Positions 1-64,000 of a stretch of 64,000 bases of DNA are shown here, in pieces. The position numbers were made by a program, and so were the translations under genes. The notes beneath the pieces are model-generated. The model saw only the letters and a list, made by a program, of their open reading frames with translations. It did no database searches and was not told where the DNA came from. Source of the DNA: Oculina patagonica (taxonomy: Eukaryota); contig NC_135765.1 of NCBI RefSeq assembly GCF_052425735.1, positions 1,364,001-1,428,000 of the forward strand, written 5' to 3'. Numbering within the stretch: position 1 is the stretch's first letter; the number at the start of each line of letters is the position of its first letter.

Positions 1-224
1 TTAGGGGGGTCTGAACCTCCAATTTCCCGGTCGCGTCCGTCCCTTTTTGCGTTTCTATTTCAAAATACTTTGCAACGTTACCAGACGGTTCCCTTTTTCT
101 CCTGCTTCCCGCCTGGCTATGTTTCCAGCTTTCAAAAAGAGTTCTCAAACTCATTAATAATTCATCAAGTTAAAACAAATAAAATCATAACTGTGAAGCA
201 GTAGTTTTTGTTTCGATTGAGAAG

Positions 225-365
225 ATATATCAAACACTCAAGACAGTGTTTCATCGGCTATCCAAACACCTCGAATTCTGTCAAAAATACTCCGCTGCGC
301 GTCGTTTTTCAAATCTCTTCTCGGTGTTTGGATATCCCGATGAAACACTGCCTCTTGTGTTTGCC
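225..365. mobile_element. Small palindromic MITE-like element
   Basis: caaacac..cagtgtttcatcgg..tatccaaacac with an inverted copy gtgtttggatat..ccgatgaaacactg..gtgtttg. Confidence 0.55.
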
Positions 366-1716
366 GTATATATTACATCAGTTTTAATTTATATTGACCA
401 CAGTTAGCGTCCACTTATAAAAGATGCGTCCTTCTACTAGAGGTTACAAATGGATTAGCAACGCTGCATTTTCAAACACTACTCCAGTAGCCGTGGCGTA
501 CAAAATTTTAAAGCAAATTCCGTTAAAATGATTTATACTAACGTTGGTTTCTTTTACTTCTCCTCAGGATTTCATGTTCTTTGAACAAACGCAGGGACAT
601 GACAATGACCGGTTTTAATTCAAAACGTTATTTATCAGTCTAAAAACGCAAGTATTGATAATCTCTCGTGAAATATACAGACATAATCTGATACAGGTTC
701 ATTAAGCTTGTTAGGATACTAATAAAAACATACATAGAGTTTTAATTTAGTTGAACATAACGTAAAACAAGAAATGACGTTAATTAAACTGGTTTCTATA
801 TGATACTCAGCGATTGCAGAAGAAGATTGAAAGATAGTTTTGTCGTGTAGCTTGCTTTGCGAAGATCTTTATCGATCAGCATCGTTTCTTGTTTTTCAGA
901 AAACTCACTGCATTTTCCCCGATTTTAAACAGATTTTAATTGCAACTAGAAAAAGCATGCAAAGTGTAGTTATAAAGCCGAAACAAAGGTTCTCAATCTT
1001 CTTACAAAGGAAGACTTACAAACGTTTGTACTGGCTGGGTGTGGCAACTCTTGCCATACGTCGAAAACCTGTAAATTAGACGTTTTTCAACAGGAAATGT
1101 CGCGTTGAGGTTTTACGTTCAGTGGATTCCTCTTAGATTTGTTACAGTCCCTATATGACACACACTTTTTTTTTTGCACTTTTTCTCGATTGAGCGATCG
1201 CCAGAAGACCATACAGAAACCAGAGGTGCTTGAGAAGTTATGAACTTCTACGTATGAATGTAGCCTGGATTTCACACATCTAACTTATCCCCAGTGTTTT
1301 CTACAGAGGAAATTGTAAGACGTGGAGGATGATGGGAAGTCGCTAGAGAAGAAAGTCGGTCTTTCCTCCGTTCCCATCATCCATCGCGTCTTATTAATTA
1401 TTTTCTGAGAGATGACTGGGAACGAGTCAGAAGCTGACAGGAGTCTGGTGAAAAGTAGGGTAGCGTCGTAGCGTTTAACGTTATACATTTAATATATTCA
1501 CGCGTAATATATATTCATTTATACGTTGTTAAGAAGTGTGATTCATAATTTTAAGTGGAAATTATAAAAGAGAGTTTTTTTTAAGCCTACGGATTGTATT
1601 TTACTGGTGGCTTAAAAAGCCCTGAACAAGATGGACAACGCATGTGCAGAGCTCTGCTCATAAAACGTGTTGTGTGACGTTCCCCATGCTTGCTTAGCTT
1701 CAAGGTTCAATGAGGT

Positions 1717-1870
1717 TTTACAGCAAGCGCCCAGTGTACCACTATTTATTCACATTTCGGAGATTTAATCCAATCAGAAGTCAACTGCAAGCTATCCACG
1801 GCTTTTGATTGGATTAAATCTGCAGAATAATGTGAATAAATAAGTGGTCCATTTGGGCGCCTTGCTGTAA
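1717..1870. mobile_element. Hairpin (foldback) MITE-like element
   Basis: tttacagcaag..tttattcacatt..atttaatccaatca with an inverted copy ending cttgctgtaaa. Confidence 0.6.
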
Positions 1871-3074
1871 ACAACAGTCATAACAGTCTTAGTATTTACG
1901 AGACTACTGTAAAAACTCTTAACGTTTAGCAAGTTCTGGGATAGGATGAAGGTTATAGAAGCGGCTCTGTCTTCAAGAAACTGACTAGTTTTTGTCCATG
2001 GCAGTTACATGTAGTGATTTGTGTGAATTTTTACGTAATGTGTATAAAACTAAACACGATTGAATATTGCCGAATTATACATGATTTTTTAAAATTATAG
2101 AGCGTTAAGTAGTCTGTCAATTGATTTCCACTTTTATAACAAATTGACGTCAATTTTAACGCCCTCTTGTTTATTGTTTGCGTCATAACATTGTTAAAGT
2201 ATTGAAGTAGCTATCGCGTTCTTTTGGGGTGTCACGTTATTTTTTCTCTTCAACCAACGCTCAATGAAGGGAGTGCGTGACGTGCCTTGCCTAAGGACTT
2301 GACGGTATTACTACTAAGTCCTCGTTAAAACACGTTACTGAACAAAATGTCAACTTTATTCTGTTTTGTCGCGGAATGGTAACAAGAATAAAGATTCAAT
2401 TAACTTGATCATTTGTCATTTTCCTCGTCATAACGCTGTTAGTTTTAGCTGCGTCATTGTAATTTACGTCAATCTACGTCAAGGTAGAGAAGGGCATGAT
2501 GTCAGCTCTCCACGTGTTGTAATGAGTGCGTGGCTATCTATATCTTTCCGTTCTACTATGCTATCTTACTTAGATCCCCAATTTTTTGTTTTATATTTCG
2601 ATCCAATTGGCTCCTTATGTGACTACACAATCTGTATCGCCCTCCCTAGATCCCTCCCCGGCTCCCCTCCCTCCCCCCTCCTTCACTGCTTTACCGTCCG
2701 TGACCATTCCCATGCAAAACCACAAAAGCGATGACAGACGGCAACGTTTAATTTATGTGCTCCTTGCCCTACAACAATTCACACTGCCTTCCAAATAAAG
2801 AATTCCCAACTTTTTCGAGGTTTCTTCTCACAACACTGTAGATTTTCTTGTTAACGCGAGCAGAGCGTGACGCTCGCTTCCCGCCAAACTGCAGCGTGTA
2901 GATCACGTGATGTAATTGACTACTGAAGCGTGAATTCTGAAGCTAACAAAGTACAGGAAGTCGTCTGGCGGTCTCCACGCGAGGGGGGAGCGAGTACCTA
3001 GCGAGTGTCTTGTCTTCATGCGCTGTGTGACGCCATGCTTACTCCACCGTAAACCGACAAGGAACTCATTAACA

Positions 3075-5228
3075 ATGGCCGACAACGAGAAATCCAGTCC
3101 ACTCCGGCTCCTTGTGGCGCTCGCTATCGTGTTGTTAGTGGTGTATTGCGTGTCATTAAGCGTGTTCTTGGTTTATTTGATGCGAGATTACAGTCTGTTA
3201 AAAGAGCACGTCCAAGATTTGCGTGGACGAGTTGTTTCTTTGGAGGCGGATAGAGTTGCAGCTAGGGCGACAGCGACAGTTTCGCCCTCGGGTGACCGAA
3301 AACGACGAGAAAACAAAGAATCAGACCTTCAGGTAATGCAGAAAGTTGATAAACACTCAGTGAAATACTTCCTGCGCAAACATATGCTATATTTTATTGA
3401 TAGCGTGTTTGATAACTAGATAACTGATGCAAATTAATACCACAGTAATGTTATACTTGACTGCGTGTCGACGAATCTGCATACTGCTATTGTTTGCCAT
3501 TGTTGATCTTTGTCTACCCAAACAGAACATTTACCAAATTGCTGTCTTAACATCTGATACTTGAGTAACAGGGTGGTGTAGTCACTGACAATCCTGCACG
3601 ATTCCAGCAAAGGTTGTCGTAAACCATTATATTGTTCAGTAAATAAACCTGTGTCAGGATGCACGTTATAGAGCTTTCCGCTTCCTTGTCGATTTCCGTA
3701 ATTAATATTAATCATGTGCCCCAGGTCATTAACTTTCCCGCTGAATTCTTTTGATGTAATTCTTGCTCTTCCATTGTCGTTTATGCCACCCAAAGCTTGG
3801 TTCTCCTTTGATCACCTCGATCGTTTCTATCACCTTTGTCATTTCTAAAAGACATCTTGCAATCGGGGCGATTATATGAGAACAAACTACGCAACAATAC
3901 ATAGACTATCGCTAATTCTGGGGCGATGGGGGCGATAATCCCCTTGGACCCCCCTTTTCGGTCTAAAACTGCAAATAACTGAGAAGATAGGAAGCCACGA
4001 GTTTTGCCCTTTCATTGAAGGCTGCCATTGTGTTGGATCCAGGGCTAAAATGATTGTTTTACGAGGTCTTTGCTCATAGCAGGCGATCGGGACGATTATA
4101 TGGGAACCCCCGATCGCTTCCAATCGCTTCGTTTCGTCTCAGTACGATCGATGCGATCATATGAGAACCAGCCTTAACGCGGTTTCAGATCTGCCATTTA
4201 TGACGATTTTCACTCAGTATCTTCCAACAGAATCCACAATGAAGTTTGTCTTTGCTGGTTTATTTATGAGCTGTACTGTCTCGTAAGTCTGAGAGCAAGA
4301 AACAACCAAAACAATACCCCAGCAGTGCAGCATGCACCTCCTCGTCTACAAAAAGCGCATCCAGGGTATTCTCTGGTAGTGATCGTAGCACACAAGCTGT
4401 GGTGACTTGAACAGCCATCAGAGCGTCTTATGCTTCCAAATTTTCTGCGCTATCCAGCACCATAGTTCTCCAAAATGCCATCACGTTAGCAATCTTGTTG
4501 ACATTTTTTCTTCGCAACGTCTACGACTCCTTGAAAAACAAAACAAGGAAAAACAGTTTTAGTTTCTTAGAAATCGTTGTACTTCGTGGGTGGAACAAGA
4601 AAAACACTTAAACGCCGTAGCGAGTTAGGAAGCCGAAGCTGGCGTTGGGGATGAGGTAAGGGAGGGGGGGTGGCAAATTATCGGCCATGGCGGCTTATAA
4701 ATTTAGGTATAAATTTTACCAGCGAGGGCAAAATACACACCAGCTTTACCACGTCTGTTATATACCGTGAGGTGTACAGCTGTACTAACAGCATCATCAA
4801 CAATTGAAGTCTTCATGACGTGGTCTAGTCCAGCTTCTCGACCGCACCTTGTCTCTCCTCTTTTGAACTAAACTTCCGGCGCAGAGAAAACGGTAGACTT
4901 TCTCAAAGTCAAAATAGGGTGTATGGGGGTCGATAGACTGAACTAAACAACGCCCTGCTAATATTGTATGTTAACTTTTTCATTCATAGCAAACTAAGAT
5001 TGCTGACATCAAGAGCATATTCCCTGGAAGAGTCAGACGAAACTCGCAGTCCCAAGGTGCCTGTATCATGTGTACAAGCCAGGCCGGACCCCCAGGGCCT
5101 CGCGGGCCGCCAGGACCCGCGGGTAAGGGATTTTTGAGGTTTGCTTGATCTAAAAGGGGAATACGGGGATTATCAAATTCACTAATGCTTATTACTTGTG
5201 GGGGGGGGGGCCTCTCTTTTTTTTTGGG

Positions 5229-5262
<34 letters not shown>

Positions 5263-8200
5263 CGTTCCCCCCCCCCCCCCCCCCCCCCGTTACTTGTCCA
5301 CTCAAGTCACGTCTTTGCTTCTGTTTAACTTTTCAGGTCCAAAGGGAAAAAGAGGCCGAAAAGGAAATGAAGGTTATTATCCACCTAAAAGTGTACTTCT
5401 TGTAGCATTAGTTACGTAGCTCCCTCGCAGACGCTGTTTGGGCTCGTCACGCAATCTTCCCTCGCGTGGGGTTGGACAGAGGCGTGTTGTGTGACGAGCC
5501 CAAGGAGGACTAAATAGAGGCTATTGACAGCCGCTATTCCTAGAATATTCTGTAAGTCTACGGTGACAAACTTCCAGGAAAAATCAAAAATAGTTCGAGT
5601 GAGAAGAAGACATTCAGTTACTTTCAAATCGAAGTGGTTTCTCTTTTCTTGTTTTGTCAAATAAACACTATGTCTGAACACCTCTGAAAACCGGAAACTT
5701 TGATTCTTGGCAGTTATTAATGGAGATACTGATCAGTTAAAAGCTGCTGACTTTGCCTTTAAAATGTAAACGTTATTTTAGTCTTTAGAGACTGTTCTTG
5801 AATAAACATGACAGGAACAAACATGCTACTTTCGTTGTTGTCGTCGTAGCCGTCACACAACGCCTCTCCCTAACGAAGAGTGGTGCGTGACAGTCTAAAT
5901 AACGACTTTGACGGGCCTTATTTCGACGCTAACGAAGGAAGCGACCAATCTACTTCAATCTACGTTTTACAAAGTTTCTTATTTATTCTGTTTGGCCAAA
6001 TGAGCTCTATTGTGATAGCTTATAACGCCTAAAACGTAACGTTTTGCCATATTTTCTTTTAAGGTGTTGCCGGTCAACCAGGACCCAAGGGTCACGTGGG
6101 ACCTCCGGGACCCTCCGGGCCACATGGCCCTGAAGGATCCCCGGGTACACCTGGGTTAAAGGGAGATCCCGGACTTAAAGGTAGGACGATATTTTGTACA
6201 CAAACAATTGGAAATATACACAATGGGCCTTTTCCAACATACAGTGACATGGTACAAAATCTCGCCGAGCTGGATGGCAAGCTACGCACTGAGTCGTCAA
6301 AAACAAAGAAAAGTAAAGCTTAGCGATTGAAGTCGCTTTGGGGGTCGCATTCTCTTGCCATCCATCATGGCGGATTAAACAGCTTGTTGCAAAAGGCCCA
6401 TTATCATGCCAATTAAAAAAACCCGTTTCTTTTCTTCACGGAGTTTTGGGAACAGTAAGACGAGAAAAGGTGAGGTGTAATAAGCGAGTTTTCTCACAGA
6501 AATTTCGAGTTCTCCCAAACTTTTTCGTGTGTTTCCAATAAATAACGTTTTCTCAAAGAATTTTTCTAATTTTCTCTCCTTCATAACCAAACGCGGAAAT
6601 AATTTCTACCAATCACAGTGGGCGGAATATCGTGTTTATTTCATATAGAGCCACTGTGCAAACCAACAAGACATCCAATCAACATAGGCGTTAGAAGTAG
6701 CAGTTTGACTATAACACCGAGTTTTTTATGAGTGAATAGTCAACAACGCGCATCCGAGATAACTATCTTAAGGGGGGGAGAGTAGTTACGGTTACTATGA
6801 ATGAAACAGGGCAGAGATTACAAATAGGGCCCGCGCAATGCACGCGCTTTACTGGTCACGCTGTCAGCTAATAGTGAACGATTAGAAAACCAAATATATT
6901 CGCGGACTTCCAACAGATCACGACGAGTTTCTAGTACAAGTGGATATCAATCAATTTTGACTGATATTTGTTTGCTTGTTGTTTATAGGTGAACAGGGAC
7001 CGCCAGGCCTTATGGTGAGTCAATTTGTTTAGACTTCTACTTTATGGTACACTGTAACGAAACAAATTGTATTTCTACCACAAACAAACAAAAAAGGCTT
7101 AAGAAATACAAATAACATGTTTCACAGCTTACTACTTACCATAACTAATCTAAGCAAACGTTAATTTAAACGAATTTCTTTCGTGGTTTATGGTAAAATT
7201 CGATAGAACTTGTTCAGATCAGCTGCCGAATTTTTCCTTGAATGTTAAACTATTTCACGGCTGCTCACGAAACGAAATCTTGATTTTTCAGGTGGCAGAA
7301 AGCGCTCATTTGGTAGGCAACGGGAAAAGAGTGGTTCATGCTGGTAAGGATGTCTTCTTCATTTATTTTCTAGTTTCTTTCCTCAGTTGTTTTCTGATGA
7401 CTTTTAAAATTCACTAGCTACGACTCCACGTTGCGCTAGCCTGCGTAGTAGGCGTCTGTGTACGTTTTTTAGCGCCTTTAAAAGAGCGCGTGATCGCGAG
7501 AAGGCCTCGATTTTTTCCTCGCGTGGCCCCCTCGCGCCTTTTGTGTTTCCCGTTTTTTGCGCGCTCGAAACTACGGAGGCTAACTTTGCGCCAGCTTTTT
7601 CGTAAAGTTTCGTAAAAGTCACGTGAGCTAAGCAGTCTAAGCAGCTCCGCACTGCATTCTGGTCATGTGAGAAACATCGCCGTTTAAAACATGACTGCAA
7701 GAGAACTTATGAACTTCTTGAATCATACTTTAAAGCACTTAGCGCAAAACAAAAGCAAACAATGTAATAATTTTGAAAGTCATGCGGATAAACACTTATA
7801 AGTTACCCTGTTTTCCATTATCCGAGATTGCATTATTCAATCATTGAGTAAAAACTAGCATTTACAAACTTTTAAAGCTTCTTCCACAGGCACTGTGCAT
7901 CGATGGAGGGAAAGCCATGTTAATGGAAGCATCACGTTCAGAAGGCACGTGGGCGAACTTGTGATCGGTCGTTCTGGAATGTACTATGTCTACAGCCAGA
8001 TGTACTACAGCGATTGTTCCACCTACTCCATGAATCACTACACTTTGCTGAATGGACGCAAGATCCTTGGCAGCATCTCAAGTGTGGCAGCATGCAGGAC
8101 ACATTACAACACGAATTTCCAGGCAGGCGTTTTTCATCTGAATCGTGGTGATATTCTTAAGGTTGAAGTGTACAGGAGTAAGACGTACTACATGGATGAT

Positions 8201-8269
8201 CCTTACAGCTACTTTGGAGTGTTCATGTTGTATCCTGACCAAGGTCAAGCTCGTTTGCCTCTGCCTTAA
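3075..8269 (+). CDS. G1: collagen-containing TNF superfamily ligand (ectodysplasin-A-like), ~333 aa, 7 exons: 3075-3332, 4990-5122, 5337-5372, 6064-6180, 6989-7014, 7292-7343, 7890-8269
   Basis: MADNEK start, TM LLVALAIVLLVVYCVSLSVFLVYLM, furin sites RKRR and RVRR, CIMC, ~24 Gly-X-Y triplets including GPKGKRGRKG, strand A (ESAHLVG), and a THD exon with G.YYVYSQ and YFGVFML motifs. All introns are GT-AG and phases are consistent (sum 1002 nt). Confidence 0.9.
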
Positions 8270-10856
8270 AGCGAAATTGCGTTGACAAACTCTTGCTTTA
8301 AAACTTACATTGCGGATAACACAATCTATTTTGCGGATCAGTTCTGAGCAGCTTAGCTTTCCTGCATTGTAAATTACCAAACGTAACTTGACATATCTTT
8401 TAATGTAAATTTTTTGTGGGCGCAGCCATCTTGGACTTGATGACGTAAGCCTAAAGGAAACCTGTACGTCACTGGTGGCGTTCGTAATCTCTTCAAATCT
8501 TTGCCAATCTTAACAATACTTGTTTCCTTTTTGCTTTTTTGTTACTTCTTTGGGGTTTTTCTTCCATAACAAAAAATTATTTTGAGGTTTCTTTGGACTG
8601 TGTTCAACATCTTGAAGATGCAGTAGTACACTGCGACCTTGCGCCTTCGACGGCATCTTCTTTTGTTAGAAAACAAAACAACGATTGTCGCAAACACAAG
8701 AAAGAGCCGAAAAACATCATCACACCCAAGAAGACTGCGCCTAATGACTTCACATCTTCGCCGTAAGTTTGACTTAAATTGTGACTCAATAACCCAAAAT
8801 GAACTAACACCAGTGAATGAGTCTAGCATACAATAGCTTGTATACTATGAAGAAATTTGCAATGCGACAATCTATTTTAGCTAAAACAAAAACGTTTTAT
8901 CTCGCCGCAGGTTCACTTTAAGGCCAGTAAATCAATTTTGTTTCGTACTTGATTTTTTTTAGCAGCTGTCAAAAGGTAATAGCTACTGTTAACTGTATGA
9001 CCATACGGGAAATAAGAGGGCCAATAAGTAAGAAATGTTATTTTGATTTCTGCTAGATACACATTTTCCCGGCATTTTAAAAATTAGAGCGTTTTAACTT
9101 TCGCCTCATTGGCTTTGCTATTATCGTAATTGTAGTCCCATAAACAATTTTTATACATTCTTACCAAACAATTTCACGATTACATTGTATTATATTTCTG
9201 GAAGGTTTTCAGGTTATTTTTTAAGGAGATTCCATGCACAGTAGTCAAATAAGGTAGGCTTTCGAATCGACCACTTTCCAGTTTGTAATCCGTGTAAAAA
9301 AAGGAACTACTCTGTAAATTGAGTTTATATTCGGTATCCGAATAGTCAAATAAATGATGCATTTAAATTAATGCCAGTATCAAAAATTAATTAGTCTAAT
9401 TAGTGCAAAAGGTAGAATCCAAGTCAAATAAAGCCAATGTAATAAAATAATTAAGGAAATCGATCAACAATGTGTTTTTGTATATCACGATTTATCTCAT
9501 GCCGTACAGCCAATGAGAAGGCTGGTAAGCCGTAACATATTAGTTTAACAGTATGTCACGTGTTTTGTTCAGCAATAATTTACCACCGCTAATATGTGCA
9601 TTAAGCCTGAAGTAAGTTGGTTATGTGATGTGAACTCGTGGAATACCGTATGTATCTCACGAGTGACTTTCATTATGCGAGTAAGTAAACCCTCGCCTTT
9701 AGGTGATATCCCGCCCGAAAAGTTACATTTCTAGTCTGTTAAGTATGTACCACTAAAACGTGTAATAACCATCGCTTTAGAAATTATATATTATCTCAAA
9801 ACATTTTATACGGAATTGTAAAAAAGTAATACTTCAATAAAACATGTACCTTCTTGTCATGGCGAGTCCCTTCTTTGAGGCCGTTTGACTTTCAAGCTTT
9901 TCCTTTTCTCCGTGTTTTTTCCAGCGCATTCCCGTTTATCTTCACATTCTATCTGGGCGTTTCCTACTGGGGTTTCTAGCGTACTATTTTCTATAAATGC
10001 TTAAACCCTGCAATCAATTCCAAAGTTTTGTTGTCTTAGAATACGTTCCATTGTAATGTCAGCATTCAGTTTATTTCAGCAGAGAAACCTTGAATAGAGA
10101 AAAGTTATAGCAATATATTGAGCTCGCGGCGTGTGTTCCGCCTAAACGTATGCAACGCATGCACCCAGCATGACAATTATTGTAACTCCCCCGCTTTCGG
10201 AGAGCTCAGATCTCGTACCTCGAGTCTTCTTTCCTTCTGCACAGGCTGGGGAATGAAGACCCTGGATACGAGGATGGAGAGCTCAAAGAATCGAAAACTC
10301 TAATATTTCTGCGATTATAAGGTATGCCAAAATGCAACTTTATTGGAAGACTGATGAGATGAAAGCCGTTTATCGTTCAACTCGTATACAGTACACAAAA
10401 TCCTGTGATATACAGTCGGGTTGGGGTTGGTGGGGGGGGGGGGGGAATCGGGATAAACTCGTACCGGTATGAAAGTCATTCCGGTATCATGTAAACACCC
10501 CCTTAGACTTTTTCATATCAAGGTATTAAACCCTTTGTTGTACACAAAATAAAAGACTACATAAACACGTTGGAACTATATAGTTTATCTTTGCCACTAC
10601 GGTCTACAGAAACAGTCAAACAAATAATACGACCGCGCGCCAAATCATAAATGCCCCTGGGTCTCTGAGGATATGGCTCGTTCAGCCCGTCCTGAAACCT
10701 TTCGTCGCTCTGATTTTTGCCAGTTTACTTTGTTTTGCTTCGACTCTCCCTGGGTCTACCAGGATGCCGAAAAGGCAACCAGGTATAGGCAGTATAGGTA
10801 GTTTATGCTCCCAGGTCGAAACTCCAACACGTGCATGCCCTTTGTACGGTTCAATT

Positions 10857-10865
10857 TTCCGAGAA
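10857..10865 (+). promoter_or_regulatory. Putative STAT (GAS) site upstream of G2
   Basis: TTCCGAGAA (TTCN3GAA), conserved at the equivalent position upstream of G3. Confidence 0.4.
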
Positions 10866-10992
10866 ACTCACAAAATATACATGCTTAGCGAAGCGTGAGA
10901 CAATAATAAATCAAACAGTTCTGAGAATTGGCGCGCTTAGATCAAAACAACTTCAGCGCTTCGAGACTTCGCGTACAACACATCCGGCAGAC

Positions 10993-13900
10993 ATGGAGAA
11001 ACGCGGTCACTCGCGAGCTCGCAGCAACTTGATCTCGTTCGTGGTTCTTATAGCTGCAATCTACGTCATCCTCGTCACAGTTTTTATAGCGACGCTGTAT
11101 CACTTCACAGTGTGGCAGTCTGCTAGAATTCAAACACTCGAGTCAATTGCTGATGATCTGGCAGCGCGTGTTTACAAGTTAGAGACACGTTTGACAGCTC
11201 AGGAAAATCAAGAAAATGACGAGAAACCTGTGGGTGAAATGAATCAAGATGTGAAGGAAACGACGGAAAAACGTCCTGGGAACAAGGTTGCTTTAATACT
11301 CGTCATGCAATAAGTGGCTTCTTTCTGTTGTACAGAAATTATGCATAATTTGACTAAATGCAGCATCGCTTCATTCAAACGTGCGTTGTTGTTCGTTTTT
11401 GCAGCAGACACGTTTGAATTCTTTCCAAACAAGAGACAAGCGACAGTTTCAAGGCTACGATCTGCCCAGTGAAGGTAGGCTTCAATTGCTGTTTGTGTTG
11501 TAATGCTTCACGTCTTTTTCAGCAAACACAGTTCATTGTTTTTGCATGTTTAAAGTTCACGACCATCCACGCATTGGGAATTGGCCGATGCTTCTGGAAT
11601 TGATTATGAACTGAATAAACAAAGATGGCCGAATGATTACTGTAACTGTGCAAATATTTAACTAGCAGTTGTACAGAAATTTTCTCAAAGCATTGTTAAT
11701 CGCAAAACAAGTAAATTTCGGAAGTGAGAGATCAGGAGACATTTTCTCACTATTATTCTTATACAATGTTAATTAACGCAGTTGGGAGATTAAAGTCACT
11801 GATGATCATATAAAGCATTCGCAGGTATAAACTAGTACACTCCTGTCGCTTATTTGAAACTGCAACGAAAGGGCGGAATATAAAATTGTAATTGTAAGAA
11901 TATTGTTCTGTTAATTAGAACGCCGGCTGAATGAGCAAATTGAACTTTGCCAGGTTACTTCCGCATATTTTTAGCTAATGAATTCTATCTTCATTTTAAT
12001 ATGAATATGCTTCTTGGAAATTTTTGCGTTTTTTTGCCGTTTGCTAACTTTTCGACATCGTTCTGTTGGTTTACCAAACTTTTCATTCATTCAAAGACCC
12101 AACAAAGCACGTGCTTTTCGTCAGCTCTTCCGTCCTGAGTAAACTTGATTCCCATTGGCTGAACAAAAAGGAAACCAATATAAAGCCGTCAAGGAGATGA
12201 CAAAAAACAATCAAAAGATCAATCGGGGGCAACATGAACGACGCGATTCAATATAGAGTAGTTAATTTATATTTCGCGCAATAACTCTTACAATTTCACA
12301 CTAGTTATAATTTGGCATTTATTAGAAGCAGATTAGATGTGATTAGCGCTGGACAGATGGCCGACAAAGACTGACGATCATTTTAAAAATTGAACCTATC
12401 TTGGATGGGACCGATAACGCAGGTTGCACCAAAACTAAAGACGATCCCGCAGGCGTAACACTCGAGCGCAAATATAAATTACGACTTTTCTCGTCAATGA
12501 TACCCTAAGGCCTACGTTTAAGTAGCAATCCATTTTGCTTAATCACGTACAGAAATCAAAACGTAAACCTTAAACTGAAATATCTCTTCATATTTCTTTA
12601 ATTGCAGGATTCCTATGCGGTAAGAAAGGTAAGAGAAGAAACGGCATTGTTTGGTGAAGTAATCTGTTTTTGTGGTTCATAATGTCTAGTTCTATACTCA
12701 ATTCAATACAAATTTTGTTTTTACTTATAAATTTATACATTGTAGCTATAGCAGCGAATACAAACAAACAAGAGAAATTACATATAATTAAACTTATCGA
12801 AATGTAGCAATAGTGCCATCATGGAAGACATGGTTTAAAACAAGTTTTTTTTCTTTATAGGTTGCAAAGGCAAGAAAGGTAAATTGATAGAACAATAGAC
12901 ATTTGTATATAAAATTTGAAATCAACATGTATGTATAACACTGATGGCTATTTTTTGAACACGCGCTTCACATGCAGTTTTATACTTCTAACACACAACA
13001 AAATTATACGTTAAGAGCAATAATTGTTAAACCAGAATAGAAAAGAACTGTATAGTTTAACTTTATAGAAAAGAAGTTAGAGCTTATCTTTTTAGTTTCA
13101 CCTTTTGTTGTCCTTTTTAGGAGAAAAGGGTGACCAGGGTGACCCAGGCCCACCCGGACCTGTGGGACCGCAAGGACTTCGTGGAGAGACTGGGCCGAAT
13201 GGTACCGACGGAAGAGTAGGTTAGACAACGTCGTTCATTCCAGCTGTGAGGATATTGTAGCGAATAACTTCACAAGCTTAAACAAAAGGATTCACCTTGA
13301 AATTCACCTGAATTTTAACAGGAGCCGATCCTTTATGCATTTATAAATGTTAAGGTGGTGGGGGGGGGGGGGGGGGGGGGGGGGCATAGGCCGGGCATTT
13401 GAACTTAGCTGAGACTTTCTGATCAAATGCCCAACCCCAGGGCATTTGTGGATGTTCAAAAGAGTCACTAAACGTCAATAAAATGTTGTAACAAAGTCCA
13501 TTATAAACACAGTCAAAAGTCCCCACCAAGGGCAAACAATTACTGTTAAATCCCCTGCCTATACCTGGCCTCACCCCCGCCCCCCCGGCGGCTTAACCTT
13601 GATTGGTGCATTAGAAATACGTAAAACTAGAGCTGAAATTGCGTGAACAACAACAGCATTTCTTCAAACGAGGAGGTTCTTTATACCTAGTATTATTGTT
13701 AAGTAAGCTCTAACTTTGACAATGACGTTCCCTGATGCTAACGAGATGACGCGAAAACTCAGTTACGGAATTTTCACTTCATGTCTGCGAGTAACTCTAC
13801 AGGTGGTTTTCACTGTCATGCTACTGTCACGCCGCAAAAAAATAAATCCAAAACTATTGAGTCAAAAAAATCAAGAATATTACAGGTTGTAGAAAACTAC

Positions 13901-16900
13901 TATATAAACTACTTGTTCAAGTCTCAGGTTACGTTATTTCGTACTCGAATTAACCGTCAAAACGTTTCACGCAAATTTAGAGAGCACAGAATGGAGACAC
14001 CATGTTGGAGCCCAACTGCCTGGGCTCCAACATGGCGGCTGGAAATCAATGAAAACATCTGGCATTAAATTCTGCAACAAAAAGCGATCAGATCACCCTC
14101 ATGAACAAGTAAACATTCAGGTAAACACTTCTCGCAAAACCTTAACTGTCCAGATTGTCAAAAATCGCAGGATGAGGCATTTAGAAAACGCGACAGCCTC
14201 CTGGCGGCCATCTTTGATCTCGTATGGCGTGAAACTCCGAAATTCAAAAAGCTCTATCTTAATGACGGCAACTGCTATCGAGCTAAAACCTTCAACAAGA
14301 TATATTAAGGACGTCTAATAGCCAGTGAAGGATAAAACCTCAGGGGTCTTGCGATTCTGGGTGTTAGAATTTTGATGACGTCAAGTGAAAACCAGGAATA
14401 CAGTATGTTGCCCTATTACCGGACACTTTTTGCACTAACCGTAATATCTTACCTCAAAACAGCACTTACGAGCTGAAACTTACCCACAATGTAGCTTCCA
14501 CTGCTGGTAAGTAGCTCGTGAAGTTTTATCTTCTAAATCTCTTTGGCTTCTTTGTAATCACGGAAAGAGTTGGTCAAATTCGGTGCCCTAATTCCGGACG
14601 AGTTGCCCTAATTCCGGACGATCGTTACGAGGAAAATACTCCCTTTCTCTCGGAAATATTATTCCCGATCATGGCAAAATATAAGTAATTAGGGCTAAAT
14701 AAAGAATTATTCTTTTGAAAAATTGTCTTTCAGGCAAAATTTAAAGCATTTTTCTTTCAATTTTAGCGAGGTAATCATCAGACCATTGACATAAACAATG
14801 TTCAGTGAATGTTTCGGCCACTTGAAACGAAGTTCGCCAACGAAGATTAATCAATACCAAAACCGGTATTGAAGCTTAAATACAGCACAGACAGTTACAA
14901 AAATGCCTTTTTTTCAAAACCTATTCCGTAAAATTGTTTTCAAATAGGTAAACAAGTTTGCTGTAGGTATGCGTCCGGAATTAGGCACACCTCATTAAAA
15001 ATTCAACTTAACTCTTTGGTGACCGTGCTCGGAAATTAAGAGCGAAAACCGAAAATTTATTATATGCTGATAAACCTAGTCCTTTTACCTTTACTTTAAT
15101 ATATATATAAATATAATCTATCGCGCACTTTGCGAGAGCAGAGCGCTTTATTGAAACGATGTAGTTTGACGCGCTGTAAAAATCGGATTTAAGAAGAAAA
15201 AATTTTTACCTACCTCCACGAAAACTTGAATTTTCCCGTCTAAACGGAGCGCAGCTCGGCCAAGAAAAGAGCAAACGAAAGCAGACTAATCGCTAAGTCT
15301 TCTGAACATTTTGTTTAACTTAATTTTACTGTTACGACGATATACGAAATTGTTAAGTCGAAGTGTCCGGGAATAGGGGTGTCCGGGAAATAGGGCAACA
15401 TACTGTATGTTTTGTTTGTCTGTTTACATTTGCACGCGATCGATCAATCTTCAGTCATTGCCAATCTCCTCATAACATCATTCACAAAAACCAGCAGTAA
15501 CATATCTTACCCTCCCAATCTGAGACTCCCGTTTTCATTTCCAAACACCCACATTTCACCTTGTTTGAGACAGTGCGCTGTATAGAAAAACAATAACAAG
15601 AAAAAAGGATATCTTATTTTTATCTTTAGGCAAAGCAGGACCTGCTGGTCCCCAGGGCCCACCCGGTAAAGACGGTATTCAGGGGCCCCAAGGTATCAAG
15701 GGAGACCAGGGCGAAATAGGACCTCAAGGAGCCATGGGTCTTCAGGGGCCACGAGGAGAGCCAGGTTTGGTTCTTTCACTAATCTAGTTAAAGGCTTCCG
15801 CGCCGCATTGAAGCAGAGTATGTTCACGGATATTAATTAAGTGAGGTCAAAATTAAGCCCGATATATTACACCGCTCTGATGAAGTTATTCAATAAATCG
15901 AAAAAAAAAATCACTCAACATCAACAGAATCTAGTCTTCCATCAATGCCATGAACAGTTTACTTTGCCCCAAGGGATCTCCCCCCCCCCGCACTTTGGCA
16001 CTAGCCTCACTAGTATACGTAGCAGCAGCTTAAATTTCTAATTCAATTCTACTTTTATATCTTCACTCGGTCAATCGCTCATACTCTTTCTATACTCCTT
16101 CAGTTGTCTTCTTTCAGTATTTTCTTATTTACCAATCTGTATCCAAATTTCACTGATACCTCTCTGCACATTCTTTTCCAGGACCGCCCGGCCCACCTGG
16201 CCTTCTTGTAAGTATCGCGCACAGTATTGTCACTTTAATAGGAAACAGTTTTAACTCACAGCGAGCGTTGGGAGAGTGTGATCGTTCGGGCTAGGATAGT
16301 CCTGAAAAGCATGATTGCTTACGACCGACATTTCATGAACCTGAGCGAAAGTCACTCTTCAGAGGGGTTGTCGACCTGAACTGCGGCTCATCCGCGTTAT
16401 AACAGAGTAATTTAGCTTCGAGTGGTGGTTCATTTAAGCTCAATATTCATAACTCACCGTACCTTTCAAGTACACTTCGGCGGCATATCAGACGAGTAAA
16501 TTTGGTCGAGCCATGGTTCGCATTTGTGCCGAAGATCAAACGAGCCTGATCTGTCACCGAACACAGCAAAAGGTTCGATTGGGTATTAACCGTACCCAAA
16601 TTTGCCTCAAAATCTTGGATATGAGGTCAGTGAATTGATATCGCAGGCAATCAGGGCAGTTCTAGTAGATTGGCTTATTGCGAATTTGTGTACGATAAAC
16701 TATAAACTAGGCATAGGTTTTCTTGTGGTTGTCTTTTGTTAATGTTAACCAATAAACTTATTGTTTCTGCTTTGTTATAAATTTCAGATAAGCGAGAGCA
16801 TTCATTTGGTCGGAAAAGGCAAACAAACAAAACAAGCTCGTAAGTACAATCATAAAGTATGACTCGCTTAGAACCAAGAGTGACTAACATCGAATTTCTC

Positions 16901-17996
16901 CTTACAATATCAATACATTATCAAGCCGATAGGTGATGAGAATTAAGAAAGCTATCAGCTAGGAGATGTGTCTTGTTGTACCAACAGATTCTCAAAGTAA
17001 ATCAACAGATCCAGTGAGGAGAGTTAGCATTTTGAGCTTACCCCTTCATCGTTCTTTCTGTAACTAAGGATACCGGCTTTATTTCCCGGCAAAATTTTAA
17101 TTTATCAAGTTCTTTGATTATTTACTAAAATCTTTACATCACATTAGCCTTGGAATGCAATTTTAATTTGTCGCGCCGAAGTTGCATCGAGTTTCGAACA
17201 GGTTCGAAACTCCTGCGATATCGCGGCGATTTTATCGCCGCTAGTTTACACGCGTGCAAACTCGCGACGATTTGATGACGATTTTATTGCCGCGATATCG
17301 CAGGAAACTTCATGCAACTTTGGCGTGACCAAAATTGCATTGAGTTGCGCGACAAAAGTCGCCTATGCAAGCGGGCGTTAACTGTTTCCCAAGCGGCCTG
17401 AAGGGGTAAAAATTAATGAGAACTGAGATTTGGGCAAATTTTCACTAAGAAAATGTGATTTAGTCACTGGGACTGGGAATTACAAACCAAAACAATGGAA
17501 CTGGGAGTGGGATTTCGGCAAAATTTGAGGAACGATAGGCTGGAAAATTGGATTTGGGCAAAATTTAGGCTGGCAAATGGGATTTTTCCTCCCTTCAGGA
17601 CCCTCTTTCTTACTCATTTCTGCCTCTCTTTCAGATCGCCATCTTATCACCAACTGGAGTGTCAGACACAGGCTGGGCAGCATCCTGTACCATGAGTCCA
17701 CGGGAACCGTGGAGATCAAAAGAGCAGGATACTACTTCATATACAGCCAAATGTACTATTACGACGGCGACACGCTACAGATGGCTCATAACACGTACAT
17801 CAACAACGAAATTGTCATGGAAAGCTTAGCGAGCGTCATAAATCAAACAAAAAAGTACAACACTAAGTATCATGGCGGAGTGTTTTTGCTTCGAGTTAAC
17901 GACACCATCTCTGTCCGTGTGCCGTACACGAGTCGCTACAACATGGACAGCTTGAAAAGTTTCTTTGGGGCATTTTTGATTCATCCTGCTTACTGA
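10993..17996 (+). CDS. G2: collagen-containing TNF superfamily ligand, ~358 aa, exons 10993-11286, 11405-11474, 12608-12628, 12861-12878, 13121-13219, 15630-15764, 16182-16207, 16788-16839, 17635-17996
   Basis: MEKRGH start, hydrophobic TM, coiled coil, furin RDKR, Cys/Lys microexons, ~31 Gly-X-Y triplets, ISESIHLVG strand A, THD with [11 protein letters not shown] and FFGAFL. GT-AG introns with consistent phase. Microexon boundaries are less certain. Confidence 0.87.
14401..15405. mobile_element. Non-autonomous Tc1/mariner/pogo-type DNA transposon in G2 intron 5
   Basis: TIR CAGTATGTTGCCCTATT...AATAGGGCAACATACTG, TA target duplication, no transposase ORF. Confidence 0.75.
17393..17605 (+). 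repeat. Dispersed ~200-bp repeat (other copies ~19325-19500 on -, ~57300-57487 and ~58218-58410 on +)
   Basis: Shared ttgggcaaattttcact..gtcactgggactgggaat..cccttcaggaccctc. Confidence 0.7.
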
Positions 17997-18359
17997 CAAT
18001 TAAGAGGGCTATGACCGGATTGCACAGGGTGATGTGTCGAAATGTGTAAATAACAATTGGCAGTTGTAGCGTAAACCATTTCATCTGTGTAGGGATTTTG
18101 AATGGTTAGGTAGAAACTGTTATTTAACTTCAGGTACATACAGAATTTTTTTCATGCGCTCAAATATTTCCCCGCGAGATAGGCCAGGGTCTGATCGTTA
18201 CTCGAACCCTGGTATGTCAGAACCTTAAAATATAACAATCTGGCAGAATCTCCTTGAGATTTCATAAGATTGAACCCGTTTGTTACTTGTGCGTGGAAAT
18301 TCAAAACAGAGCTACAATCATAGTCAATACACACATCTCTGTGGCGTGACAAATCCTTA

Positions 18360-18736
18360 AGCCCCGGCTAAACGATCAAACGTTTTCGTCCAACATCATG
18401 TTGGAAAAGTATGCTTGGCCGTTTAGCCCCCTCTATCAACACTGCATTTTAAGGGCTTCCCATGTTTGATCTAGATCAAACATTTTCATTCAACATTTTG
18501 CTTCACGAGCAAGCGTTTGATCGTTTAGCCACCTCTGCAAACAAAGAAGCCCAAGCGGGAAAAAGTAACCAATCAGAAACCGAATCTATGTGACGTTTCA
18601 GCGGTAATACGCACAAAGCGTTATGTGGGCCCACTTTCTTCGATGTTTGATCAAACACTGTTTGCTTGATTAGCCACCCCATGTTGTATGCGACAATGTT
18701 GGACGAAAGTGTTTGATCGCCGGTTTAGCCGGGGCT
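18360..18736. mobile_element. PIF/Harbinger-like MITE
   Basis: TIR AGCCCCGGCTAAAC...GTTTAGCCGGGGCT flanked by TTA on both sides. Confidence 0.7.
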
Positions 18737-18804
18737 TTACGAGCTGAGAAAGAATTGAGTGCACGAAGACCTAGAGAGACGTCTCTTTACGTACTAGGCT
18801 AATT

Positions 18805-18910
18805 AACAATTAGCCCCTTAGCCCGCATGGGCTACGGATCAATAGCCCATGAGGCGAAGCCGAATGGGCTATTGACCCGTGGCCCTTAAGGGCGAAGGGT
18901 CTAATTGTTT
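18805..18910. repeat. Short palindromic hairpin element
   Basis: aacaattag..tcaatagcccat / atgggctattga..ctaattgtt. Confidence 0.55.
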
Positions 18911-19736
18911 TAGTATCACCCAACTAGTTGGACAGGAAAAGCAATAATAAAGTTAGCAAATACAAGTTAAAAAACATTTATTTCGGAATAAAACGAAAGA
19001 AAGCGTCATGCTCGATTGCTCAGTAATCGATGACTATTACTAATGGTCCTCTAGTGGAGTAGCCAATCAAAATGCAGTATTTGCATTAGTCCACTAGTTA
19101 GGTGATACTAATCAAAAATTAGACTACCAGCCTGAGTTTTCTATGAGCCAGGCGCCGCTGAGTTGTCTTTCGCCCATAGAAAACGAGAGCGAGTAGTCCA
19201 ATTGTTTTAGTAGACACTCTAAAGGATTACAGTCTAAAAACTACAACTTTAAGCATTTATAAACCCAAACCGGATTTTCGGTAGAACACGACTGAGTGTT
19301 CACTAATTGTTTTTAGTTATTGGAGGGTCCTGATGGAGGGGGAGTGGGGTGAGCCAAACTTTTTTCAGCTTATGTTTTACCAAATCCCAGTCCCAGTCCT
19401 ATTTTTTGTCTGTGAGTCCCAGTCCCAATGACTCAAATCCCATTTTGCCAGTGACATTTGCCCAAATCCCAGTTCCCATATTATCCCTTCAGGACCCTCT
19501 TATTGTTTTGACTCGTCACGTACAAATCGCGCTGTGAAGTCTTCGAACTTTTTAAAAGTTTATGTCAAGTGCCGTGTTTTGTCTTTAGCTAGGAGTTGGT
19601 GAATCACGTACAATCCTAATTCAAGTTCAAGACGAAAATCATGGGTCTCCTTTAATCAGAGAGCCAGTTCTTGGTTGTAAATAACTATGTTTATATAAGT
19701 ATTCCATTGAATTGAAACTGCTAGACCAGTACTTAA

Positions 19737-20641
19737 AGGGACTGTGTCACGGATTTTAGCTAAATTTAAGCATAGGAAATGACCATCAAATTCAGTGAAA
19801 TCAGAAACCCATAAGGCTGGAAACGTGTAACTCCCTATGATTCGCATTGTACAAAGCGTTTACACATTCGTTTACACTAAGTACCATATTTGGAAAATTA
19901 CGAGAACCATTTAACCAATCAAAATTACTTTGTTAGGTTTAAATTCACAGCGCGCGCTAGCTCGTGCTCGATGGCGTAATCTTGTTTTTGAACAAGCTTG
20001 GTTGAATAAAGTTAAATTTGGTTAAATTCTCCTGTTTCATCTTCTTGAAGTAGTCTGGAGAACTTCACTTCGATACACTTAATGTATTTCTTTAGTTTCT
20101 GTAAGAAATTTACGGCGTTTAGGTCGAAATTCAAGCAACTTACCTCAAAACCAAAAATTATGTTGCGTGTGTCATTTCGTGAATAACATTCGCGTACAAA
20201 TTATTCTTGTTTCCAAATATGGTACTTAGCAAAATGAATATTCAAACGCTATGCACGCGCGTTACACGTTTCAACCCTTATGGGTTTCTGGTGAAATATA
20301 AAAATAACCTCTTAAAACAGTGAAGGAACATTAAATTATTTTCAATAACACACCAAATACAAAAGAAGGTACGGATGGCCAAAAGCGACGAAGATTGAAA
20401 CGGATTGAGATATGGGTTTTTGAAATACTGTTGGGCTGAACAGTTTTCAAAGTTAATCTTGTTTGCTTGTAACTTTAAATTATAACGCCCGGTAGGCACA
20501 TTAGTCACATTTAAATGCAATGAAGCTAGTGTTTTCTCATTTAGATCCATAGACGTAATTTCTTTGCAAACATCAAGTTTCATAGCACGTATTTGGCAAA
20601 ACTTAATAAAATAAACTTCACTCAGCCGTGACACAGTCCCT
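19737..20641. mobile_element. Non-autonomous TTAA-specific DNA transposon (Kolobok-like)
   Basis: TTAA|AGGGACTGTGTCACGG...CCGTGACACAGTCCCT|TTAA. Confidence 0.72.
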
Positions 20642-22563
20642 TTAAGCCCTAGACTACATGGCTACATGAGAAATGCACCATCTTACCGAACAGCGCCGGA
20701 TGTTTCCAGTAGATCTCGGCGACCTTCATGCTACTCATGTCTGTAAAAAGAACACCACAAATGGTAAATAAAAGTCTGATCGAGCTATATTCAACCGATA
20801 TCCGATTTAATAAAGGCCTGCTATCTGGATACTGATTACTGAATGAGCATAAGCTGGCTCACAATTGTGAGATAAGCAGAAGCATAACAACAAGGATGTT
20901 CCCACTTCCGATAAGCACAAGAAAAAGACGTCAAACGCACCCGCAGAGATTTAGAAATTCTGCCCAGTGAACGTCACAGGATGGGAATCACGTACAAAAG
21001 CCAAATGTTTTGTTTGTACTCGTGTTTATCTCACACCAGTTTGAACTCGCGGAATAAGCGTAAGCACAAGCACAAGAAAGTATTTGCGTATTCCATCCCC
21101 CCTCCCTCTACATACACACTCCCGAAGCTTACCACCCAGATTCCTGTATACAGTGAAGCGATTAGACGTATAGCTACTTTCCCCCAGTCCCAGTGCATTG
21201 TGTCAGGGTCAGGTTTCCCCAACTGGTCGCTAGTACTGATTTACACTCGTGGCTGGAGAAAGGAGGAAAATTGGCGTTTTCGTTCCATGTGAAATAGTGT
21301 GCAAACCACTAATGATAATATAAAGTCTATATTTTCTGAAAGCTTATTGAATAAAGATTAAAATTTGGATTTTGTTTTGATCATATAGCCCATAATACGC
21401 AACGCCAGCATTTTGTTTGTATTATGATGTTGCGTAAAATTAGGTTTATTGGAGAACACATTTACGTGAGAGCCTTAACTTTTATGTGGAATTTGATCTA
21501 CATATATTGGTCTAAAAAAATAAACGATGTCTCAGATTTTTCTTGTCTTGCTCCATTAATTTTTTATGAATTTTTAATTCTAAAGAAGCCCTAAAAACGC
21601 CATTTTGAAGTTTAAAAAATTTATATAAAATTAATGGAGCAAGAAAAGAAAAATCTGATATACTTTATTGAGGTTACCATTGATGGTTTGCACACAATTT
21701 AACTTAGAACGAAAACGTCAATTTTCCTTCCATGATACCTTAAGTGCATGCCTTACTCAAGAATTTAACGCAATGCAGTGATCCCAGCCAGGGCCCAAAC
21801 ACAAGACGCTCGATCTGGTGCCTACTTATTCATCACAGGTCATCTGCTGTCTGACAGCTCGAACCGACCCGTAAAGCCCTGTTCACGCTTGTTTGATAAG
21901 CACAAGTATAAGAAAAATCGTGTGTGAACAGAAGCAGTGGCCTGCATGATTACGATTTGAGCAATATCACGAGAGAAGTTTCCAAAGCTTTTGTGTAAAC
22001 TGTGATGCAATTATGGGGGTGCACTCAGTGACCAACAACATAAACTTTGAACAACAAAAGAAAGGCATTAAGATGCGAATAAACGTAATCAATGTTTTTT
22101 AAGTGATTTCTTGCAAGTATCACTGACAAACTTGAAAACGTCGGGCCGACTTTTTCAAGTTTTAGGCCACTTCTGTCCTCAGTCCGTCCGTAGCCAAATT
22201 ATCTTTCAACAATTTTCGTGACTAGTGCAGTACGTTTTAATAGCAGGGTCAGATCTAACATTAAAAGAAATAATGGGCAGTCACTAAAGAGAATTAACAT
22301 CTCGAGGCTGGCAGCGGTTTGATTCACAGAAGAGTCAAGCTGCAGCCAGCATGGCATATTCCCATTGCACAATTTCTCCCATAACCAGGATTTTACAGTA
22401 CTACTCTAAAATTGGCGAATTTCGTCATATTCAGAGATTCAAGTCATTTTTCCAGCTTCCCCTCATTCCCTAACCAAGCGATGTACTTGCAGGACACCTA
22501 AAACTCATAATTTCTCTTTGGCGCTGTCAATCATCTCAGCACATGCGCTATGGTGCTTTTGTT

Positions 22564-22582
22564 TTCCGAGAAATTCTATAAA
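22564..22582 (+). promoter_or_regulatory. Putative STAT (GAS) site plus TATA box upstream of G3
   Basis: TTCCGAGAA followed by TATAAA, about 130 bp upstream of the ATG. Confidence 0.45.
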
Positions 22583-22702
22583 GCTCAACGAAGCGTGGGG
22601 ACATTAGAAGACATTTCTTCGGAGGCGATGTGTCGAGCCCCCGATCAAAACAAGAGGACGATTTTGGCGCTTAGAGTTTCCTCGTAAAACACACCATAAG
22701 CG

Positions 22703-25700
22703 ATGGACCAACGCGACAAAACGTGTGCGCGGCGCACTTTTATCAACTTCGGGATACTAACAGCTGCATTATACATCATAATCGTGACGTTTTTCGTGGT
22801 AAATCTGAATCGTTTAGTTGTGTGGCAGTCTGCTAGAATTCAAACACTGGAAACTGTCACAGACGAGCTGACTGCTCGTGTTGACAAGTTGGAAAACAGT
22901 TTCGCAGCTCAGAAGACTGACGAGAAATCTGTGGGTGGAACTGATCGCGTTTTGGAGGGAAAATCAGCGCGTCTGAAAAACAAGGTAGGCTATTTCGACG
23001 GCGCGAAGTTAGTATAACTCTAGATAATTGCGTATTCAAATATTGCTTTGAATTTGCTTATCAGTGTTCGTAGAACTGATGCATTCATTAGGAAGGTGGA
23101 ATAAAAGAGGATTGTTCTTTTCTAATTTTCTGTAGCTCGCTTTATCCGATGTTCCTCAGGGGAGGGACAGAAGACAGTTTGACGGCTACTGTCCATGCTT
23201 ACAAGGTAATCTTGGTGCCAAAAATAATACTCTATTGACACGGTTAAGAGACTCCAAGGACATACATTTAAAAACAATTGGTTTGCATCAAAGAAGAAGA
23301 TGTACGCATAGAACAGGTCAAAACCAGTGAGAGGGGTGAAATTCAGCCTGTCTGCGAGTGAAAGAATTCCATTATCTCTATAGAACAAAGAAAGCTTAAA
23401 ATGAATGCCAAATGGCCTTTAGAGTTTGTTTACTTCCGTGTTTGGTGCCTATAAGTCGTGAATTTGTAAACTAATCAGTTTTACAAGAACCGAACAACTA
23501 AAACATTCACTTATCACTTGGTGTTTTGAAACTGGACTCCGAGCAACAAGTAAACATCTTTATATTGAGCTCATTTTATTTCGGTCAATCGCTGCAAAAT
23601 GTGATAGCGTGACCCTTAAATGGGGACAATAATAGTCTCGATGACAGATCAACTTAAACTGTTTTCTTTTGCATAATTTTGTTTCTCGGAAATCCTTGAT
23701 TTGTTTTGGCTAGAACAGATCGATGAGATTCCGCTGGAGCCTTAAATCTCGCCGGACAAAAATCCGGCGGAAATAGATATAAGTGAATTGTTGACGTGAC
23801 AAAACCCGCAAGGAACAATCGTAAATTTCGGCGGAAACAGCGTCTGGGTGCGTGAGTACGTGATAAGCTGAGCTTAACGTTTGAACAATAAAATACAGAC
23901 GACTTGACGACAGCTCGCCGATGTAAAAATAAGTTTTAGTCTTTGACCTCCACAGGAACAGCTTAGGAACAAAAGGCGGAGAACGTGTCAAGATATTTGC
24001 TTCAAATGGAACCAATGGACATTAAAATTCAATTTACACGTTGTGTAATTTGCATATAATGTATTTGTCATTCTGACCTTGGGAATTAATTGTTCAGGTT
24101 CATTCAAACATCAAAACAATTTGATTACATTTTCATTTGCAACTTTATTACAATGCAAGAGTATCTTTTAAGCTAAAAGCGAAAATTAAATATACCGCTG
24201 TACATTTTACTGCAAAGTTTTCACTTCAAACGCCTGGAATGAAAAACAGGTGTTGATTGCGTGACCGACGAAGAAGAAAATAATCGTGGACAAGGGAATC
24301 TCGAAATACGGGGACTCGCGGAACGCGAAAATTTTACATTGAAGAGCATTTAAATTAATGTTAAACGTTTTGGATGATTAAGTTTCGTTTCTTATTAGGA
24401 CTAGAATTCTCTGATTTTTGATGGCTTGAAATCATATTTTCCCCCAAACAATCATCTGTTTCCAAGAAAAGGAGAACAGTATCATAAATTGCAATTTTCA
24501 ACTCTATAATTCACCCGTCTTCTATTAATTTTTGTTTATATTTTCCTTTCAGGCCCTAAGGGAGATGTGGGTCCACAAGGACCCAAAGGAACTACAGGTT
24601 AGAAACTGCTTAGCTGATAATGAATCTACATGTATCTGCTTCAAGTACGTTTTAGAACCGAGAGTTTCTTGGCTCACACATGCATGCACACGCTGCCACC
24701 GAATGTTTTTTTGTGGTGGTCTTTATTAAATCTTTGAAATTACGCGAATTGGACAGTTTAAGCGTCGATCATTGGTCAATATTGCTACAATAGCCCTTCT
24801 TATTCACGCCGTGGTTAATCTGTTTCGGGTCACGTGGTACGCCGTTCGTCCCGGTGACGTATCAACAATGAAAGGAGGTTTTACGGAAACTTTGGAAAAC
24901 AAATGTTTTGTGCGCCAAAAAGAAAGTAAATAGTTCACAGACGTTTTGGGACTACGCGGCGTAACCGTTGCGTCAATACGCATACGTGACGTACAACGAG
25001 TGTGACTAACAAACGCTTGATATTTGCAAAGTTAAAATCTGCATACAAAGAAGACTGACGTAATTTGCCTTCCGAATGCTATTGCTTCGTGTTTCTTCAC
25101 ACAAAAAAGAAGAGCCTAGTGAATATTTTGTTAACATTTTTCAGAAGCGTGCTTTTTTCCAAGTAAAAAATGTCCCTGATGGAACTTCCTTTAGGCCATG
25201 ACAGTCCTATTTGCTCGTGAAGATATAGACTGGAATCGAACCAGCACATATTTTAATTTTCTTCCACTGATACTTTTCATTTTAAAGCTGCGCGGCCGTG
25301 TTTGTAACTATTTTCGTCAGCACAAAGGGACCTTGTAGATATTTAAAGAACCATTTTATTTGTTTTATTTCTTTCTAATCGTTTCGTTTTGTTTCTTTTC
25401 GTAGGTCGACGAGGTAAAAAAGGTAAACGAGGTTAGTTTTTTTTTCAGTAAAGGAAGACGATCGAATTGTCGCATATGTTGTCCGTGCCATACGTACCTC
25501 CCAGCCCACCTGAGGTTTGGTCCCAACCCAGGTCAACATGTCGAAAATGAAAAGATGGTGGTTTGGCCTTCAATGCTGAAAAAGTTATGAACAAGCTTTT
25601 GAAAAAGCAAATAAAGAGGAGCTGTATGACTGAATACACTTTAGCAGGAGTCCAAGTTAAATTATGCATTTTCATAACCTTAACTGAAGCATACTATCGT

Positions 25701-28700
25701 CCAGTTAGTCTTTTCGACTTGCCCTGTTAATACCAACAAATGTCAAGAGCTATTACGAATGTCACCCCCTACTCCTCGTACATTTGCGGCTGTTTGCTCC
25801 CTGATTGGCAGGGACTTAAAAAACTAACACGAAGCCCGTGTGAAAGATGTTTTCAATTGGTAAAGGTGTGCCGTTTTTAACCGTGATGGTTAATCACCAA
25901 ATGGCGCCTTTTCCTCAGGGCACAAGGGAGATCAAGGCCCCCAAGGTGAAACAGGCCCAACTGGTCCTAAGGGCTCCAACGGAACACAAGGACCTCCAGG
26001 GGGACCTGGTGTCCAAGGACCAAAAGGTAAGATTTCCATAAAGGGTTATAAGTATTAAGGGTGGTGCTTCACCTGTGTTGCAAAGTCAATACGCACAGTG
26101 CTTATCGCTTTAGCCGTTAAAAAAATGAAATTAACCAATCAGAACCCGCCTCCAGAGCACGAAACCAAGGGAAAAAGTCGCGTGAGCCAATTACAGGTTA
26201 CGATTAGTTTTGGTTGTGGATCGTGGCGAAAATATTTAAATCCTTATTCTGATTTGTTAAGGAAGAACGAATTTAGTAAACTACTTATAAAGTTAATTAA
26301 ACTACAAACGCCGAAGTAAACCGGCACGCAATTTATATCAAAAGTCATTACGAAAGAAAAATAAATTTGACTGATAACAAGCAACTGAAGATTAACTTAC
26401 CGTTTTTTCGGTTTTGCTATTGTCCGTTTTACCATTCAAAGGTTAACGCCTCTCAGTTCATTTTCAAACGATGCCAATGCGTGTTCACTGTAGATTCAGC
26501 ACACTGAAACAGAACAATTATTATATTAGAAGTGACTCTCATAATACATGTGTCGTGTTTCAGGTGACACTGGACCCATAGGCCCACAGGGAATAGGAGG
26601 TAAAAATGGCTCTCAGGGCCCTCCAGGTGTCAACGGGGCCCCGGGTGCAATAGGGGCCAAGGGCGAAATGGGCCTCCAAGGACTCAAAGGAGACATAGGT
26701 AAGAACTTGTTTGCAATGGATATTGTTAGCTAATAAATAAATCACCTTTATTTAGACACGGTGAGGATTAAAGCTATAAGCGTGTGGGCCGTGTATTTCA
26801 AATTGAATTGGAATTTGGAAGTGTTGGTTTTTGTAGAGGGGGCAAAACCGGAGAACCCGGAAAAACCCTCGGAGCAATTCTTGGACGAGAACAACAACAA
26901 ACTCAACCCACATGTGGTACCGGGCCGGAATCGAACCTGGGCCACATTGGCGGGAGGCGAGCGCTCTCACCACTGCGCCATTCCTGCTCCGACACAACAT
27001 TATGTTGTTTTGAGGAAATACCTGAATCTTCCAAATTTAAGTCACTTTCTCTTGGGTATGCGTGTGTAACAGTCACTCAGTGCCAGTTGCACGTGTCGAT
27101 CACTATACACCGATGATCATCAAAACATCTATTTACCTTATTGTTACTTATTTTCGCGGGAACTTAATTTCGCGAAAATGGAACGGGGATATTTCGCGGG
27201 ACTTAAATTTCGCGATTTGGCCAAAAAATCGTAATTAACATAAAAAATACAATAGAAAACGTTTGAAATAAATTTTCGCGGGTCTTAAATTTCGCGATTT
27301 TTTGAAAATCGCGAAAACTAAGTCCAGCGAAAATAAGTAACAATAAGGTAGGTTTCTGTCGTAAAAGTCCCCGTTTCTTCTCGACGTTGTGCTTTTCGCT
27401 GCTTAGTAGAAGCACTATTCCATTCTTTGTTTTTCACTCAGAGCTACCTGCGGGAACATATAGTTACTGACTAATTTGATTTGTATTTCACTCTCACTTT
27501 TCAGTATTGTGTACTATTGTGAAACTTATACACATTTTCTATGTCGTGAATTGCAAGTGAATATACGGTAAAGACACGAAACGTTTGGTATAGGGCAAAA
27601 AATACCAAACATATTCCAGGGGCACTCAAAGTTCCTTTTTTGATCTTTTTTGTTCACAGGACCTCCTGGTCCGCCAGGCCAATCGGTAAGTAAAATACTG
27701 GCTGGCTTTTTTCTACACTATTGATACAAATTATTAACATAGAGTATAAGCCCCTGAAGGGATTTGAAACCTAGCGAGGTAAAGAGATCTTAATTTGACC
27801 TTGCGTAGTAAGACTCGAACACACTGCCGTAGGAATTGATCTTTCCTTTCCGTGGTGATTGAGCTTTATGCAGTGGTAGATTCTCGAGAACCAAGGTCTA
27901 AGACACTAAATTCATTACGCCCATTCATCAGTACTGTATAATTCTAATGATTTCTTTTGTTGCTATTTAGATGGGTGAAAGCATCCACCTTGTTGGTGAT
28001 GGCCACAAAATTCGAAATCCAAGTAATATGCTTTGTTATTGATTGACATTGACATCATATAACTAAATACACTGTAGTTCTTCTCACTGAGTGAAAACGC
28101 GCATGATTTGGAAACTAATCAAGTGCGAATACAGTAAAAGCCCGCGAGTAAGAACCTATTATTTTTCAGGTTAGCCTAAACAGGTTCTTACATAAAGGGT
28201 TATTAACACAAACTTAGGCTAATCAGGTTCTTAATAGGTCCTTAATTTCTGAAGAAAAAAATTTCAATACTTTTATAGAAATTTTAGTGGTATTCGGCCT
28301 ATTCCTTGTATAAAATTTGCATACCACATAAATGCTTACGTAAAAATGAAGCACTACTCATTTAGAATATGACATGATATACATGCACAGTAATGCTTTG
28401 TTCAAACTTATTTCCCAAAAGCAAACATTTTTAATCAATTTTAGAAAATAAGAACCTGTTTCCAAATTTTAGGCTAAATAGGTTCTTATAAAAAGGTATC
28501 TAATTTGCAAATTTTAGCCTAACAGGTTCTTAAATGTTAGGTTCTTACTCGCGGGTTTTTATTGTATTCGTCACCAGGTTCCCACCGCATTTCGAACTGG
28601 GTATTGAAACACAGTGAAGGCAGCATCGTGTACCACTCACCAACCGGACACATTGAGGTGAAGAGAAAAGGCTACTACTACATATACAGCCAAATGTACT

Positions 28701-28939
28701 ACTATGACGGTTCCACCATACAGATGGGTCACAACACCTATATCAATCATGAGAAGGTGATGGAAAGTGCGGGGAGCGTTATAAGCGCCGAACGAAAATA
28801 CAACACCAAGTATCATGGCGGCGTTTTCTTACTTCAGGAAAACGACACCATCTCCGTTCACATACCGTACACCACGCACTACTTCATGGACAGCGAGGGT
28901 AGCTTTTTCGGAGCGTTTTTGCTGCACTATATCGATTAG
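22703..28939 (+). CDS. G3: collagen-containing TNF superfamily ligand, ~368 aa, exons 22703-22984, 23136-23205, 24553-24597, 25405-25431, 25919-26026, 26564-26698, 27660-27685, 27971-28022, 28578-28939
   Basis: Exon 1 paralogous to G2 ([11 protein letters not shown]), furin RDRR, CPC, ~38 Gly-X-Y triplets including [18 protein letters not shown] strand A, and a THD exon ending in TAG. Phases are consistent (1107 nt). Confidence 0.9.
26790..26990 (-). mobile_element. tRNA-derived SINE in G3 intron 6
   Basis: On the - strand, tggcgcagtggtgagagcgctcgcc...ggttcgattcc (A/B-box-like head) followed by a non-tRNA body. Confidence 0.6.
27136..27348. mobile_element. TA-flanked MITE
   Basis: TA|CCTTATTGTTACTTATTTTCGC...GCGAAAATAAGTAACAATAAGG|TA. 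Confidence 0.7.
28132..28564. mobile_element. TA-flanked Tc1/pogo-type MITE ending 13 nt before the G3 THD exon
   Basis: TA|CAGTAAAAGCCCGCGAGTAAGAACCT...AGGTTCTTACTCGCGGGTTTTTATTG|TA. Confidence 0.72.
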
Positions 28940-30047
28940 ATTAGAAGGTCGAGGCCATAGGTAGGAAGTTAACCTCTAAAAGGTTAAGGTGCGGTTTGTA
29001 CTCCCCTTAATATCCCTAGCGGAATAGTGTAAGGAGCTTGTCGTCGCTGTCTTCGATCGTTCAAGTAAGGCATTAGGCTCGATAGAATAAGATCAGGCTT
29101 AGTTATCAAAATAAGGCTTAAAGGAGAATTTGCTGTCTCAGTTTAGGCTAGAATTCTGTTGTCTAAGATATCCAACCCGACCAGACGCCGTCTTTCTGTT
29201 TACCGGCCTAACGCAAACAATAATTAGTTATCCTACTGATGGATTATCCTTGTAAGTGTATTTGAAGGTTGTAATGTTATCCTGCAACTAATATCTCACT
29301 AGCTGCGCTAGCTTTCCGAAGGGTATAATGTAGAGATGTATTGTCCATGCTTAGACATCAGGATTACGATGTTGTGCCTGGTTGGCCTGTGGTCTCGATG
29401 CTGCCTGATCTGTGCCTCTTGCCGGTTCCACGACAACTCATTGGCTGATTTGTTATTCATTTAACCATCAACATCTTCTGCCTAACACGCATGAATAAAA
29501 AAACAGGCATGGAATTTACTTAATCACAAACTTTTTGTTGTTGTTTCTTTTGAAGATGTTTAATAGCGTACCCAGCAATGGGATACTGATTTTGTATATA
29601 TATATTCTGATGACTGTATCATGGGGTCGAAATTGTTCCTTGAAAGCAAATTATTCGATAGATTAATCGTGGATTGTTGAAGTGGCTAATCGACCAGTTA
29701 ATTAATTGACAAACATTTCACTGATTGAATGACTGAGTATGACTGATTGAATAATACGATCGATTGATCGACAAAATGATTGACAAACAGACAATACAAA
29801 GACAGACAGACAGGCAGAAAGCAGACACGATTGCCTTATGATCTTGAAACTGAGTTATGTGTTGTGACGTCATTTAAAATAATAAGTGCAAAGTTTTCAC
29901 ACAGTAGTTTTTACATTAATTTTAGTGGCTTTCATACTCAGAAAATGCATATCAAAGCCTCTTATGCCCTTGTTTTTAATTCATGATCAAAACAAAATTA
30001 AAATTCGCAGCGATTTCCTTATACCGACATTGGTGTTTGTTTCGCAG

Positions 30048-30409
30048 TATCTAGACGCACAGTTCGGAACTGGTTGGTGAAGTACAGATCAGGCAGAATT
30101 CAGCACCATAACGGGGTCATACAAGTACAAATATCTGGATTTTATTTCGTGTATTCCCAGATGTTTTACCATGATGGAACACCACTTCAAATCAGTCATC
30201 AGTTGTTCGTCAATTCAGAGAAATTCATGGAGAGTACATCTGCTGTTGTTAGTGTAGCTAGAAAATATAACACCAACTATCACGGGGGCGTCGCTTTTCT
30301 GAACACGACGGATCGCATTTCTGTCCGAACTCCATTTTCGACTCTATATTACATGAACCCAAGTTCTAGCTATTTTGGCGCATTTCTGCTTCATCCTACA
30401 ACACGTTAA
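30048..30409 (+). CDS. Extra intact TNF-homology-domain exon downstream of G3 (candidate alternative last exon of G3, or relic second THD)
   Basis: Acceptor tttcgcag at 30047, phase 1, open 362-nt frame (..RTVRNWLVKY..GFYFVYSQMFY..YHGG..YFGAFLLHPTTR*). No own TM or collagen exons lie upstream. Confidence 0.8.
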
Positions 30410-31389
30410 CCCTAGTCTTCTGATTGAAATACACATTCTCTACACTGACAGCCAGAGACTGCTTTCAATGTTAATTCTGGGAATTTGGAAGTTTATCAAG
30501 CTTGTAACCCGTATGTTTTTATGATTTGACCTCCCTGTTCGATCGTTGCTGTAAGAAGAAAAAACATGTTACTAACACCCGGGATTTAAAAGTTTAAAAT
30601 CGGCTTCAACTTCATTAATCAGTTTCTATTTTGAAGGCAAAGGAGTAGCTCTGATGACACTGTGATGTCAAACGCACCCGAAAGAAAACTCGAATAAAAG
30701 CCTTCGGACTCCTTGGTCAGCGGTTGGTTTCCAGGGAACTGGCTGAGTTACCTGGGCATTAGTTTATGCATGATACGTTTGAGGAAAAGGGTCCTTAGAC
30801 CTCTAAGAAACAACCGAAACCAAGATATTCTCTTGCCGAAACTGAGGTTTGTTGCAATTGTTTGCGAAACCTTCAGTTATAGTCCTCAGTATATTTCCTG
30901 TTCATAAATACGAAGCACTGTTTCTCAACGTTTGAAATATTTTTTTGCAAGGGAAGACCATCTTTGCACTTTTGACAAACGCATCGCAATGTAAAAAAAT
31001 AGTTTTAATGAAAAAAAAACTTGGAGAGGACTGATTCTTGAAACATGCAAACAAGCCCTTAAAAGGCAGATTGTTTTTTATATCCATACAAACAGTGAAA
31101 AAAAAAACCCAATACACTCGAACAACTACAGATAATAGAGAAAGTGTATTTCAACCACAATCTCTCTCTTCTTCCCGCTCCCTGGGAACGAGGTTGTCCT
31201 GAACAAGGCGGTCATTAATACGGTCTCAATGAGAATCAGCTTATCTCTAGTTTCTGATCAGATTGTGCCGCTTACATGAAGCCCTTTGGTATCCAAAGCT
31301 TGTAACATAGCGTTTACATAAATGTCAGTATTACTGATTTCGCGCTTGGTGAACAACTGCTATGCAAGTTAACTTTAGCTTTGTAGTTA

Positions 31390-31484
31390 CAGTTAAATCC
31401 CGATAACTCGAACCTTTTGAACCTTCAAGGGAAATCGAAAAAGGTTTGAGTTAGCGGGAGGTTCAAGTTATCGGGATTCGACTG
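31390..31484. mobile_element. Very short pogo/Tigger-like MITE
   Basis: TA|CAGTTAAATCCCGATAACTCGAACC...GGTTCAAGTTATCGGGATTCGACTG|TA. Confidence 0.6.
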
Positions 31485-32966
31485 TAGTTAGTATAACAAA
31501 AGAACGTTTTTTTAAAATTATGTAGTGACCATGGATGTTAAATTTTATGGAAGTTGAGCAGTGGATATTTTAAGCATCGCTTGATGTAGCAAACTTTGTC
31601 GTTTTATTTTCAGTAATACGAGTTGTAAGTATCACTTATTCGTTGTTGTAAACGAAATAAAATAAGCGTTTTTGTACTGAACTATTGCTGTCGAAAATCT
31701 TTATTTGGGTCACCACTGAGTTAAAATGGCAGAAAGCGAATTGCAAGATATTATGCAATGTTATTTTCGCTCACTTCCCCGGTTCCCGGCACCCAGTCCC
31801 CTCTCTTTTCAGGCAGCGAGAGACAGTGTCATTTGTTACCTTACGGTTATTACCAAAGGGAAACAAAATTAAGCATAATCAACTTGAAAAATTCTTTTAC
31901 AAAAAGATGCCGGTAATTTTGTTCTTTCTGGATATGCAAATTTTCGTTCAATATCAAGTGAGGTTGTTCTTTTACTGAACATTTAATTCCATCTTAGCTA
32001 TATGTTCATTTAAAACTCGTTCACATGATATCACTAACTCTATAAACTTTTCGGAAAATCGCTAAATTAAATAGACGCTAAATCTTGCTTTGAAAAATCG
32101 CTAAAATTAGTAGCCTCTAAGGTATATATGATAGTTTTTCATTCACAAAACGCCAAAGGTTGGACTCGTGATCGACTGACAAAACGAAAGCAACACATAT
32201 TAATTACTGAAATCCCCTTTTGGTAACCTTATTTTAAACGGTGTCACGTATAACACAAAATTCCACAGATAACAGATATAAGTAGTTCACGTGCTCCTCA
32301 CATGGAAACGTTTGACTTGTCACGTGACAGAGTTCTGTGTGCCAACAGAACTTACAACACAACAGATGTTGCTGTCACGCAGGGCTCGCGGGAGCAAATC
32401 TTCCCCACAAAAGGCCTGCGAATACAGCCGCCTCTCATCGCCCCCGCTAGCGGTGAGAGGCGGCTGTATTCGCAGTCTAGCCTGAAAAGGTGCGGCCACA
32501 TTTTGAAGAAAGCAAATTTATATCCAAAGCAGAGGTTTTTTTACGAAAAGAAAGAAATTGATAGTTTACTCTAACAACAACCGAAATTGGAAGGATTTGC
32601 AGTACACGGTATCATTTGATCTTTATGATAACGTGCTACTAATCGGAGAAGGCATTCCTTCTTAATAAAACTTTCCTGCAGTATTCAGCGATACTAACTT
32701 TAAATTTTGCACATTTTCTTCTGGCTTTGTTACCAGAAAATATATGATTAATTGGTTAGCCCTGGGTTAACTACACTTGGTAGACAAGTCACCGCATTGA
32801 ACACTTATTTCAGGGGCAAACATTGTAGATCTGTTGGCAATCTGCCCTGTTAATTCGAGTCTTGAATCTTCTGCTCTGAGGTTAGTGTGGAATAACACTG
32901 TCACGTAATTGATATTTTGGCTTAGCACCAGGTCAGGTTCACGTGATCGCTATCCTTGTTTTATAA

Positions 32967-32979
32967 GGGAATTTTCCCC
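32967..32979 (+). promoter_or_regulatory. Putative NF-kB site upstream of G4
   Basis: GGGAATTTTCCCC, identical upstream of G5 while flanks have diverged. Confidence 0.5.
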
Positions 32980-33034
32980 CACATCTTGCCATTCAACTCT
33001 TGAATCTGTCGTTGTCCTGCTTGTTCTAGCAAGC

Positions 33035-36000
33035 ATGGAGAAGAAAGAAAAGCAAAGTGGAGGGCATCTTCTCCCTGTTTTAGTTGTTTGTATGTTGTTA
33101 GCTTGCGCGGGTCTTGTGTTTGCTATTTACACACACAGAGAACTCAGTTGGCTCAAAACCCAAATCAGTGAGCATGAGAAGCTCATACAGACCTTACAGC
33201 TCGGTGACAATGCTCGAGATATCCAGGTAGGATACTCGTTTTCTGTTTACACACGGTTTGCACACCTTGCTGATTTAGTGAAAAGGTTTACGTGTTGGCG
33301 CACTATGAATTTAACAATTGATTTTAATTCAGTTTTGTGTTTGTTTCAGGGGTCAAAGGAAGCAGTTCGTATTCGGAGAAGCACTCCGGATTCTTGCACA
33401 TGCGTTGGTAAGTGGCCCAAAATGTTTCTGTAGTAACAAGTTTTACAAAGTAGGTTTGCTTTCAATTGGGGAAACTTTTGACGGCGAGTTGGTAATTTAG
33501 CAGCCTTTTCCAATCGCTATTTTCCGGGAGGTTTGCAACTTTTGGGTGTCAGTAAAACGTGTAACAGACCGTAACAAGGGCAATCTAAATATCATATCAT
33601 TTTGGTGCAGTCTGTCGAAGCTGTCAGTTTCATTATTTCTCATAACAAGTCAAATTACGTTTGTGGTTGTTACTTATGAACATGTTTATGACCACTTACG
33701 GAGGGTCATTGCTAAAGCAGGAGTTTCTATTTACGAATTAAGCAACAAACAAAAGCAGGAGTTTCTATTTACGAATTAAGTAACAAACAAAGCAGGAGTT
33801 TCTATTTACGAATTAAGTAACAAACAAAGCAGGAGTTTCTATTTACGTGTTAAGTAACAAACAAAGCAGGAGTTTCTATTTAAGAATTAAGTAACAAACA
33901 AACCAGCAGTTTCTATTTACGAATTAAGTAACAAACAAAGCAGGAGTTTCTATTTACGAATTAAGTAACAAACAAAGCAGTAGTTTCTATTTACGAATTA
34001 AGTAACAAACAAAGCAGCAGTTTCTATTTACGAATTAAGTAACAAACAGAGCAGGAGTTTCTATTTACGTATTAAGTAGCTTAAGTAAACAGAGCAGAGG
34101 TTGGCAGGCAATTTCTGTCTCAGCAAGAATAGCACGCGCAGAGCAGGAGTTTCTCACACGTTTACAGGGCGGTAACCAGACCTTTCGCAAGGAGGTTCTG
34201 GAGGCATGCCCTCCAGAATGTTTGGAAATCTAGAAGCTCTGAAACTCTTTCTTAAACATATTTTATGAGGCATTTCTTGAAAAAGATACTCTTGTTCAAC
34301 TGGTTATTATTTTCCCAACTAATCATATTTAGTTATTAATTTTGGGTTACAATCTAGACGAGGCAAGTGCCTCGTCTTGCCCCTTGCTAGTTACGGCCCT
34401 GATTTACTATACAAGCGTTTTATTCGATTACCATTGGTTGGTTGTTTGCGATAAAGGGACTGTTTGACTTGGTATTCTTCCAGTAATTTTGTATCATTGC
34501 ATCTTGGACTTCTAGGAGCCCCAGGGAAACGTGGTCTAAGGGGACAGCCTGGAGGTACCGGCGCCGAAGGCCCCCGTGGCTCTCCAGGTAACGAATTCAC
34601 AGTTTACAATGAAAATGATAAAATTAATCACCACTACCTAAAATACTTTCTTTCGGCATTCATACAGCTGTTTCATTTTGTAATCTATTTCTCATCACTA
34701 CATGTAAAGGGTTTCTTCAGCGCGGCCGAGTGATTTAAGGCGCTGGTGTTGCAATCCGGAGGTCCCGGGTTCAAATCCTCCACCCTGCTACTTGTTGGAT
34801 TTGTTCTAGGTTGTCCCGTGTTTGTTCTCTGTTGTCCCGTGTTTGTTCTCTGTTGTCCCGTGTTTGTTCTCGGTTGTCCCGTGTTTGTTCTCGGTTGTCC
34901 CGTGTTTGTTCTTGGTTGTCCCGTGTTTGTTCTCGGTTGTCCCGTATTTGTTCTCGGTTGTCCCGAGTTTGTTCTCGGTAGTCCCGAGTTCAAATCCTCG
35001 GTCATGCTTTGTAAATAGCCAACTGGTCTACCTCCTACCAGTTGGAAATTTTAATCATGTTATGCGTTTTATTTTATTTGGAAACTATCTATCTCGAAGA
35101 TAACCGCATGGCCTCTATAAACAACATTTACATTGTTTTCATTTTACACCATTGAGTAGACAAGTGATAAGGATACGAAAATAATAAACTTGGAAAGTTC
35201 TCTTGATTTACAAACACTCTTTGAACTTAAATAAAATTTACATAAATATCAAAATTTCATGTTTCTACCTTTGGTGGATTGAATAGTTACAATACGAATT
35301 GCAGTCTTCTTTGCCAAGACTTATGACAGATTATGACATAAGGAAAGAAAAATTAGTGTTTTTAGACAAATCCAAATTACAGTATAAATAGCCCAAAGCT
35401 TATATAACGAATATTCGCAACGAGATTATGCAACAAGTTTTGTAAAAGGTCTGATGTTCATGGACGAGAAACCCGCCAACACCAAAGCTTGCAAATTCCT
35501 CTGTTCAGGACCGCAGCAGGCCAAAGAACATTCACCTACAGAGCCGTAAACCTATGGAACAGCCTTGATATTAAAATCAAAAATGCTAAATCTCTGTACT
35601 CTTTTAAAACAAACCTTAGGAATCATCTTCTTTTAAACTTTTAATCATTATTTTATTTGATTTAAATTTTATTTGTAAATATTAGAGTTAAGTAGTTTTA
35701 TTTTTTATTGTAAATAGAAACTGAAAAGCCCTGTGGGGGATTTTTCTATTAAAGTTCTTCTTCTTCTTGACATATCTATAAATAACATTGGGTTTGTCGT
35801 TATTGGTGTTTGCAATACCGTTATCTTAACCCCAAGATTTATTATCAATATGATTTAGGTTCACGCGGACCTGCTGGGCCGCAAGGCATCAAGGGAGACC
35901 GTGGTGACGCAGGTGAGAGTTGTAATTGTTTTAATCAAAGTCCCAATATTCTTGGTTTTTATGTTACGTCATAAAATTCTGAAATCAAAATTCACTAGGC

Positions 36001-39000
36001 CTGCTAAATTTTCGTTGTCATTAGGCGAAAGATAAGCTAAAAATATATATTTTTGCAAATTTCCAGATCGATAGTGTCATTCGTTTTTAAAACAGAGAAT
36101 TTTGAATATTTGAGTTCTCCGTCGTATGTGACATCAAGCTGAGTGCCGCGACAAAGCTGTTTTGTTTGAAAAAAGGCCTTTCCTTTCCATTTTGTGCAGA
36201 TTGAACATTTCAAATATAATAAGTGGTGTTTATGTGAAAGTGTACTAGCTCTTAAGCCAAGGATAGCTGCTGTTGTAAACAGAATTGAGTTCCAGATGGT
36301 TTCTCTGACATCACGGCGGCCATAACTGTGTCCCTCGGAAGGACACAGTTATGGCGTCTCCATACTAAGCTTTATAAATTTGCGTGGAAAGGTTCGGAAA
36401 TAACTCGCGAACAGCACACCGCACAGACCCGAAACTTGGAGAAATTGTTTATCTATTTATCATCTATATAGGATCAGAGGTAGCTGGTATTTAATAGAAA
36501 AATAAAAGCGCTCAAAACGCGTGCACTTGCGTTGGTTTAATACTGTCCTACTCCTATGTAGTTAGGTTCTGCTCTGTCTAGTAGGGAGATATTTTGTCGG
36601 TCTCGGTCTTCAGGCCTAGTAAAACGAGGCAACATGTTTCCAGACACACTCGTAGCGCGCGCATGATTCCCCAATGTTTCCTAGTTTTGCCACACGGGAA
36701 GCATTGCTTCCAGCGTCAATTTTAGTCTCCAAGACTAAACTTGCTTCCGCTACACGGCAGAAACATTCCGTGTTTCCGCGCGGCATAGAACCATGGCAAA
36801 ACGAGGAAACAATTATGGAAGCATGTTTCTACTCGTTTTGCCGGGCCTTTAGTTCACCGACAGTTCCTTGATCTATATCCTGCAGATATCGATGGATACC
36901 CGTATTGGAATTAAAGCTTAGACCATAGTGCTTTCATTTCATTATCTTATGTCTGTTTATTATTTTATTGCATCTTTTATTTGCAGGTTTCCCAGGGCCA
37001 CCAGGTGAGACAGGGATGCATGGCCCCCGAGGCTTTAAAGGTAACGACTTTAGAGTTTATAATGAAATGTGACGTTCTCAGTCTTAGTTCTTTGTTTTCT
37101 TTTCGATATCGTTATTGGAATTAAAGAGTCTAGTCTATGATGCTTTCATTGGATTAGAGCAGTTTTCACTTGAGTATCGAAAGTAATTTGTATTTGCTTT
37201 GGTTTTAGTGATTGGTTTAAAAAACTCACGACACTTTCTCAACCAATCAAAAGAAAAACCAAAACCAATCGTGTCTCTCGAGTCTCGCTCGTGCTCATTT
37301 TCCCGGGCCAGTTTTCCCGCGCTTCGTGCCGGCACATGTATTTGTTTCGGGTTTTGATTTGTTTAGTGGATTTTCTGTGTCCTTTGTGATTGGCCACTGT
37401 GATTACTTTGCTTTTGGATCGCGACACTTCCTCAACCAATAAGATGTAAATCCAAAACCAATCGTGATTCATTCGCACGCGTTCTCCCCCGCTTTGTGTC
37501 AGCTGCGTGTGTTTGCTTCGAGTTTTGATTGGTTCACTGGATTGTCAGTGTCCTTTATGATTGGTCAGAGTAATCACTCTGGTTTTGGTAAAAAGATAAT
37601 CAATCGAAAATCGCTCTATTGGAACTATACAGTCTAGTGTATGATGCTTTCATTTGATTATCTGCGCTCTGTTTTAATACTTTATTGCTGTATCTTTGAC
37701 TTGTAGGAAATGAAGGATTTCCAGGAAATAAAGGCGAAAAAGGTTTGCGTACCCCTCCCCTGGCCCGCCAGATAATGACATTATAGTTTGCAATAAAAAA
37801 TAATTCTTACATGGAAGTAGTAATCTCAAAGTTATTTTTGATTCATCAAGCTCCATCAAAAGAAATTATAACTGTGATGGTGTTTGGAAATGTATTCGTA
37901 ATAAGCACGAGGTTAAATTACAATTGTACTTCTCCGTTTTGTTTGATTTCAAACTCGGCCTAGGCCTGGTAAACACGACGTTTGTTTGACTCCTCCCAGC
38001 CCGGTTTTATACATTTTTTTTTTACATTTTATACATTATTTCAGCAAGGCGTTTTATACATTATTTTTGACAGACCTATCGATTTCCACTATGTTTGAGG
38101 GGTTATTTACACCTCCACCTTGGAAACCCGGCGTTTACTATCTACCTAAGGGCAAAAGGCATCATAGTAGATAACGAACATTTGTGACAAGAGTACGGTT
38201 ACATCTGTCAATAACTTTCGATTCGTAATACCTTTTTAAAAACATCAAGTTTTTTATCAATGTGATTCAGGTGAAGCTGGATATCCTGGTTTCAAGGGAG
38301 AACCCGGTGAAAAAGGTGAGAATATTAATTGCTCTTACCATAGGCCCATATATCTCAGGGATCAAAATAACTTGTATTTAATCAAAGAAGCACTGAAGAT
38401 TGTTGCACTCGTGTTGGTTAAATTCAGTAATAGTTCTTATGAAGTTCTGTTCTGGAGAGATGTTTAACGGTCTCAGTCTAAGTTCACCGACATTTCCTTA
38501 CTTTATTTTTGCCATTGAAGGCTGTATGATATTGTTATTAAAATTACAGAATCTGGTCCATGGTACTTTCATTTGATTATCGCATCTCCGTTCTAATATT
38601 TTACTGTATCTTTGACTTGCAGGCGCAGTAGGCTTGCCAGGAGTAACTGGCCCTATAGGTAATCACTTTATAGTTTATAATAAAATTGCTAGGCGAGCCA
38701 GGAATAACCGGTACACCCGGCCCTACTGGCCCGATAGGTAATGACTCTACAGTTTATGTTCCGAAATCCGTACAGTTGTTACATTCTCTAGAAAAGAAAT
38801 ACATTGTCAAGTGAACAGAATACATTGCCAGCCGCTGTTCCTTGTGTTTGTTTGTTTGCCGTTAAGCGCAGCTTGATATCCTGACTGGAATCACAGCGCC
38901 CAGTCTATGGTAATTTAATCTGACGTTATTGTCTCTTTTTAGTGTAGTGTTTGAACTACACTAATGCAGTAGATTGTTTGGGAGGTGAAAAGTGCTAAGG

Positions 39001-42000
39001 GGATAACGCTAGCTGTAAACAATTCCAAGCATGCCATTCATTTCAAAAGATCGGCTTTCAAATAGCCTGCGTTGTTGCAGCCAGACGTGTCACCAAATCC
39101 TTACTGCCAGGCTACTTTCAAGAGATCGTGTATGATTATATGCAAGATTTAAATCCTCGCGTTTCCAGGTATGAATTGCAAGAATTACTTGTCTTTTGCC
39201 GAAAAACTGAGAAAAAAAAACTGAGAAACAGCAAATACATGTCAAAAAGCAAGTTTCTTTGATTTGTCAAACATGCATGAAACCCGGGGGGGGGGGCACT
39301 CCCCTATATGGCCTATACGGGGACGTGCCGCTGGATAGGGTATGGTTTTTGACTCCTCCGGTCCTGAACAGGGTATATAATTTCAAGCTCCTCTGTCCTA
39401 AACAGGGTCTGAAGCTGTCCTAGACAGGGTATGGATGCAAGACTGTCGTCCATGTATTTACATTGTTTTCGCTTTCGCTTCAATAAGAAGCATTATTTTA
39501 TTTGGTGGGATCGGTGTTTTTGCATTTCAATGCGTCAAACATCGCGTACGGGACGCAATCACAATCAAGCGTAAATGATTGTTGATGCTGTCCTTTGTCC
39601 TAAATAGGGTCTTAAAATAGCGGGTGTTGTCCTACACAGGGTAGGTATTTTAAGTTTTTATTGTCCTAAACAGGGTCAGGGTTTCAAACCTCCAGCGGCA
39701 CCCCTATACCTAAACATAGGTCAAGTACCCCCCCCCCCCCCCGGGGCATGAAAGCGAATGTTTCCAAATTTATATTTAAGCGACATGACCTTTTCCCGAC
39801 ATCAACAATCCGTCACGCAAATTGAACATTTCTCAAGTATTTCCTTCCATGAATGAAACTTTTGTTTGAGAGCGGAATATTTTCTCAGAAGAAAGTTTTC
39901 AGACCGTCGGACATTATAACAAGTGTGCCGTGTGAAATCTTCGTAGTGCAAAAACCAATACTTTCACTGCTGATTCCATCTGTTAAAAAAAAAAAGAATT
40001 TACCGCAGTTTTCTGTTTTTTAACGTGGGAACTGTGGAACGGTTATATAGGTTTGGCTTCGTCAGTTGGAAGAGCTAAATCAAGCTTGAGGGCCGAAAAT
40101 TTCGAAGTCCACTTTGACTGGTTTGTCAACTATTGTTATTCAACTGAAGAGAAATAGTTATTGATTTATTGTATTGCCCATCTTTTCGATTTTAATTGTG
40201 ATTTTCTTGTCCGTGACATTGTTTTGCTTTTGGATTTTCGGACGGTCTGTAGTCAACATAAGTTTGTATGCGGAGGAGGGAAATAAGCGAAAATTTCGCA
40301 TATTGTGATTATAACGAAAATTAAACTGACATCACTTCATTTCGAAATAAAACACGATGTAAATTTTATTGTCATCAACAGTAAGTAAATTCAACTTATC
40401 GTCGTGTCCAAGGGAGGACAATGTTGTGTTTCATTTTTTTATGGTCTAAACGGTAACCTCTTCGGCTTGATAGAGGTGTTAATCTTAGTTGCTACATGTA
40501 TTTCAAACACTACACTCTCCGATTGGAGCACTCGTTTAATATTTTAACACTACGTCTAGCGAAGCGCACTATTACTAAAAATAGATTTCTCCGCATGAGA
40601 CCCCCCGCATGAGTCGGACAACAATTTGAGTTTGGCCAAAGGCTTTGTATGGAAAGGACGCATTCTTGACAAGAAAAAAGGCGATTAAGGCTCAATTTGA
40701 GGCCGAGACTTTTGAAAATCCCGAAAAATGGTAGATTTTTTAACACTGTTGCTTTAGTTAGTGAAAAACAGATTCAAGGTATCCAAAACATGGCCCAAAA
40801 TTGAATTTATTAGTCGAAGATCGGGCAATGACACCTTGATCGGCCCACTGCAAAATTACTCAGAATGCCGTGAAATTTATAGCGAATTACTATCATTGAT
40901 TAGAGTCTAGAATTGCGTCGAAATGCGAAGAATACTTCTTGTATGTTTGCTCCATTTAGGCCCTGTAAAGAACGTCAATTGCAAGAAATTCTCGAATTTG
41001 ACGGCACTGATATCCGGGCCGTCCGTCTGTTTCGAAAGATAGAGGGAGAAAATATTATGCTATTCATACGACTTTCTCATGGTATAATCAGATATATCGT
41101 TGCAGTTTGAAGGGCTTTCCTTTTAATAAAGCTGCTATTTATCCCCATTGCTTTTAAAGACTGCAGCTAGTCGGGCTCGTCAGTCTAACTAGTATTTTGC
41201 CGCCCATCGGTGTTATGAAATTGACCTCTGTTAATATTCGGGTCAGGCAAGGAGACCGATCGGACAAGCGTTTCTTTGCGTAATCTTGTCGTGGCATACA
41301 TCAGAGGTTAGCTCTATTGTGTTGCACAATGAGCCACTTAAAACAGTGTGAACATTCTGCATTTCGCGTAGAAATAAATGTTTTCTTTCACCGAATAGGG
41401 CCTTTATAATCCATTCAATAGCTGAGGGGAAACATTACATTTCTTGAATAATCGCTATAAACCAAGTTTTTAGCTTTCTACGTTGCACAGCTAAGGTTTT
41501 CTCTCGAATTCTGAGCCCACCTGGCAATAGTATCGTGAAACAATCGCTAAATATGCCTCCGAAGTGCCCGCCAACTCCATTTTGCCATACATTGCTCTTA
41601 CGGAGAGCGGTTTGTTTGTCTGACTTTTGTCCGAGTCACAACGGGGGTTAAAATTCTGTGACGTCATTAGTGCGCTTCGCTAAAATCGCTAAAATTAGTA
41701 GCCGCTAACAATAGTTACCTTAAGGTATATATTTCCACTAAAACTACAACTTTGAATAACTTGAATTTATGTTTGAGTGGGCAATTTACAACTCCACCTT
41801 GGAAACCCGGCGTTTACTATATATCTACCTAAGGGCAAAAGGCATCATAGTAGATAACGAACATGTGCGACAGGTGTCGGTTATATCTGTCAATAACTTT
41901 CGATTCGTAATAACCTTTTTAAAAACATCAAGTTTTTTATCAATGTGATTCAGGTGATCCTGGATATAATGGTTACAAGGGAGAACCCGGTGAAAAAGGT

Positions 42001-45000
42001 GAGAATATTAATTGTACTAGCCATAGGCCCAATGTATCTAAGGGATCAGAGGTAACTTGTATTTAATCAAAGAAGCACTGAAGATTTTTGCACTCGTGTT
42101 GGTTAAATTCAGTAATAGTTCTTATGAAGTTCTGTTCTGGAGAGATGTTTAACGGTCTCAGTCTAAGTTCACCGACATTTCCTTACTTTATTTTTGCCAT
42201 TGAAGGCTGTATGATATTGTTATTAAAATTACAGAATCTGGTCCATGGTACTTTCATTTGATTATCGCATCTCCGTTCTAATATTTTACTGTATCTTTGA
42301 CTTGCAGGCTCACCAGGCGAGCAAGGAGTATCCGGCCCGATAGGTAATAACTCTTAAGTTTATGTTCCGAAATCCGTACAGTTGTTACATTCTTTAGAAA
42401 AGAAATACATTGTCAAGTGAACAGAATACATTGCCAGCCGCTGTTCCTTGTGTTTGTTTGTTTGCCGTTAAGCGCAGCTTGATATCCTGACTGGAATCAC
42501 AGCGCCCAGTCTATGGTAATTTAATCTGACGTTATTGTCTCTTTTTTAATATTTTAACACTACGTCTAATTCGCTAAAATCGCTAAAATTAGTAGCCGCT
42601 AACAATAGTTACCTTAAGGTATATATTTCCACTAAAACTACAACTTTGAATAACTTAAATTAATGTTTGAGTGGGCAATGTACAACTCCACCTTGGAAAC
42701 CCGGCGTTTACTATCTACCTAAGGGCAAAAGCTATCATAGTAGATAACGAACATTTGCGACAGGTGTCGGTTATTATATATCTGTCAATAACTTTGGATT
42801 CGTAATACCTTTTTTAAAAACATCAAGTTTTTTATCAATGTGATTCAGGTGACCCTGGATATCCTGGTAACAAGGGAGAACCCGGTGAAAAAGGTGAGAA
42901 TATTAATTGTACTAGCCATAGGCCCAATGTATCTAAGGGATCAGAGGTAACTTGTATTAAATCAAAGAAGCACTGGAGATTTTTGCACTTGTAAATAAAA
43001 AAATAATAAAAATAAATATATGTTTATAGTGGTCATGCACTTAGCTTCATATCTCAACGAGATAGCTAGTTTACAGGCATGCCACTGAAACAGAGGAAAC
43101 AAATAATTTTAAATAAACATAAAGAGGTTAAAAATCCCAACTGAAAAAAAAAATCCCAACTAATTCTTATTTAGTTCTGTTCTGGAGAGATGTTTAACGG
43201 TCTCAGTCTAAGTTAATTTTGTTCTCAGCCGAAATATCCTTACTTTATTTTTGCCATTGAAAGCTGTATGATATCGTTATTGAAATTACAGAATCTGGTC
43301 CATGGTACTTTCATTTGATTATCGCATCTCCGTTTTAATATTTTACTGTATCTAGTTCTTATGAAGTTCTGTTCTGGAGAGATGTTTAACGGTCTCAGTC
43401 TAAGTTTACCGACATTTCCTTACTTTATTTTTGCCATTGAAAGCTGTTTGATTTTGTTACTGGAATTTCAGAATCTAGTGCATGGTACTTTCATGTGATT
43501 ATCGCATCTCCGTTCTAATATTTAACTGTATCTTTGACTTGCAGGCGCAGTAGGCTTGCCAGGAGTAACTGGCCCTATAGGTAATCACTTTATAGTTTAT
43601 AATAAAATTGCTAGGCGAGCCAGGAATAATCGGTGCACCCGGCCCTAGAGGTAATGACTCTTTAGTTTATAATAAAATTGCTAAATAAAATTATTAACAA
43701 CAAGAAAATAGACATGAAAATAGACATGTTCCGAAATCCGTGCAGTTGTTGCATTCTCTAGAAAAGAAATACCTTGTCAAGCAAACAAAATACATTGCCA
43801 GCCGCTGTTTCTTGTGTTTGTTTGTTTGCCTTTGTAAGAGAGTGCAGGTTTATATCCTGACTGAAATCTGGAATCACAAAGCCCAGTCTATAGTACTTAC
43901 ATTTCACATTTTTGTCTCTATGTTTGAACATTTTAACACCGCATCTTTGACTTCCAGGAGAGCCAGGATTACCAGGGGAACAAGGCATGCCGGGAATGGT
44001 CGGGGCACCCGGGGCACCCGGCCTTGTTGGCCCCCCAGGTAATGTCTTTAAACAATGGATCTTGCTAGCAGAAGGCTTCCGATGATTTTAAGAAAAAGGA
44101 CAACGTTTTTTAGTTGTGAAAACAGGCTTCAGAGGAATGCACGAATTCATGCTGTGCGGAGTCTTTAACAAACTTGGACTCCGCCGCCAACAAGTTTCAA
44201 GCCAAAATTAAGAAGCTGTCTACATTAACTGGAAGAAGCCTGCTTTAAATCGGCAACTTCACCATGTTTATTTGTCAATCACATTTCAACCTTTTTCTGC
44301 ATGTTTTTTTGCATCTTTCACTTGCTTTTTTGTTGTCGATTAATGTAATTTATTTAATTACGTAAGTAACAACTTCAATCAATAAAACAATCAATCAATT
44401 AATCAATTAATCAATCAAACACTTAATATTTAAGTAACAGTAAGAAGAAAAGCATGAACAACCATTCATTGGGGACACCTATCTAAAGTTCTGTAACGCA
44501 CTAATTAAAAATAGCTACCTATCATTAATTAGAATCTAAACTTTAAAATTATCAGAATAACGTATTTACAATTAAAATTTAAAAAGAAAATGCATCAATG
44601 TAAAATTATTTTCAAAAAAGACTACAAAATTATACCGCTCAAATTATTAAAAAAACTAAAACGCTATTACTAATTTTTTAAAAAAGTATTTAATTCATGT
44701 GCTCTTAAGTATTGTCAAAAACTTGTAAAATATTCCATTACAAAGACCTACAAACAAACAGCTGATGAGAATAAGAGAAATCAAGAAGAGAAATCTTCAA
44801 CACATGCGCGCGCTTCCCATATATGGTCAAAATGTTAACGTTGTCTGTCATCCGTACATAACAGATATCCTGCGATATTCGTAGGTTGCGAAGCTTCGTC
44901 CGAAATCTTGTAAAGCGCTGCATAATTACAGTTTTTCTACCTGCAAAATGTGTTTATGAATAATGGAATGAATAATGAAACAATTATCCTGCTCAATCTT

Positions 45001-47519
45001 ACGGAATATCGTCTGATTTTAGCCAACTCGGCCTACGGCCTCGTCGGCTAAGTATCAGGCGATATTCCGCGCGATTTCGCAGGATAATTGCCAATTAATC
45101 AACTTCAGGATATTGTATCCATTTAATTACAAACAAATTGTTAAAACTAAAATGGTATTATATCAGAAAGGAAAATGAGTATTTTTAGACAAATCCAAAT
45201 TGCAGTCTACATTGTCTAGCCCAAAACGTGTATTGAAAACGAAACCTTCGTAACCAGATTATGATATATCCGTCTACAGGGGGACCTCCAGGTAAAGCAA
45301 CATTCATGTCTCCATATATTTTTTCTATTCGGAGAAGCGGTAACTTATGTCGGTCAGCCCAAGATTTTCTTAAAGATTTTTTTCCATTTCTTATCAAGTT
45401 TTGCCCTGGGGAAAATGTAACGGTCTTAGTGCTAGTTTACCTACTGTTTCTTGTTTTCTTTTTGATTTCGTCATAAGGGTTGCATAGTCTAGACTATTGT
45501 TTTGTTATGTGGTCTCCGTTTTCACATTATACTGCTGTATCTTTGACTTGTAGGATTGGATGGACCCCCGGGGGAACGAGGCGAGCGGGGAATGCCCGGG
45601 GCACACGGCCCTGCTGGCCCGGCTGGACCCCCAGGTAAGGAGTTTATAGTTTAGGAATGAAATTAATGAAGTCCTTAAAGTAGTTTCATTGTTTTACTAT
45701 TCTTTATGTCCACTTTTACACTTGAAACAAAACTGAACAATCAGAACAACGTATGGCGACGTTTTTGTAAACAGACCAATGACATTGAAGCATCGAGACA
45801 ATAATTGTCCTGCAACCTGAAAATTTGAAATCAAGTGAAGACAAATAAAGGTCTGATGTTTTACTTGAATTTGTATACTATATACGTTTCGCCCGTTATT
45901 TTGTACGGCGGAGTTGGATAATAATTTGGGTTATTGCCTTGATTCACAAAGGGGTTGCTTTAACAAGACGTGTTCGGCGCATGGACACAAGTGCTTGCCA
46001 AAGGCATTAGTGGTTCCACGATTTTAACTCGCAGACATACCGCAAACAATTTCCGTTTGGCAGGTTTTGGACAATTTTCTGCTAAACGAACGTTAAGAGT
46101 CCATGGCGGTCCAAGTTTGTTTCTGTTGCCACGCTTAGTCAAGTATCTTAGATCGACAACAAGTGAATTCAGTTTTTTTAATTTGCTAGCGCACAGGACT
46201 TTTTTTATTATTCGGCTACGTTCCAGCGCACGGGACACAAAGCTGTGAACAATAATAACAATAATGCAAAGAACTTAAAGAAATATATTCTCATGAATAT
46301 TCCGTTTGTTGTCGTCGCAGTTTCGGGTGCATACTCTTTACATATATACATAGTTAATGAGGGCAAGGGTCCTGCGCGTCCTTAAGTGTGTGTTTTGTTT
46401 TTCACATAGGATCAGATGGTCATGCGGGATCTGTGGTGAGTTCTACATTAACTTATCCACATATAATTTTCAAAGTCTGTAAATTCAATTTGTAAAGTCT
46501 GTAAATTAAGGTAAATACACGTGTTGTTGTTGTTGTCGTTTACAACTTCCATGTTAAGTATGCCCGACGCTGTTTTATTGATTGATTGATTGATTGACTG
46601 ATTGATTGACTGATTGATTGATTAATTGATTTATTTATATTTTGATATGACAGATCCATGAAAGTATCCACCTGGCTGGCAACGGACAAAAAAGTAAATG
46701 TATTTTACTTTTGTTTGGAAGAGATTCTCTAATCAGCACTTTTTTATGATTTTTATTTACATATGTTTTTTATTTGTCATGTCTTCTAGCGCGTTTTCTA
46801 TACAATGATTCCCACTGTCCCTTTCCAGTTCATGTAGTTGAAGAAAACTGATTTTAAAAATACTTTTTCGCGTTTCGTTGAGGCAAATGACTAACCAGAA
46901 ACTAGGAACATAACGATAGTGCAAAAGCAATGGGGGCTTTTTCTATTAGAAAAAGTAATTTTTATTCGCGGTTGCAGCGAAATTCTCTAAACTGCAGTTT
47001 GTCTGTTCTCTACTTGTCACGCAACGTTTCTTTCTTTTCTACATCGGCACCAAAGCATTGCGTGACACTATTTTCAACGGCCTCAAATGACACCATGTGA
47101 TTTTGTTTGCAGGTAACAGTCAACGTGTAACAAACTGGGCACTAAGGCACAGGGAAGGCAGTATCCTGTACAACCGAGTGACCGGACACATACAGGTGAA
47201 GAAACCAGGCTATTACTTCATATACAGCCAGATGTATTACTCTGATGGTAGCTCAACGTACATGGCTCACGCAACGCTCATCAATGACGAGAAAGTGATG
47301 GGAAGTGTTGGGAGCGTGATTAATTCCAAGAAGTTTTCAGAAACCAAGTATCATGGCGGAGTGTTCTTACTTCGGGAAAACGACACCATCTCAGTTCTCA
47401 TCTCATTCCGGCGTAATTACTACATGACTTCTAAGGAGAGCTTTTTTGGTGCGTTTAGGATTGGAGGTCCAGGAGCACAAGGTATCATACAATGGATGTC
47501 TACCATTCGCCATTATTGA
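33035..47519 (+). CDS. G4: long-collagen TNF superfamily ligand (up to ~474 aa), exons 33035-33226, 33350-33407, 34516-34587, 35859-35912, 36987-37040, 37707-37742, 38271-38315, 38623-38658, (38693-38737), 41954-41998, 42308-42343, 42849-42893, 43545-43580, (43615-43650), 43958-44038, 45554-45634, 46410-46435, 46654-46693, 47113-47481 (donor) or -47519 (stop)
   Basis: MEKKEK start, TM, furin RIRR, CTC, phase 1-1 collagen exons that are all multiples of 9 nt (up to ~81 triplets), IHESIHLAG strand [15 protein letters not shown]...FFGAF. Use of the bracketed exons is uncertain because they follow 34-nt introns. Confidence 0.85.
33714..34095. repeat. Minisatellite, ~37-bp unit x ~10, in G4 intron 2
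   Basis: Unit aaagcaggagtttctatttacgaattaagtaacaaac repeated head to tail with no spacers. Confidence 0.9.
34717..35065 (+). mobile_element. tRNA-derived SINE with an internal 21-bp tandem expansion (x ~9, ~34800-34990)
   Basis: Head cagcgcggccgagtgatttaaggcgctgg..ccgggttcaaatcc; unit gtttgttctcggttgtcccgt; related unexpanded fragments at ~48380-48700. Confidence 0.65.
35290..35760 (+). mobile_element. 5'-truncated LINE (CR1/L2-like) 3' end remnant
   Basis: Translates as LQIPLFRTAAGQRTFTYRAVNLWNSL..SLYSFK, typical of the end of ORF2 in CR1/L2 elements, followed by an AT-rich UTR and a (ttc)n tail. Confidence 0.6.
36612..36850. mobile_element. MITE with TIRs
   Basis: aggcctagtaaaacgag..aacatgtttcc / ggaagcatgttt..ctcgttttgccgggcct. 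Confidence 0.55.
38105..43920 (+). repeat. Three tandem, near-identical intron+collagen-exon units in G4 (~38105-38940, ~41780-42545, ~42680-43920)
   Basis: Each unit starts ctccaccttggaaacccggcgtttactat.., contains a 45-nt G..GY.G.KGEPGEK exon and a 36-nt exon, and has long identical intron stretches. Confidence 0.9.
39284..39745. mobile_element. Non-autonomous element with CCCGGGG...CCCCGGG ends
   Basis: G-run/C-run termini, internal tgtcctaaacagggt subrepeats, flanked by the direct repeat gcatgaaa. Confidence 0.55.
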
Positions 47520-48321
47520 ATAGAACAACAGGATCGTACCTAGGATTTTTAGTCTGCGGGGGCAAACTCCGATAAACTCCGCTGCGCGGGCAAGCTCCAA
47601 TATAGCTACAAGAAATAGCCCAGCAAAATCAAACACTATGTTAGAAATTTAGTTTTCCTGGCAACTGCCCCCGCTAGGTACGGCCCTGAACAATAATATT
47701 GGAGTATACGGGTAGGCTCCGCTCGAAAGAGGTGCCTTTTTCAGGCTGGAAGTCAAAATGAGCCCTCTATTTTTTCGTATTTTTCGATCGAGCGCGCGGT
47801 GAGAACGGCGAGAAAACGTGACGGATTTCATGAGTTGCAGTATAGGAGGGGGTAGGCGAAATGTCATTTAGACATCTTAATGGGCAATTTAAAATAAGTG
47901 TTTAAAGGTCACACAGTTAAAAAGTTTGGAAATGGGATGCAGTATTTCTACTAAAGTTATGTAAAAGGGTACCATTTTCTACGGAAGGTATATGAAAGGA
48001 TTACTTTTTCTGTCATAAATGGTAAATAAAGGGGTAAGGATTTGGACCTCGGGGCAGACTTCCGTATAAAACGTTGTTGCACAATCCCCCGGGGAAAGGT
48101 GTCCTTACACTTGTAAGATTTTTTGGCTTAATATTAAAACACGATGTTGTTGTGTTGTAATGATAGGGAAAGAGATTTTCATCGTTTACAATATGATTAA
48201 CTATTTTCTAGGAAGTAAAAGCATCACAACTTTTGTTTATATCACGTCGTACAAATCGGCATTGTTTGCTTACGTTTTACGCTTACTATATTTAATTGTG
48301 TATCTTTTAACTTTTTTCTAG

Positions 48322-48347
48322 ATTAAAGAGTGACACCGCCATCATCG
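48322..48347 (+). pseudogene. Vestigial 26-nt THD-THD linker exon of G4 with an in-frame TAA
   Basis: cttttttctag|ATTAAAGAGTGACACCGCCATCATCG|gtaagaa has the same length, phases and ATCG|gtaagaa end as the G5 linker exon 57727-57752. Spliced from the 47481 donor it reads GAT TAA. Confidence 0.55.
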
Positions 48348-49769
48348 GTAAGAACTTATTTTTTAAATTGTTTCAAAAGAGGCAGCGCGGCCGAGCGGTG
48401 TTGGGCGCTGGTGCTTATATATCTGGCAATCCGCTGGAGTTGCAGACTTATTGTATTTCTTTTAGGTTTTTAATTAATTCGATATAAGGCGCATTTGATT
48501 ACATCCATATTTTAATTTTCGCCGAACAAGCATTTAATTATTATAACATTAATATTATTACTTGTAATCCGGATTTCCCGGGTTTAAATCCTGCTTCCTG
48601 CGGCTGCCACTGGATGGATGCTTGTCCCGAATTCAACTCCTCCATACTTTGTATTTAGCCAACTGATCAGCCTCCTGCCAGTTGGGATTTTTAAATATGT
48701 AATATTTGTTTCATATACACGGCCCCACAAACTTCTAGCTTTGAACACAACCGTAAATAAAAGTATTTTACTTTACAGGTGCAGTCTAAGAACTGAATGC
48801 AGCATTGTCTTAGATGGATGATTACTGTTTGCATTAACTCATGGATTTAGACCTCACCTCACTGTATTGATTTGATTCCAGTGTGTATCCTGATGAATCG
48901 CGCTGATTGGTTCACAAGTTACGATGACCCGGATGATGAAAGATTCCACTTCAGCTTTTACTCTTAAAATAGAAAAAAAAAATGTTTGATTTGAGAACTG
49001 AACCACAGTTGATTTGATTATTGTGTACTGAAAAATATTATAATAGAACGTTTATAAGACAGTTTTCATATCTTTAACTGAGCGTATTTAAGTTAGTTAG
49101 ATCAAAGAGTTAACGCTGCAGTTTATATATCTGAATCATTCATTCAAATTCAATTTAGTAATACAACAAAAAAAGTATAAAAGACATCTTAGTTTTGGGG
49201 TTTTATTCTAGCGTTGTTTGAGGTCCTATCTCAGATTATGTTGTTGTTGTTATCTTAACGATTTGCGTCATTTTTCTCAGTATCAGCGGAAATGTTTTAA
49301 TCGGTTTTGAACTAAATTAAAGGAGGTAACGTTTGATTGACTTTTGTTTGTTTCATTAGCCTATGAGAAGCCTTGAAGAAATACGCGTGCCATTTTCTGA
49401 TTGGGTAATAATTGCCTTATTTGCCAGGTTCTTGAAGAAATTGTAGTTCTCCAATCAGAAAAGAGCACGTGTATTCAAACACTGTCACTTCAGATGGTAA
49501 TCATAAATACATATTAATTAAGGGAGCCACTGACAGCAATTGCGAAAGTCGTCGGTTTTTTTGGTGCGCGTTTACTCCAACCAGTGAGTTGGAGATCTCG
49601 CGATTAACTACTGGCGTTTTGAAGAGAACAGTTCACTTTTGGTTGCCGTCTGTGACTCCAAACCTGCAGTTCTGAATGAGGTGGATACTAACAGTAACTA
49701 AGCTAATCTAACTGTCGATTGGACAATACAAATCCATACCTTTTGTATTTCTTACTTTTTAGATTCGAA

Positions 49770-50062
49770 GGGTTACCCCTAGCAGTAAATTCGCCGGTAC
49801 CCATCTGTACACCTGGGTGGAGAGAGGCACTGTGAGAGTAAAGTGTCTCGCCCAAGAACACAACGCAGCGCCCCGGGCCAGGGCTTGAACCTGGGCTGTT
49901 CGACTCGGAGTCTTGACGACTAGGTCACCGCGCCTCCCTGCGATGGACTAGCATCCCGTCCAGGAGGGAATTGCAATACTCCTGGTCGCTTAATGCTACG
50001 GAAACCGGGATAAGCTCCGGCTGCATGGGCCACTTGGCTCGGACACAGACTTTACCTTTACC
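49770..50062. mobile_element. SINE copy with an inverted 5' half
   Basis: Same family as 54400-55357: 5' half on -, 3' half on + ending in (tttacc)n. Confidence 0.6.
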
Positions 50063-51957
50063 TTGACTTTTTAGATGAGTTTTTATTGCAAAATCTTAAC
50101 TTAATCCTTGTTCTTAGCCCAATATGAATTGGTGGTTGCTGTTTTGAACTCGCTCGCCTTGTGCCGCTCAAACTCATCCATAATCCAATCCTCGTGTTCC
50201 TAAAAAACAAAACATCCAATAACAATGTATTTGATATCACGAAGAAGTAGACCTGAAACTCAACACTTATCTGCTCATATCAACATTTCGCAGGACTAAG
50301 TGCTGTATTCTCACTGCCTGCTTGCTTGGGATTATAAAGGAAAAGAATTCAATGGAATAATAATCAGCATTCTTTTCAGTTTAAAGCTGCTGATATTCTC
50401 AGTTAGTGGCATTCGAAGGCTTCTCAGGATTAGAGAGGCCCTGCCAGGGTAAATTCCGAGAAGCGACATGGCCCAAAAAAGTAGCGACAGCACATAAAAT
50501 AAAAAATCGCGACAAACGACAACCCTTTTGGGAAAACTTAAATTCTGACAACGACAAGCAATTTTCCTACAATTTTACTACCGACAGCGACGTGGGACAT
50601 TTTTAAATTTAGACAAGCGACACGGGATCCCTCTCATTATATAAGAGACGCCAATCATTACTTTTCTGTTAACTGTGAAACACACCCCAAATACAAATGA
50701 AACAGTCGCATGAAACTGGTAGAAGAACATTTCTACAAACAGTTTGTGTGCCTAAAGTGCCAAAAAAAAGTTGTCACCAATATCCTATGGTAAAGGAAAC
50801 GATGAGCTGTAGAACACTGAATGATAACACAAATCCAATGCACACTTCTCTACTTTACGCCTGCGCGCAAGAGCCCCGAAATCGACCTTTGTAAATCTGC
50901 AGAAGCAGGACACTTTCTTTTCTTCAGTCGTGCGCAAGTTAACCAAATAAAACACGGAAATATTGTTTTTCTACCTGAGGAGTATAAAGCCTTAACACAT
51001 CACTCAGAGAATGCTGTGACGCACTGAAAGGTACATCCTTCTGCGTTTACTAATTAGTATTTTTTTTTTCTTATTAAATCCTGTCTTGTATTTATTCTCA
51101 TCGTTTCAAAAATCGTTTCAGTTTGCTCATAGATGTTGCTGTTAGAATTGAGACAAACGAACAGCAAAGGTATCGTAAGCAGACAACTTGATCCCGTGTC
51201 TTTCCTTAACATGCACCAGTACCCCTTATTTTAAATCTTCGCGTCTCCGCCCTAGAGGGAGGGCTAGGGTACCATACAATCTGCTAACACAACACAACTA
51301 TAAAGTGGGCAATTATTTTATACACTTTTGACATGGGGATAGTCTTCGAAGATTCAACTTCTTAAAGTAGCCTTTGTGTGTTTATTTGCACACGCTTATA
51401 TTTTTAAGGTTGGAGAGACCTTCAGCGGATAAAATGTCAGAAAGAAAAGTAAAATTGATCTGTCTAGGTCATAAGTACAATTACTAAGCTGACGTTATCT
51501 ACTCAGCGCTTTCGCTATATTTGGATTGGTTCTGAAGGAGACTATACTTTGTTTCGTTCATCTGTGACTTGGAATCATGGAAAGAGGATTTTAATTGTCA
51601 TCTGATTATGATTTAAAATGGAAGAAGGTTGGGCTCCTATCTCTGACAGCCGCTGCGCCAAACTTTAAAATACGTCCCATGATCACATTTCCGCCCAACA
51701 TAAATGCGAACTTTTGATTTTCCAGTTAATTTTTTTTTGCATAGTCAGAAAATATAGTACATTCTACACGCGACGTTTAGTTGCTCTGTATCAATATCGC
51801 GATAATGTCTTGTCATCCAAGCTGATACGGAACGTTTTGGCGAACTCCTGGCTTGTGGGGAGTGAAGCCGCCGTGTAACGCTATCACGCCACTGTAAAGC
51901 TGTCACGTTATTGGTATTTGGCTTAGCGCCAGGTGATTGTTTCTGTCAGTTCTTGTT

Positions 51958-51974
51958 TTCCGGGAATTTTCCCC
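51958..51974 (+). promoter_or_regulatory. Overlapping putative STAT (TTCCGGGAA) and NF-kB (GGGAATTTTCCCC) sites upstream of G5
   Basis: Direct motif match about 70-80 bp upstream of the ATG. Confidence 0.5.
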
Positions 51975-52040
51975 GCGCACAGTTTCAGTCTTGCCATCAT
52001 TGTCTGTTCTTGAATCTGTCGTGGTCCTGTTTCAAGAAGC

Positions 52041-55000
52041 ATGGAAAAGAAAGAAAAGCAAAGCGGAGGGCAATTGCTTCCTGTTTTACTTGTTTGTATG
52101 TTGTTAGCTTGCGCGGGTCTTGTGTTTGCTATTTACACACACAGAGAACTCAGCTGGCTCAAAACCCAAATCCGTGAGCACGAGAAGCTCATACAGACCT
52201 TACAGCTCGGTAACAATGCTCGAGATATCCAGGTAGAAGACTCATTTTCCTGTTTGCATATTTCTGTAATTCAGTGAAAAGGTTTTGTTATTACGGAACT
52301 GTGCATCGTTTTTTATCAGTTTTGTTTATGTTTCGATTTCAGAGATCAGAGGCAGTTCGTGTCCGGAGAAGCGCTCAAGATTCTTGTACTTGCGTTGGTT
52401 AGTGCCCTGCTGTGTCTCAAATTTTTCTGTAGTAACAGTTTAGTATTCTATAGTAGTAGTTCTGTTTTTAGAGACATAATTTTGACAGACTCAGTTATCT
52501 GTCAAGTTTTATAAGTTGACAATTTATAGCCCTATCCAAGCCCTTAATCGATATCATGGGTTATTGCGTTTGACGTAAGAAGAACGCAACCTAATCCTGT
52601 CATTGCGTTCAATCACCGCTAGTATGTAAAGCCTCTGTAAAGGACCAAAACAAGTCCACATGGACCGCAGGAGGGGTGGGTGGGGATGGAGCTGTTCCCT
52701 CCTTTATCACAATTCGCTCATCCTCGGGATATTGTCGGCCCTCCAAGCTTCAGGCAAGCGTGTTCTTCACCGTCCGTAACCTGTTGTCTGTTTGCCATAA
52801 GGTGCTGGTTAATTTCACAGACATATGTGCAGTCTTGTCTGCATTCAATTTGTTCTATTTACTTCATCATTGACTTCTAGGAGCCCCAGGGAGACCGGGT
52901 CGGAGAGGGGAGCCTGGAAAACCCGGTCCTATCGGCCCCGCTGGCATTCAAGGTAAATATGCTGAAAATAATCACAGCGAACAACGTTCTTCTTACTTAC
53001 GTACAATTGTCTCATTGTTCTTCATTACACTTTTAAAAGAAATTATATTCCTCCGTTGATTATACATGGTCGAGCATAAACTTCATGAAGCTGCCATGAA
53101 ATATCATCATTTCATCATTTATTAGCCACTTTAAGATTGAAATATACAGAAAGAAACACCAATCTTATAGCCAAACTGTTTGAACCAAACTGTTTGAAAA
53201 AAAATAAAATTACATCACTTAGTAAGAAAAATTGGTGTTTATAGCTTGAGTGGACTGAGATAGGTTAAATTCAGATCGCAAAGGAATGTTGAGCCACAAC
53301 ACAGTGCAGTCTACATTTGATTAAAACTGATTATTACTTATCCAGTTAAATTTAGCCTTGACGTAATTGTGGTTAGCAATAAACATCCAGATTTTTTCAT
53401 CAATTTGATTTAGGTTTACCCGGACCAGTTGGTGTTCCAGGGCCGCAAGGCATCAAGGGAGACCGCGGGGATAGCGGTCCGCAGGGAGCCATGGGAAAGC
53501 CAGGTAAGATAGAGGCAACTCGTTCATACATTGTCTTTTAATTTTTCCACGCACGTAAACGCACGTATGTCTCACCGCGTTTTGGAGAAAATAACGCGTC
53601 AGTAGAAATCCACCTTAAGAAAAACAGGCGAAAACGCAAAAGGGTGGACCTGCGCCAGTCATCAGAATCCACTCTGTACTTAGTACCATGTTTGCGCCAG
53701 ATCCAGCCAAGAGAATAGCAAGAACTGGCGAATCTTCTGGAGCGCGCGTGAAGATCTCCGGCATGAGACTCATCACCGTACCACACACAAGACAACAACC
53801 GATAAATTCAGATTGAACACACACCTCGTTTCTGTCTTAAATTAAGTGATCTCCCTTGCACGCATCCCCGAATCAGGAGATAAATAATCACCGTTTCCTA
53901 GTCATATTTAAAGAGTTACACCAACTTTTTAAACGACCGTAAACATAAAATGTAGTATACGTTAAATATTACACAGGAACATTTATTAAACGTTATTTTA
54001 ATTATCAATAGGACCACCTGGCGTTACAGGATCTGCGGTGAGTAGTATAGTACAGTACAATTGCTGATCAAAACACATAATTATTCTCTTAAAAAAATCC
54101 CCTGTTGCGCACGTTAAAGCTGCCTTTTTTGTCTTTCAGATCCAAGAAAGTATCCACCTGGTTGGCAATGGACAACGAATAAGTAATGTTATTTGGGTTT
54201 TTTTTTTTGGTGTTTACTTTATTGGCTTTTTCTTATAACGGCGTATATAGAGACACCCATTCTTCCAAATGGGTGTTCGAAATGCTGTTAAAAAATTGAC
54301 ATTTGTTTACCCTCGGTAAATGATTTTGGCACAAGTGCTAATGGGCTGAGCATTTAAACATTAGAAACAAAAATTACAACTTAAAGGAGAAGCCTCGAGC
54401 CAAGTGGCCCATACTTGACGGAGCTTATCCCGGTTTCTGTAGCATTAAGCGGCTAGGAATTATACTACTCCCTCCTGAATGGGATGTAGTCCATCGCGCC
54501 TCGTCCATCGCAGGGTTACCCCACACAGCGGTCAAACGCAGCGCGCGTGCGCAGTTACTGTGCAATTCCCGCCAAACTTCTCCATACAAAGTCTTAAATT
54601 TTCCGAAAACTTTCGCTTTAATGCCAAAAGTTAACGCCGTCCCTGGAAAGTTAAGGTTTATACGCCGCTTATGGATTGGAAATTTGATAATTCATCTCCA
54701 CTGAGTGTCCCAGCTTGAACTGTTCTTTCACCGTACCATTTCTTTAACAATTTCCTACAAAAGTTTGCACACTTTCGAGACAAATTCTCAGAAAAGTTCG
54801 AGGCGCCGAAAACCGGAGGTGACGTCATTTTTGCGTTTGACCGCTGTGTGGGGTTACCCCCAGCATTATGTCGCCGGTACCCTTCACAGCGGTCATACGC
54901 AAAAATTGACGTCACATCCGGTCTTCACCGCCTCGAACTTTTGACTCGAAAGTGGGCAATTTTTTGTGAGAAATTGTTAAAGAAATAGTACGGTGAAAGA

Positions 55001-58000
55001 ACAGTTCAAGCTGGGACACTCAGTGGAGATGAATTATCCAATTTCCAATCCATAAGCGGCGTATAAACCTTAACTTTCCAGGGACGGCGTTAACTTTTGG
55101 CTTTAAAGCGAAAGTTTTCGGAAAATTTTAAACTTTGTATGAAGAATTTTGGCGGGAATAACACAGCAACTGCGCACGCGCGCTGCGTTTGACCGCTGTG
55201 TGCCGGTACCCATATATACACCTGGGTGGACAGCGGCACTATGAGAGTAAAGTGTCTTGCCCAAGAACACAACACAATGACCCCGGCCAGGCCTCGAACC
55301 CGGACCGCTCGATCCGGAGTTCGGCGGCGCACTAACCATTAGGCCACCGCGCCTCCCAAATTAAAAATTACAAATTAAGCATAACAATTAATGTCAAAAA
55401 TCCCAACTGGCGAACCAATTGCGTATTTACAAGGAGGAGATGAACTCGGCTTTACCGTGAAACAACTCCAGGAAGTGGTAAGAACGGGACTTAAATCCGG
55501 GAACTCCGAATTTCAAGTCTGGCGCCCAAACCGCCTCAGAAACGCTGCCTCTTTAATGTTCTTTACGAGTGTATTAATTCTTGGAACTTTGGCAAGTATT
55601 AGGCAAATACAAATAAAAAAATAAAAGACAAAAACTAATCTGGTAATCGATACCATAAAGAAGTCATAAACACCCCTTGCGCTCGCAAATACACAGAGAG
55701 ATCCGGGCGTTTCTAATTCTTGTCTACTAAAACTGAGTAGTTTTTAGTTCATTGGAGAATAATTTCACGGCAATGACGAAATTCATCAGCTGATCTCCCG
55801 TAGGCTGATATCGATATTTGTCATTATTATATAAACTGCAGTGGTATAGCGAGTGGTAGCACCTAGATAAAAATGGTATCACACATGTGTGGATAAAAAT
55901 GATATTCACAAATGTGTGATATCATTTTTGACCAATCAGCTCACAGTTTGCCACTTTTCAATGTTCAATGAGCCAAAGTTTATCGATATTAAGTCGAAAC
56001 ATCTTCGGATCTTCCTCGGCAATCTTTGGTATCACACTCGAAGATAAATTTCACTCGTGAGCTATCGATTTGAACACTCGAAGATAAATTTCATATCTCC
56101 GTGCAACCATGTATTATCCTCTATTTATCCAACGATTTTCTCTTCTCTCCATTAGAAGAAGCATTACAAGGTATCATAAGTAAAAACCAATCGTGATTTC
56201 TTTTGCAGTTTCTGAAAGGCAAACAATTACCAACTGGGACATCAAGCACGTGGAAGGCAGTATCTTGTACCACTCGCCATCCGGACACATTGAGGTGAAG
56301 AGAAAAGGCTACTACTTCATATACAGCCAAATGTATTACTTTGACGGCTCCCCCTTTGTAATGAGTCACAGCACCTACATAAATAAAGTTCGGGTCATGG
56401 AAAGTTCGGGGAGCGTTATAAGCACCCATCGGAAGTACAACACAAAATATCATGGCGGCGTTTTCTTACTTCAGGAAAACGACCTCATCTCCGTTCACAC
56501 ACCATTCTCGGCCAAGTACCACATGGATAGCAAGCGTAGCTTTTTTGGAGCATTCCTTTTTGGAAATGCAGAAAGGCAAGGTAAACATTCATTGATTGAT
56601 TGCTTGATTGATTCATTCATTTACTAGGTAATTACACTGAAGAACCTCTGGACGCACTAAATTTTTTGACTAGATGTGTTTCTGAAAAAATCGTTGTTGA
56701 GTTTAAGGATGCATCTGTGGAGCTCTAAAATGACCACAAACTGTGACTAAAAATTTTTAACTCATCCGGTCCGACGTTTCGCAACCGACGGACCTCATAG
56801 GCTTGATATCTTGGGTGGTCGCTGTCGGGAGGTTCGACTGTCCGCAAATCATTTCAGTATTTAATTCATAATTTCGCTACGAGAATGTATATATGGGCAC
56901 GTAAAACAAAATTGCTAATTACTCGGCTATTAAAAAATGAAGGTTCAATACTAGTTTTACTGGAACTCTATCCACCGAATTTTGAGCCGTACGAATAAAC
57001 AAATACATGTGATGCTCTGCCAATGCGACTGAGCTATAAAGCAGTAATGAACAAGTCAAAGGGGAGTTCAGAAGTCATACACATGGGCTGTCGATAGAGA
57101 TCTTCGCAAGGCAGATGTAAAGCTAGATAGCACAGAAAATCTTAGTGAGGCAAATCCACATTAACGGCTTGGTAACTGTTAATTTTAAATAGCAATAAAC
57201 TTAACTTAAAAGTGTTATTTACAGTGGAGTTCTTTTCTTACTTTCAGTGCTTTCTCCTCCCACAACCCTACCTCCTACTACACTAACGGGTAAGTTGCGA
57301 GGGGCCTTAGGAGGTAAAATTGGAACTGAGATATGCACAAATTTTCACTGGGAAAATGGATTTGGGTCACTGGGACTCGGAATCACAAACAAAAAACAGT
57401 GAAACTGGGAATGGGATTTGGGAAAATTTGGGAACCAAAAGGCTGGGAAATGGGATATGTACCCCCCCCCCCCTCCTTCAGGACCCTCCGTTGACGTTAT
57501 TCGTTTGATTACGTCACTAGACCATTTATTGTGTGTTTGAATGCTGTTGCTTAGATGTACGAGCCCGCCACCAATGTTTTAGCACACTGTGAGAATTAAA
57601 ATGTCTGCTTCCTTATTCATTCAGTTGCAAATTGCAAGACATCATGTGTTAACAATCACGAGAAGGGAATTATTTGCATCTGGTTTGGTTTTAACTGGGA
57701 ATCTCTTTTTTTTTTCTTTTTCTGAGAAAAAGGAGCGAAGCCAACCACATCGGTAAGAATTCTGTTTTTTACCTTTTTCCAGACTAGGTATAACTTGAAA
57801 ACCACTTGTTTTAATAAGTGATTGCTAACTTTGTAGGGGCAGTGATAGAGACCAAACTAACACGTCCCATCGGTGTCTCCCAATCTCCTCACACTCAGGG
57901 GAAATGGTTGCTAATACAACTTTATTCTTGTGTGGACTTGTACGCAGTTTCAGCGTGCTTACTTGGTCTGAGCCTGTTTATCTCATATCATTTTTCCTGT

Positions 58001-59015
58001 TCTTCTCATTTGTATTCATTCAAATAGTGACGAACTTTATCCGTTTACCGGACCTGTTTTTTTTCTTAAGGTAAGAGCAAGCATCTACTTAGCTGGAGAT
58101 GACACAAGCCTTCGAAATCCTGGTAAGTGAGGTTCATTATTAACCCGTCAGTTTATTCCTGTCATTTCATGTCACCCGAAGATATTGAGTTCAAATAAAT
58201 CATGCTGAACCTTTTTGAGGGGCCTGACGGGGTAAAATGGGAACTGGGACTTGGGCAAATTTTCACTGGGAAAATGAGATTTGGGTCACTGGGACTGGGA
58301 ATCACAAACAAATAAACAATAGAACTGGGAATGGGATTTGGACAATCGGAAAAACAATAGGATGGGAAATGGGTTTTGGGGCAAAATTGGGGCTGGGAAA
58401 TGGGATTAATAATTAAATGGGACTGTCGTTTTTGAATGCCGTTTATTTTCGTAGAGGTTTAAGTTTCGTTTATTCCCTTCACAGTCGCAGTTAAACCTTC
58501 AGCCCATGTTAGAAGCTTTTTACGAAATTTAAACCTTGCAAAAATAGATGTCATAAAACTCGCGCACTCCTTTTCATATTTATATAGCGTTCGTCTCAGC
58601 CCATTATATTCAAACATAACTAATCACGGATTGAACATTTTGTTTGTTAACAGTTAGTCATATCATAGCAAACTGGATTGTTCGCGACAAGATAGGCTCC
58701 ATTCAATACGACAGAGGCTTTATTATAGTCACGACACCCGGACACTACTTCATATACAGCCAAATGTACTATCACGACGCGCGCACACATGTAATGGCAC
58801 ATCACACTTACATCAACAATGAAAAGGTCATGGAAAGTATTGGAAGTTCAATCACTGATAGCACAAAGGACAACACCCGATATCATGGCGGAGTATTTCT
58901 TCTTCGAGTGAATGACACCATATCAGTTCGCATTCCGTACATCCGGGAATACAACATGAAAACTGACGCCAGCTTTTTCGGAGCGTTTCTGCTGTATCCT
59001 GGTGAATCACGCTGA
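52041..59015 (+). CDS. G5: collagen-containing TNF ligand with two tandem TNF homology domains, ~429 aa, exons 52041-52232, 52343-52397, 52881-52952, 53414-53503, 54012-54037, 54140-54182, 56209-56580, 57727-57752, 58071-58122, 58654-59015
   Basis: Exon 1 is nearly identical to G4. Furin RVRR, CTC, 21 Gly-X-Y triplets, IQESIHLVG plus THD1 ending CAAG|gtaaac, linker EKGAKPTTS, second strand-A exon VRASIYLAGDDTSLRNP, THD2 ending TGA. Total 1290 nt in frame. Confidence 0.82.
54522..54850. mobile_element. MITE copy 1 (TIR CACACAGCGGTCAAACGCA, 9-bp TSD GGGTTACCC)
   Basis: TIRs and TSD read directly from the sequence. Confidence 0.8.
54883..55202. mobile_element. MITE copy 2, inverted relative to copy 1 (9-bp TSD CCGGTACCC)
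   Basis: Reverse complement of copy 1 with few differences; TSD at 54874-54882 and 55203-55211. Confidence 0.8.
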
Positions 59016-59643
59016 TTGGATCACAAGAAACGATTTACGATCACGAAGAATAGATGATATTACTGTAGCTTTTACTCGTAAATTAGCGAAATAGCCCTAA
59101 TTTGAGAACTGATCGAAACACAATTGATTTGATTTTTGTCGTATGAAAAACGAATATTATACCAGAATGTTTTTAAGACATTTGCACGTATTTTAATGAG
59201 TCGAGTTAAAAATAGTTAATGCTACAATTTGTATACCTTTATCATTTATTAAAATGCAAGTCAATACAATTGCATATGTCAGTGTAGAAACAATATATAA
59301 TAATCCTAATGTTTTGTTTAAAGTCCTTTTTCAGATCATTTGCTGTAACCTGGTAAAATTGCTTCTTCAAAATTGAATATTACTTATATCTCAATTTTTA
59401 GCTTTTATTTTACCTGATGTAAGTGTATACCTAATTACTGATATATTTCACTAGTTTTTAAACTTAATTACAAGAAATAATCATTTGATTGACTTTTTGT
59501 GCGTTTCATTGAGAACATTGTCTACTACGCCTGCGATTAAACTCGGCAAGCTCGTGCGAATTTTGAAGAAATACGCGTGTTAATTTCTGTATCAATCATG
59601 ATTATTACTAACCTTGCTACCCGAATAATTTACAGTGCTCAGT

Positions 59644-59800
59644 CTGACTCGTCCCCAGTCGTCTTCATACAGCACGCGGCAAAGGGAGAGAAGCGCGCGA
59701 GGTGGAGGGGAGCAGGGGATGCTTCTCTACTCACCTTTCGCTCCAATTCTCGGTACCCATCTCTTCCTGCGCTGTATGAAAACGACTGGGGACGAGTCAG
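59644..59800. mobile_element. MITE with a 9-bp TSD
   Basis: GTGCTCAGT|CTGACTCGTCCCCAGTCG...CGACTGGGGACGAGTCAG|GTGCTCAGT. Confidence 0.75.
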
Positions 59801-62059
59801 GTGCTCAGTCAAAAAAACAGCACGCGTATCATTCAACACTGTCACGACAGAATGGTCGTCGTAGATTAAGAGAGCCACGAACGGGCAACCGGGGTTAGAT
59901 GTTCTTTGTGTTTAGCGCGCTCCATATTTAGCAGTTACAAAAACAATAGCCTCCATTTGGTGCGAAAACCAGGACTACATTTCTTCAAAAAGCTGACTAC
60001 TCCCCTGATTGATTTAGTCATTAAGTTTTTATTCTGAATTCGAAGTGCAGCTTTGAGTTTCATTGGCGCTCCCGTTACTAAGTTCTGCTGATAATGTCCA
60101 TTAAATGTTTTTAATGACCAATCACAGCTCAGAGCGGGGACGCAAAGTGTTCGATCTTTTTAAAAAGCACTGTATTTTGTGTAGGACGTCATTTAGTAAT
60201 CTTGATCTGTATAGCTAGGTTTTAAGAAATAAAGCATCAACTGACCTAAAATAGAAGAGTTTTCACCGCTAACTCACATTTTGCCAGCGAGAGCGAGTTT
60301 AGGTGGCTAGCAATACTTTAGACCTTCCAATGTGGCCTAACAGTTCGCTTTTGCTAATTCGTACACATGGGTGGAGACAAGCAATGCGAGAGGAAATTTT
60401 CTCCCAACAATGCATTAGGCCACCGCATCTCTCACTGACATGACTGAGAAATTAAAGTTGTACGTTATTTCGTTTAAATTCTAATCAGGACCTTAAGAGG
60501 GCCGTTAAGTAAACTATCCTTGGATATCCTCCAGTTTTAAAGTACTGAACATGATATAGTGTACGGGTCATTTGCAATATATCTGCGCTGGCTCTTGCGC
60601 TGACGTTATTTCAATTTGCTACACCGCGCTGACGAGACCCAAACATAGGCACGCTAAGCGTGCAGGAGGTATTTTTTCAATTTATGGGGTGGCTTGGGGT
60701 AAAACTGGGTGATTGTCCTGTTGGGATGGTTTATGCCATGGGTTGAGCTATTTGTGTATGGCGCCCCACGGAGTCACTTTTTTGCACAAAGTTTGCTTGC
60801 AAACAAAATAATTTTTACATGCATTTTGATACATCAGAACTGTTTTATTTAATACGGAAATTTTCATCATTTAATTAAAAAACAAAACTAATTCAATTGT
60901 CAAAATGTCACAAAATGGCACGTTCTTATTCTGTTTAAAGCGGTTATTTTGTTGCTAGCTTTGTAGCAACCGTAACGGGTTACTTTTGTTTGTTACGGAA
61001 TACTTTTGGCTTTTTGCCAAACACTGTAACATGATACCGTTGTTTTTCTCACTTTTGTAACATGATACCTTTGTTTTTTTAAAACGAACGTAACACGATA
61101 CCCTTGTTTTTCTCGAAAAAGCCACGTCTCCATATAGACATTGAACGAAAAGTACTATAATAAACGAAGTAATAAACGAATCAAATAAAAAAAACCACTC
61201 TCTTCGGAAAATTTCTTTAAAGCGCAGTACACCTGGAGTATTTGTTTCCTGTCAAAACTGTTCAACAAAGATTTTCGTTCATTCACAACGTAAATTCTAT
61301 TCAACAAACAAGAACTAATTGAGTTATCAAGTTGTCACGAAATGGCACGCTCTTATTCTGTTTTTGCTATCTATCGTAGTTGCTTTTAACAGTAAAGTTA
61401 CTTGTACCGGTTCATTAAATGTTTGAACGAAATGTTTTACAGTTGATTTCAGTTTACTTTGGCCACCCGCTTTGCGAAGTTTGTTGGGAAATTGGAAACT
61501 TTGTTATGAAGTTGCCAATTACGGTGCGAGTTTGCGAATCAAATTGCAAACATCGATACAAATTTCCCGACTTCGGCCCGACTGAACTTTCTAAGTTTGG
61601 TAGTTGAGGAGAAACAAGACATGTTGCTCGAAAGTCGTGGCGATTTCTGAACTCGAAGATTTTAGAACTTGTCAAGGAAAGTAGCTTGAAGTGCAAGACA
61701 ACGTTTCGCATCAGCGATCACGCAAGTGATTTGCCGATAAATAAATTTCATGCATGTAGAAATTTGGTCAAATTTTAACTTTTTTGTATGAAAACACATA
61801 TTTAACGATTTCTGTGAGCCATAATCTTCACTGTCTTCAATTTCAAGTCTTCTGCGTTTGAAAACCGTATGAAACTGGATGGTTTAACCATAAGTAAAAT
61901 TGATTTTAATCGAAGCCGACGCGACGCGACGGGGAAGACTAATTTGTTCGAGACAACATGTTTACGGCTCGCTGAACATAAAAGTTTTTTTATTTTTATG
62001 ACATTTGTTTCCAACAGTTTAGCGTAGCAAAGCCCTTTTTGATAACATAACTACAGAAG

Positions 62060-63058
62060 CAGGGTTCTCCCTAGTTTTCAGCACAGCAGGTAAAAAAACC
62101 TTTTAAACCGGTAAAGAAATTCCCGTAGATTCCAGCCGTTTTCTAGTTTACCTACATGGAACAGAATGTTGTCCAAATGCTGGTCGAATTTTATTTCATG
62201 ATAACTTTATTCTGGTCTTACAGACCTCTTTCGCCTGCTATACAGCCTAAGAAAAATTGCATAAAATTATCTTCCATTGTTTTAAGGGGATACATTTGCT
62301 GCCGCTTACATGACGTACTACTTGAAGAATCGGCGGTCCTGTTTCGTCTTTGCTACGAATCGCTGCAGCTCTTTTTTTCTTTGCTTCGAATACAGCATTC
62401 ACAACGGCGTTGTTGAAAAGTTGTATTCTGAATGCTTCTTTTAACCTGTCGTCTGGATTTTGTTTTAAATACTTACGAACTTAATGAGAAGAATTTGACA
62501 ACGAAAGCTGCCTTTGTCTTCACCACGTGTCAGCTACGGTCAACTAAGCAATCAACTATTTTCTGCATTTTGCATGTTTTTGAAAACTGAACTATTATAT
62601 GTAAGTAATATTTCTCACTTCTGAAATTATTTTTACCTCTTTGCCTTTGTGATTGTTTTCATTTTCAACGGACAAAGTGAAAGGACAGCAAGGAAAGCTG
62701 CCGCTTCATTGTGGAATCGATCGTGGAAACTGTGCAACAACAGATGTGCACTTGCCGAGAAGTGAGAAAGACCAGCAAAACTTGTTCTTTCTTCGATAGG
62801 TAGCAGCCCTCAGAGATTCGGAAAGCGAAGGGAAATAAAGAATATTGAATACTAGCACAAATTCGTAAATGAATATTGCATTTGTCGCTGTTTATTTTCA
62901 ATCTGTTATTTTCGATCATGACTACGAAGGTGAAACGAGTGGTGTTACTTTGTTATTTACCTGTTGAATTTTCAAGATTTCTAAGCGGTTCTAGGCGGTA
63001 AAGAGTCGTGTTACAAGCGGTAAAATTTACCGGTTACCGCCTGATAAGGAGAACACTG
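62060..63058. mobile_element. Non-autonomous hAT-like element
   Basis: TIR CAGGGTTCTCC...GGAGAACACTG, flanking direct repeat CAGAAG, subterminal gcggtaaa repeats. Confidence 0.6.
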
Positions 63059-63477
63059 CAGAAGGATTTAATAAATTCGGGCTGAAGTTGGGAACTTTGT
63101 ATCGAAGCTCACAATTTGATTCGCAAACTACGAATACGTTTCAAATCCATGATAATTCACAACTCACCAATTAATCTTTCAACGAAAACGAACTGCGACA
63201 CGCTGCGACACATAATTTCGTCAGATTACTTCGCCTTTATAAACTGCAATTTGATTGGTTCTGATAGTACCTGAAATCTGATTGGTGTGACAAACAAACA
63301 TACTTCACTGACCCACTGAGTGATTCACGGGACATCGCGGCGACTAAGAGCTATTTCGAAAAAATAACTCAAAAAGGACGAAACAGCTGCCCACGGCTGC
63401 AACCCTGCTCTTTCGGTTCTAGTCGTGTTGGTGTCTCGCAAAGTACTCTTTTTCACGTAGTATCAGCTTTGCTGTAT

Positions 63478-63870
63478 TGTTGCGTTCGACGGTAGGAGAA
63501 CGCATCCTAATCTTGTGGTGACCTGTGGTCCCGCGGTTGTCCTGTGAACGCGTAAGCGAAAGTCGTTCTATGTGTCGTCCTATGTATGTATGTATGTATG
63601 TATGTATGTCGGTATGTGGCAGGATGGCCTCGATCTCATGTGAGAAGACATTAGAAAGCAATTTAATTGCGTCACAGCAACGTCAACAATGACATTGAGC
63701 CGCAAAGACAGTGCGCGCAAAAACAATTAGCCGATACCGCTAGGCTGTAAACAATTTTTGCGTTCGACGGTAGGACAACGCATCCTAATCTTGTGGTGGC
63801 ATGTGGTCCCGTGGTTGTCCTGTGAACGCGCAAGCGAAAGTCGTTCTATGTATCTTGGTATGTGGCAGGT
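63478..63870 (+). repeat. Local direct duplication (~63478-63625 and ~63758-63870) with a (tatg)n microsatellite
   Basis: ttgcgttcgacggtagga..aacgcatcctaatcttgtggtg..aagcgaaagtcgttctatgt occurs twice. Confidence 0.75.
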
Positions 63871-64000
63871 TGGCTAATTAATGACGTCACAGTTTCGTCG
63901 CGAGAGATCCTGGGAACGAGGTTGATTCGATCTAACGATCTTCTTCGGGCCGGTTTGCGTTTTTGAGTTTGCCCTGTGAGTTGTGCTGAAAACTAAACAT

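Follow-up and report, generated by a model that had tools for sequence, protein, structure and literature searches.

The window analysed here is a stretch of 64,000 nucleotides from Oculina patagonica, and its positions 3075-59015 hold five co-oriented genes (g1 to g5) with seven intact THD exons on the + strand. The locus begins with the g1 ATG at 3075 (MADNEK) and ends with the stop of the last THD at 59015. All five genes follow one exon plan, which consists of a TM exon, a furin/Cys exon, phase-1 collagen exons, a 26-nt exon, a strand-A exon, and a THD exon. The features of the locus are as follows.

3075..8269, + strand: g1, 333 aa; exons 3075-3332, 4990-5122, 5337-5372, 6064-6180, 6989-7014, 7292-7343, 7890-8269
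10993..17996, + strand: g2, 351 aa; exons 10993-11286, 11405-11474, 12861-12878, 13121-13219, 15630-15764, 16182-16207, 16788-16839, 17635-17996
22703..28939, + strand: g3, THD3 isoform, ~359 aa; exons 22703-22984, 23136-23205, 24553-24597, 25919-26026, 26564-26698, 27660-27685, 27971-28022, 28578-28939
33035..47519, + strand: g4; N-terminal exons 33035-33226, 33350-33407, then 14 collagen exons
34516-34587, 35859-35912, 36987-37040, 37707-37742, 38271-38315, 38623-38658, 38693-38737, + strand: g4 collagen exons 1-7
41954-41998, 42308-42343, 42849-42893, 43545-43580, 43615-43650, 43958-44038, 45554-45634, + strand: g4 collagen exons 8-14
46410-46435, 46654-46699, 47113-47481 (THD5), + strand: g4 3' exons
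52041..59015, + strand: g5, 443 aa in total; exons of the 5' part 52041-52232, 52343-52397, 52881-52952, 53414-53503, 54012-54037, 54140-54182
56209-56580 (THD6, no stop, phase-1 donor), 57248-57289 (Pro/Thr linker), 57727-57752, 58071-58122, 58654-59015 (THD7 and stop), + strand: exons of the g5 3' part
7890-8269, 17635-17996, 28578-28939, 30048-30409, 47113-47481, 56209-56580, 58654-59015, + strand: THD exons, all seven with an open frame and a phase-1 AG acceptor
6989-7014, 16182-16207, 27660-27685, 46410-46435, 54012-54037, and a sixth at 57727-57752, + strand: 26-nt exons
7292-7343, 16788-16839, 27971-28022, 46654-46699, 54140-54182, 58071-58122, + strand: strand-A exons

The preliminary description of this DNA had read it as five co-oriented collagen-TNF paralogues with one exon plan and seven THDs, and the gene models and the Pfam profile for TNF bear this out. 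Every intron in the five models is GT-AG, there are no internal stops, and all seven THD exons pass PF00229, with scores of 46.3-57.1 bits where the cutoff is 23. Within these genes, Gly-X-Y runs of four or more triplets all lie on the + strand, with exon boundaries in phase 1 (ag/G..G/gt). The stalks of g1 to g5 have 24, 31, 35, 72-81, and 21 triplets. Earlier counts of about 24, 31, up to 81, and 21 are retained (with 72 in the deposited g4 model), while the 38 given for g3 is corrected to 35.

The translated models have type II topology in all five genes: the first exon encodes one hydrophobic stretch of ~25 residues preceded by a short, charged N-terminal segment, and the THD lies at the C-terminus. 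The order of TM, furin site, collagen repeat, and THD is found in every gene, with R-x-[KR]-R at residues 70-108 followed by the 21-81 GXY triplets. The g1 protein has furin sites RKRR/RVRR, a CIMC motif, and THD1, and it is 100% identical to Oculina patagonica RefSeq LOC144661971 X2 (P0203), whose start lies 19 codons upstream at ATG 3018. The g2 protein has RDKR, a single Cys, and THD2, and it is 100% identical to Oculina patagonica ACROYT_G026995 (P0182) across 351 aa. RDRR and CPC are found in the THD3 isoform of g3; the acceptor of its exon 23136-23205 was chosen according to orthologues that retain LALSD.PQ at exon 2 (P0181, P0179, P0192).

Alternative last exons of g3 and the element between them

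The exon arrangement and the orthologues indicate that g3 ends in either the THD3 or the THD4 exon, which are mutually exclusive, so that it would produce two ligands with a common stalk and different heads. In Oculina the use of THD4 is deduced from orthologues and sequence logic. The features concerned are these.

27971-28022, + strand: g3 strand-A exon, shared
28578-28939, + strand: g3 last exon with THD3 and stop
30048..30409, + strand: g3 alternative last exon with THD4; its phase-1 acceptor fits the phase-1 donor of strand-A exon 27971-28022
29381..29445, + strand: antisense element, 65 nt, an antisense copy of a THD-exon 5' segment; AATAAA follows downstream at 29494

A separate strand-A exon for THD4 was not found in 28940-30048 in any compatible phase, because THD4 appears to use that of g3. 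A match to 'ISIRLEGRG' at 28932-28961 was considered as a strand-A relic and dropped, since it is weak and out of frame. Two RefSeq isoforms of Montipora capricornis, X1 (P0197) and X3 (P0152), have the same sequence through strand A and then continue with the THD4 type and the THD3 type, respectively. In addition, the THD4 type is joined directly to a g3-type stalk and strand A in Orbicella XP isoform X3 (P0192) and in Porites (P0188), and the g3-type exon order recurs at coral loci L006, L009, and L010. The THD4 exon is under purifying selection relative to its orthologous exons (dN/dS 0.11-0.18), and the THD4 clade has a support of 95/94 with both robust and complex corals inside it.

The antisense element can pair with 28595-28654 (THD3) or with 30068-30127 (THD4), both of them coding segments at the 5' end of their last exon. 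Being intermediate in sequence between these two sites, it is able to pair with both. In all four coral species compared, a duplex is predicted with each site, at -63 to -69 kcal/mol for THD3 and -41 to -58 kcal/mol for THD4, and each element-exon duplex has 37-46 bp. By an equal measure the g5 control gave -61.7 and g3 gave -106.6. Folding of 28590-30085 gave the long-range helix in the MFE structure as well as in the centroid; in this segment the THD4 site is cut off and so unable to compete. A conserved element that is able to pair with either exon is a candidate splice-choice switch, and it may steer the choice between THD3 and THD4 by pairing with one exon or the other. This role is plausible but a little short of probable.

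Alternatively, the element may be a mere relic, left when part of a THD exon was long ago duplicated in inverted orientation and perhaps kept similar through gene conversion, and have no role in last-exon choice. This is quite possible, if on balance doubtful. Because of its origin from a THD exon, the element has inherited part of its complementarity; its minus strand reads GKRHRSGSIETTGQ, which is still recognisable as a THD fragment, and polyadenylation alone can select alternative last exons. The pattern of conservation weighs against a relic. The element is kept in four corals and is the sole conserved block of the THD3-THD4 inter-exon region across them, the remainder having approximately random identity, with both THD4 sublineages represented. 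It is retained while its spacing to the exons on either side ranges between 122 and 624 nt. The intermediate sequence that allows pairing with both sites also argues against a relic. The base pairs themselves count on both sides: the pairings across the four species include five compensatory and 18 one-sided compatible pairs, whereas 31 consensus pairs are broken in at least one species (20 of them at the THD3 site, 11 at the THD4 site). With four species and five compensatory pairs against 31 breaking ones, the covariation is suggestive only.

Two THDs on one chain of g5 and a relic behind g4

The g5 gene places two THDs on one chain. Its protein has a single TM, RVRR, CTC, and the 21-triplet stalk, followed by two THDs in one frame with no second TM. 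Run contigs contain the GT..AG joints 53503>54012, 54037>54140, 54182>56209, and 58122>58654, the last of these in three runs; the runs are presumed to be RNA, and run X1 also has unspliced contigs. THD6 and THD7 are spanned by a contig of 677 nt, running from 56455-56580 to 58659-59078, whose source run bears the label of another organism (93-97% identity) and whose middle 125 nt are matched by length alone, as 42+26+52+5.

The origin of this contig and its unaligned middle leave room for an artefact, either a chimeric assembly of paralogues or read-through between two genes with THD7 as a gene of its own, and in X1 an unspliced contig traverses the THD6 donor. Such an artefact is unlikely. 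The spanning Logan contig breaks precisely at the predicted donor 56580 and restarts 5 nt into THD7, and the length in between is that of three predicted exons plus those 5 nt. The THD6 frame stays open up to a strong phase-1 donor, the interval 56581-58070 contains no start, TM, or collagen exon, and the joint into the THD7 exon recurs in separate runs. The layout is also kept in other corals: a donor following the first THD is conserved at locus L005 together with the second strand-A exon, and at L004 together with an intact THD7-type exon. The dN/dS of THD7 is 0.13. A search with residues 1-262 of P0175 for an annotated two-THD coral protein, within a limited window of protein lengths, returned single-THD proteins only.

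The linker between the two g5 THDs fits both length and depth as a pair of exons of 42 and 26 nt. Two single linker exons of 68 nt were rejected: one at 56628-56695 would require an intron of 47 nt, and for this one as well as for one at 57331-57398 the depth bins do not fit.

The g4 gene once had a second THD and lost it, leaving a relic.

48545..49153, + strand: relic of a second g4 THD; the body is decayed and only ..PPYFVFSQL.. at 48621-48665 is recognisable

The THD5 exon has no stop ahead of its phase-1 donor at 47481, and reading through the donor leads to a stop at 47517-47519; the true 3' end of g4 is placed according to orthologues and sequence logic. Besides this read-through stop at 47519, a splice 47481>48882 and an exon at 48323 in the deposited model are candidates for that end. 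The tail of the relic at 48882-48906 (ag/TG TGT ATC CTG ATG AAT CGC GCT GA) encodes VYPDESR and a stop when entered in phase 1. In a nucleotide search this tail and the 3'UTR have ~70-85% identity to the end of the THD7 exon. A protein search for a THD relic downstream of g4 gave chance-level matches only, the YFVFSQL motif excepted. In the other coral represented by L004, a g4-type THD is followed by the intact THD7-type exon. The stalk of g4 is the longest of the five, and the deposited model P0185 (ACROYT_G026997) contains 12 of the 14 collagen exons, or 72 triplets as against up to 81. The two that it omits, 38693-38737 and 43615-43650, each lie behind a 34-nt 'intron'. The gene also holds an internal segmental duplication with blocks that are 89-98% identical.

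Three proposals made before this analysis agree with these results. The 'orphan' THD is accounted for as an alternative last exon of g3 by the orthologue isoforms, two THDs in one g5 transcript are supported by the spanning contig and the splice joints, and loss of the second THD from g4 is consistent with the relic tail and 3'UTR.

Family membership and age of the cluster

The THDs belong to the TNF superfamily. In the comparison of the coral THD profile with solved structures, 60 of the 60 matches listed are TNFSF ligands (EDA, TRAIL, BAFF, FasL, APRIL, Eiger, TNF). The closest single-domain solved chains among the matches listed are EDA-A2 (64.5 bits, 1RJ8) and EDA-A1 (58.8 bits), followed by TRAIL, BAFF, and FasL. 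Among 1.84 billion representatives the closest proteins from outside the cnidarians are insect Eiger and, in deuterostomes, EDA and EDA-like proteins. It is very improbable that the heads are C1q-type domains and the genes C1q/TNF-related proteins or collagens: names of that kind are found among the orthologues ('Complement C1q and tumor necrosis factor-related protein 9', 'collagen alpha-1(X) chain-like', 'MARCO-like') and there are weak C1q Pfam matches of 16-18 bits, but no THD reaches the C1q cutoff of 23.7 (17.8 at most, and three THDs have no C1q match at all), TNF scores are 2-2.5 times their cutoff, every listed structural match is a TNFSF ligand, and in place of signal peptides there are type II anchors and furin sites. 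The earlier identification of the genes as collagen-stalked type II TNF-family ligands is thus upheld, with EDA as the nearest solved relative, and its concern that the domains might score as C1q is answered.

Equally remote is the suggestion that some copies are assembly or haplotig artefacts, also raised beforehand. The near-identical blocks within g4 could be mis-assembled repeats, which would affect at most the number of g4 collagen exons; the five genes are strongly divergent, with a best nucleotide match of 82% between THD exons, and each has its own orthologue in other genera. Because the paralogous THDs share only 35-66% protein identity, the genes are not haplotig copies.

The cluster is old and conserved rather than fast-turning. 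In the tree every THD lineage is represented by orthologues in further coral genera, from the robust as well as the complex clade, and the gene order is common to Oculina, Stylophora, Montipora, Porites, and Nematostella. The dN/dS across comparisons of the cluster is 0.1-0.4, indicating purifying selection. Given these orthologues, the shared order, and the dN/dS values, the term 'birth-and-death' that had been applied to the locus overstates its turnover; death is seen only in the decayed second THD of g4 and in a frameshifted THD5-like exon of another coral (L005). It had also been suggested that stalk length, THD number, and THD sequence vary independently. All three do differ between copies, but two of the seven THDs are alternative heads of g3, so that not every one of the seven stands for variation in the number of THDs per gene.

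A THD phylogeny with EDA and Eiger had been proposed beforehand. Cnidarian THDs form a clade of their own, with EDA, echinoderm EDA-like proteins, amphioxus, hemichordate, and Eiger sequences outside it, in trees with short alignments and long branches that include EDA as the human TNFSF member. One-to-one orthology of the coral clade with vertebrate EDA was not recovered in these trees of short alignments and long branches. The Nematostella 'ectodysplasin-A' (P0039) is placed within the same cnidarian clade. Overall the locus is very probably a tandem array, old and conserved, in which five genes encode TNF-superfamily ligands of the EDA/Eiger-like kind, with a head swap in g3 and a double head in g5.

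Proposed workings and relation to known systems

Corals have a greatly expanded set of TNF ligands and receptors, which are linked to heat stress and cell death. Each gene of the cluster encodes a type II membrane protein in which the N-terminal anchor is followed by a furin site, Cys, a collagen stalk, and a C-terminal THD. The furin site (RVRR, RDKR, RDRR, or RIRR) should release the ectodomain, one to two cysteines probably staple three chains, and 21 to ~80 triplets would form an uninterrupted collagen triple-helix stalk. The THD should form a receptor-binding trimer, and the receptors may be of the EDAR-like TNFR type. Strand A lies on its own exon and every junction is in phase 1, so whole THD bodies act as cassettes. 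Such cassettes are put to use in three ways. In g3, THD3 or THD4 would be placed behind one shared stalk and strand A. In g5 a second module (linker, 26-nt, strand-A, and THD exons) is added behind the first, and since one chain has two THDs, those of a collagen-held trimer would probably form two trimers, one stacked on the other. In g4 the second module has been lost and the stalk lengthened by exon duplication. Taken together, these readings tentatively describe a cytokine gene, with over 245 million years of conservation, that swaps its whole head through an antisense-steered last exon, next to a ligand with two stacked THD trimers.

The vertebrate EDA-A1/EDA-A2 ligands resemble the cluster in their type II topology, furin site (RVRR in g1 and g5), collagen stalk, and C-terminal THD. 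EDA also has splice variants that alter the head, as g3 does. EDA-A1 and EDA-A2 differ by two residues, and this switches the receptor. In contrast, g3 swaps the whole THD body, g5 has two THDs, the coral stalks are uninterrupted, and there are five coral paralogues as opposed to a single EDA gene.

Cnidarian collagen-TNF (EDA-like) ligands, tandem TNFSF duplication, and multi-THD genes are already published. According to passages of bioRxiv 10.1101/2019.12.13.875351, two of five Acropora TNFs and two of four Nematostella TNFs have collagen, and EDAR-like TNFRs are reported in cnidarians. Passages of the same source and of PMC13367198 give Hydra HyTNF and the Acropora and Nematostella collagen TNFs an EDA-like TM-collagen-THD layout similar to that of the cluster; the five-gene cluster, alternative THD exons, double-THD gene, and antisense element are not described in those passages. 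The antisense element has a possible mechanistic analogy in arthropods. Splicing of the 3' variable region of Drosophila PGRP-LC is governed by competing RNA pairings (PMC6191721), and Dscam-type genes use docking and selector sites (PMC6071210). As in these genes, one RNA site in g3 is complementary to a site in each alternative unit, and PGRP-LC, like g3, puts alternative 3' terminal recognition domains on a common stem. Unlike those systems, the paired sites of g3 lie inside the coding 5' ends of the last exons, and the docking-like element is an antisense exon fragment between them, directly upstream of a poly(A) signal. If functional, it would add cnidarians to the animals in which RNA structure guides exon choice, a mechanism for which arthropod Dscam and PGRP-LC are the main known cases.

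The locus may be viewed as three natural re-toolings of one ligand scaffold, namely stalk length, head swap, and head doubling. The g3 isoform pairs, having the same stalk and different THDs, could be cloned for receptor-matching work, and a collagen-held two-THD chain would be a natural counterpart to engineered hexavalent TNFSF agonists. Predicted genes of the multi-THD 'in-frame paralog' Eiger/TNFSF type include those of Hydra with 4 and 9 THDs, an ostracod with 3, and oyster with 2 (bioRxiv 10.1101/2024.07.27.603686). These are proteome predictions, whereas g5 has splice evidence and no second TM, and it is conserved in other corals. Two-THD proteins with collagen and a single TM are also found in Ptychodera (P0054) and Oscarella (P0088), and three public coral or anemone models (P0159, P0175, P0219) are fused neighbours with a second TM.

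Gene models and domain identity

The tandem array of five ligand genes (g1-g5) with seven TNF homology domains (THD1-THD7) proposed in the preliminary description is confirmed by open reading frames, the Pfam TNF profile and GT-AG gene models. The window is N-free with a G+C content of about 40%, and it has seven open THD-like exons on the plus strand, to which the Gly-X-Y runs of the genes are also confined. Collagen exons have the borders ag/G...G/gt, phase 1 at either end. Comparison of candidate exons among the paralogues identified in each gene a 26-nt exon encoding (G)PPGPPG.. (phase 1 to 0) and a strand-A exon, for the first beta strand of the THD, encoding ..ESIHLVG.G.. (phase 0 to 1). 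The 5' exons were placed from Stylophora, Montipora and Porites protein templates; exon 2 of g4 (33350-33407) was set from the sequence itself, and exon 2 of g3 (23136-23205) was chosen because LALSD.PQ is kept in orthologues. A frame-fixed junction search yielded, for all five genes, models with GT-AG introns and no internal stop. Immediately ahead of the collagen, each gene has a furin-type site together with one or two Cys. The stalks of g1-g5 have 24, 31, 35, up to 81, and 21 Gly-X-Y triplets, which matches the earlier estimates except in g3, previously put at about 38.

The genes have been annotated before, only as hypothetical or uncharacterised proteins. Oculina patagonica ACROYT_G026995 (protein model P0182) is g2 across 351 aa, RefSeq LOC144661971 X2 (P0203) is g1, and ACROYT_G026997 (P0185) is g4 minus two collagen exons and with a different 3' end; its stalk has 72 triplets. 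In ACROYT_G026997, THD5 is cut down by an internal splice.

All seven THDs exceed the Pfam TNF (PF00229) cutoff, with 46-57 bits against 23, while none passes the C1q profile (maximum 17.8 bits, cutoff 23.7). C1q identity, which by the preliminary description itself would refute it, is thus not borne out. Among solved single-domain chains, ectodysplasin-A (1RJ8, 7X9G, 1RJ7) scores highest with a profile built from the seven exons, and TRAIL, BAFF and FasL come next. The tree places vertebrate EDA, echinoderm EDA-like, amphioxus and hemichordate proteins, and insect Eiger in the group sister to the cnidarian clade. Two sources already describe collagen-TNF ligands 'like EDA' from Hydra, Acropora and Nematostella (bioRxiv 10.1101/2019.12.13.875351; PMC13367198).

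Probable alternative heads of g3 and an antisense element

Comparison with other corals indicates that g3 has two heads, THD3 or THD4 behind a shared strand A. The THD3 exon terminates in a stop, and the THD4 exon (30048-30409) has the same phase-1 acceptor as THD3; a candidate exon search in the window found no strand-A exon belonging to THD4 itself. A search with a THD4-type ORF as query returned full-length proteins whose g3-type N-terminus, stalk and strand A lead directly into a THD4-type domain: Porites evermanni P0188, and Orbicella faveolata 'MARCO-like isoform X3' (P0192), the THD of which is 88% identical to THD4 of the window. One gene of Montipora capricornis has isoforms X1 (P0197) and X3 (P0152) that share an identical sequence up to strand A, past which X1 is of THD4 type and X3 of THD3 type. 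Three contigs of other corals (L006, L009, L010) have the genomic order of g3, with strand A followed by a THD3-type and then a THD4-type exon. THD4 orthologues are intact in other corals, with dN/dS of 0.11-0.18. The THD4 clade (support 95/94) spans Oculina, Orbicella, Porites and Montipora, and therefore the g3 arrangement is older than the split of robust and complex corals, dated to at least 245 My in one source (PMC5730576). No description of alternative THD exons was found in the literature searched.

Between the two THD exons, a scan of 27950-30450 for inverted repeats detected a single site complementary to the 5' part of each. This element (29381-29445), whose minus strand reads ..GKRHRSGSIETTGQ.., copies the start of the THD exon in antisense. 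It recurs in L006, L009 and L010, where its spacing from the exons differs, and in a four-species alignment it is the sole conserved block of the inter-exon region, the remainder showing chance-level identity. The duplex predicted with the THD3 site comprises 42-46 bp (-63 to -69 kcal/mol); for the THD4 site it comprises 37-45 bp (-41 to -58 kcal/mol). Duplex energy sums of background windows were about -24 ± 7 kcal/mol, and in a control the best site in the g5 region gave -61.7 versus -106.6 for g3. For 28590-30085, the MFE fold and the centroid fold each contain the helix with the THD3 site.

The element is a candidate docking-type site for last-exon choice. When paired with the THD3 exon it would loop this exon out, so that THD4 is preferred; when paired with the THD4 exon it would cover that exon, to the advantage of THD3 and the proximal poly(A) site. 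An AATAAA lies 50 nt 3' of the element. Among consensus pairs, 5 are compensatory, 18 one-sided compatible and 39 invariant, and 31 are broken in some species. It is quite possible, if somewhat doubtful, that the element is instead a conserved relic. As a docking site it would have a counterpart in Drosophila PGRP-LC, where competing RNA pairings control alternative 3' domains (PMC6191721). The literature searched gave no description of the element, which of all features of the locus has the greatest interest and is the least secure.

The double head of g5 and its loss in g4

Contigs from four public runs, presumed to be RNA, were placed on 53300-59299. They have GT..AG joints exactly at predicted g5 boundaries (53503>54012, 54037>54140, 54182>56209 and 58122>58654). 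The last of these joints occurs in three of the runs and has five variant letters where the exon begins. A 677-nt contig from run X6 stops at the predicted THD6 donor, 56580, and restarts at 58659 within THD7, with 125 nt in between. Depth bins agree with the only pair of exons of good splice quality that makes up 68 nt and keeps the phases:

57248-57289, plus strand: g5 linker exon, 42 nt, Pro/Thr-rich
57727-57752, plus strand: second 26-nt exon of g5, 26 nt, phase-compatible

With the second strand-A exon (52 nt) and 5 nt, the pair gives the 125 nt missing from the contig. The g5 model has 443 aa, with one TM, 21 triplets, THD6, a linker, the second strand A and THD7; the linker has 29 residues, GNAERQVLSPPTTLPPTTLTEKGAKPTTS. 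On contig L005 of another coral, the g5 orthologue retains ..FGAFLLKNTAIQ followed by a donor, and the second strand-A exon, IRQSIYLSGDDTSLRNP. THD7 has a dN/dS of 0.13 against contig L004.

Upstream of the g5 orthologue, at L005:707-1052, a THD5-type exon aligns in one frame over 710-967 and in another over 969-1052, suggestive of a frameshifted, dying copy. Within the g5 intron before THD6, a repeat of about 700 nt (54513-55211) is nearly palindromic, with 88.6% identity to its own reverse complement; in each of the four runs its summed contig depth is 100-1000x the exon depth, and it is therefore a member of an abundant repeat family.

In g4, THD5 has no stop ahead of a phase-1 donor at 47481, past which read-through would give 13 more residues. 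Downstream, 48884-49153 resembles the THD7 exon end and 3'UTR (70% over 284 nt), with a YFVFSQL remnant in register upstream of it; the second THD of g4 has therefore been lost. The tail ag/TGTGTATCCTGATGAATCGCGCTGA would give VYPDESR* on phase-1 entry. On L004, the g4-type THD ends ..EIQ/gtaaac, and an intact THD7-type exon lies 1.1 kb further on.

Internal duplication lengthened the g4 stalk: identity among the blocks 38090-38940, 41768-42546 and 42663-43647 is 89-98%. Two collagen exons of g4, those absent from the deposited model, are preceded by 34-nt gaps, too short for introns. Tandem repeats occupy the introns before the first collagen exon (33714-34078, period about 37 nt, 94% identity) and after it (34685-35103, period 21 nt); the long reading frames that the latter leaves open on either strand (PRTNTGQ repeats) are not genes.

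Several-THD genes are on record in invertebrate proteomes (bioRxiv 10.1101/2024.07.27.603686). The hemichordate Ptychodera flava has a model with a single TM, collagen and two THDs (XP_070553352.1, P0054). Two Oscarella models (P0088, P0106) have a single TM and collagen; in that of O. pearsei (P0088) a weak partial match lies upstream of the one strong THD, and P0106 has only one THD above cutoff in the domain scan. From these models, the double-head design may exist outside Cnidaria too.

Age of the cluster

The tandem arrangement is common to Stylophora, Porites and Nematostella, since models from each are fusions of neighbouring TNF genes with a second TM: Stylophora XP_022790792.1 (P0159, the g1 and g2 orthologues), Porites evermanni CAH3190916.1 (P0175) and Nematostella XP_048588376.1 (P0219). 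In agreement with this, the RefSeq accessions are consecutive in Montipora and the locus tags adjacent in Oculina. Counts of multi-THD proteins from proteomes thus require a check for fused or mis-spliced models (P0159, P0175, P0219, P0185). In the tree, each THD of the window clusters with orthologues of other genera, and THD6 sits inside the robust-coral THD3 group (82% nucleotide identity). The earlier picture of a birth-and-death locus that varies stalk length, THD number and THD sequence independently therefore holds only in part: the heads are TNF domains, but the tandem arrangement is shared and the THDs have orthologues in other genera. The TNFSF usually expands by tandem duplication (PMC12843592).

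An element of about 160-170 nt is present in three copies of 83-85% identity, in the intron directly 5' of the THD2 exon (17415-17584), directly 5' of the THD7 exon (58217-58407), and in the g5 linker intron (57299-57454). A retrotransposon (RT_RNaseH, integrase) lies directly downstream of the orthologous cluster of another coral (L004:20040-20438).

What the first reader, a model, noticed from the sequence alone, without database searches (positions are those of the whole stretch)
27971..30409. Orphan intact THD exon behind G3: possible swappable receptor-binding domain by alternative last exon
Seen: G3's first THD exon ends in TAG (28939), yet 1.1 kb downstream lies a second, divergent, uninterrupted THD exon of identical length (362 nt). 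It has a clean phase-1 acceptor compatible with the strand-A exon donor at 28022. Each THD exon is followed by an AATAAA (29494, 30693), and no clear linker or strand-A exon lies between them. Inference: one stalk could be spliced to either of two THDs, giving isoforms or collagen-enforced heterotrimers with different receptor specificity. This would be a much larger switch than the 2-residue EDA-A1/A2 splice switch. Alternatively G3 is a former two-THD gene: a donor-like ATAG|gtagga remains at ~28960 just after the stop.
Basis: partly seen in the sequence, partly recalled or inferred. Interest (0 to 1): 0.78.

Follow-up and report, generated by a model that had tools for sequence, protein, structure and literature searches.

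The report
Coral TNF gene with swappable head
A coral TNF-family signalling gene carries two different receptor-binding "heads" one behind the other; related corals have gene models that splice the same collagen stalk to either head, and a conserved RNA element that can pair with the start of either head may help set the choice.

Summary
G3 is a type II, collagen-stalked TNF ligand of Oculina patagonica. Its THD exon (28578-28939) ends in TAG. An intact, divergent 362-nt THD exon (30048-30409, "THD2'") follows 1.1 kb later, with a phase-1 acceptor and no strand-A or linker exon of its own.

THD2' is not a relic:
- It forms an orthologous clade across robust and complex stony corals.
- dN/dS is 0.11-0.20.
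- The layout and the THD1 stop codon are kept wherever both exons could be read.
- Protein models of Orbicella faveolata (isoform X3), Porites lutea (X2), Montipora capricornis (X1) and Porites evermanni join the shared strand-A exon to THD2' through the predicted Ile codon.

The "alternative last exon" picture needs refining. In two other corals the polyadenylated or fully spliced THD1 mRNA runs unspliced through THD2', so THD2' sits in the 3'UTR of the major mRNA. The second isoform would then use a distal 3' splice site.

In the four runs laid here only 28022>28578 was listed. THD2' was covered, but unspliced.

New here: the best-conserved spacer block (29372-29430) is complementary to the 5' part of both THD exons, in overlapping registers. 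It may act as a docking/selector-type switch; this is inferred, not shown. The two-THD ancestor reading is not supported.

The parts
22703..22984 (+). G3 exon 1: start codon, short cytoplasmic tail, type II transmembrane segment, coiled stalk start
   Evidence: tblastn with O. faveolata P0164 and D. pertusum P0171 gives 80-83% identity. The splice donor was read.
23136..23205 (+). G3 exon 2: basic RDRRQ motif (furin-like; inferred) and CPC motif
   Evidence: tblastn; boundaries read.
24553..24597 (+). G3 collagen exon (G-X-Y)
   Evidence: G-X-Y scan; ag/gt boundaries in phase 1. No joint was listed for it.
25405..25431 (+). G3 exon [10 protein letters not shown]
   Evidence: Joint 25429>25917 (cut +2) in the RNA-like runs X1, X3 and X4; boundaries.
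25919..26026 (+). G3 collagen exon
   Evidence: Joints 25429>25917 and 26024>26562 in X1, X3 and X4.
26564..26698 (+). G3 collagen exon
   Evidence: Joint 26024>26562; G-X-Y scan; donor read.
27660..27685 (+). G3 last collagen exon (GPPGPPGQS)
   Evidence: Joint 27684>27970 (cut +1) in X1, X3 and X4; boundaries.
27971..28022 (+). Shared strand-A exon ([17 protein letters not shown] + 1 nt); phase-1 donor used by both isoforms
   Evidence: Joint 28022>28578 in X1, X3 and X4. The same exon precedes either THD in orthologous proteins.
28126..28570 (.). MITE-like repeat with 39-nt terminal inverted repeats. It fills the intron and ends 7 nt before the THD1 acceptor.
   Evidence: the repeat finder, arms 28126-28164 and 28532-28570, 90% complementary. 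Contig depth runs to thousands in all runs. Absent from L002, whose intron is about 110 nt.
28578..28939 (+). THD1 coding segment (proximal 3' splice site); TAG at 28937-28939; the default isoform
   Evidence: Pfam TNF 2.8e-13. Joint 28022>28578. dN/dS 0.06-0.09.
28593..28648 (+). Selector-like stretch inside THD1 that is complementary to the 29372-29430 block
   Evidence: Duplex -63.8 kcal/mol, z -6.6. Consensus of 38 pairs, 91% of cells paired, 5 compensatory pairs across 9 sequences.
29372..29430 (+). Docking-like conserved block: reverse complement of the 5' part of both THD exons. It is 3'UTR in the THD1 mRNA and intronic in the THD2' isoform.
   Evidence: Core 29381-29413 is identical in the window, L001 and L002. 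It is the top conserved spacer block, 33/40 invariant against a background of 0.29. Duplex scans.
29494..29499 (+). Proximal AATAAA; facultative and not conserved
   Evidence: X4 contigs stop near 29587, whereas X1 and X3 run on.
30048..30409 (+). THD2' coding segment behind the distal 3' splice site (tttcgcag|TA, phase 1); TAA at 30407-30409
   Evidence: Pfam TNF 8.4e-13. Orthologues at 66-93% identity. dN/dS 0.11-0.20. The acceptor is conserved. Joined to the strand-A exon in four orthologous protein models.
30061..30131 (+). Selector-like stretch inside THD2' that is complementary to the 29372-29430 block (perfect core 30084-30096)
   Evidence: Duplex -64.9 to -71.7 kcal/mol. Consensus of 24-36 pairs, 91-93% of cells paired.
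30693..30698 (+). AATAAA behind THD2'. Contigs of X1 and X3 run past it; a further AATAAA lies at 31656.

Best explanation
G3 is an EDA-like TNF ligand: a type II membrane anchor, a basic motif, a collagen stalk and a C-terminal THD. Its last shared exon (27971-28022) encodes beta-strand A and ends in a phase-1 donor. That donor can be joined to either of two acceptors in the same phase.

The proximal acceptor (28578) gives the default THD1 protein. The distal acceptor (30048) removes THD1 and its 3'UTR as part of the intron. It gives a protein of the same length, with the same anchor, stalk and strand A, but with a THD only about 49% identical.

THD2' has no 5' exons of its own. When the proximal acceptor is used and the weak proximal poly(A) site is passed, THD2' rides silently in the 3'UTR.

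Shown here:
- the layout of the locus;
- its conservation across stony corals;
- purifying selection on both THDs;
- the THD1 junction in RNA-like runs;
- long THD1 mRNAs that contain THD2' in two other corals.

Inferred from orthologous protein models, not seen in this species: use of the 28022>30048 junction.

Inferred from sequence alone: a conserved 59-nt block between the two THDs pairs, in overlapping and so mutually exclusive registers, with the first 15-75 nt of either THD segment. It may thereby bias which acceptor is used. My own estimate for this part is about 0.4.

Also inferred: the two isoforms differ in receptor binding, and may co-trimerise.
For: Anatomy and chance:
- establish the exons, phases and Pfam hits.

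Species:
- G2 of the window is 100% identical in its exons to O. patagonica ACROYT_G026995.

Orthologues:
- Intact THD2' sequences at 66-93% identity were found in many coral contigs.
- The order strand A, THD1 with stop, 0.36-1.2 kb spacer, THD2' holds in L001, L002, L007, L008 (P. evermanni), L009 and L010.
- The stop is conserved and so is the acceptor.

Selection and phylogeny:
- dN/dS is 0.11-0.20 for THD2' and 0.06-0.09 for THD1.
- The THD2' clade has support 96/91. It includes O. faveolata X3, P. lutea X2, P. evermanni and M. capricornis X1.

Junction:
- P0164, P0161, P0166 and P0174 read ...IHLVGDG.KI.NP-I-(S/A)(R/K)RTV.NW..., which is the predicted a|ta Ile codon.
- M. foliosa X3 has the same stalk with THD1.

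Fold:
- Strand A plus THD2' of O. faveolata gives a full jelly roll, pLDDT 90.6. The nearest solved structure is EDA-A1, 1rj7, TM 0.89.

Transcripts:
- Joints 25429>25917, 26024>26562, 27684>27970 and 28022>28578 appear in X1, X3 and X4.
- X1 and X3 cover 28817-30823 and beyond without a break. X4 stops near 29587.
- L011, L012, L013 and L014 are fully spliced THD1 mRNAs that run through THD2'. L012 ends in AATAAA plus a poly(A) tail.

RNA element:
-. Duplex energies are -53 to -79 kcal/mol and z is -2.3 to -7.8 against dinucleotide shuffles.
- 91-93% of cells are paired across 9 sequences, with 5 and 2 compensatory pairs.
- The other five THD exons of the window have no partner better than -54 kcal/mol within 1.5 kb.
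Against: - No 28022>30048 joint was among the 15 joints listed for four runs; 103 further joints were not shown.
- In X1 and X3 the contigs cross the 30048 acceptor unspliced.
- All Logan-derived and ENA-derived THD2' proteins are calls on unspliced sequence. This is expected, because a minor isoform shares both flanks with the major mRNA and cannot assemble as its own contig. Even so, it means there is no direct transcript evidence in hand.
- I could not inspect the evidence behind the database isoform models.
- O. faveolata isoforms X1 and X2 were not retrieved.
- For the RNA element, the two exon arms are constrained by coding and are paralogous, so some dual complementarity is expected once one pairing exists. 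There are few independent lineages, and the consensus structure was derived from the same sequences it was then counted on.
Confidence: 0.7

Rival explanations
1. THD2' belongs to a separate transcription unit. A promoter in or near the 1.1-kb spacer makes an RNA of its own, coding or non-coding.
For: In X1 and X3 the contigs over 30027-30823 have a higher mean k-mer depth (81 and 86) than the spacer contigs (13-40). X4 expresses G3 but has no cover at all over THD2'.
Against: - The spacer holds no strand-A, signal or TM exon in any species.
- The open frame of an unspliced RNA would start at a Met inside strand C. It would give about 82 aa with no strands A-B.
- Contig depth is one figure per contig and is a poor guide (warning).
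- Spliced THD1 mRNAs in other corals run straight through THD2'.
- Four orthologous protein models join THD2' to the G3 stalk.
Confidence: 0.07
2. G3 is a decayed two-THD gene, like its neighbour G5. THD2' is then a leftover second domain that lost its linker and strand-A exon and is no longer used.
For:
- A donor-like sequence follows the TAG in the window.
- A weak strand-A-like peptide overlaps the stop.
Against: - THD2' is intact in every species seen, with dN/dS 0.11-0.20.
- The TAG stop of THD1 is shared by every locus that holds both exons, including Porites.
- The donor-like motif and the weak peptide are not conserved.
- THD2' forms its own old clade and is not sister to the second THD of G5.
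Confidence: 0.03
3. The conserved block at 29372-29430 is not a splice switch. The duplex would instead serve as an editing complementary sequence for ADAR, or as a double-stranded 3'UTR element that controls stability, localisation or translation of the long THD1 mRNA.
For: - Both arms and the block sit together in the mature long THD1 mRNA of two corals.
- An exon paired with a conserved non-coding complement is the classic layout of recoding sites (established knowledge of GluA2-type sites).
- L012 has two A-C mismatches in the core helix.
- The acroporid RNA contig L014 has S where P0165, 16 cluster members of unknown kind (Logan and ENA), has N in the paired stretch. That is an A/G difference.
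Against: - There is no A>G excess among the differences in the RNA-like runs over the laid stretch. X1 shows A>G 18, T>C 25, C>T 32.
- Both pairings start 14-20 nt behind a 3' splice site and overlap on the block. That fits a choice between the two sites.
- None of these functions excludes the others.
Confidence: 0.25
4. THD2' is conserved only as RNA, as part of the 3'UTR and its duplex, and is never translated. The database isoforms would then be annotation artefacts.
For: THD2' lies in the 3'UTR of the major mRNA. No spliced THD2' contig was recovered.
Against: - The duplex covers only about 70 of the 362 nt, yet the whole frame, its length and its stop are kept.
- Substitutions are strongly biased to synonymous sites over the full exon.
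- THD core residues are invariant: 45 columns are shared with THD1.
- The same junction appears in the models of four species from separate annotations.
Confidence: 0.04

Closest known systems
Ectodysplasin A (EDA-A1/EDA-A2)
   Same: The architecture is the same: a type II membrane protein with a basic cleavage-type motif, a collagen G-X-Y stalk and a C-terminal THD. EDA-A1 is the best solved structural match (1rj7, TM 0.89, 26% identity). In EDA, alternative splicing also changes which receptor is bound (established knowledge: EDAR against XEDAR).
   Different: The EDA switch is a two-residue difference made by an alternative donor inside one THD. Here the whole THD after strand A (119 residues, about 49% identity) is exchanged. 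Orthology to EDA was not tested. Receptors are unknown.
TWE-PRIL (TNFSF12-TNFSF13 read-through fusion)
   Same: One TNF ligand's membrane anchor is spliced to the THD of the next gene downstream. This gives a second ligand from a shared 5' part (PMC6262789, abstract).
   Different: APRIL is also a complete gene with its own promoter and 5' exons. THD2' has none, and it even borrows beta-strand A, so it can only be made through G3. TWE-PRIL also lacks a collagen stalk.
Docking-site/selector competing RNA structures in mutually exclusive splicing (Dscam1 exon 6, 14-3-3 xi and others)
   Same: One conserved non-coding element is complementary to a sequence associated with each alternative. The pairings overlap, so only one can form at a time.
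   Different: - The selectors lie inside the coding segments, not upstream of them.
- There are only two alternatives.
- The alternatives are terminal segments reached through alternative 3' splice sites, not cassette exons.
- No effect on splicing has been shown.
- This is recalled knowledge used as a lead, not a tested membership.
G5 of the same array (two THDs in one chain)
   Same: It is the same gene family, in the same tandem array, with two divergent THD exons in series behind one collagen stalk (note s1-293933).
   Different: In G5, THD1 has no stop and ends in a donor. Linker exons and a second strand-A exon follow. In G3, THD1 ends in a conserved stop, and there is neither a linker nor a second strand A.

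Membership tests
TNF superfamily ligand (THD, Pfam PF00229) | Sequence match to the TNF homology domain above the curated cut-off | tested here: met
   THD2' scores 48.8 bits and THD1 50.4 bits, against a cut-off of 23.
TNF superfamily ligand (THD, Pfam PF00229) | Complete ten-strand jelly roll, including strand A | tested here: met
   The model of O. faveolata strand A plus THD2' has pLDDT 90.6 and pTM 0.86. The best PDB matches are EDA, BAFF and APRIL. This was tested on the orthologue (88% identical), not on the window's own spliced product.
TNF superfamily ligand (THD, Pfam PF00229) | Trimer formation | tested here: inconclusive
   A modelled trimer of two THD1 chains and one THD2' chain from Montipora scored 0.88 against 0.02 for the best control. 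The mark was reached by 51 of 78 solved complexes and by 2 of 108 mismatched pairs. Runs agree in at least 88% of contacts, and the partner's pLDDT is at least 79. Close relatives of known complexes can pass from memory.
Collagen-stalked, EDA-like TNF ligand | N-terminal type II anchor, G-X-Y repeats, C-terminal THD in one reading frame | tested here: met
   Exons read. Four joints seen. The orthologous full-length proteins P0164 and P0171 carry PF01391 and PF00229.
Alternative terminal coding segments by alternative 3' splice sites | One donor and two acceptors in the same phase, each followed by an open frame to a stop | tested here: met
   Conserved in 7 genomic loci.
Alternative terminal coding segments by alternative 3' splice sites | Both junctions observed in transcripts of this species | tested here: inconclusive
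   28022>28578 was seen in three RNA-like runs. 28022>30048 was not among the 15 joints listed, and 103 joints were not shown. Only assembled contigs were available, not raw reads.
Alternative terminal coding segments by alternative 3' splice sites | Both forms present in related species | tested here: met
   THD2' forms: O. faveolata X3, P. lutea X2, M. capricornis X1, P. evermanni. THD1 forms: M. foliosa X3, D. pertusum and the Logan mRNAs P0172, P0173 and P0175. The evidence behind the models could not be inspected.
Alternative terminal coding segments by alternative 3' splice sites | Each alternative under purifying selection | tested here: met
   dN/dS is 0.11-0.20 for THD2' and 0.06-0.09 for THD1.
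Docking/selector competing RNA structure | One element complementary to a site at each alternative, with overlapping pairings | tested here: met
   Control scans of five other THD exons found nothing comparable.
Docking/selector competing RNA structure | Pairing kept through compensatory change | tested here: inconclusive
   There are 5 compensatory pairs for block:THD1 and 2 for block:THD2' across 9 sequences, with 91-93% of cells paired against 25-45% when slid. Lineages are few, and the structure was derived from the same sequences.
Docking/selector competing RNA structure | Pairing changes splice-site choice | not testable with these tools
   Needs minigenes or structure probing.
Read-through fusion of two complete genes (TWE-PRIL type) | The downstream THD is also an independent gene with its own 5' exons | tested here: not met
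   There is no strand-A, TM or signal exon between THD1 and THD2' in any of 7 loci.
Single-chain two-THD ligand (as G5) | THD1 open to a donor, linker exon(s), second strand-A exon | tested here: not met
   The TAG stop is conserved, and there is no linker and no second strand A.

The most novel reading that the evidence does not exclude
A single conserved RNA docking element pairs either with the start of THD1 or with the start of THD2'. In this way it decides which receptor-binding domain a coral TNF ligand carries. This would be a competing-structure splice switch of the Dscam type, working in a cnidarian on whole signalling domains, and kept since before the split of robust and complex stony corals.
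Probability: 0.3. Interest if true: 0.85.

Novelty: new variant of a known kind. Interest (0 to 1): 0.7.

Why it matters
Corals have very large TNF ligand and receptor repertoires, linked to immunity, apoptosis and bleaching, and ligand-receptor pairing there is largely unmapped.

A gene that can put either of two old, selected receptor-binding domains on one anchor and collagen stalk would be a compact way to redirect a signal. If the two isoforms co-trimerise, it could also make mixed trimers. It would be the largest splice-driven change known to me in a TNF ligand; EDA changes two residues.

The isoforms already sit unremarked in automatic annotations under misleading names such as "macrophage receptor MARCO-like". 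My three topic searches of the paper library and one accession search found no description of them.

The conserved element with double complementarity gives a concrete hypothesis for how the choice is made, testable with a minigene. It would extend structure-guided exon choice to cnidarians.

It also carries a practical warning. Because THD2' sits in the 3'UTR of the major mRNA, read counts over it do not measure the THD2' protein isoform. Only junction reads do.

Tried and rejected
- The weak strand-A-like peptide at 28932-28961 (E 0.72) and the donor-like CCATAG|gtagga were treated as possible remains of a fused second strand-A exon. Both were rejected because they are not conserved in L001 and L002.
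- The single read-laying run (5,901 letters; X1, X3, X4, X16) did not list a 28022>30048 joint. Because 103 joints were hidden and only contigs were available, this is not evidence of absence.
- Contig depths hint at extra cover over THD2'. I do not rely on them, given the tool's own warning.
- The look-up of encoding contigs found no record for P0164 or P0174. The O. faveolata and Montipora loci could therefore not be read.
- The stalk-based protein search was swamped by collagen words. It did not return O. faveolata isoforms X1 and X2.
- Representative-library hits to THD2' were all calls on unspliced DNA or paralogues.
- Rfam gave only sub-threshold hits in 28900-31700.
- A first whole-spacer duplexfold gave meaningless genome-long pairings and timed out. 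It was replaced by 60-nt window scans. One fuzzy-regex script also timed out.
- The reverse complement of the conserved block is not a conserved ORF: there are stops in L009 and L010. An antisense coding exon was therefore rejected.
- Three topic searches and one accession search of the paper library found no paper on coral TNF isoforms of this kind.
- A findings search by words returned nothing.
- The modelled heterotrimer passed its controls. I treat it only as compatibility, because close family members pass such tests.

Full report
**What is there.** The window is a tandem array of collagen-stalked TNF-family genes on the + strand.
- tblastn with the two exons of the finding locates seven THD exons, at about 7.9, 17.6, 28.6, 30.05, 47.1, 56.2 and 58.7 kb. 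It locates only six strand-A exons.
- G-X-Y scans place collagen exons in front of five of the THD exons.
- The exons of G2 are 100% identical to Oculina patagonica protein ACROYT_G026995.
- Every detail of the finding checks out. These are the strand-A exon 27971-28022, the THD1 exon 28578-28939 ending in TAG, the 362-nt open THD exon 30048-30409 with a phase-1 tttcgcag|TA acceptor, and AATAAA at 29494 and 30693.
- Both exons are bona fide TNF domains by Pfam.
- No strand-A or linker exon lies between them. The only candidate, 28932-28961, is at chance level and is not conserved.

**The gene.** Homology to full-length coral proteins, ag/gt boundaries and four joints seen in RNA-like runs give the G3 exons. 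They are 22703-22984, 23136-23205, 24553-24597, 25405-25431, 25919-26026, 26564-26698, 27660-27685 and 27971-28022, followed by the THD. Either THD gives a 368-codon frame.

**THD2' is old and under selection.** Protein searches found intact orthologues at 66-93% identity in many coral-derived contigs.
- Six genomic loci of other corals keep the order strand A, THD1 with stop, spacer of 0.36-1.2 kb, THD2'. They are L001, L002, L007, L008 (Porites evermanni), L009 and L010.
- The TAG stop of THD1 sits at the same place in L001, L002 and L007, and THD1 is also closed in Porites.
- The THD2' acceptor, with a good pyrimidine tract, is conserved.
- Pairwise dN/dS is 0.11-0.20 for THD2' and 0.06-0.09 for THD1.
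- In a maximum-likelihood tree the THD2' sequences form one clade (96/91) on a long stem. The clade includes Orbicella, Porites and Montipora proteins and is separate from THD1 and from both THDs of G5.
- By my knowledge of coral systematics, Oculina and Orbicella are robust corals, and Porites and Montipora are complex corals. The pair therefore predates that split.

**Is it spliced to the G3 stalk?** A length-tolerant search with a Porites THD2' orthologue returned full-length proteins with collagen and TNF domains. They are O. faveolata XP_020603222.1 ("macrophage receptor MARCO-like isoform X3"), P. evermanni CAH3195754.1 and, in the same cluster, P. lutea XP_073256505.1 ("isoform X2").
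- Their N-termini are orthologous to G3 exon 1.
- They read ...[25 protein letters not shown]..., that is, strand-A exon, an Ile codon, then THD2'. In the window the last base of 28022 plus TA of 30048-30049 also makes ATA, Ile.
- Montipora gives the clearest pair. M. capricornis isoform X1 and M. foliosa isoform X3 have nearly identical stalks, but carry THD2' and THD1 respectively.
- I could not inspect the evidence behind these models.

**This species' reads.** On 25300-31200, runs X1, X3 and X4 behave as RNA: introns are empty and four canonical joints appear, including 28022>28578. X16 behaves as DNA.
- No 28022>30048 joint was among the 15 listed; 103 more were hidden.
- X1 and X3 cover 28817-30823 and beyond continuously, and their contigs cross the 30048 acceptor unspliced.
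- X4 stops near 29587.
- Only contigs were available, so the absence of the joint is not a finding.

**A refinement: THD2' sits in the 3'UTR of the major mRNA.**
- Logan RNA contigs L011, L012 and L013 come from three runs of one related coral. L014 comes from an acroporid-like coral.
- All four are fully spliced THD1 mRNAs: the complete ORF is present and strand A abuts THD1. All four then run on, unspliced, through the whole THD2' segment.
- L012 ends in AATAAA and a poly(A) tail about 1 kb behind THD2'.
- A canonical poly(A) signal between the two THDs exists in only 3 of 7 species.
- The second isoform is therefore better described as use of a distal 3' splice site inside a long composite terminal exon. 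In O. patagonica a facultative proximal poly(A) site is added.
- This also explains why assemblies never yield a separate THD2' isoform contig. Both of its flanks are shared with the major mRNA, so only the junction itself is unique.

**A conserved element with double complementarity.**
- The best-conserved block of the spacer is 29372-29430. Its core, 29381-29413, is identical in three species, and 33 of 40 positions are invariant in four species against a background of 0.29.
- The block is the reverse complement of the 5' part of THD2' (30061-30131; perfect core 30084-30096). In an overlapping register it is also the reverse complement of the homologous part of THD1 (28593-28648).
- Predicted duplexes are -53 to -79 kcal/mol, with z from -2.3 to -7.8 against dinucleotide shuffles, in all seven genomes and both mRNA contigs.
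- Across nine sequences the block:THD1 consensus has 38 pairs, with 91% of cells paired and 5 pairs showing compensatory double changes. One example is G-C to A-U through a synonymous AGC>AGT change. Block:THD2' has 24 pairs, 93% paired and 2 compensatory. Slid controls give 25-45%.
- The balance differs by lineage: the longest perfect run is with THD2' in robust corals and with THD1 in the acroporid-like sequences.
- The other five THD exons of the window have no partner better than -54 kcal/mol within 1.5 kb. The values here are -68.5 and -70.8 kcal/mol, both at 29370-29373.
- The block is not a conserved antisense ORF.
- Both pairings begin 14-20 nt behind a 3' splice site and exclude each other. 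The reading I favour is a docking/selector-type bias of acceptor choice.
- Alternatives are an editing complementary sequence or a 3'UTR double-strand function. None has been tested.

**Protein level.**
- Strand A plus THD2' of O. faveolata folds as a complete jelly roll (pLDDT 90.6), closest to EDA-A1.
- Between the two clades, 45 columns are invariant and shared. These include strand A, the NW motif, the YSQM strand, the GG strand and the FGAF strand. Twelve columns are fixed differences, which by eye fall mostly outside those conserved strand motifs.
- A modelled trimer of two Montipora THD1 chains and one THD2' chain scored 0.88 against 0.02 for the best control. The mark was reached by 51 of 78 solved complexes and by 2 of 108 mismatched pairs. 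Contacts agree in at least 88%, and the partner's pLDDT is at least 79.
- This shows compatibility only. Close family members pass such tests.

**Rivals.**
- A decayed two-THD gene is contradicted by the selection on THD2', the shared stop and the tree.
- An independent gene lacks any 5' exons, and its unspliced frame would be useless.
- RNA-only conservation cannot explain codon-level constraint over the whole exon.

**Comparison and novelty.**
- In architecture and fold the gene is EDA-like.
- The closest functional parallels are the EDA-A1/A2 splice switch, which changes two residues, and TWE-PRIL, which puts the anchor of one gene on the THD of the next (PMC6262789).
- Here the downstream THD has no gene of its own and borrows even strand A.
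- The isoforms exist in automatic annotations. My three topic searches and one accession search of the paper library found no description of them.
- I rate it a new variant of a known kind. The RNA element is the most novel and the least proven part.

Noticed in passing
window 28126-28570: A MITE-like element with 39-nt terminal inverted repeats fills the intron between the strand-A exon and THD1. It ends 7 nt before the THD1 acceptor. It is multi-copy (contig depth in the thousands in all runs) and absent from the orthologous intron of L002, which is about 110 nt. It might weaken or alter the proximal acceptor in this species.
   Followed up: partly
window 30824-31109: About 286 nt present in the window are missing, replaced by ACAAAA, in X1, X3 and the DNA-like X16 (joint 30823>31110, ends GA..CC). 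This is an insertion/deletion polymorphism in the distal 3'UTR, not an intron.
   Followed up: no
window 26679-27466: A second very high-depth repeat sits inside the G3 intron between 26698 and 27660. On the - strand and in other frames it contains long ORF-like stretches. It is probably a transposon fragment.
   Followed up: no
window 29780-29830: A (GACA)n-like microsatellite lies in the spacer. Contigs of all runs break there, and it varies in length between species (alignment A1).
   Followed up: no
L014 about 1690-1700 against protein P0165: Inside the paired stretch of THD2', the acroporid RNA contig reads Ser (AGC). P0165 is otherwise near-identical (16 cluster members of unknown kind, Logan and ENA) and has Asn. 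This is an A/G difference and could be editing, a SNP or a species difference.
   Followed up: no
window 56209-59015 (G5): I read the G5 two-THD structure directly. THD1 is open to a donor at about 56581. Linker exons lie at about 57248-57289 and 57727-57752, a second strand-A exon at about 58071-58124, and THD2 at 58654-59015. There is no block complementary to its THD exons.
   Followed up: partly
L002 3998-7387 (- strand): A reverse-transcriptase ORF of 1129 aa (RVT_1, weak) lies about 1 kb upstream of the G3 orthologue's strand-A exon in a related coral.
   Followed up: no
database names of orthologues: The orthologues are auto-named "macrophage receptor MARCO-like", "collagen alpha-1(XVII) chain-like", "complement C1q subcomponent subunit C-like" and "ectodysplasin-A-like", because collagen words dominate. 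This hides them from TNF-family surveys.
   Followed up: no

What the first reader, a model, noticed from the sequence alone, without database searches (positions are those of the whole stretch)
52041..59015. A TNF-family ligand with two tandem TNF homology domains on a collagen stalk (G5)
Seen: the THD1 exon has no stop before a donor (CAAG|gtaaac, 56580). It is followed by a 26-nt linker exon (57727-57752, EKGAKPTTS), a second 52-nt strand-A exon (58071-58122) and a second intact, divergent THD exon (58654-59015), and all phases join in frame (429 aa). The 26-nt + 52-nt + 362-nt layout copies the last three exons of G2/G3, so a whole cassette was duplicated. Known: canonical TNFSF ligands such as TNF, FasL and EDA carry one THD per chain and act as trimers, and many TNF receptors signal strongly only with higher-order ligand. 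Inference: a collagen-trimerised, furin-released chain with 2 THDs would display six THDs, as two stacked trimers or mixed trimers. That would be a naturally hexavalent or bispecific ligand able to bridge two receptor types. I do not know of this architecture being described, but cannot search.
Basis: partly seen in the sequence, partly recalled or inferred. Interest (0 to 1): 0.92.

Follow-up and report, generated by a model that had tools for sequence, protein, structure and literature searches.

The report
Coral TNF ligand with two THDs
This coral (Oculina patagonica) gene really does put two different TNF-type receptor-binding domains, joined by a short proline/threonine-rich linker, on one collagen-stalked chain. 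The layout is kept by selection in several coral species, but multi-domain TNF ligands have already been noted in other invertebrates.

Summary
I found one more in-frame 42-nt exon (57248-57289), which gives 443 aa. Both THDs pass Pfam TNF. The genome is Oculina patagonica. GenBank already has this gene as a hypothetical protein (KAL9963487.1). That model uses the same linker exons and THD2, but it removes 60 codons from THD1, probably wrongly.

The layout THD1 without a stop, conserved donor, small linker exon(s), 52-nt exon, THD2 recurs in five further loci of four other coral assemblies. Linker exon lengths differ but always keep the frame. THD2 has dN/dS 0.10-0.17 and THD1 0.09-0.38. The syntenic ortholog gives a complete 442-aa ORF.

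One RNA-derived contig from a related organism runs from the THD1 donor to THD2 with exactly 42+26+52 nt between them. In the best-matching runs the 58122>58654 junction is seen directly.

So a two-THD chain is well supported. Its assembly as two trimers and any bispecific binding remain inference. Multi-THD TNFSF proteins are already described in a preprint, and collagen + 2 THD models exist in Ptychodera and Oscarella, so I class this as a new variant, not a new kind.

The scan's other notes on this window (G3, G4, the array) concern the same cluster.

The parts
52041..52232 (+). Exon 1: start codon, short cytoplasmic tail, type II membrane anchor (aa 13-31, LPVLLVCMLLACAGLVFAI), coiled-coil-like stretch
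   Evidence: Kyte-Doolittle 19-aa maximum 2.79 at aa 13. Identical to the N-terminus of GenBank KAL9963487.1.
52343..52397 (+). Exon 2: furin-type motif RVRR (aa 70-73) and a CTC cysteine pair before the collagen
   Evidence: The ortholog L004 has RFRR at the same place.
52881..52952 (+). Exon 3: collagen G-X-Y repeats
   Evidence: 21 uninterrupted triplets, aa 83-145. Pfam Collagen 37.2 bits on P0235.
53414..53503 (+). Exon 4: collagen G-X-Y repeats
   Evidence: Spliced joint 53503>54012 is seen in contigs of runs X1 and X7.
54012..54037 (+). Exon 5 (26 nt): end of the collagen stalk
   Evidence: Joints 53503>54012 and 54037>54140 are seen.
54140..54182 (+). Exon 6 (43 nt): strand A of THD1 (IQESIHLVGNGQRI)
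   Evidence: Conserved in L003, L004 and L006 with lengths 49, 34 and 52 nt, all 1 mod 3.
56209..56580 (+). Exon 7: THD1 body, with no stop codon, ending at the conserved donor AAG|GTAAAC
   Evidence: Pfam TNF 46.6 bits. Four of the five other loci (L003-L006) have the donor in the same phase, and D. pertusum L010 also has CAAG|GT. dN/dS is 0.09-0.38.
57248..57289 (+).
   Evidence: Conserved with its splice sites in L004 (57 nt, +15 in frame) and L005 (42 nt). Used in GenBank KAL9963487.1. The spacing in the X7 contig fits its inclusion.
57727..57752 (+). Exon 9 (26 nt): linker EKGAKPTTS. The acceptor here is GAG, where relatives have TAG.
   Evidence: The homologous exons are 26, 23, 32 and 29 nt in L004, L005, L003 and L006, all 2 mod 3.
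58071..58122 (+). Exon 10 (52 nt): strand A of THD2 (VRASIYLAGDDTSLRNP)
   Evidence: It is 52 nt in all loci. Joint 58122>58654 is seen in X1, and a variant form in X1, X7 and X10.
58654..59015 (+). Exon 11: THD2 body and stop codon
   Evidence: Pfam TNF 57.3 bits. dN/dS is 0.10-0.17. The THD2 clade has 100/100 support. A homotrimer is predicted at 0.92 against control 0.22.
59016..59259 (+). 3' UTR (at least this far)
   Evidence: Spliced contigs reach 59078-59112. Aligns to L004 and L005 and to a remnant behind G4.

Best explanation
G5 (GenBank ACROYT_G026998 of Oculina patagonica) is one 11-exon gene for an EDA-like type II membrane protein of 443 aa. Its parts, in order, are a membrane anchor, a furin-type site RVRR, 21 collagen triplets, THD1, a 32-residue Pro/Thr/Ser-rich linker built from the THD1 tail and two micro-exons, and THD2.

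The second THD arose from an old duplication of the 3' cassette (last collagen exon, strand-A exon, THD exon). The copied collagen exon decayed into a linker. THD1 lost its stop and gained a donor.

Shown here: the reading frame, the domains, conservation of the whole layout with purifying selection on both THDs, and splicing of part of the junctions.

Inferred: the collagen stalk brings three chains together. The three THD1s form the proximal trimer, as in EDA. The three THD2s, each on a flexible and probably O-glycosylated tether, form a second trimer. After furin cleavage the released particle would carry two different trimeric receptor-binding heads. THD2 evolves slowly and THD1 fast, which suggests the two heads have different receptor partners.
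For: - In-frame model with both THDs above the Pfam TNF cut-off.
- Four loci in three other coral assemblies (L003, L004, L005, L006) have a THD1 exon without a stop plus a donor in the same phase. They also have a linker exon of 32/26/23/29 nt (always 2 mod 3), a 52-nt exon and THD2, and all give open frames.
- The 42-nt exon is conserved with a 15-nt in-frame indel.
- L004 is collinear with the window from the G5 start into the next gene, and it yields a full 442-aa ORF with the same architecture.
- dN/dS is 0.10-0.17 for THD2 and 0.09-0.38 for THD1.
- THD2 sequences form one clade with 100/100 support.
- No Met, signal or TM is encoded between THD1 and THD2. THD2 can therefore only be translated through upstream exons.
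- Run X7 has one 677-nt contig in which 56455-56580 is followed by 125 letters and then 58659-59078. That count equals 42+26+52+5 variant letters.
- Joints 53503>54012, 54037>54140 and 58122>58654 are seen.
- GenBank KAL9963487.1 uses exactly these linker exons.
- A THD2 homotrimer is predicted: score 0.92, best control 0.22, pLDDT at least 86, contact agreement at least 92%. The mark was reached by 21 of 30 solved homo-pairs and 0 of 23 single chains. A pass may come from memory of TNF trimers.
Against: - The listed output showed none of the three junctions 56580>57248, 57289>57727 and 57752>58071 in runs of the window's own species. Exons of 42 and 26 nt are too short for that tool to anchor, and 53 joints were not listed.
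- The linking contig comes from a related organism (about 93-97% identity) and I could not read its 68 unlaid letters.
- The 26-nt exon has a weak GAG acceptor here, where relatives have TAG. Skipping it would break the frame.
- X1 also holds unspliced contigs across these introns.
- The GenBank model removes 60 residues from THD1.
- The Desmophyllum pertusum copy has 1-bp indels in both THD exons. These are probably homopolymer errors, but decay is not excluded.
- Contigs cannot give isoform proportions.
- Assembly state and receptor binding are untested.
Confidence: 0.78

Rival explanations
1. Alternative 3' cassettes. The gene mainly makes two single-THD isoforms from one stalk. One ends in THD1 by reading through the 56580 donor to the stop at 56627. 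The other skips exons 6-9 and joins exon 5 (54037) to the 52-nt exon (58071), which is also in frame. A two-THD chain would then be at most a minor product.
For: Exon 5 leaves phase 0 and the 52-nt exon enters in phase 0, so the THD2-only form is open. A neighbouring gene (G3) has an orphan THD exon behind a THD exon that ends in its own stop, which looks like alternative last exons. Unspliced contigs run past the THD1 donor in X1.
Against: This does not explain why THD1 lacks a stop and keeps a donor in the same phase in the other loci. It also does not explain why the linker micro-exons keep their splice sites and frame through indels. The read-through tails are not conserved. One spliced contig joins THD1 to THD2. 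No 54037>58071 joint was among those listed.
Confidence: 0.12
2. Only THD2 works. As in the GenBank model, a 180-nt intron inside the THD1 exon (56295-56474) is spliced out. THD1 would then be a crippled spacer and the ligand would effectively have a single THD.
For: KAL9963487.1 lacks exactly aa 189-248 of the 443-aa model, and the removed piece has GT..AG ends with a good acceptor.
Against: The 60 removed codons have dN/dS 0.20-0.26 and hold the most conserved THD motifs. An X1 contig covers 56241-56477 without a gap or mismatch. The same GT and AG arise from the coding sequence itself in the paralog G3. The neighbouring GenBank model of G4 also has an odd splice inside its THD, so the annotation is not reliable at this level.
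Confidence: 0.06
3. THD2 is a separate gene or a decaying leftover of a partial duplication, and the open frame is a coincidence.
For: Partial tandem duplicates are common in this array. G4 has lost its THD2 and kept only a 3' UTR remnant.
Against: THD2 is under strong purifying selection, and its orthologs are found in many assemblies. It is spliced to the 52-nt exon in RNA-derived contigs. No start codon or signal lies upstream of it other than G5's own. Only one copy exists in the assembly.
Confidence: 0.03

Closest known systems
Ectodysplasin-A (EDA-A1/A2), vertebrate TNFSF ligand
   Same: Type II membrane anchor, furin-type site before a collagen G-X-Y stalk, then a THD. EDA-A2 and EDA are the best natural solved-structure matches for both THDs (E 1e-10 and 7.6e-9). 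Paralogs in other corals are named ectodysplasin-A-like by NCBI.
   Different: EDA has one THD per chain. Here a second, divergent THD (52% identical) follows on a Pro/Thr-rich tether. Orthology to EDA was not tested.
Multi-THD TNFSF (Eiger-like) proteins of invertebrates listed in preprint 10.1101/2024.07.27.603686
   Same: More than one THD in one reading frame. Examples are Hydra vulgaris A0A8B7DK70, A0A8B7E4M2 and A0A8B7E873 (9, 4 and 9 THDs), Crassostrea virginica A0A8B8AD19 (2) and Darwinula stevensoni A0A7R9A6L1 (3).
   Different: Those are database models from other lineages. The word collagen does not occur in that text. I saw no transcript or selection evidence in the passages I read. 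The coral gene here is conserved across genera with measured constraint.
Predicted collagen + 2 THD proteins: Ptychodera flava XP_070553352.1; Oscarella lobularis XP_065841265.1/XP_065841264.1; Oscarella pearsei EP00118_P010623
   Same: N-terminal anchor, collagen repeats, then two THD-like regions in one chain.
   Different: They come from distant phyla and are not close in sequence (E 1e-12 to 1e-19 to my THD profile). In Oscarella, Pfam sees only the second THD. They probably arose independently and are uncharacterised.
Engineered single-chain TNF-family ligands (e.g. PDB 4zch, single-chain APRIL-BAFF-BAFF)
   Same: THDs joined head to tail by flexible linkers in one polypeptide. 4zch is the top PDB sequence hit for both THDs, with two matched stretches.
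   Different: These are artificial. They have three THDs per chain that fold into one trimer and they have no collagen stalk. Here there are two THDs per chain and three chains are expected.
TWEAK-APRIL (TNFSF12-TNFSF13) read-through models of vertebrates
   Same: They appear in the protein library as chains with two THD matches (P0062, P0081, P0107, P0108, P0131, P0139).
   Different: They join two complete neighbouring genes, and a second membrane anchor lies between the THDs. In G5 there is no second N-terminal module. The coral models P0193 (Stylophora) and P0209 (Porites) are likewise merges of two whole genes.
C1QTNF4/CTRP4 (two tandem C1q domains; from my own knowledge, not tested)
   Same: Two jelly-roll trimerising domains of the C1q/TNF fold in one chain.
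   Different: It belongs to the C1q family, not the TNF family. G5's THDs give no C1q hit, and paralogs score below the C1q cut-off.

Membership tests
TNF ligand superfamily (Pfam PF00229 THD) | THD sequence match above the curated cut-off | tested here: met
   THD1 46.6 bits and THD2 57.3 bits against a cut-off of 23. THD2 within P0235 scores 64.4 bits.
TNF ligand superfamily (Pfam PF00229 THD) | Type II topology: one N-terminal membrane anchor and an extracellular C-terminus | tested here: met
   There is a single strongly hydrophobic 19-mer at aa 13-31 (KD 2.79). The next best elsewhere is 0.81. No dedicated TM predictor was run.
TNF ligand superfamily (Pfam PF00229 THD) | THD forms a trimer | tested here: inconclusive
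   A THD2 homotrimer is predicted: score 0.92 against best control 0.22, pLDDT at least 86, contact agreement at least 92%. The mark was reached by 21 of 30 solved homo-pairs and 0 of 23 single chains. The pass may come from memory of solved TNF trimers.
TNF ligand superfamily (Pfam PF00229 THD) | Binds a TNFR-type cysteine-rich-domain receptor | not tested
   No receptor was examined.
EDA-like collagen-stalk TNF ligands | Furin-type R-X-[KR]-R site between the anchor and the collagen | tested here: met
   RVRR at aa 70-73. The ortholog has RFRR. Cleavage itself is inferred.
EDA-like collagen-stalk TNF ligands | Collagen G-X-Y repeat stalk before the THD | tested here: met
   21 uninterrupted triplets at aa 83-145. 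Pfam Collagen scores 37.2 bits against a cut-off of 27.2.
EDA-like collagen-stalk TNF ligands | A single C-terminal THD | tested here: not met
   There are two THDs in one frame.
Multi-THD single-chain TNFSF proteins | Two or more THDs in one open reading frame without a second anchor between them | tested here: met
   The same holds in L003-L006 and in the full ortholog ORF.
Multi-THD single-chain TNFSF proteins | Both THDs on one mRNA | tested here: inconclusive
   One spliced contig of a related organism joins the THD1 end to THD2 with a spacing that fits 42+26+52 nt. In the window's species only the 58122>58654 joint and the upstream joints were listed. The GenBank model agrees.
C1q/TNF-related proteins (C1QTNF/CTRP) | C1q domain (PF00386) above the cut-off | tested here: not met
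   G5's THDs give no C1q hit. Paralogs G3 and G4 score 16.7-17.1 bits against a cut-off of 23.7.

The most novel reading that the evidence does not exclude
The two heads have different jobs. The slowly evolving THD2 trimer binds one conserved coral TNF receptor, and the fast-evolving THD1 trimer binds another from the large coral receptor repertoire. One collagen-bundled particle would then be a natural bispecific, hexavalent ligand that bridges or co-clusters two receptor types. That is a design so far only made by protein engineers.
Probability: 0.2. Interest if true: 0.8.

Novelty: new variant of a known kind. Interest (0 to 1): 0.55.

Why it matters
Textbook TNF ligands carry one THD per chain, and their signalling strength depends on how many trimers are presented together. 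Here a natural two-THD, collagen-bundled ligand has been kept by selection across coral genera. It gives a testable case of built-in higher-order or dual-specificity presentation.

Corals have very large TNF receptor families that are linked in the literature to stress and apoptosis responses. The gene also shows a clear evolutionary route: a 3' cassette duplication, loss of a stop, and decay of a collagen exon into a linker. A sister gene (G4) has reverted.

The result also flags errors in the GenBank models of this cluster.

Tried and rejected
- **Junction scans.** Two scans of JGI metagenome contigs with spliced-junction patterns (THD1>42-nt exon, and 26-nt>52-nt exon) gave nothing or three chance hits without any THD.
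- **RNA runs.** No run on record as RNA holds the stretch. The single read-laying run used Logan contigs, which cannot give isoform levels or transcript ends.
- **Length-bounded protein searches.** These returned only genomic exon ORFs, not spliced transcripts. The search with P0002 found only single-THD coral proteins.
- **Representative library.** The 29 closest representatives all have one THD. Two long coral proteins, P0193 and P0209, turned out to be merges of two whole genes, not this architecture.
- **Other close THD pair.** The pair at C8:10875874-10877356 has a stop after each THD, so it is not a fused chain.
- **Source record.** The look-up of encoding contigs on the G4 protein was not on record.
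- **Genome paper.** No O. patagonica genome paper was found in the library, so the evidence behind the GenBank models is unknown.
- **Structure of the whole chain.** I did not fold the two-THD chain or a THD1/THD2 mix. The spliced protein has no reference and I did not type it in.
Full report
**What is there**

The window is G000:C8:1364001-1428000 of a 529-Mb genome. The GenBank protein ACROYT_G026995 of Oculina patagonica sits on a contig of the same length (34,344,248 bases). Its THD is identical to the THD of the window's second gene. The genome is therefore O. patagonica.

All on the + strand, the window holds seven THD exons, at about 7880, 17628, 28580, 30050, 47118, 56208 and 58653. 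The genome has at least 37 THD matches.

**Check of the observation**

Joining the ten exons gives 1290 nt and 429 aa with no internal stop.

- THD1 (56209-56580) has no stop and ends CAAG|gtaaac. Read-through stops at 56627.
- Both THD exons pass Pfam TNF, at 46.6 and 57.3 bits against a cut-off of 23. They are 52% identical.
- The N-terminal part reads as an EDA-like ligand. It has one hydrophobic anchor at aa 13-31, RVRR at aa 70-73, and 21 G-X-Y triplets at aa 83-145.

**An extra exon**

Between THD1 and the 26-nt exon lies a 42-nt exon (57248-57289). It has a strong acceptor and donor and it does not change the phase. It encodes VLSPPTTLPPTTLT.

It is conserved with its splice sites in two loci of another coral. 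One copy is 42 nt and the other is 57 nt, a 15-nt in-frame difference. With it the protein is 443 aa. The stretch between the last strand of THD1 and the first strand of THD2 is then 32 residues, 44% Pro/Thr/Ser.

**The gene is already in GenBank**

A cluster look-up of THD2 relatives returned KAL9963487.1 (ACROYT_G026998, hypothetical protein, 383 aa). It equals my 443-aa model except that aa 189-248 are missing. That corresponds to a GT..AG piece at 56295-56474 inside the THD1 exon. The annotators' model therefore uses the 42-nt, 26-nt (GAG acceptor) and 52-nt exons and THD2.

The internal splice is probably wrong or a minor form, for three reasons:

- The 60 codons have dN/dS of 0.20-0.26.
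- A contig of run X1 covers 56241-56477 without interruption.
- The neighbouring G4 model also has an odd splice inside its THD.

**Comparative evidence**

THD2-like exon ORFs occur in many assemblies at 71-91% identity. I fetched five loci:

- L003 (ENA ERZ25067556).
- L004 and L005 (two copies on one contig of ERZ25067872).
- L006 (ERZ26692694).
- L010 (Desmophyllum pertusum GCA_029204205.1).

In L003-L006 the THD1 exon lacks a stop and ends at a donor in the same phase, AAG|GTAAAC in three of them and AAG|GTAATA in one. A small linker exon follows, then a 52-nt exon, then THD2. The linker exon is 26, 26, 23, 32 and 29 nt in the window, L004, L005, L003 and L006. It is always 2 mod 3, so the frame from THD1 into THD2 stays open in all five.

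L004 is collinear with the window from the 5' end of G5 into the next gene. It gives a complete 11-exon, 442-aa ORF with anchor, RFRR, collagen, THD1, linker and THD2.

Nei-Gojobori dN/dS by part:

| Part | dN/dS |
|---|---|
| THD2 | 0.10-0.17 between assemblies (0.38 between the paralogous copies L004 and L005) |
| THD1 | 0.09-0.38 |
| Linker | about 0.2-1.1, near neutral in sequence but constrained in frame |

In a tree, all THD2s form one clade with 100/100 support. THD1s are interleaved with the single-THD paralogs. The THD1 of L003 groups with the window's G4 (96/96). The THD2 cassette is therefore older than the duplications that made G4 and G5.

G4 in Oculina still has a stop-less THD exon with a CAAG|GT donor. 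Behind it, however, only a 3' UTR remnant is left (48884-49153, which aligns to 58993-59259).

D. pertusum has the same layout, but with 1-bp indels at homopolymers in both THD exons. These are probably assembly errors, though decay is possible.

**Transcript evidence**

No run on record as RNA holds the stretch. Four runs of unknown type were laid as Logan contigs. They contain spliced sequence.

- Joints 53503>54012 (X1, X7), 54037>54140 (X1) and 58122>58654 (X1) have GT..AG ends.
- A form of the last joint, with TAAGC in place of the first five THD2 bases, is in X1, X7 and X10.
- One X7 contig of 677 nt aligns 56455-56580 to its positions 1-132 and stops exactly at the donor. It aligns 58659-59078 to positions 258-677. 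The 125 letters between equal 42+26+52+5.
- The 52-nt part is confirmed by the joint row of equal depth, which has 53 letters on its short side. I could not read the remaining 68 letters, so their identity is inferred.
- X1 also has unspliced contigs at 56551-57275 and 57732-58099.
- The joints of the two micro-exons were not among the 15 listed. Exons this short cannot be anchored by that tool.

**Why THD2 cannot be a gene of its own**

The 42-, 26- and 52-nt exons encode no Met, signal or anchor. Only one THD2 copy exists in the assembly. THD2 must therefore be reached through G5's upstream exons. That can happen after THD1, or by skipping from exon 5 to the 52-nt exon, which is also in frame. 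Only the first route explains the conserved stop-less THD1, its donor and the frame-keeping linker exons. Both forms may coexist.

**Mechanism**

The reading frame, domains, conservation and part of the splicing are shown. The rest is inferred. In collagen-stalk ligands such as EDA, three chains associate and the THDs next to the stalk form the trimer. I expect a THD1 trimer, and a second trimer made by the three tethered THD2s. A THD2 homotrimer is predicted with score 0.92 against best control 0.22. Partner pLDDT is at least 86 and the runs agree in at least 92% of contacts. The mark was reached by 21 of 30 solved homo-pairs and by 0 of 23 single chains. A pass may reflect memory of solved TNF trimers.

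Mixed trimers are not excluded, since linkers of 19-37 residues would also allow neighbouring positions, as in engineered single-chain ligands. The contrast in evolutionary rate (THD2 dN 0.05-0.18, THD1 0.21-0.36) fits different partners but does not prove it.

**What is known**

- The best natural solved relatives are EDA-A2 and EDA, then BAFF, TRAIL and FasL.
- The top PDB hit is an engineered single-chain APRIL-BAFF-BAFF.
- A preprint (10.1101/2024.07.27.603686) already reports invertebrate TNFSF proteins with several THDs in one gene: Hydra with 4 and 9, oyster with 2, and an ostracod with 3.
- My profile search of 1.84 billion representatives found collagen + 2 THD models in Ptychodera flava and Oscarella. 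It also found vertebrate TWEAK-APRIL read-through models.

The general idea is therefore not new. The new elements are this EDA-like coral orthogroup, its conservation and constraint, the micro-exon linker and its route of origin.

**Verdict**

This is a real gene and a real two-THD frame, and a two-THD chain is very likely made (confidence 0.78). It is a new variant of a known kind, and its function is inferred.

Noticed in passing
window 47091-47519 and 48884-49153: G4's THD exon also lacks an immediate stop and ends ...GAQ at a CAAG|GT donor, then reads on to a stop 12 codons later. About 1.4 kb downstream a 270-nt stretch is 70% identical to G5's 3' UTR (58993-59259), but no linker exons or THD2 remain. 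G4 looks like a former two-THD gene that lost the cassette. The THD1 of locus L003 groups with G4 and still has a THD2 behind it.
   Followed up: partly
window 27971-28939 and 30047-30409: G3's THD exon ends in its own stop at 28937-28939. An intact but divergent THD exon with an acceptor, and with no 52-nt exon before it, lies 1.1 kb further on. It sits on a long branch in the tree. It may be an alternative last exon.
   Followed up: partly
GenBank models KAL9963487.1 (G5) and ACROYT_G026997 (G4, P0226): Both annotated proteins have splices inside the THD exon that remove or replace conserved THD sequence. They are probably gene-model errors.
   Followed up: partly
window 58654-58658: RNA-derived contigs of X1, X7 and X10 carry TAAGC instead of the assembly's TTAGT at the start of THD2. 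X1 has both forms. The assembly has only one THD2 copy. This is either an allele or a closely related taxon in the samples.
   Followed up: partly
window 54513-55211 and about 55180-55380 (intron 6): There is a 272-nt inverted repeat, 93% complementary with 155 nt between the arms. Beside it is a stretch with very high summed contig depth in all four runs, 10,000-31,000. These are repeat elements inside the long intron.
   Followed up: no
window 57299-57396 and 58217-58315: Two copies (85-87% identical) of a roughly 100-nt element lie in the introns after the 42-nt exon and after the 52-nt exon. The second copy falls in a bin of high contig depth. It is likely a dispersed short repeat.
   Followed up: no
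L001 5874-6272 and 6958-7356 (G000:C8:10875874-10877356): Another pair of THD exons lies only 0.7 kb apart on one strand, and each ends in its own stop. They may be alternative last exons or two genes. They are not a fused chain.
   Followed up: partly
L010 12429-12775 and 14694-15054 (Desmophyllum pertusum MU825400.1): The G5-like gene there has single-base indels at homopolymers in THD1 (two places) and in THD2. The annotated protein OS493_010215 is derailed by them.
   Followed up: partly
L002 7114-7572 (G000:C8:1435114-1435572): A further collagen-TNF gene (G6) lies just past the window's end. Its THD is nearly identical in protein to the THD that follows L004's THD2, which confirms synteny.
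   Followed up: partly
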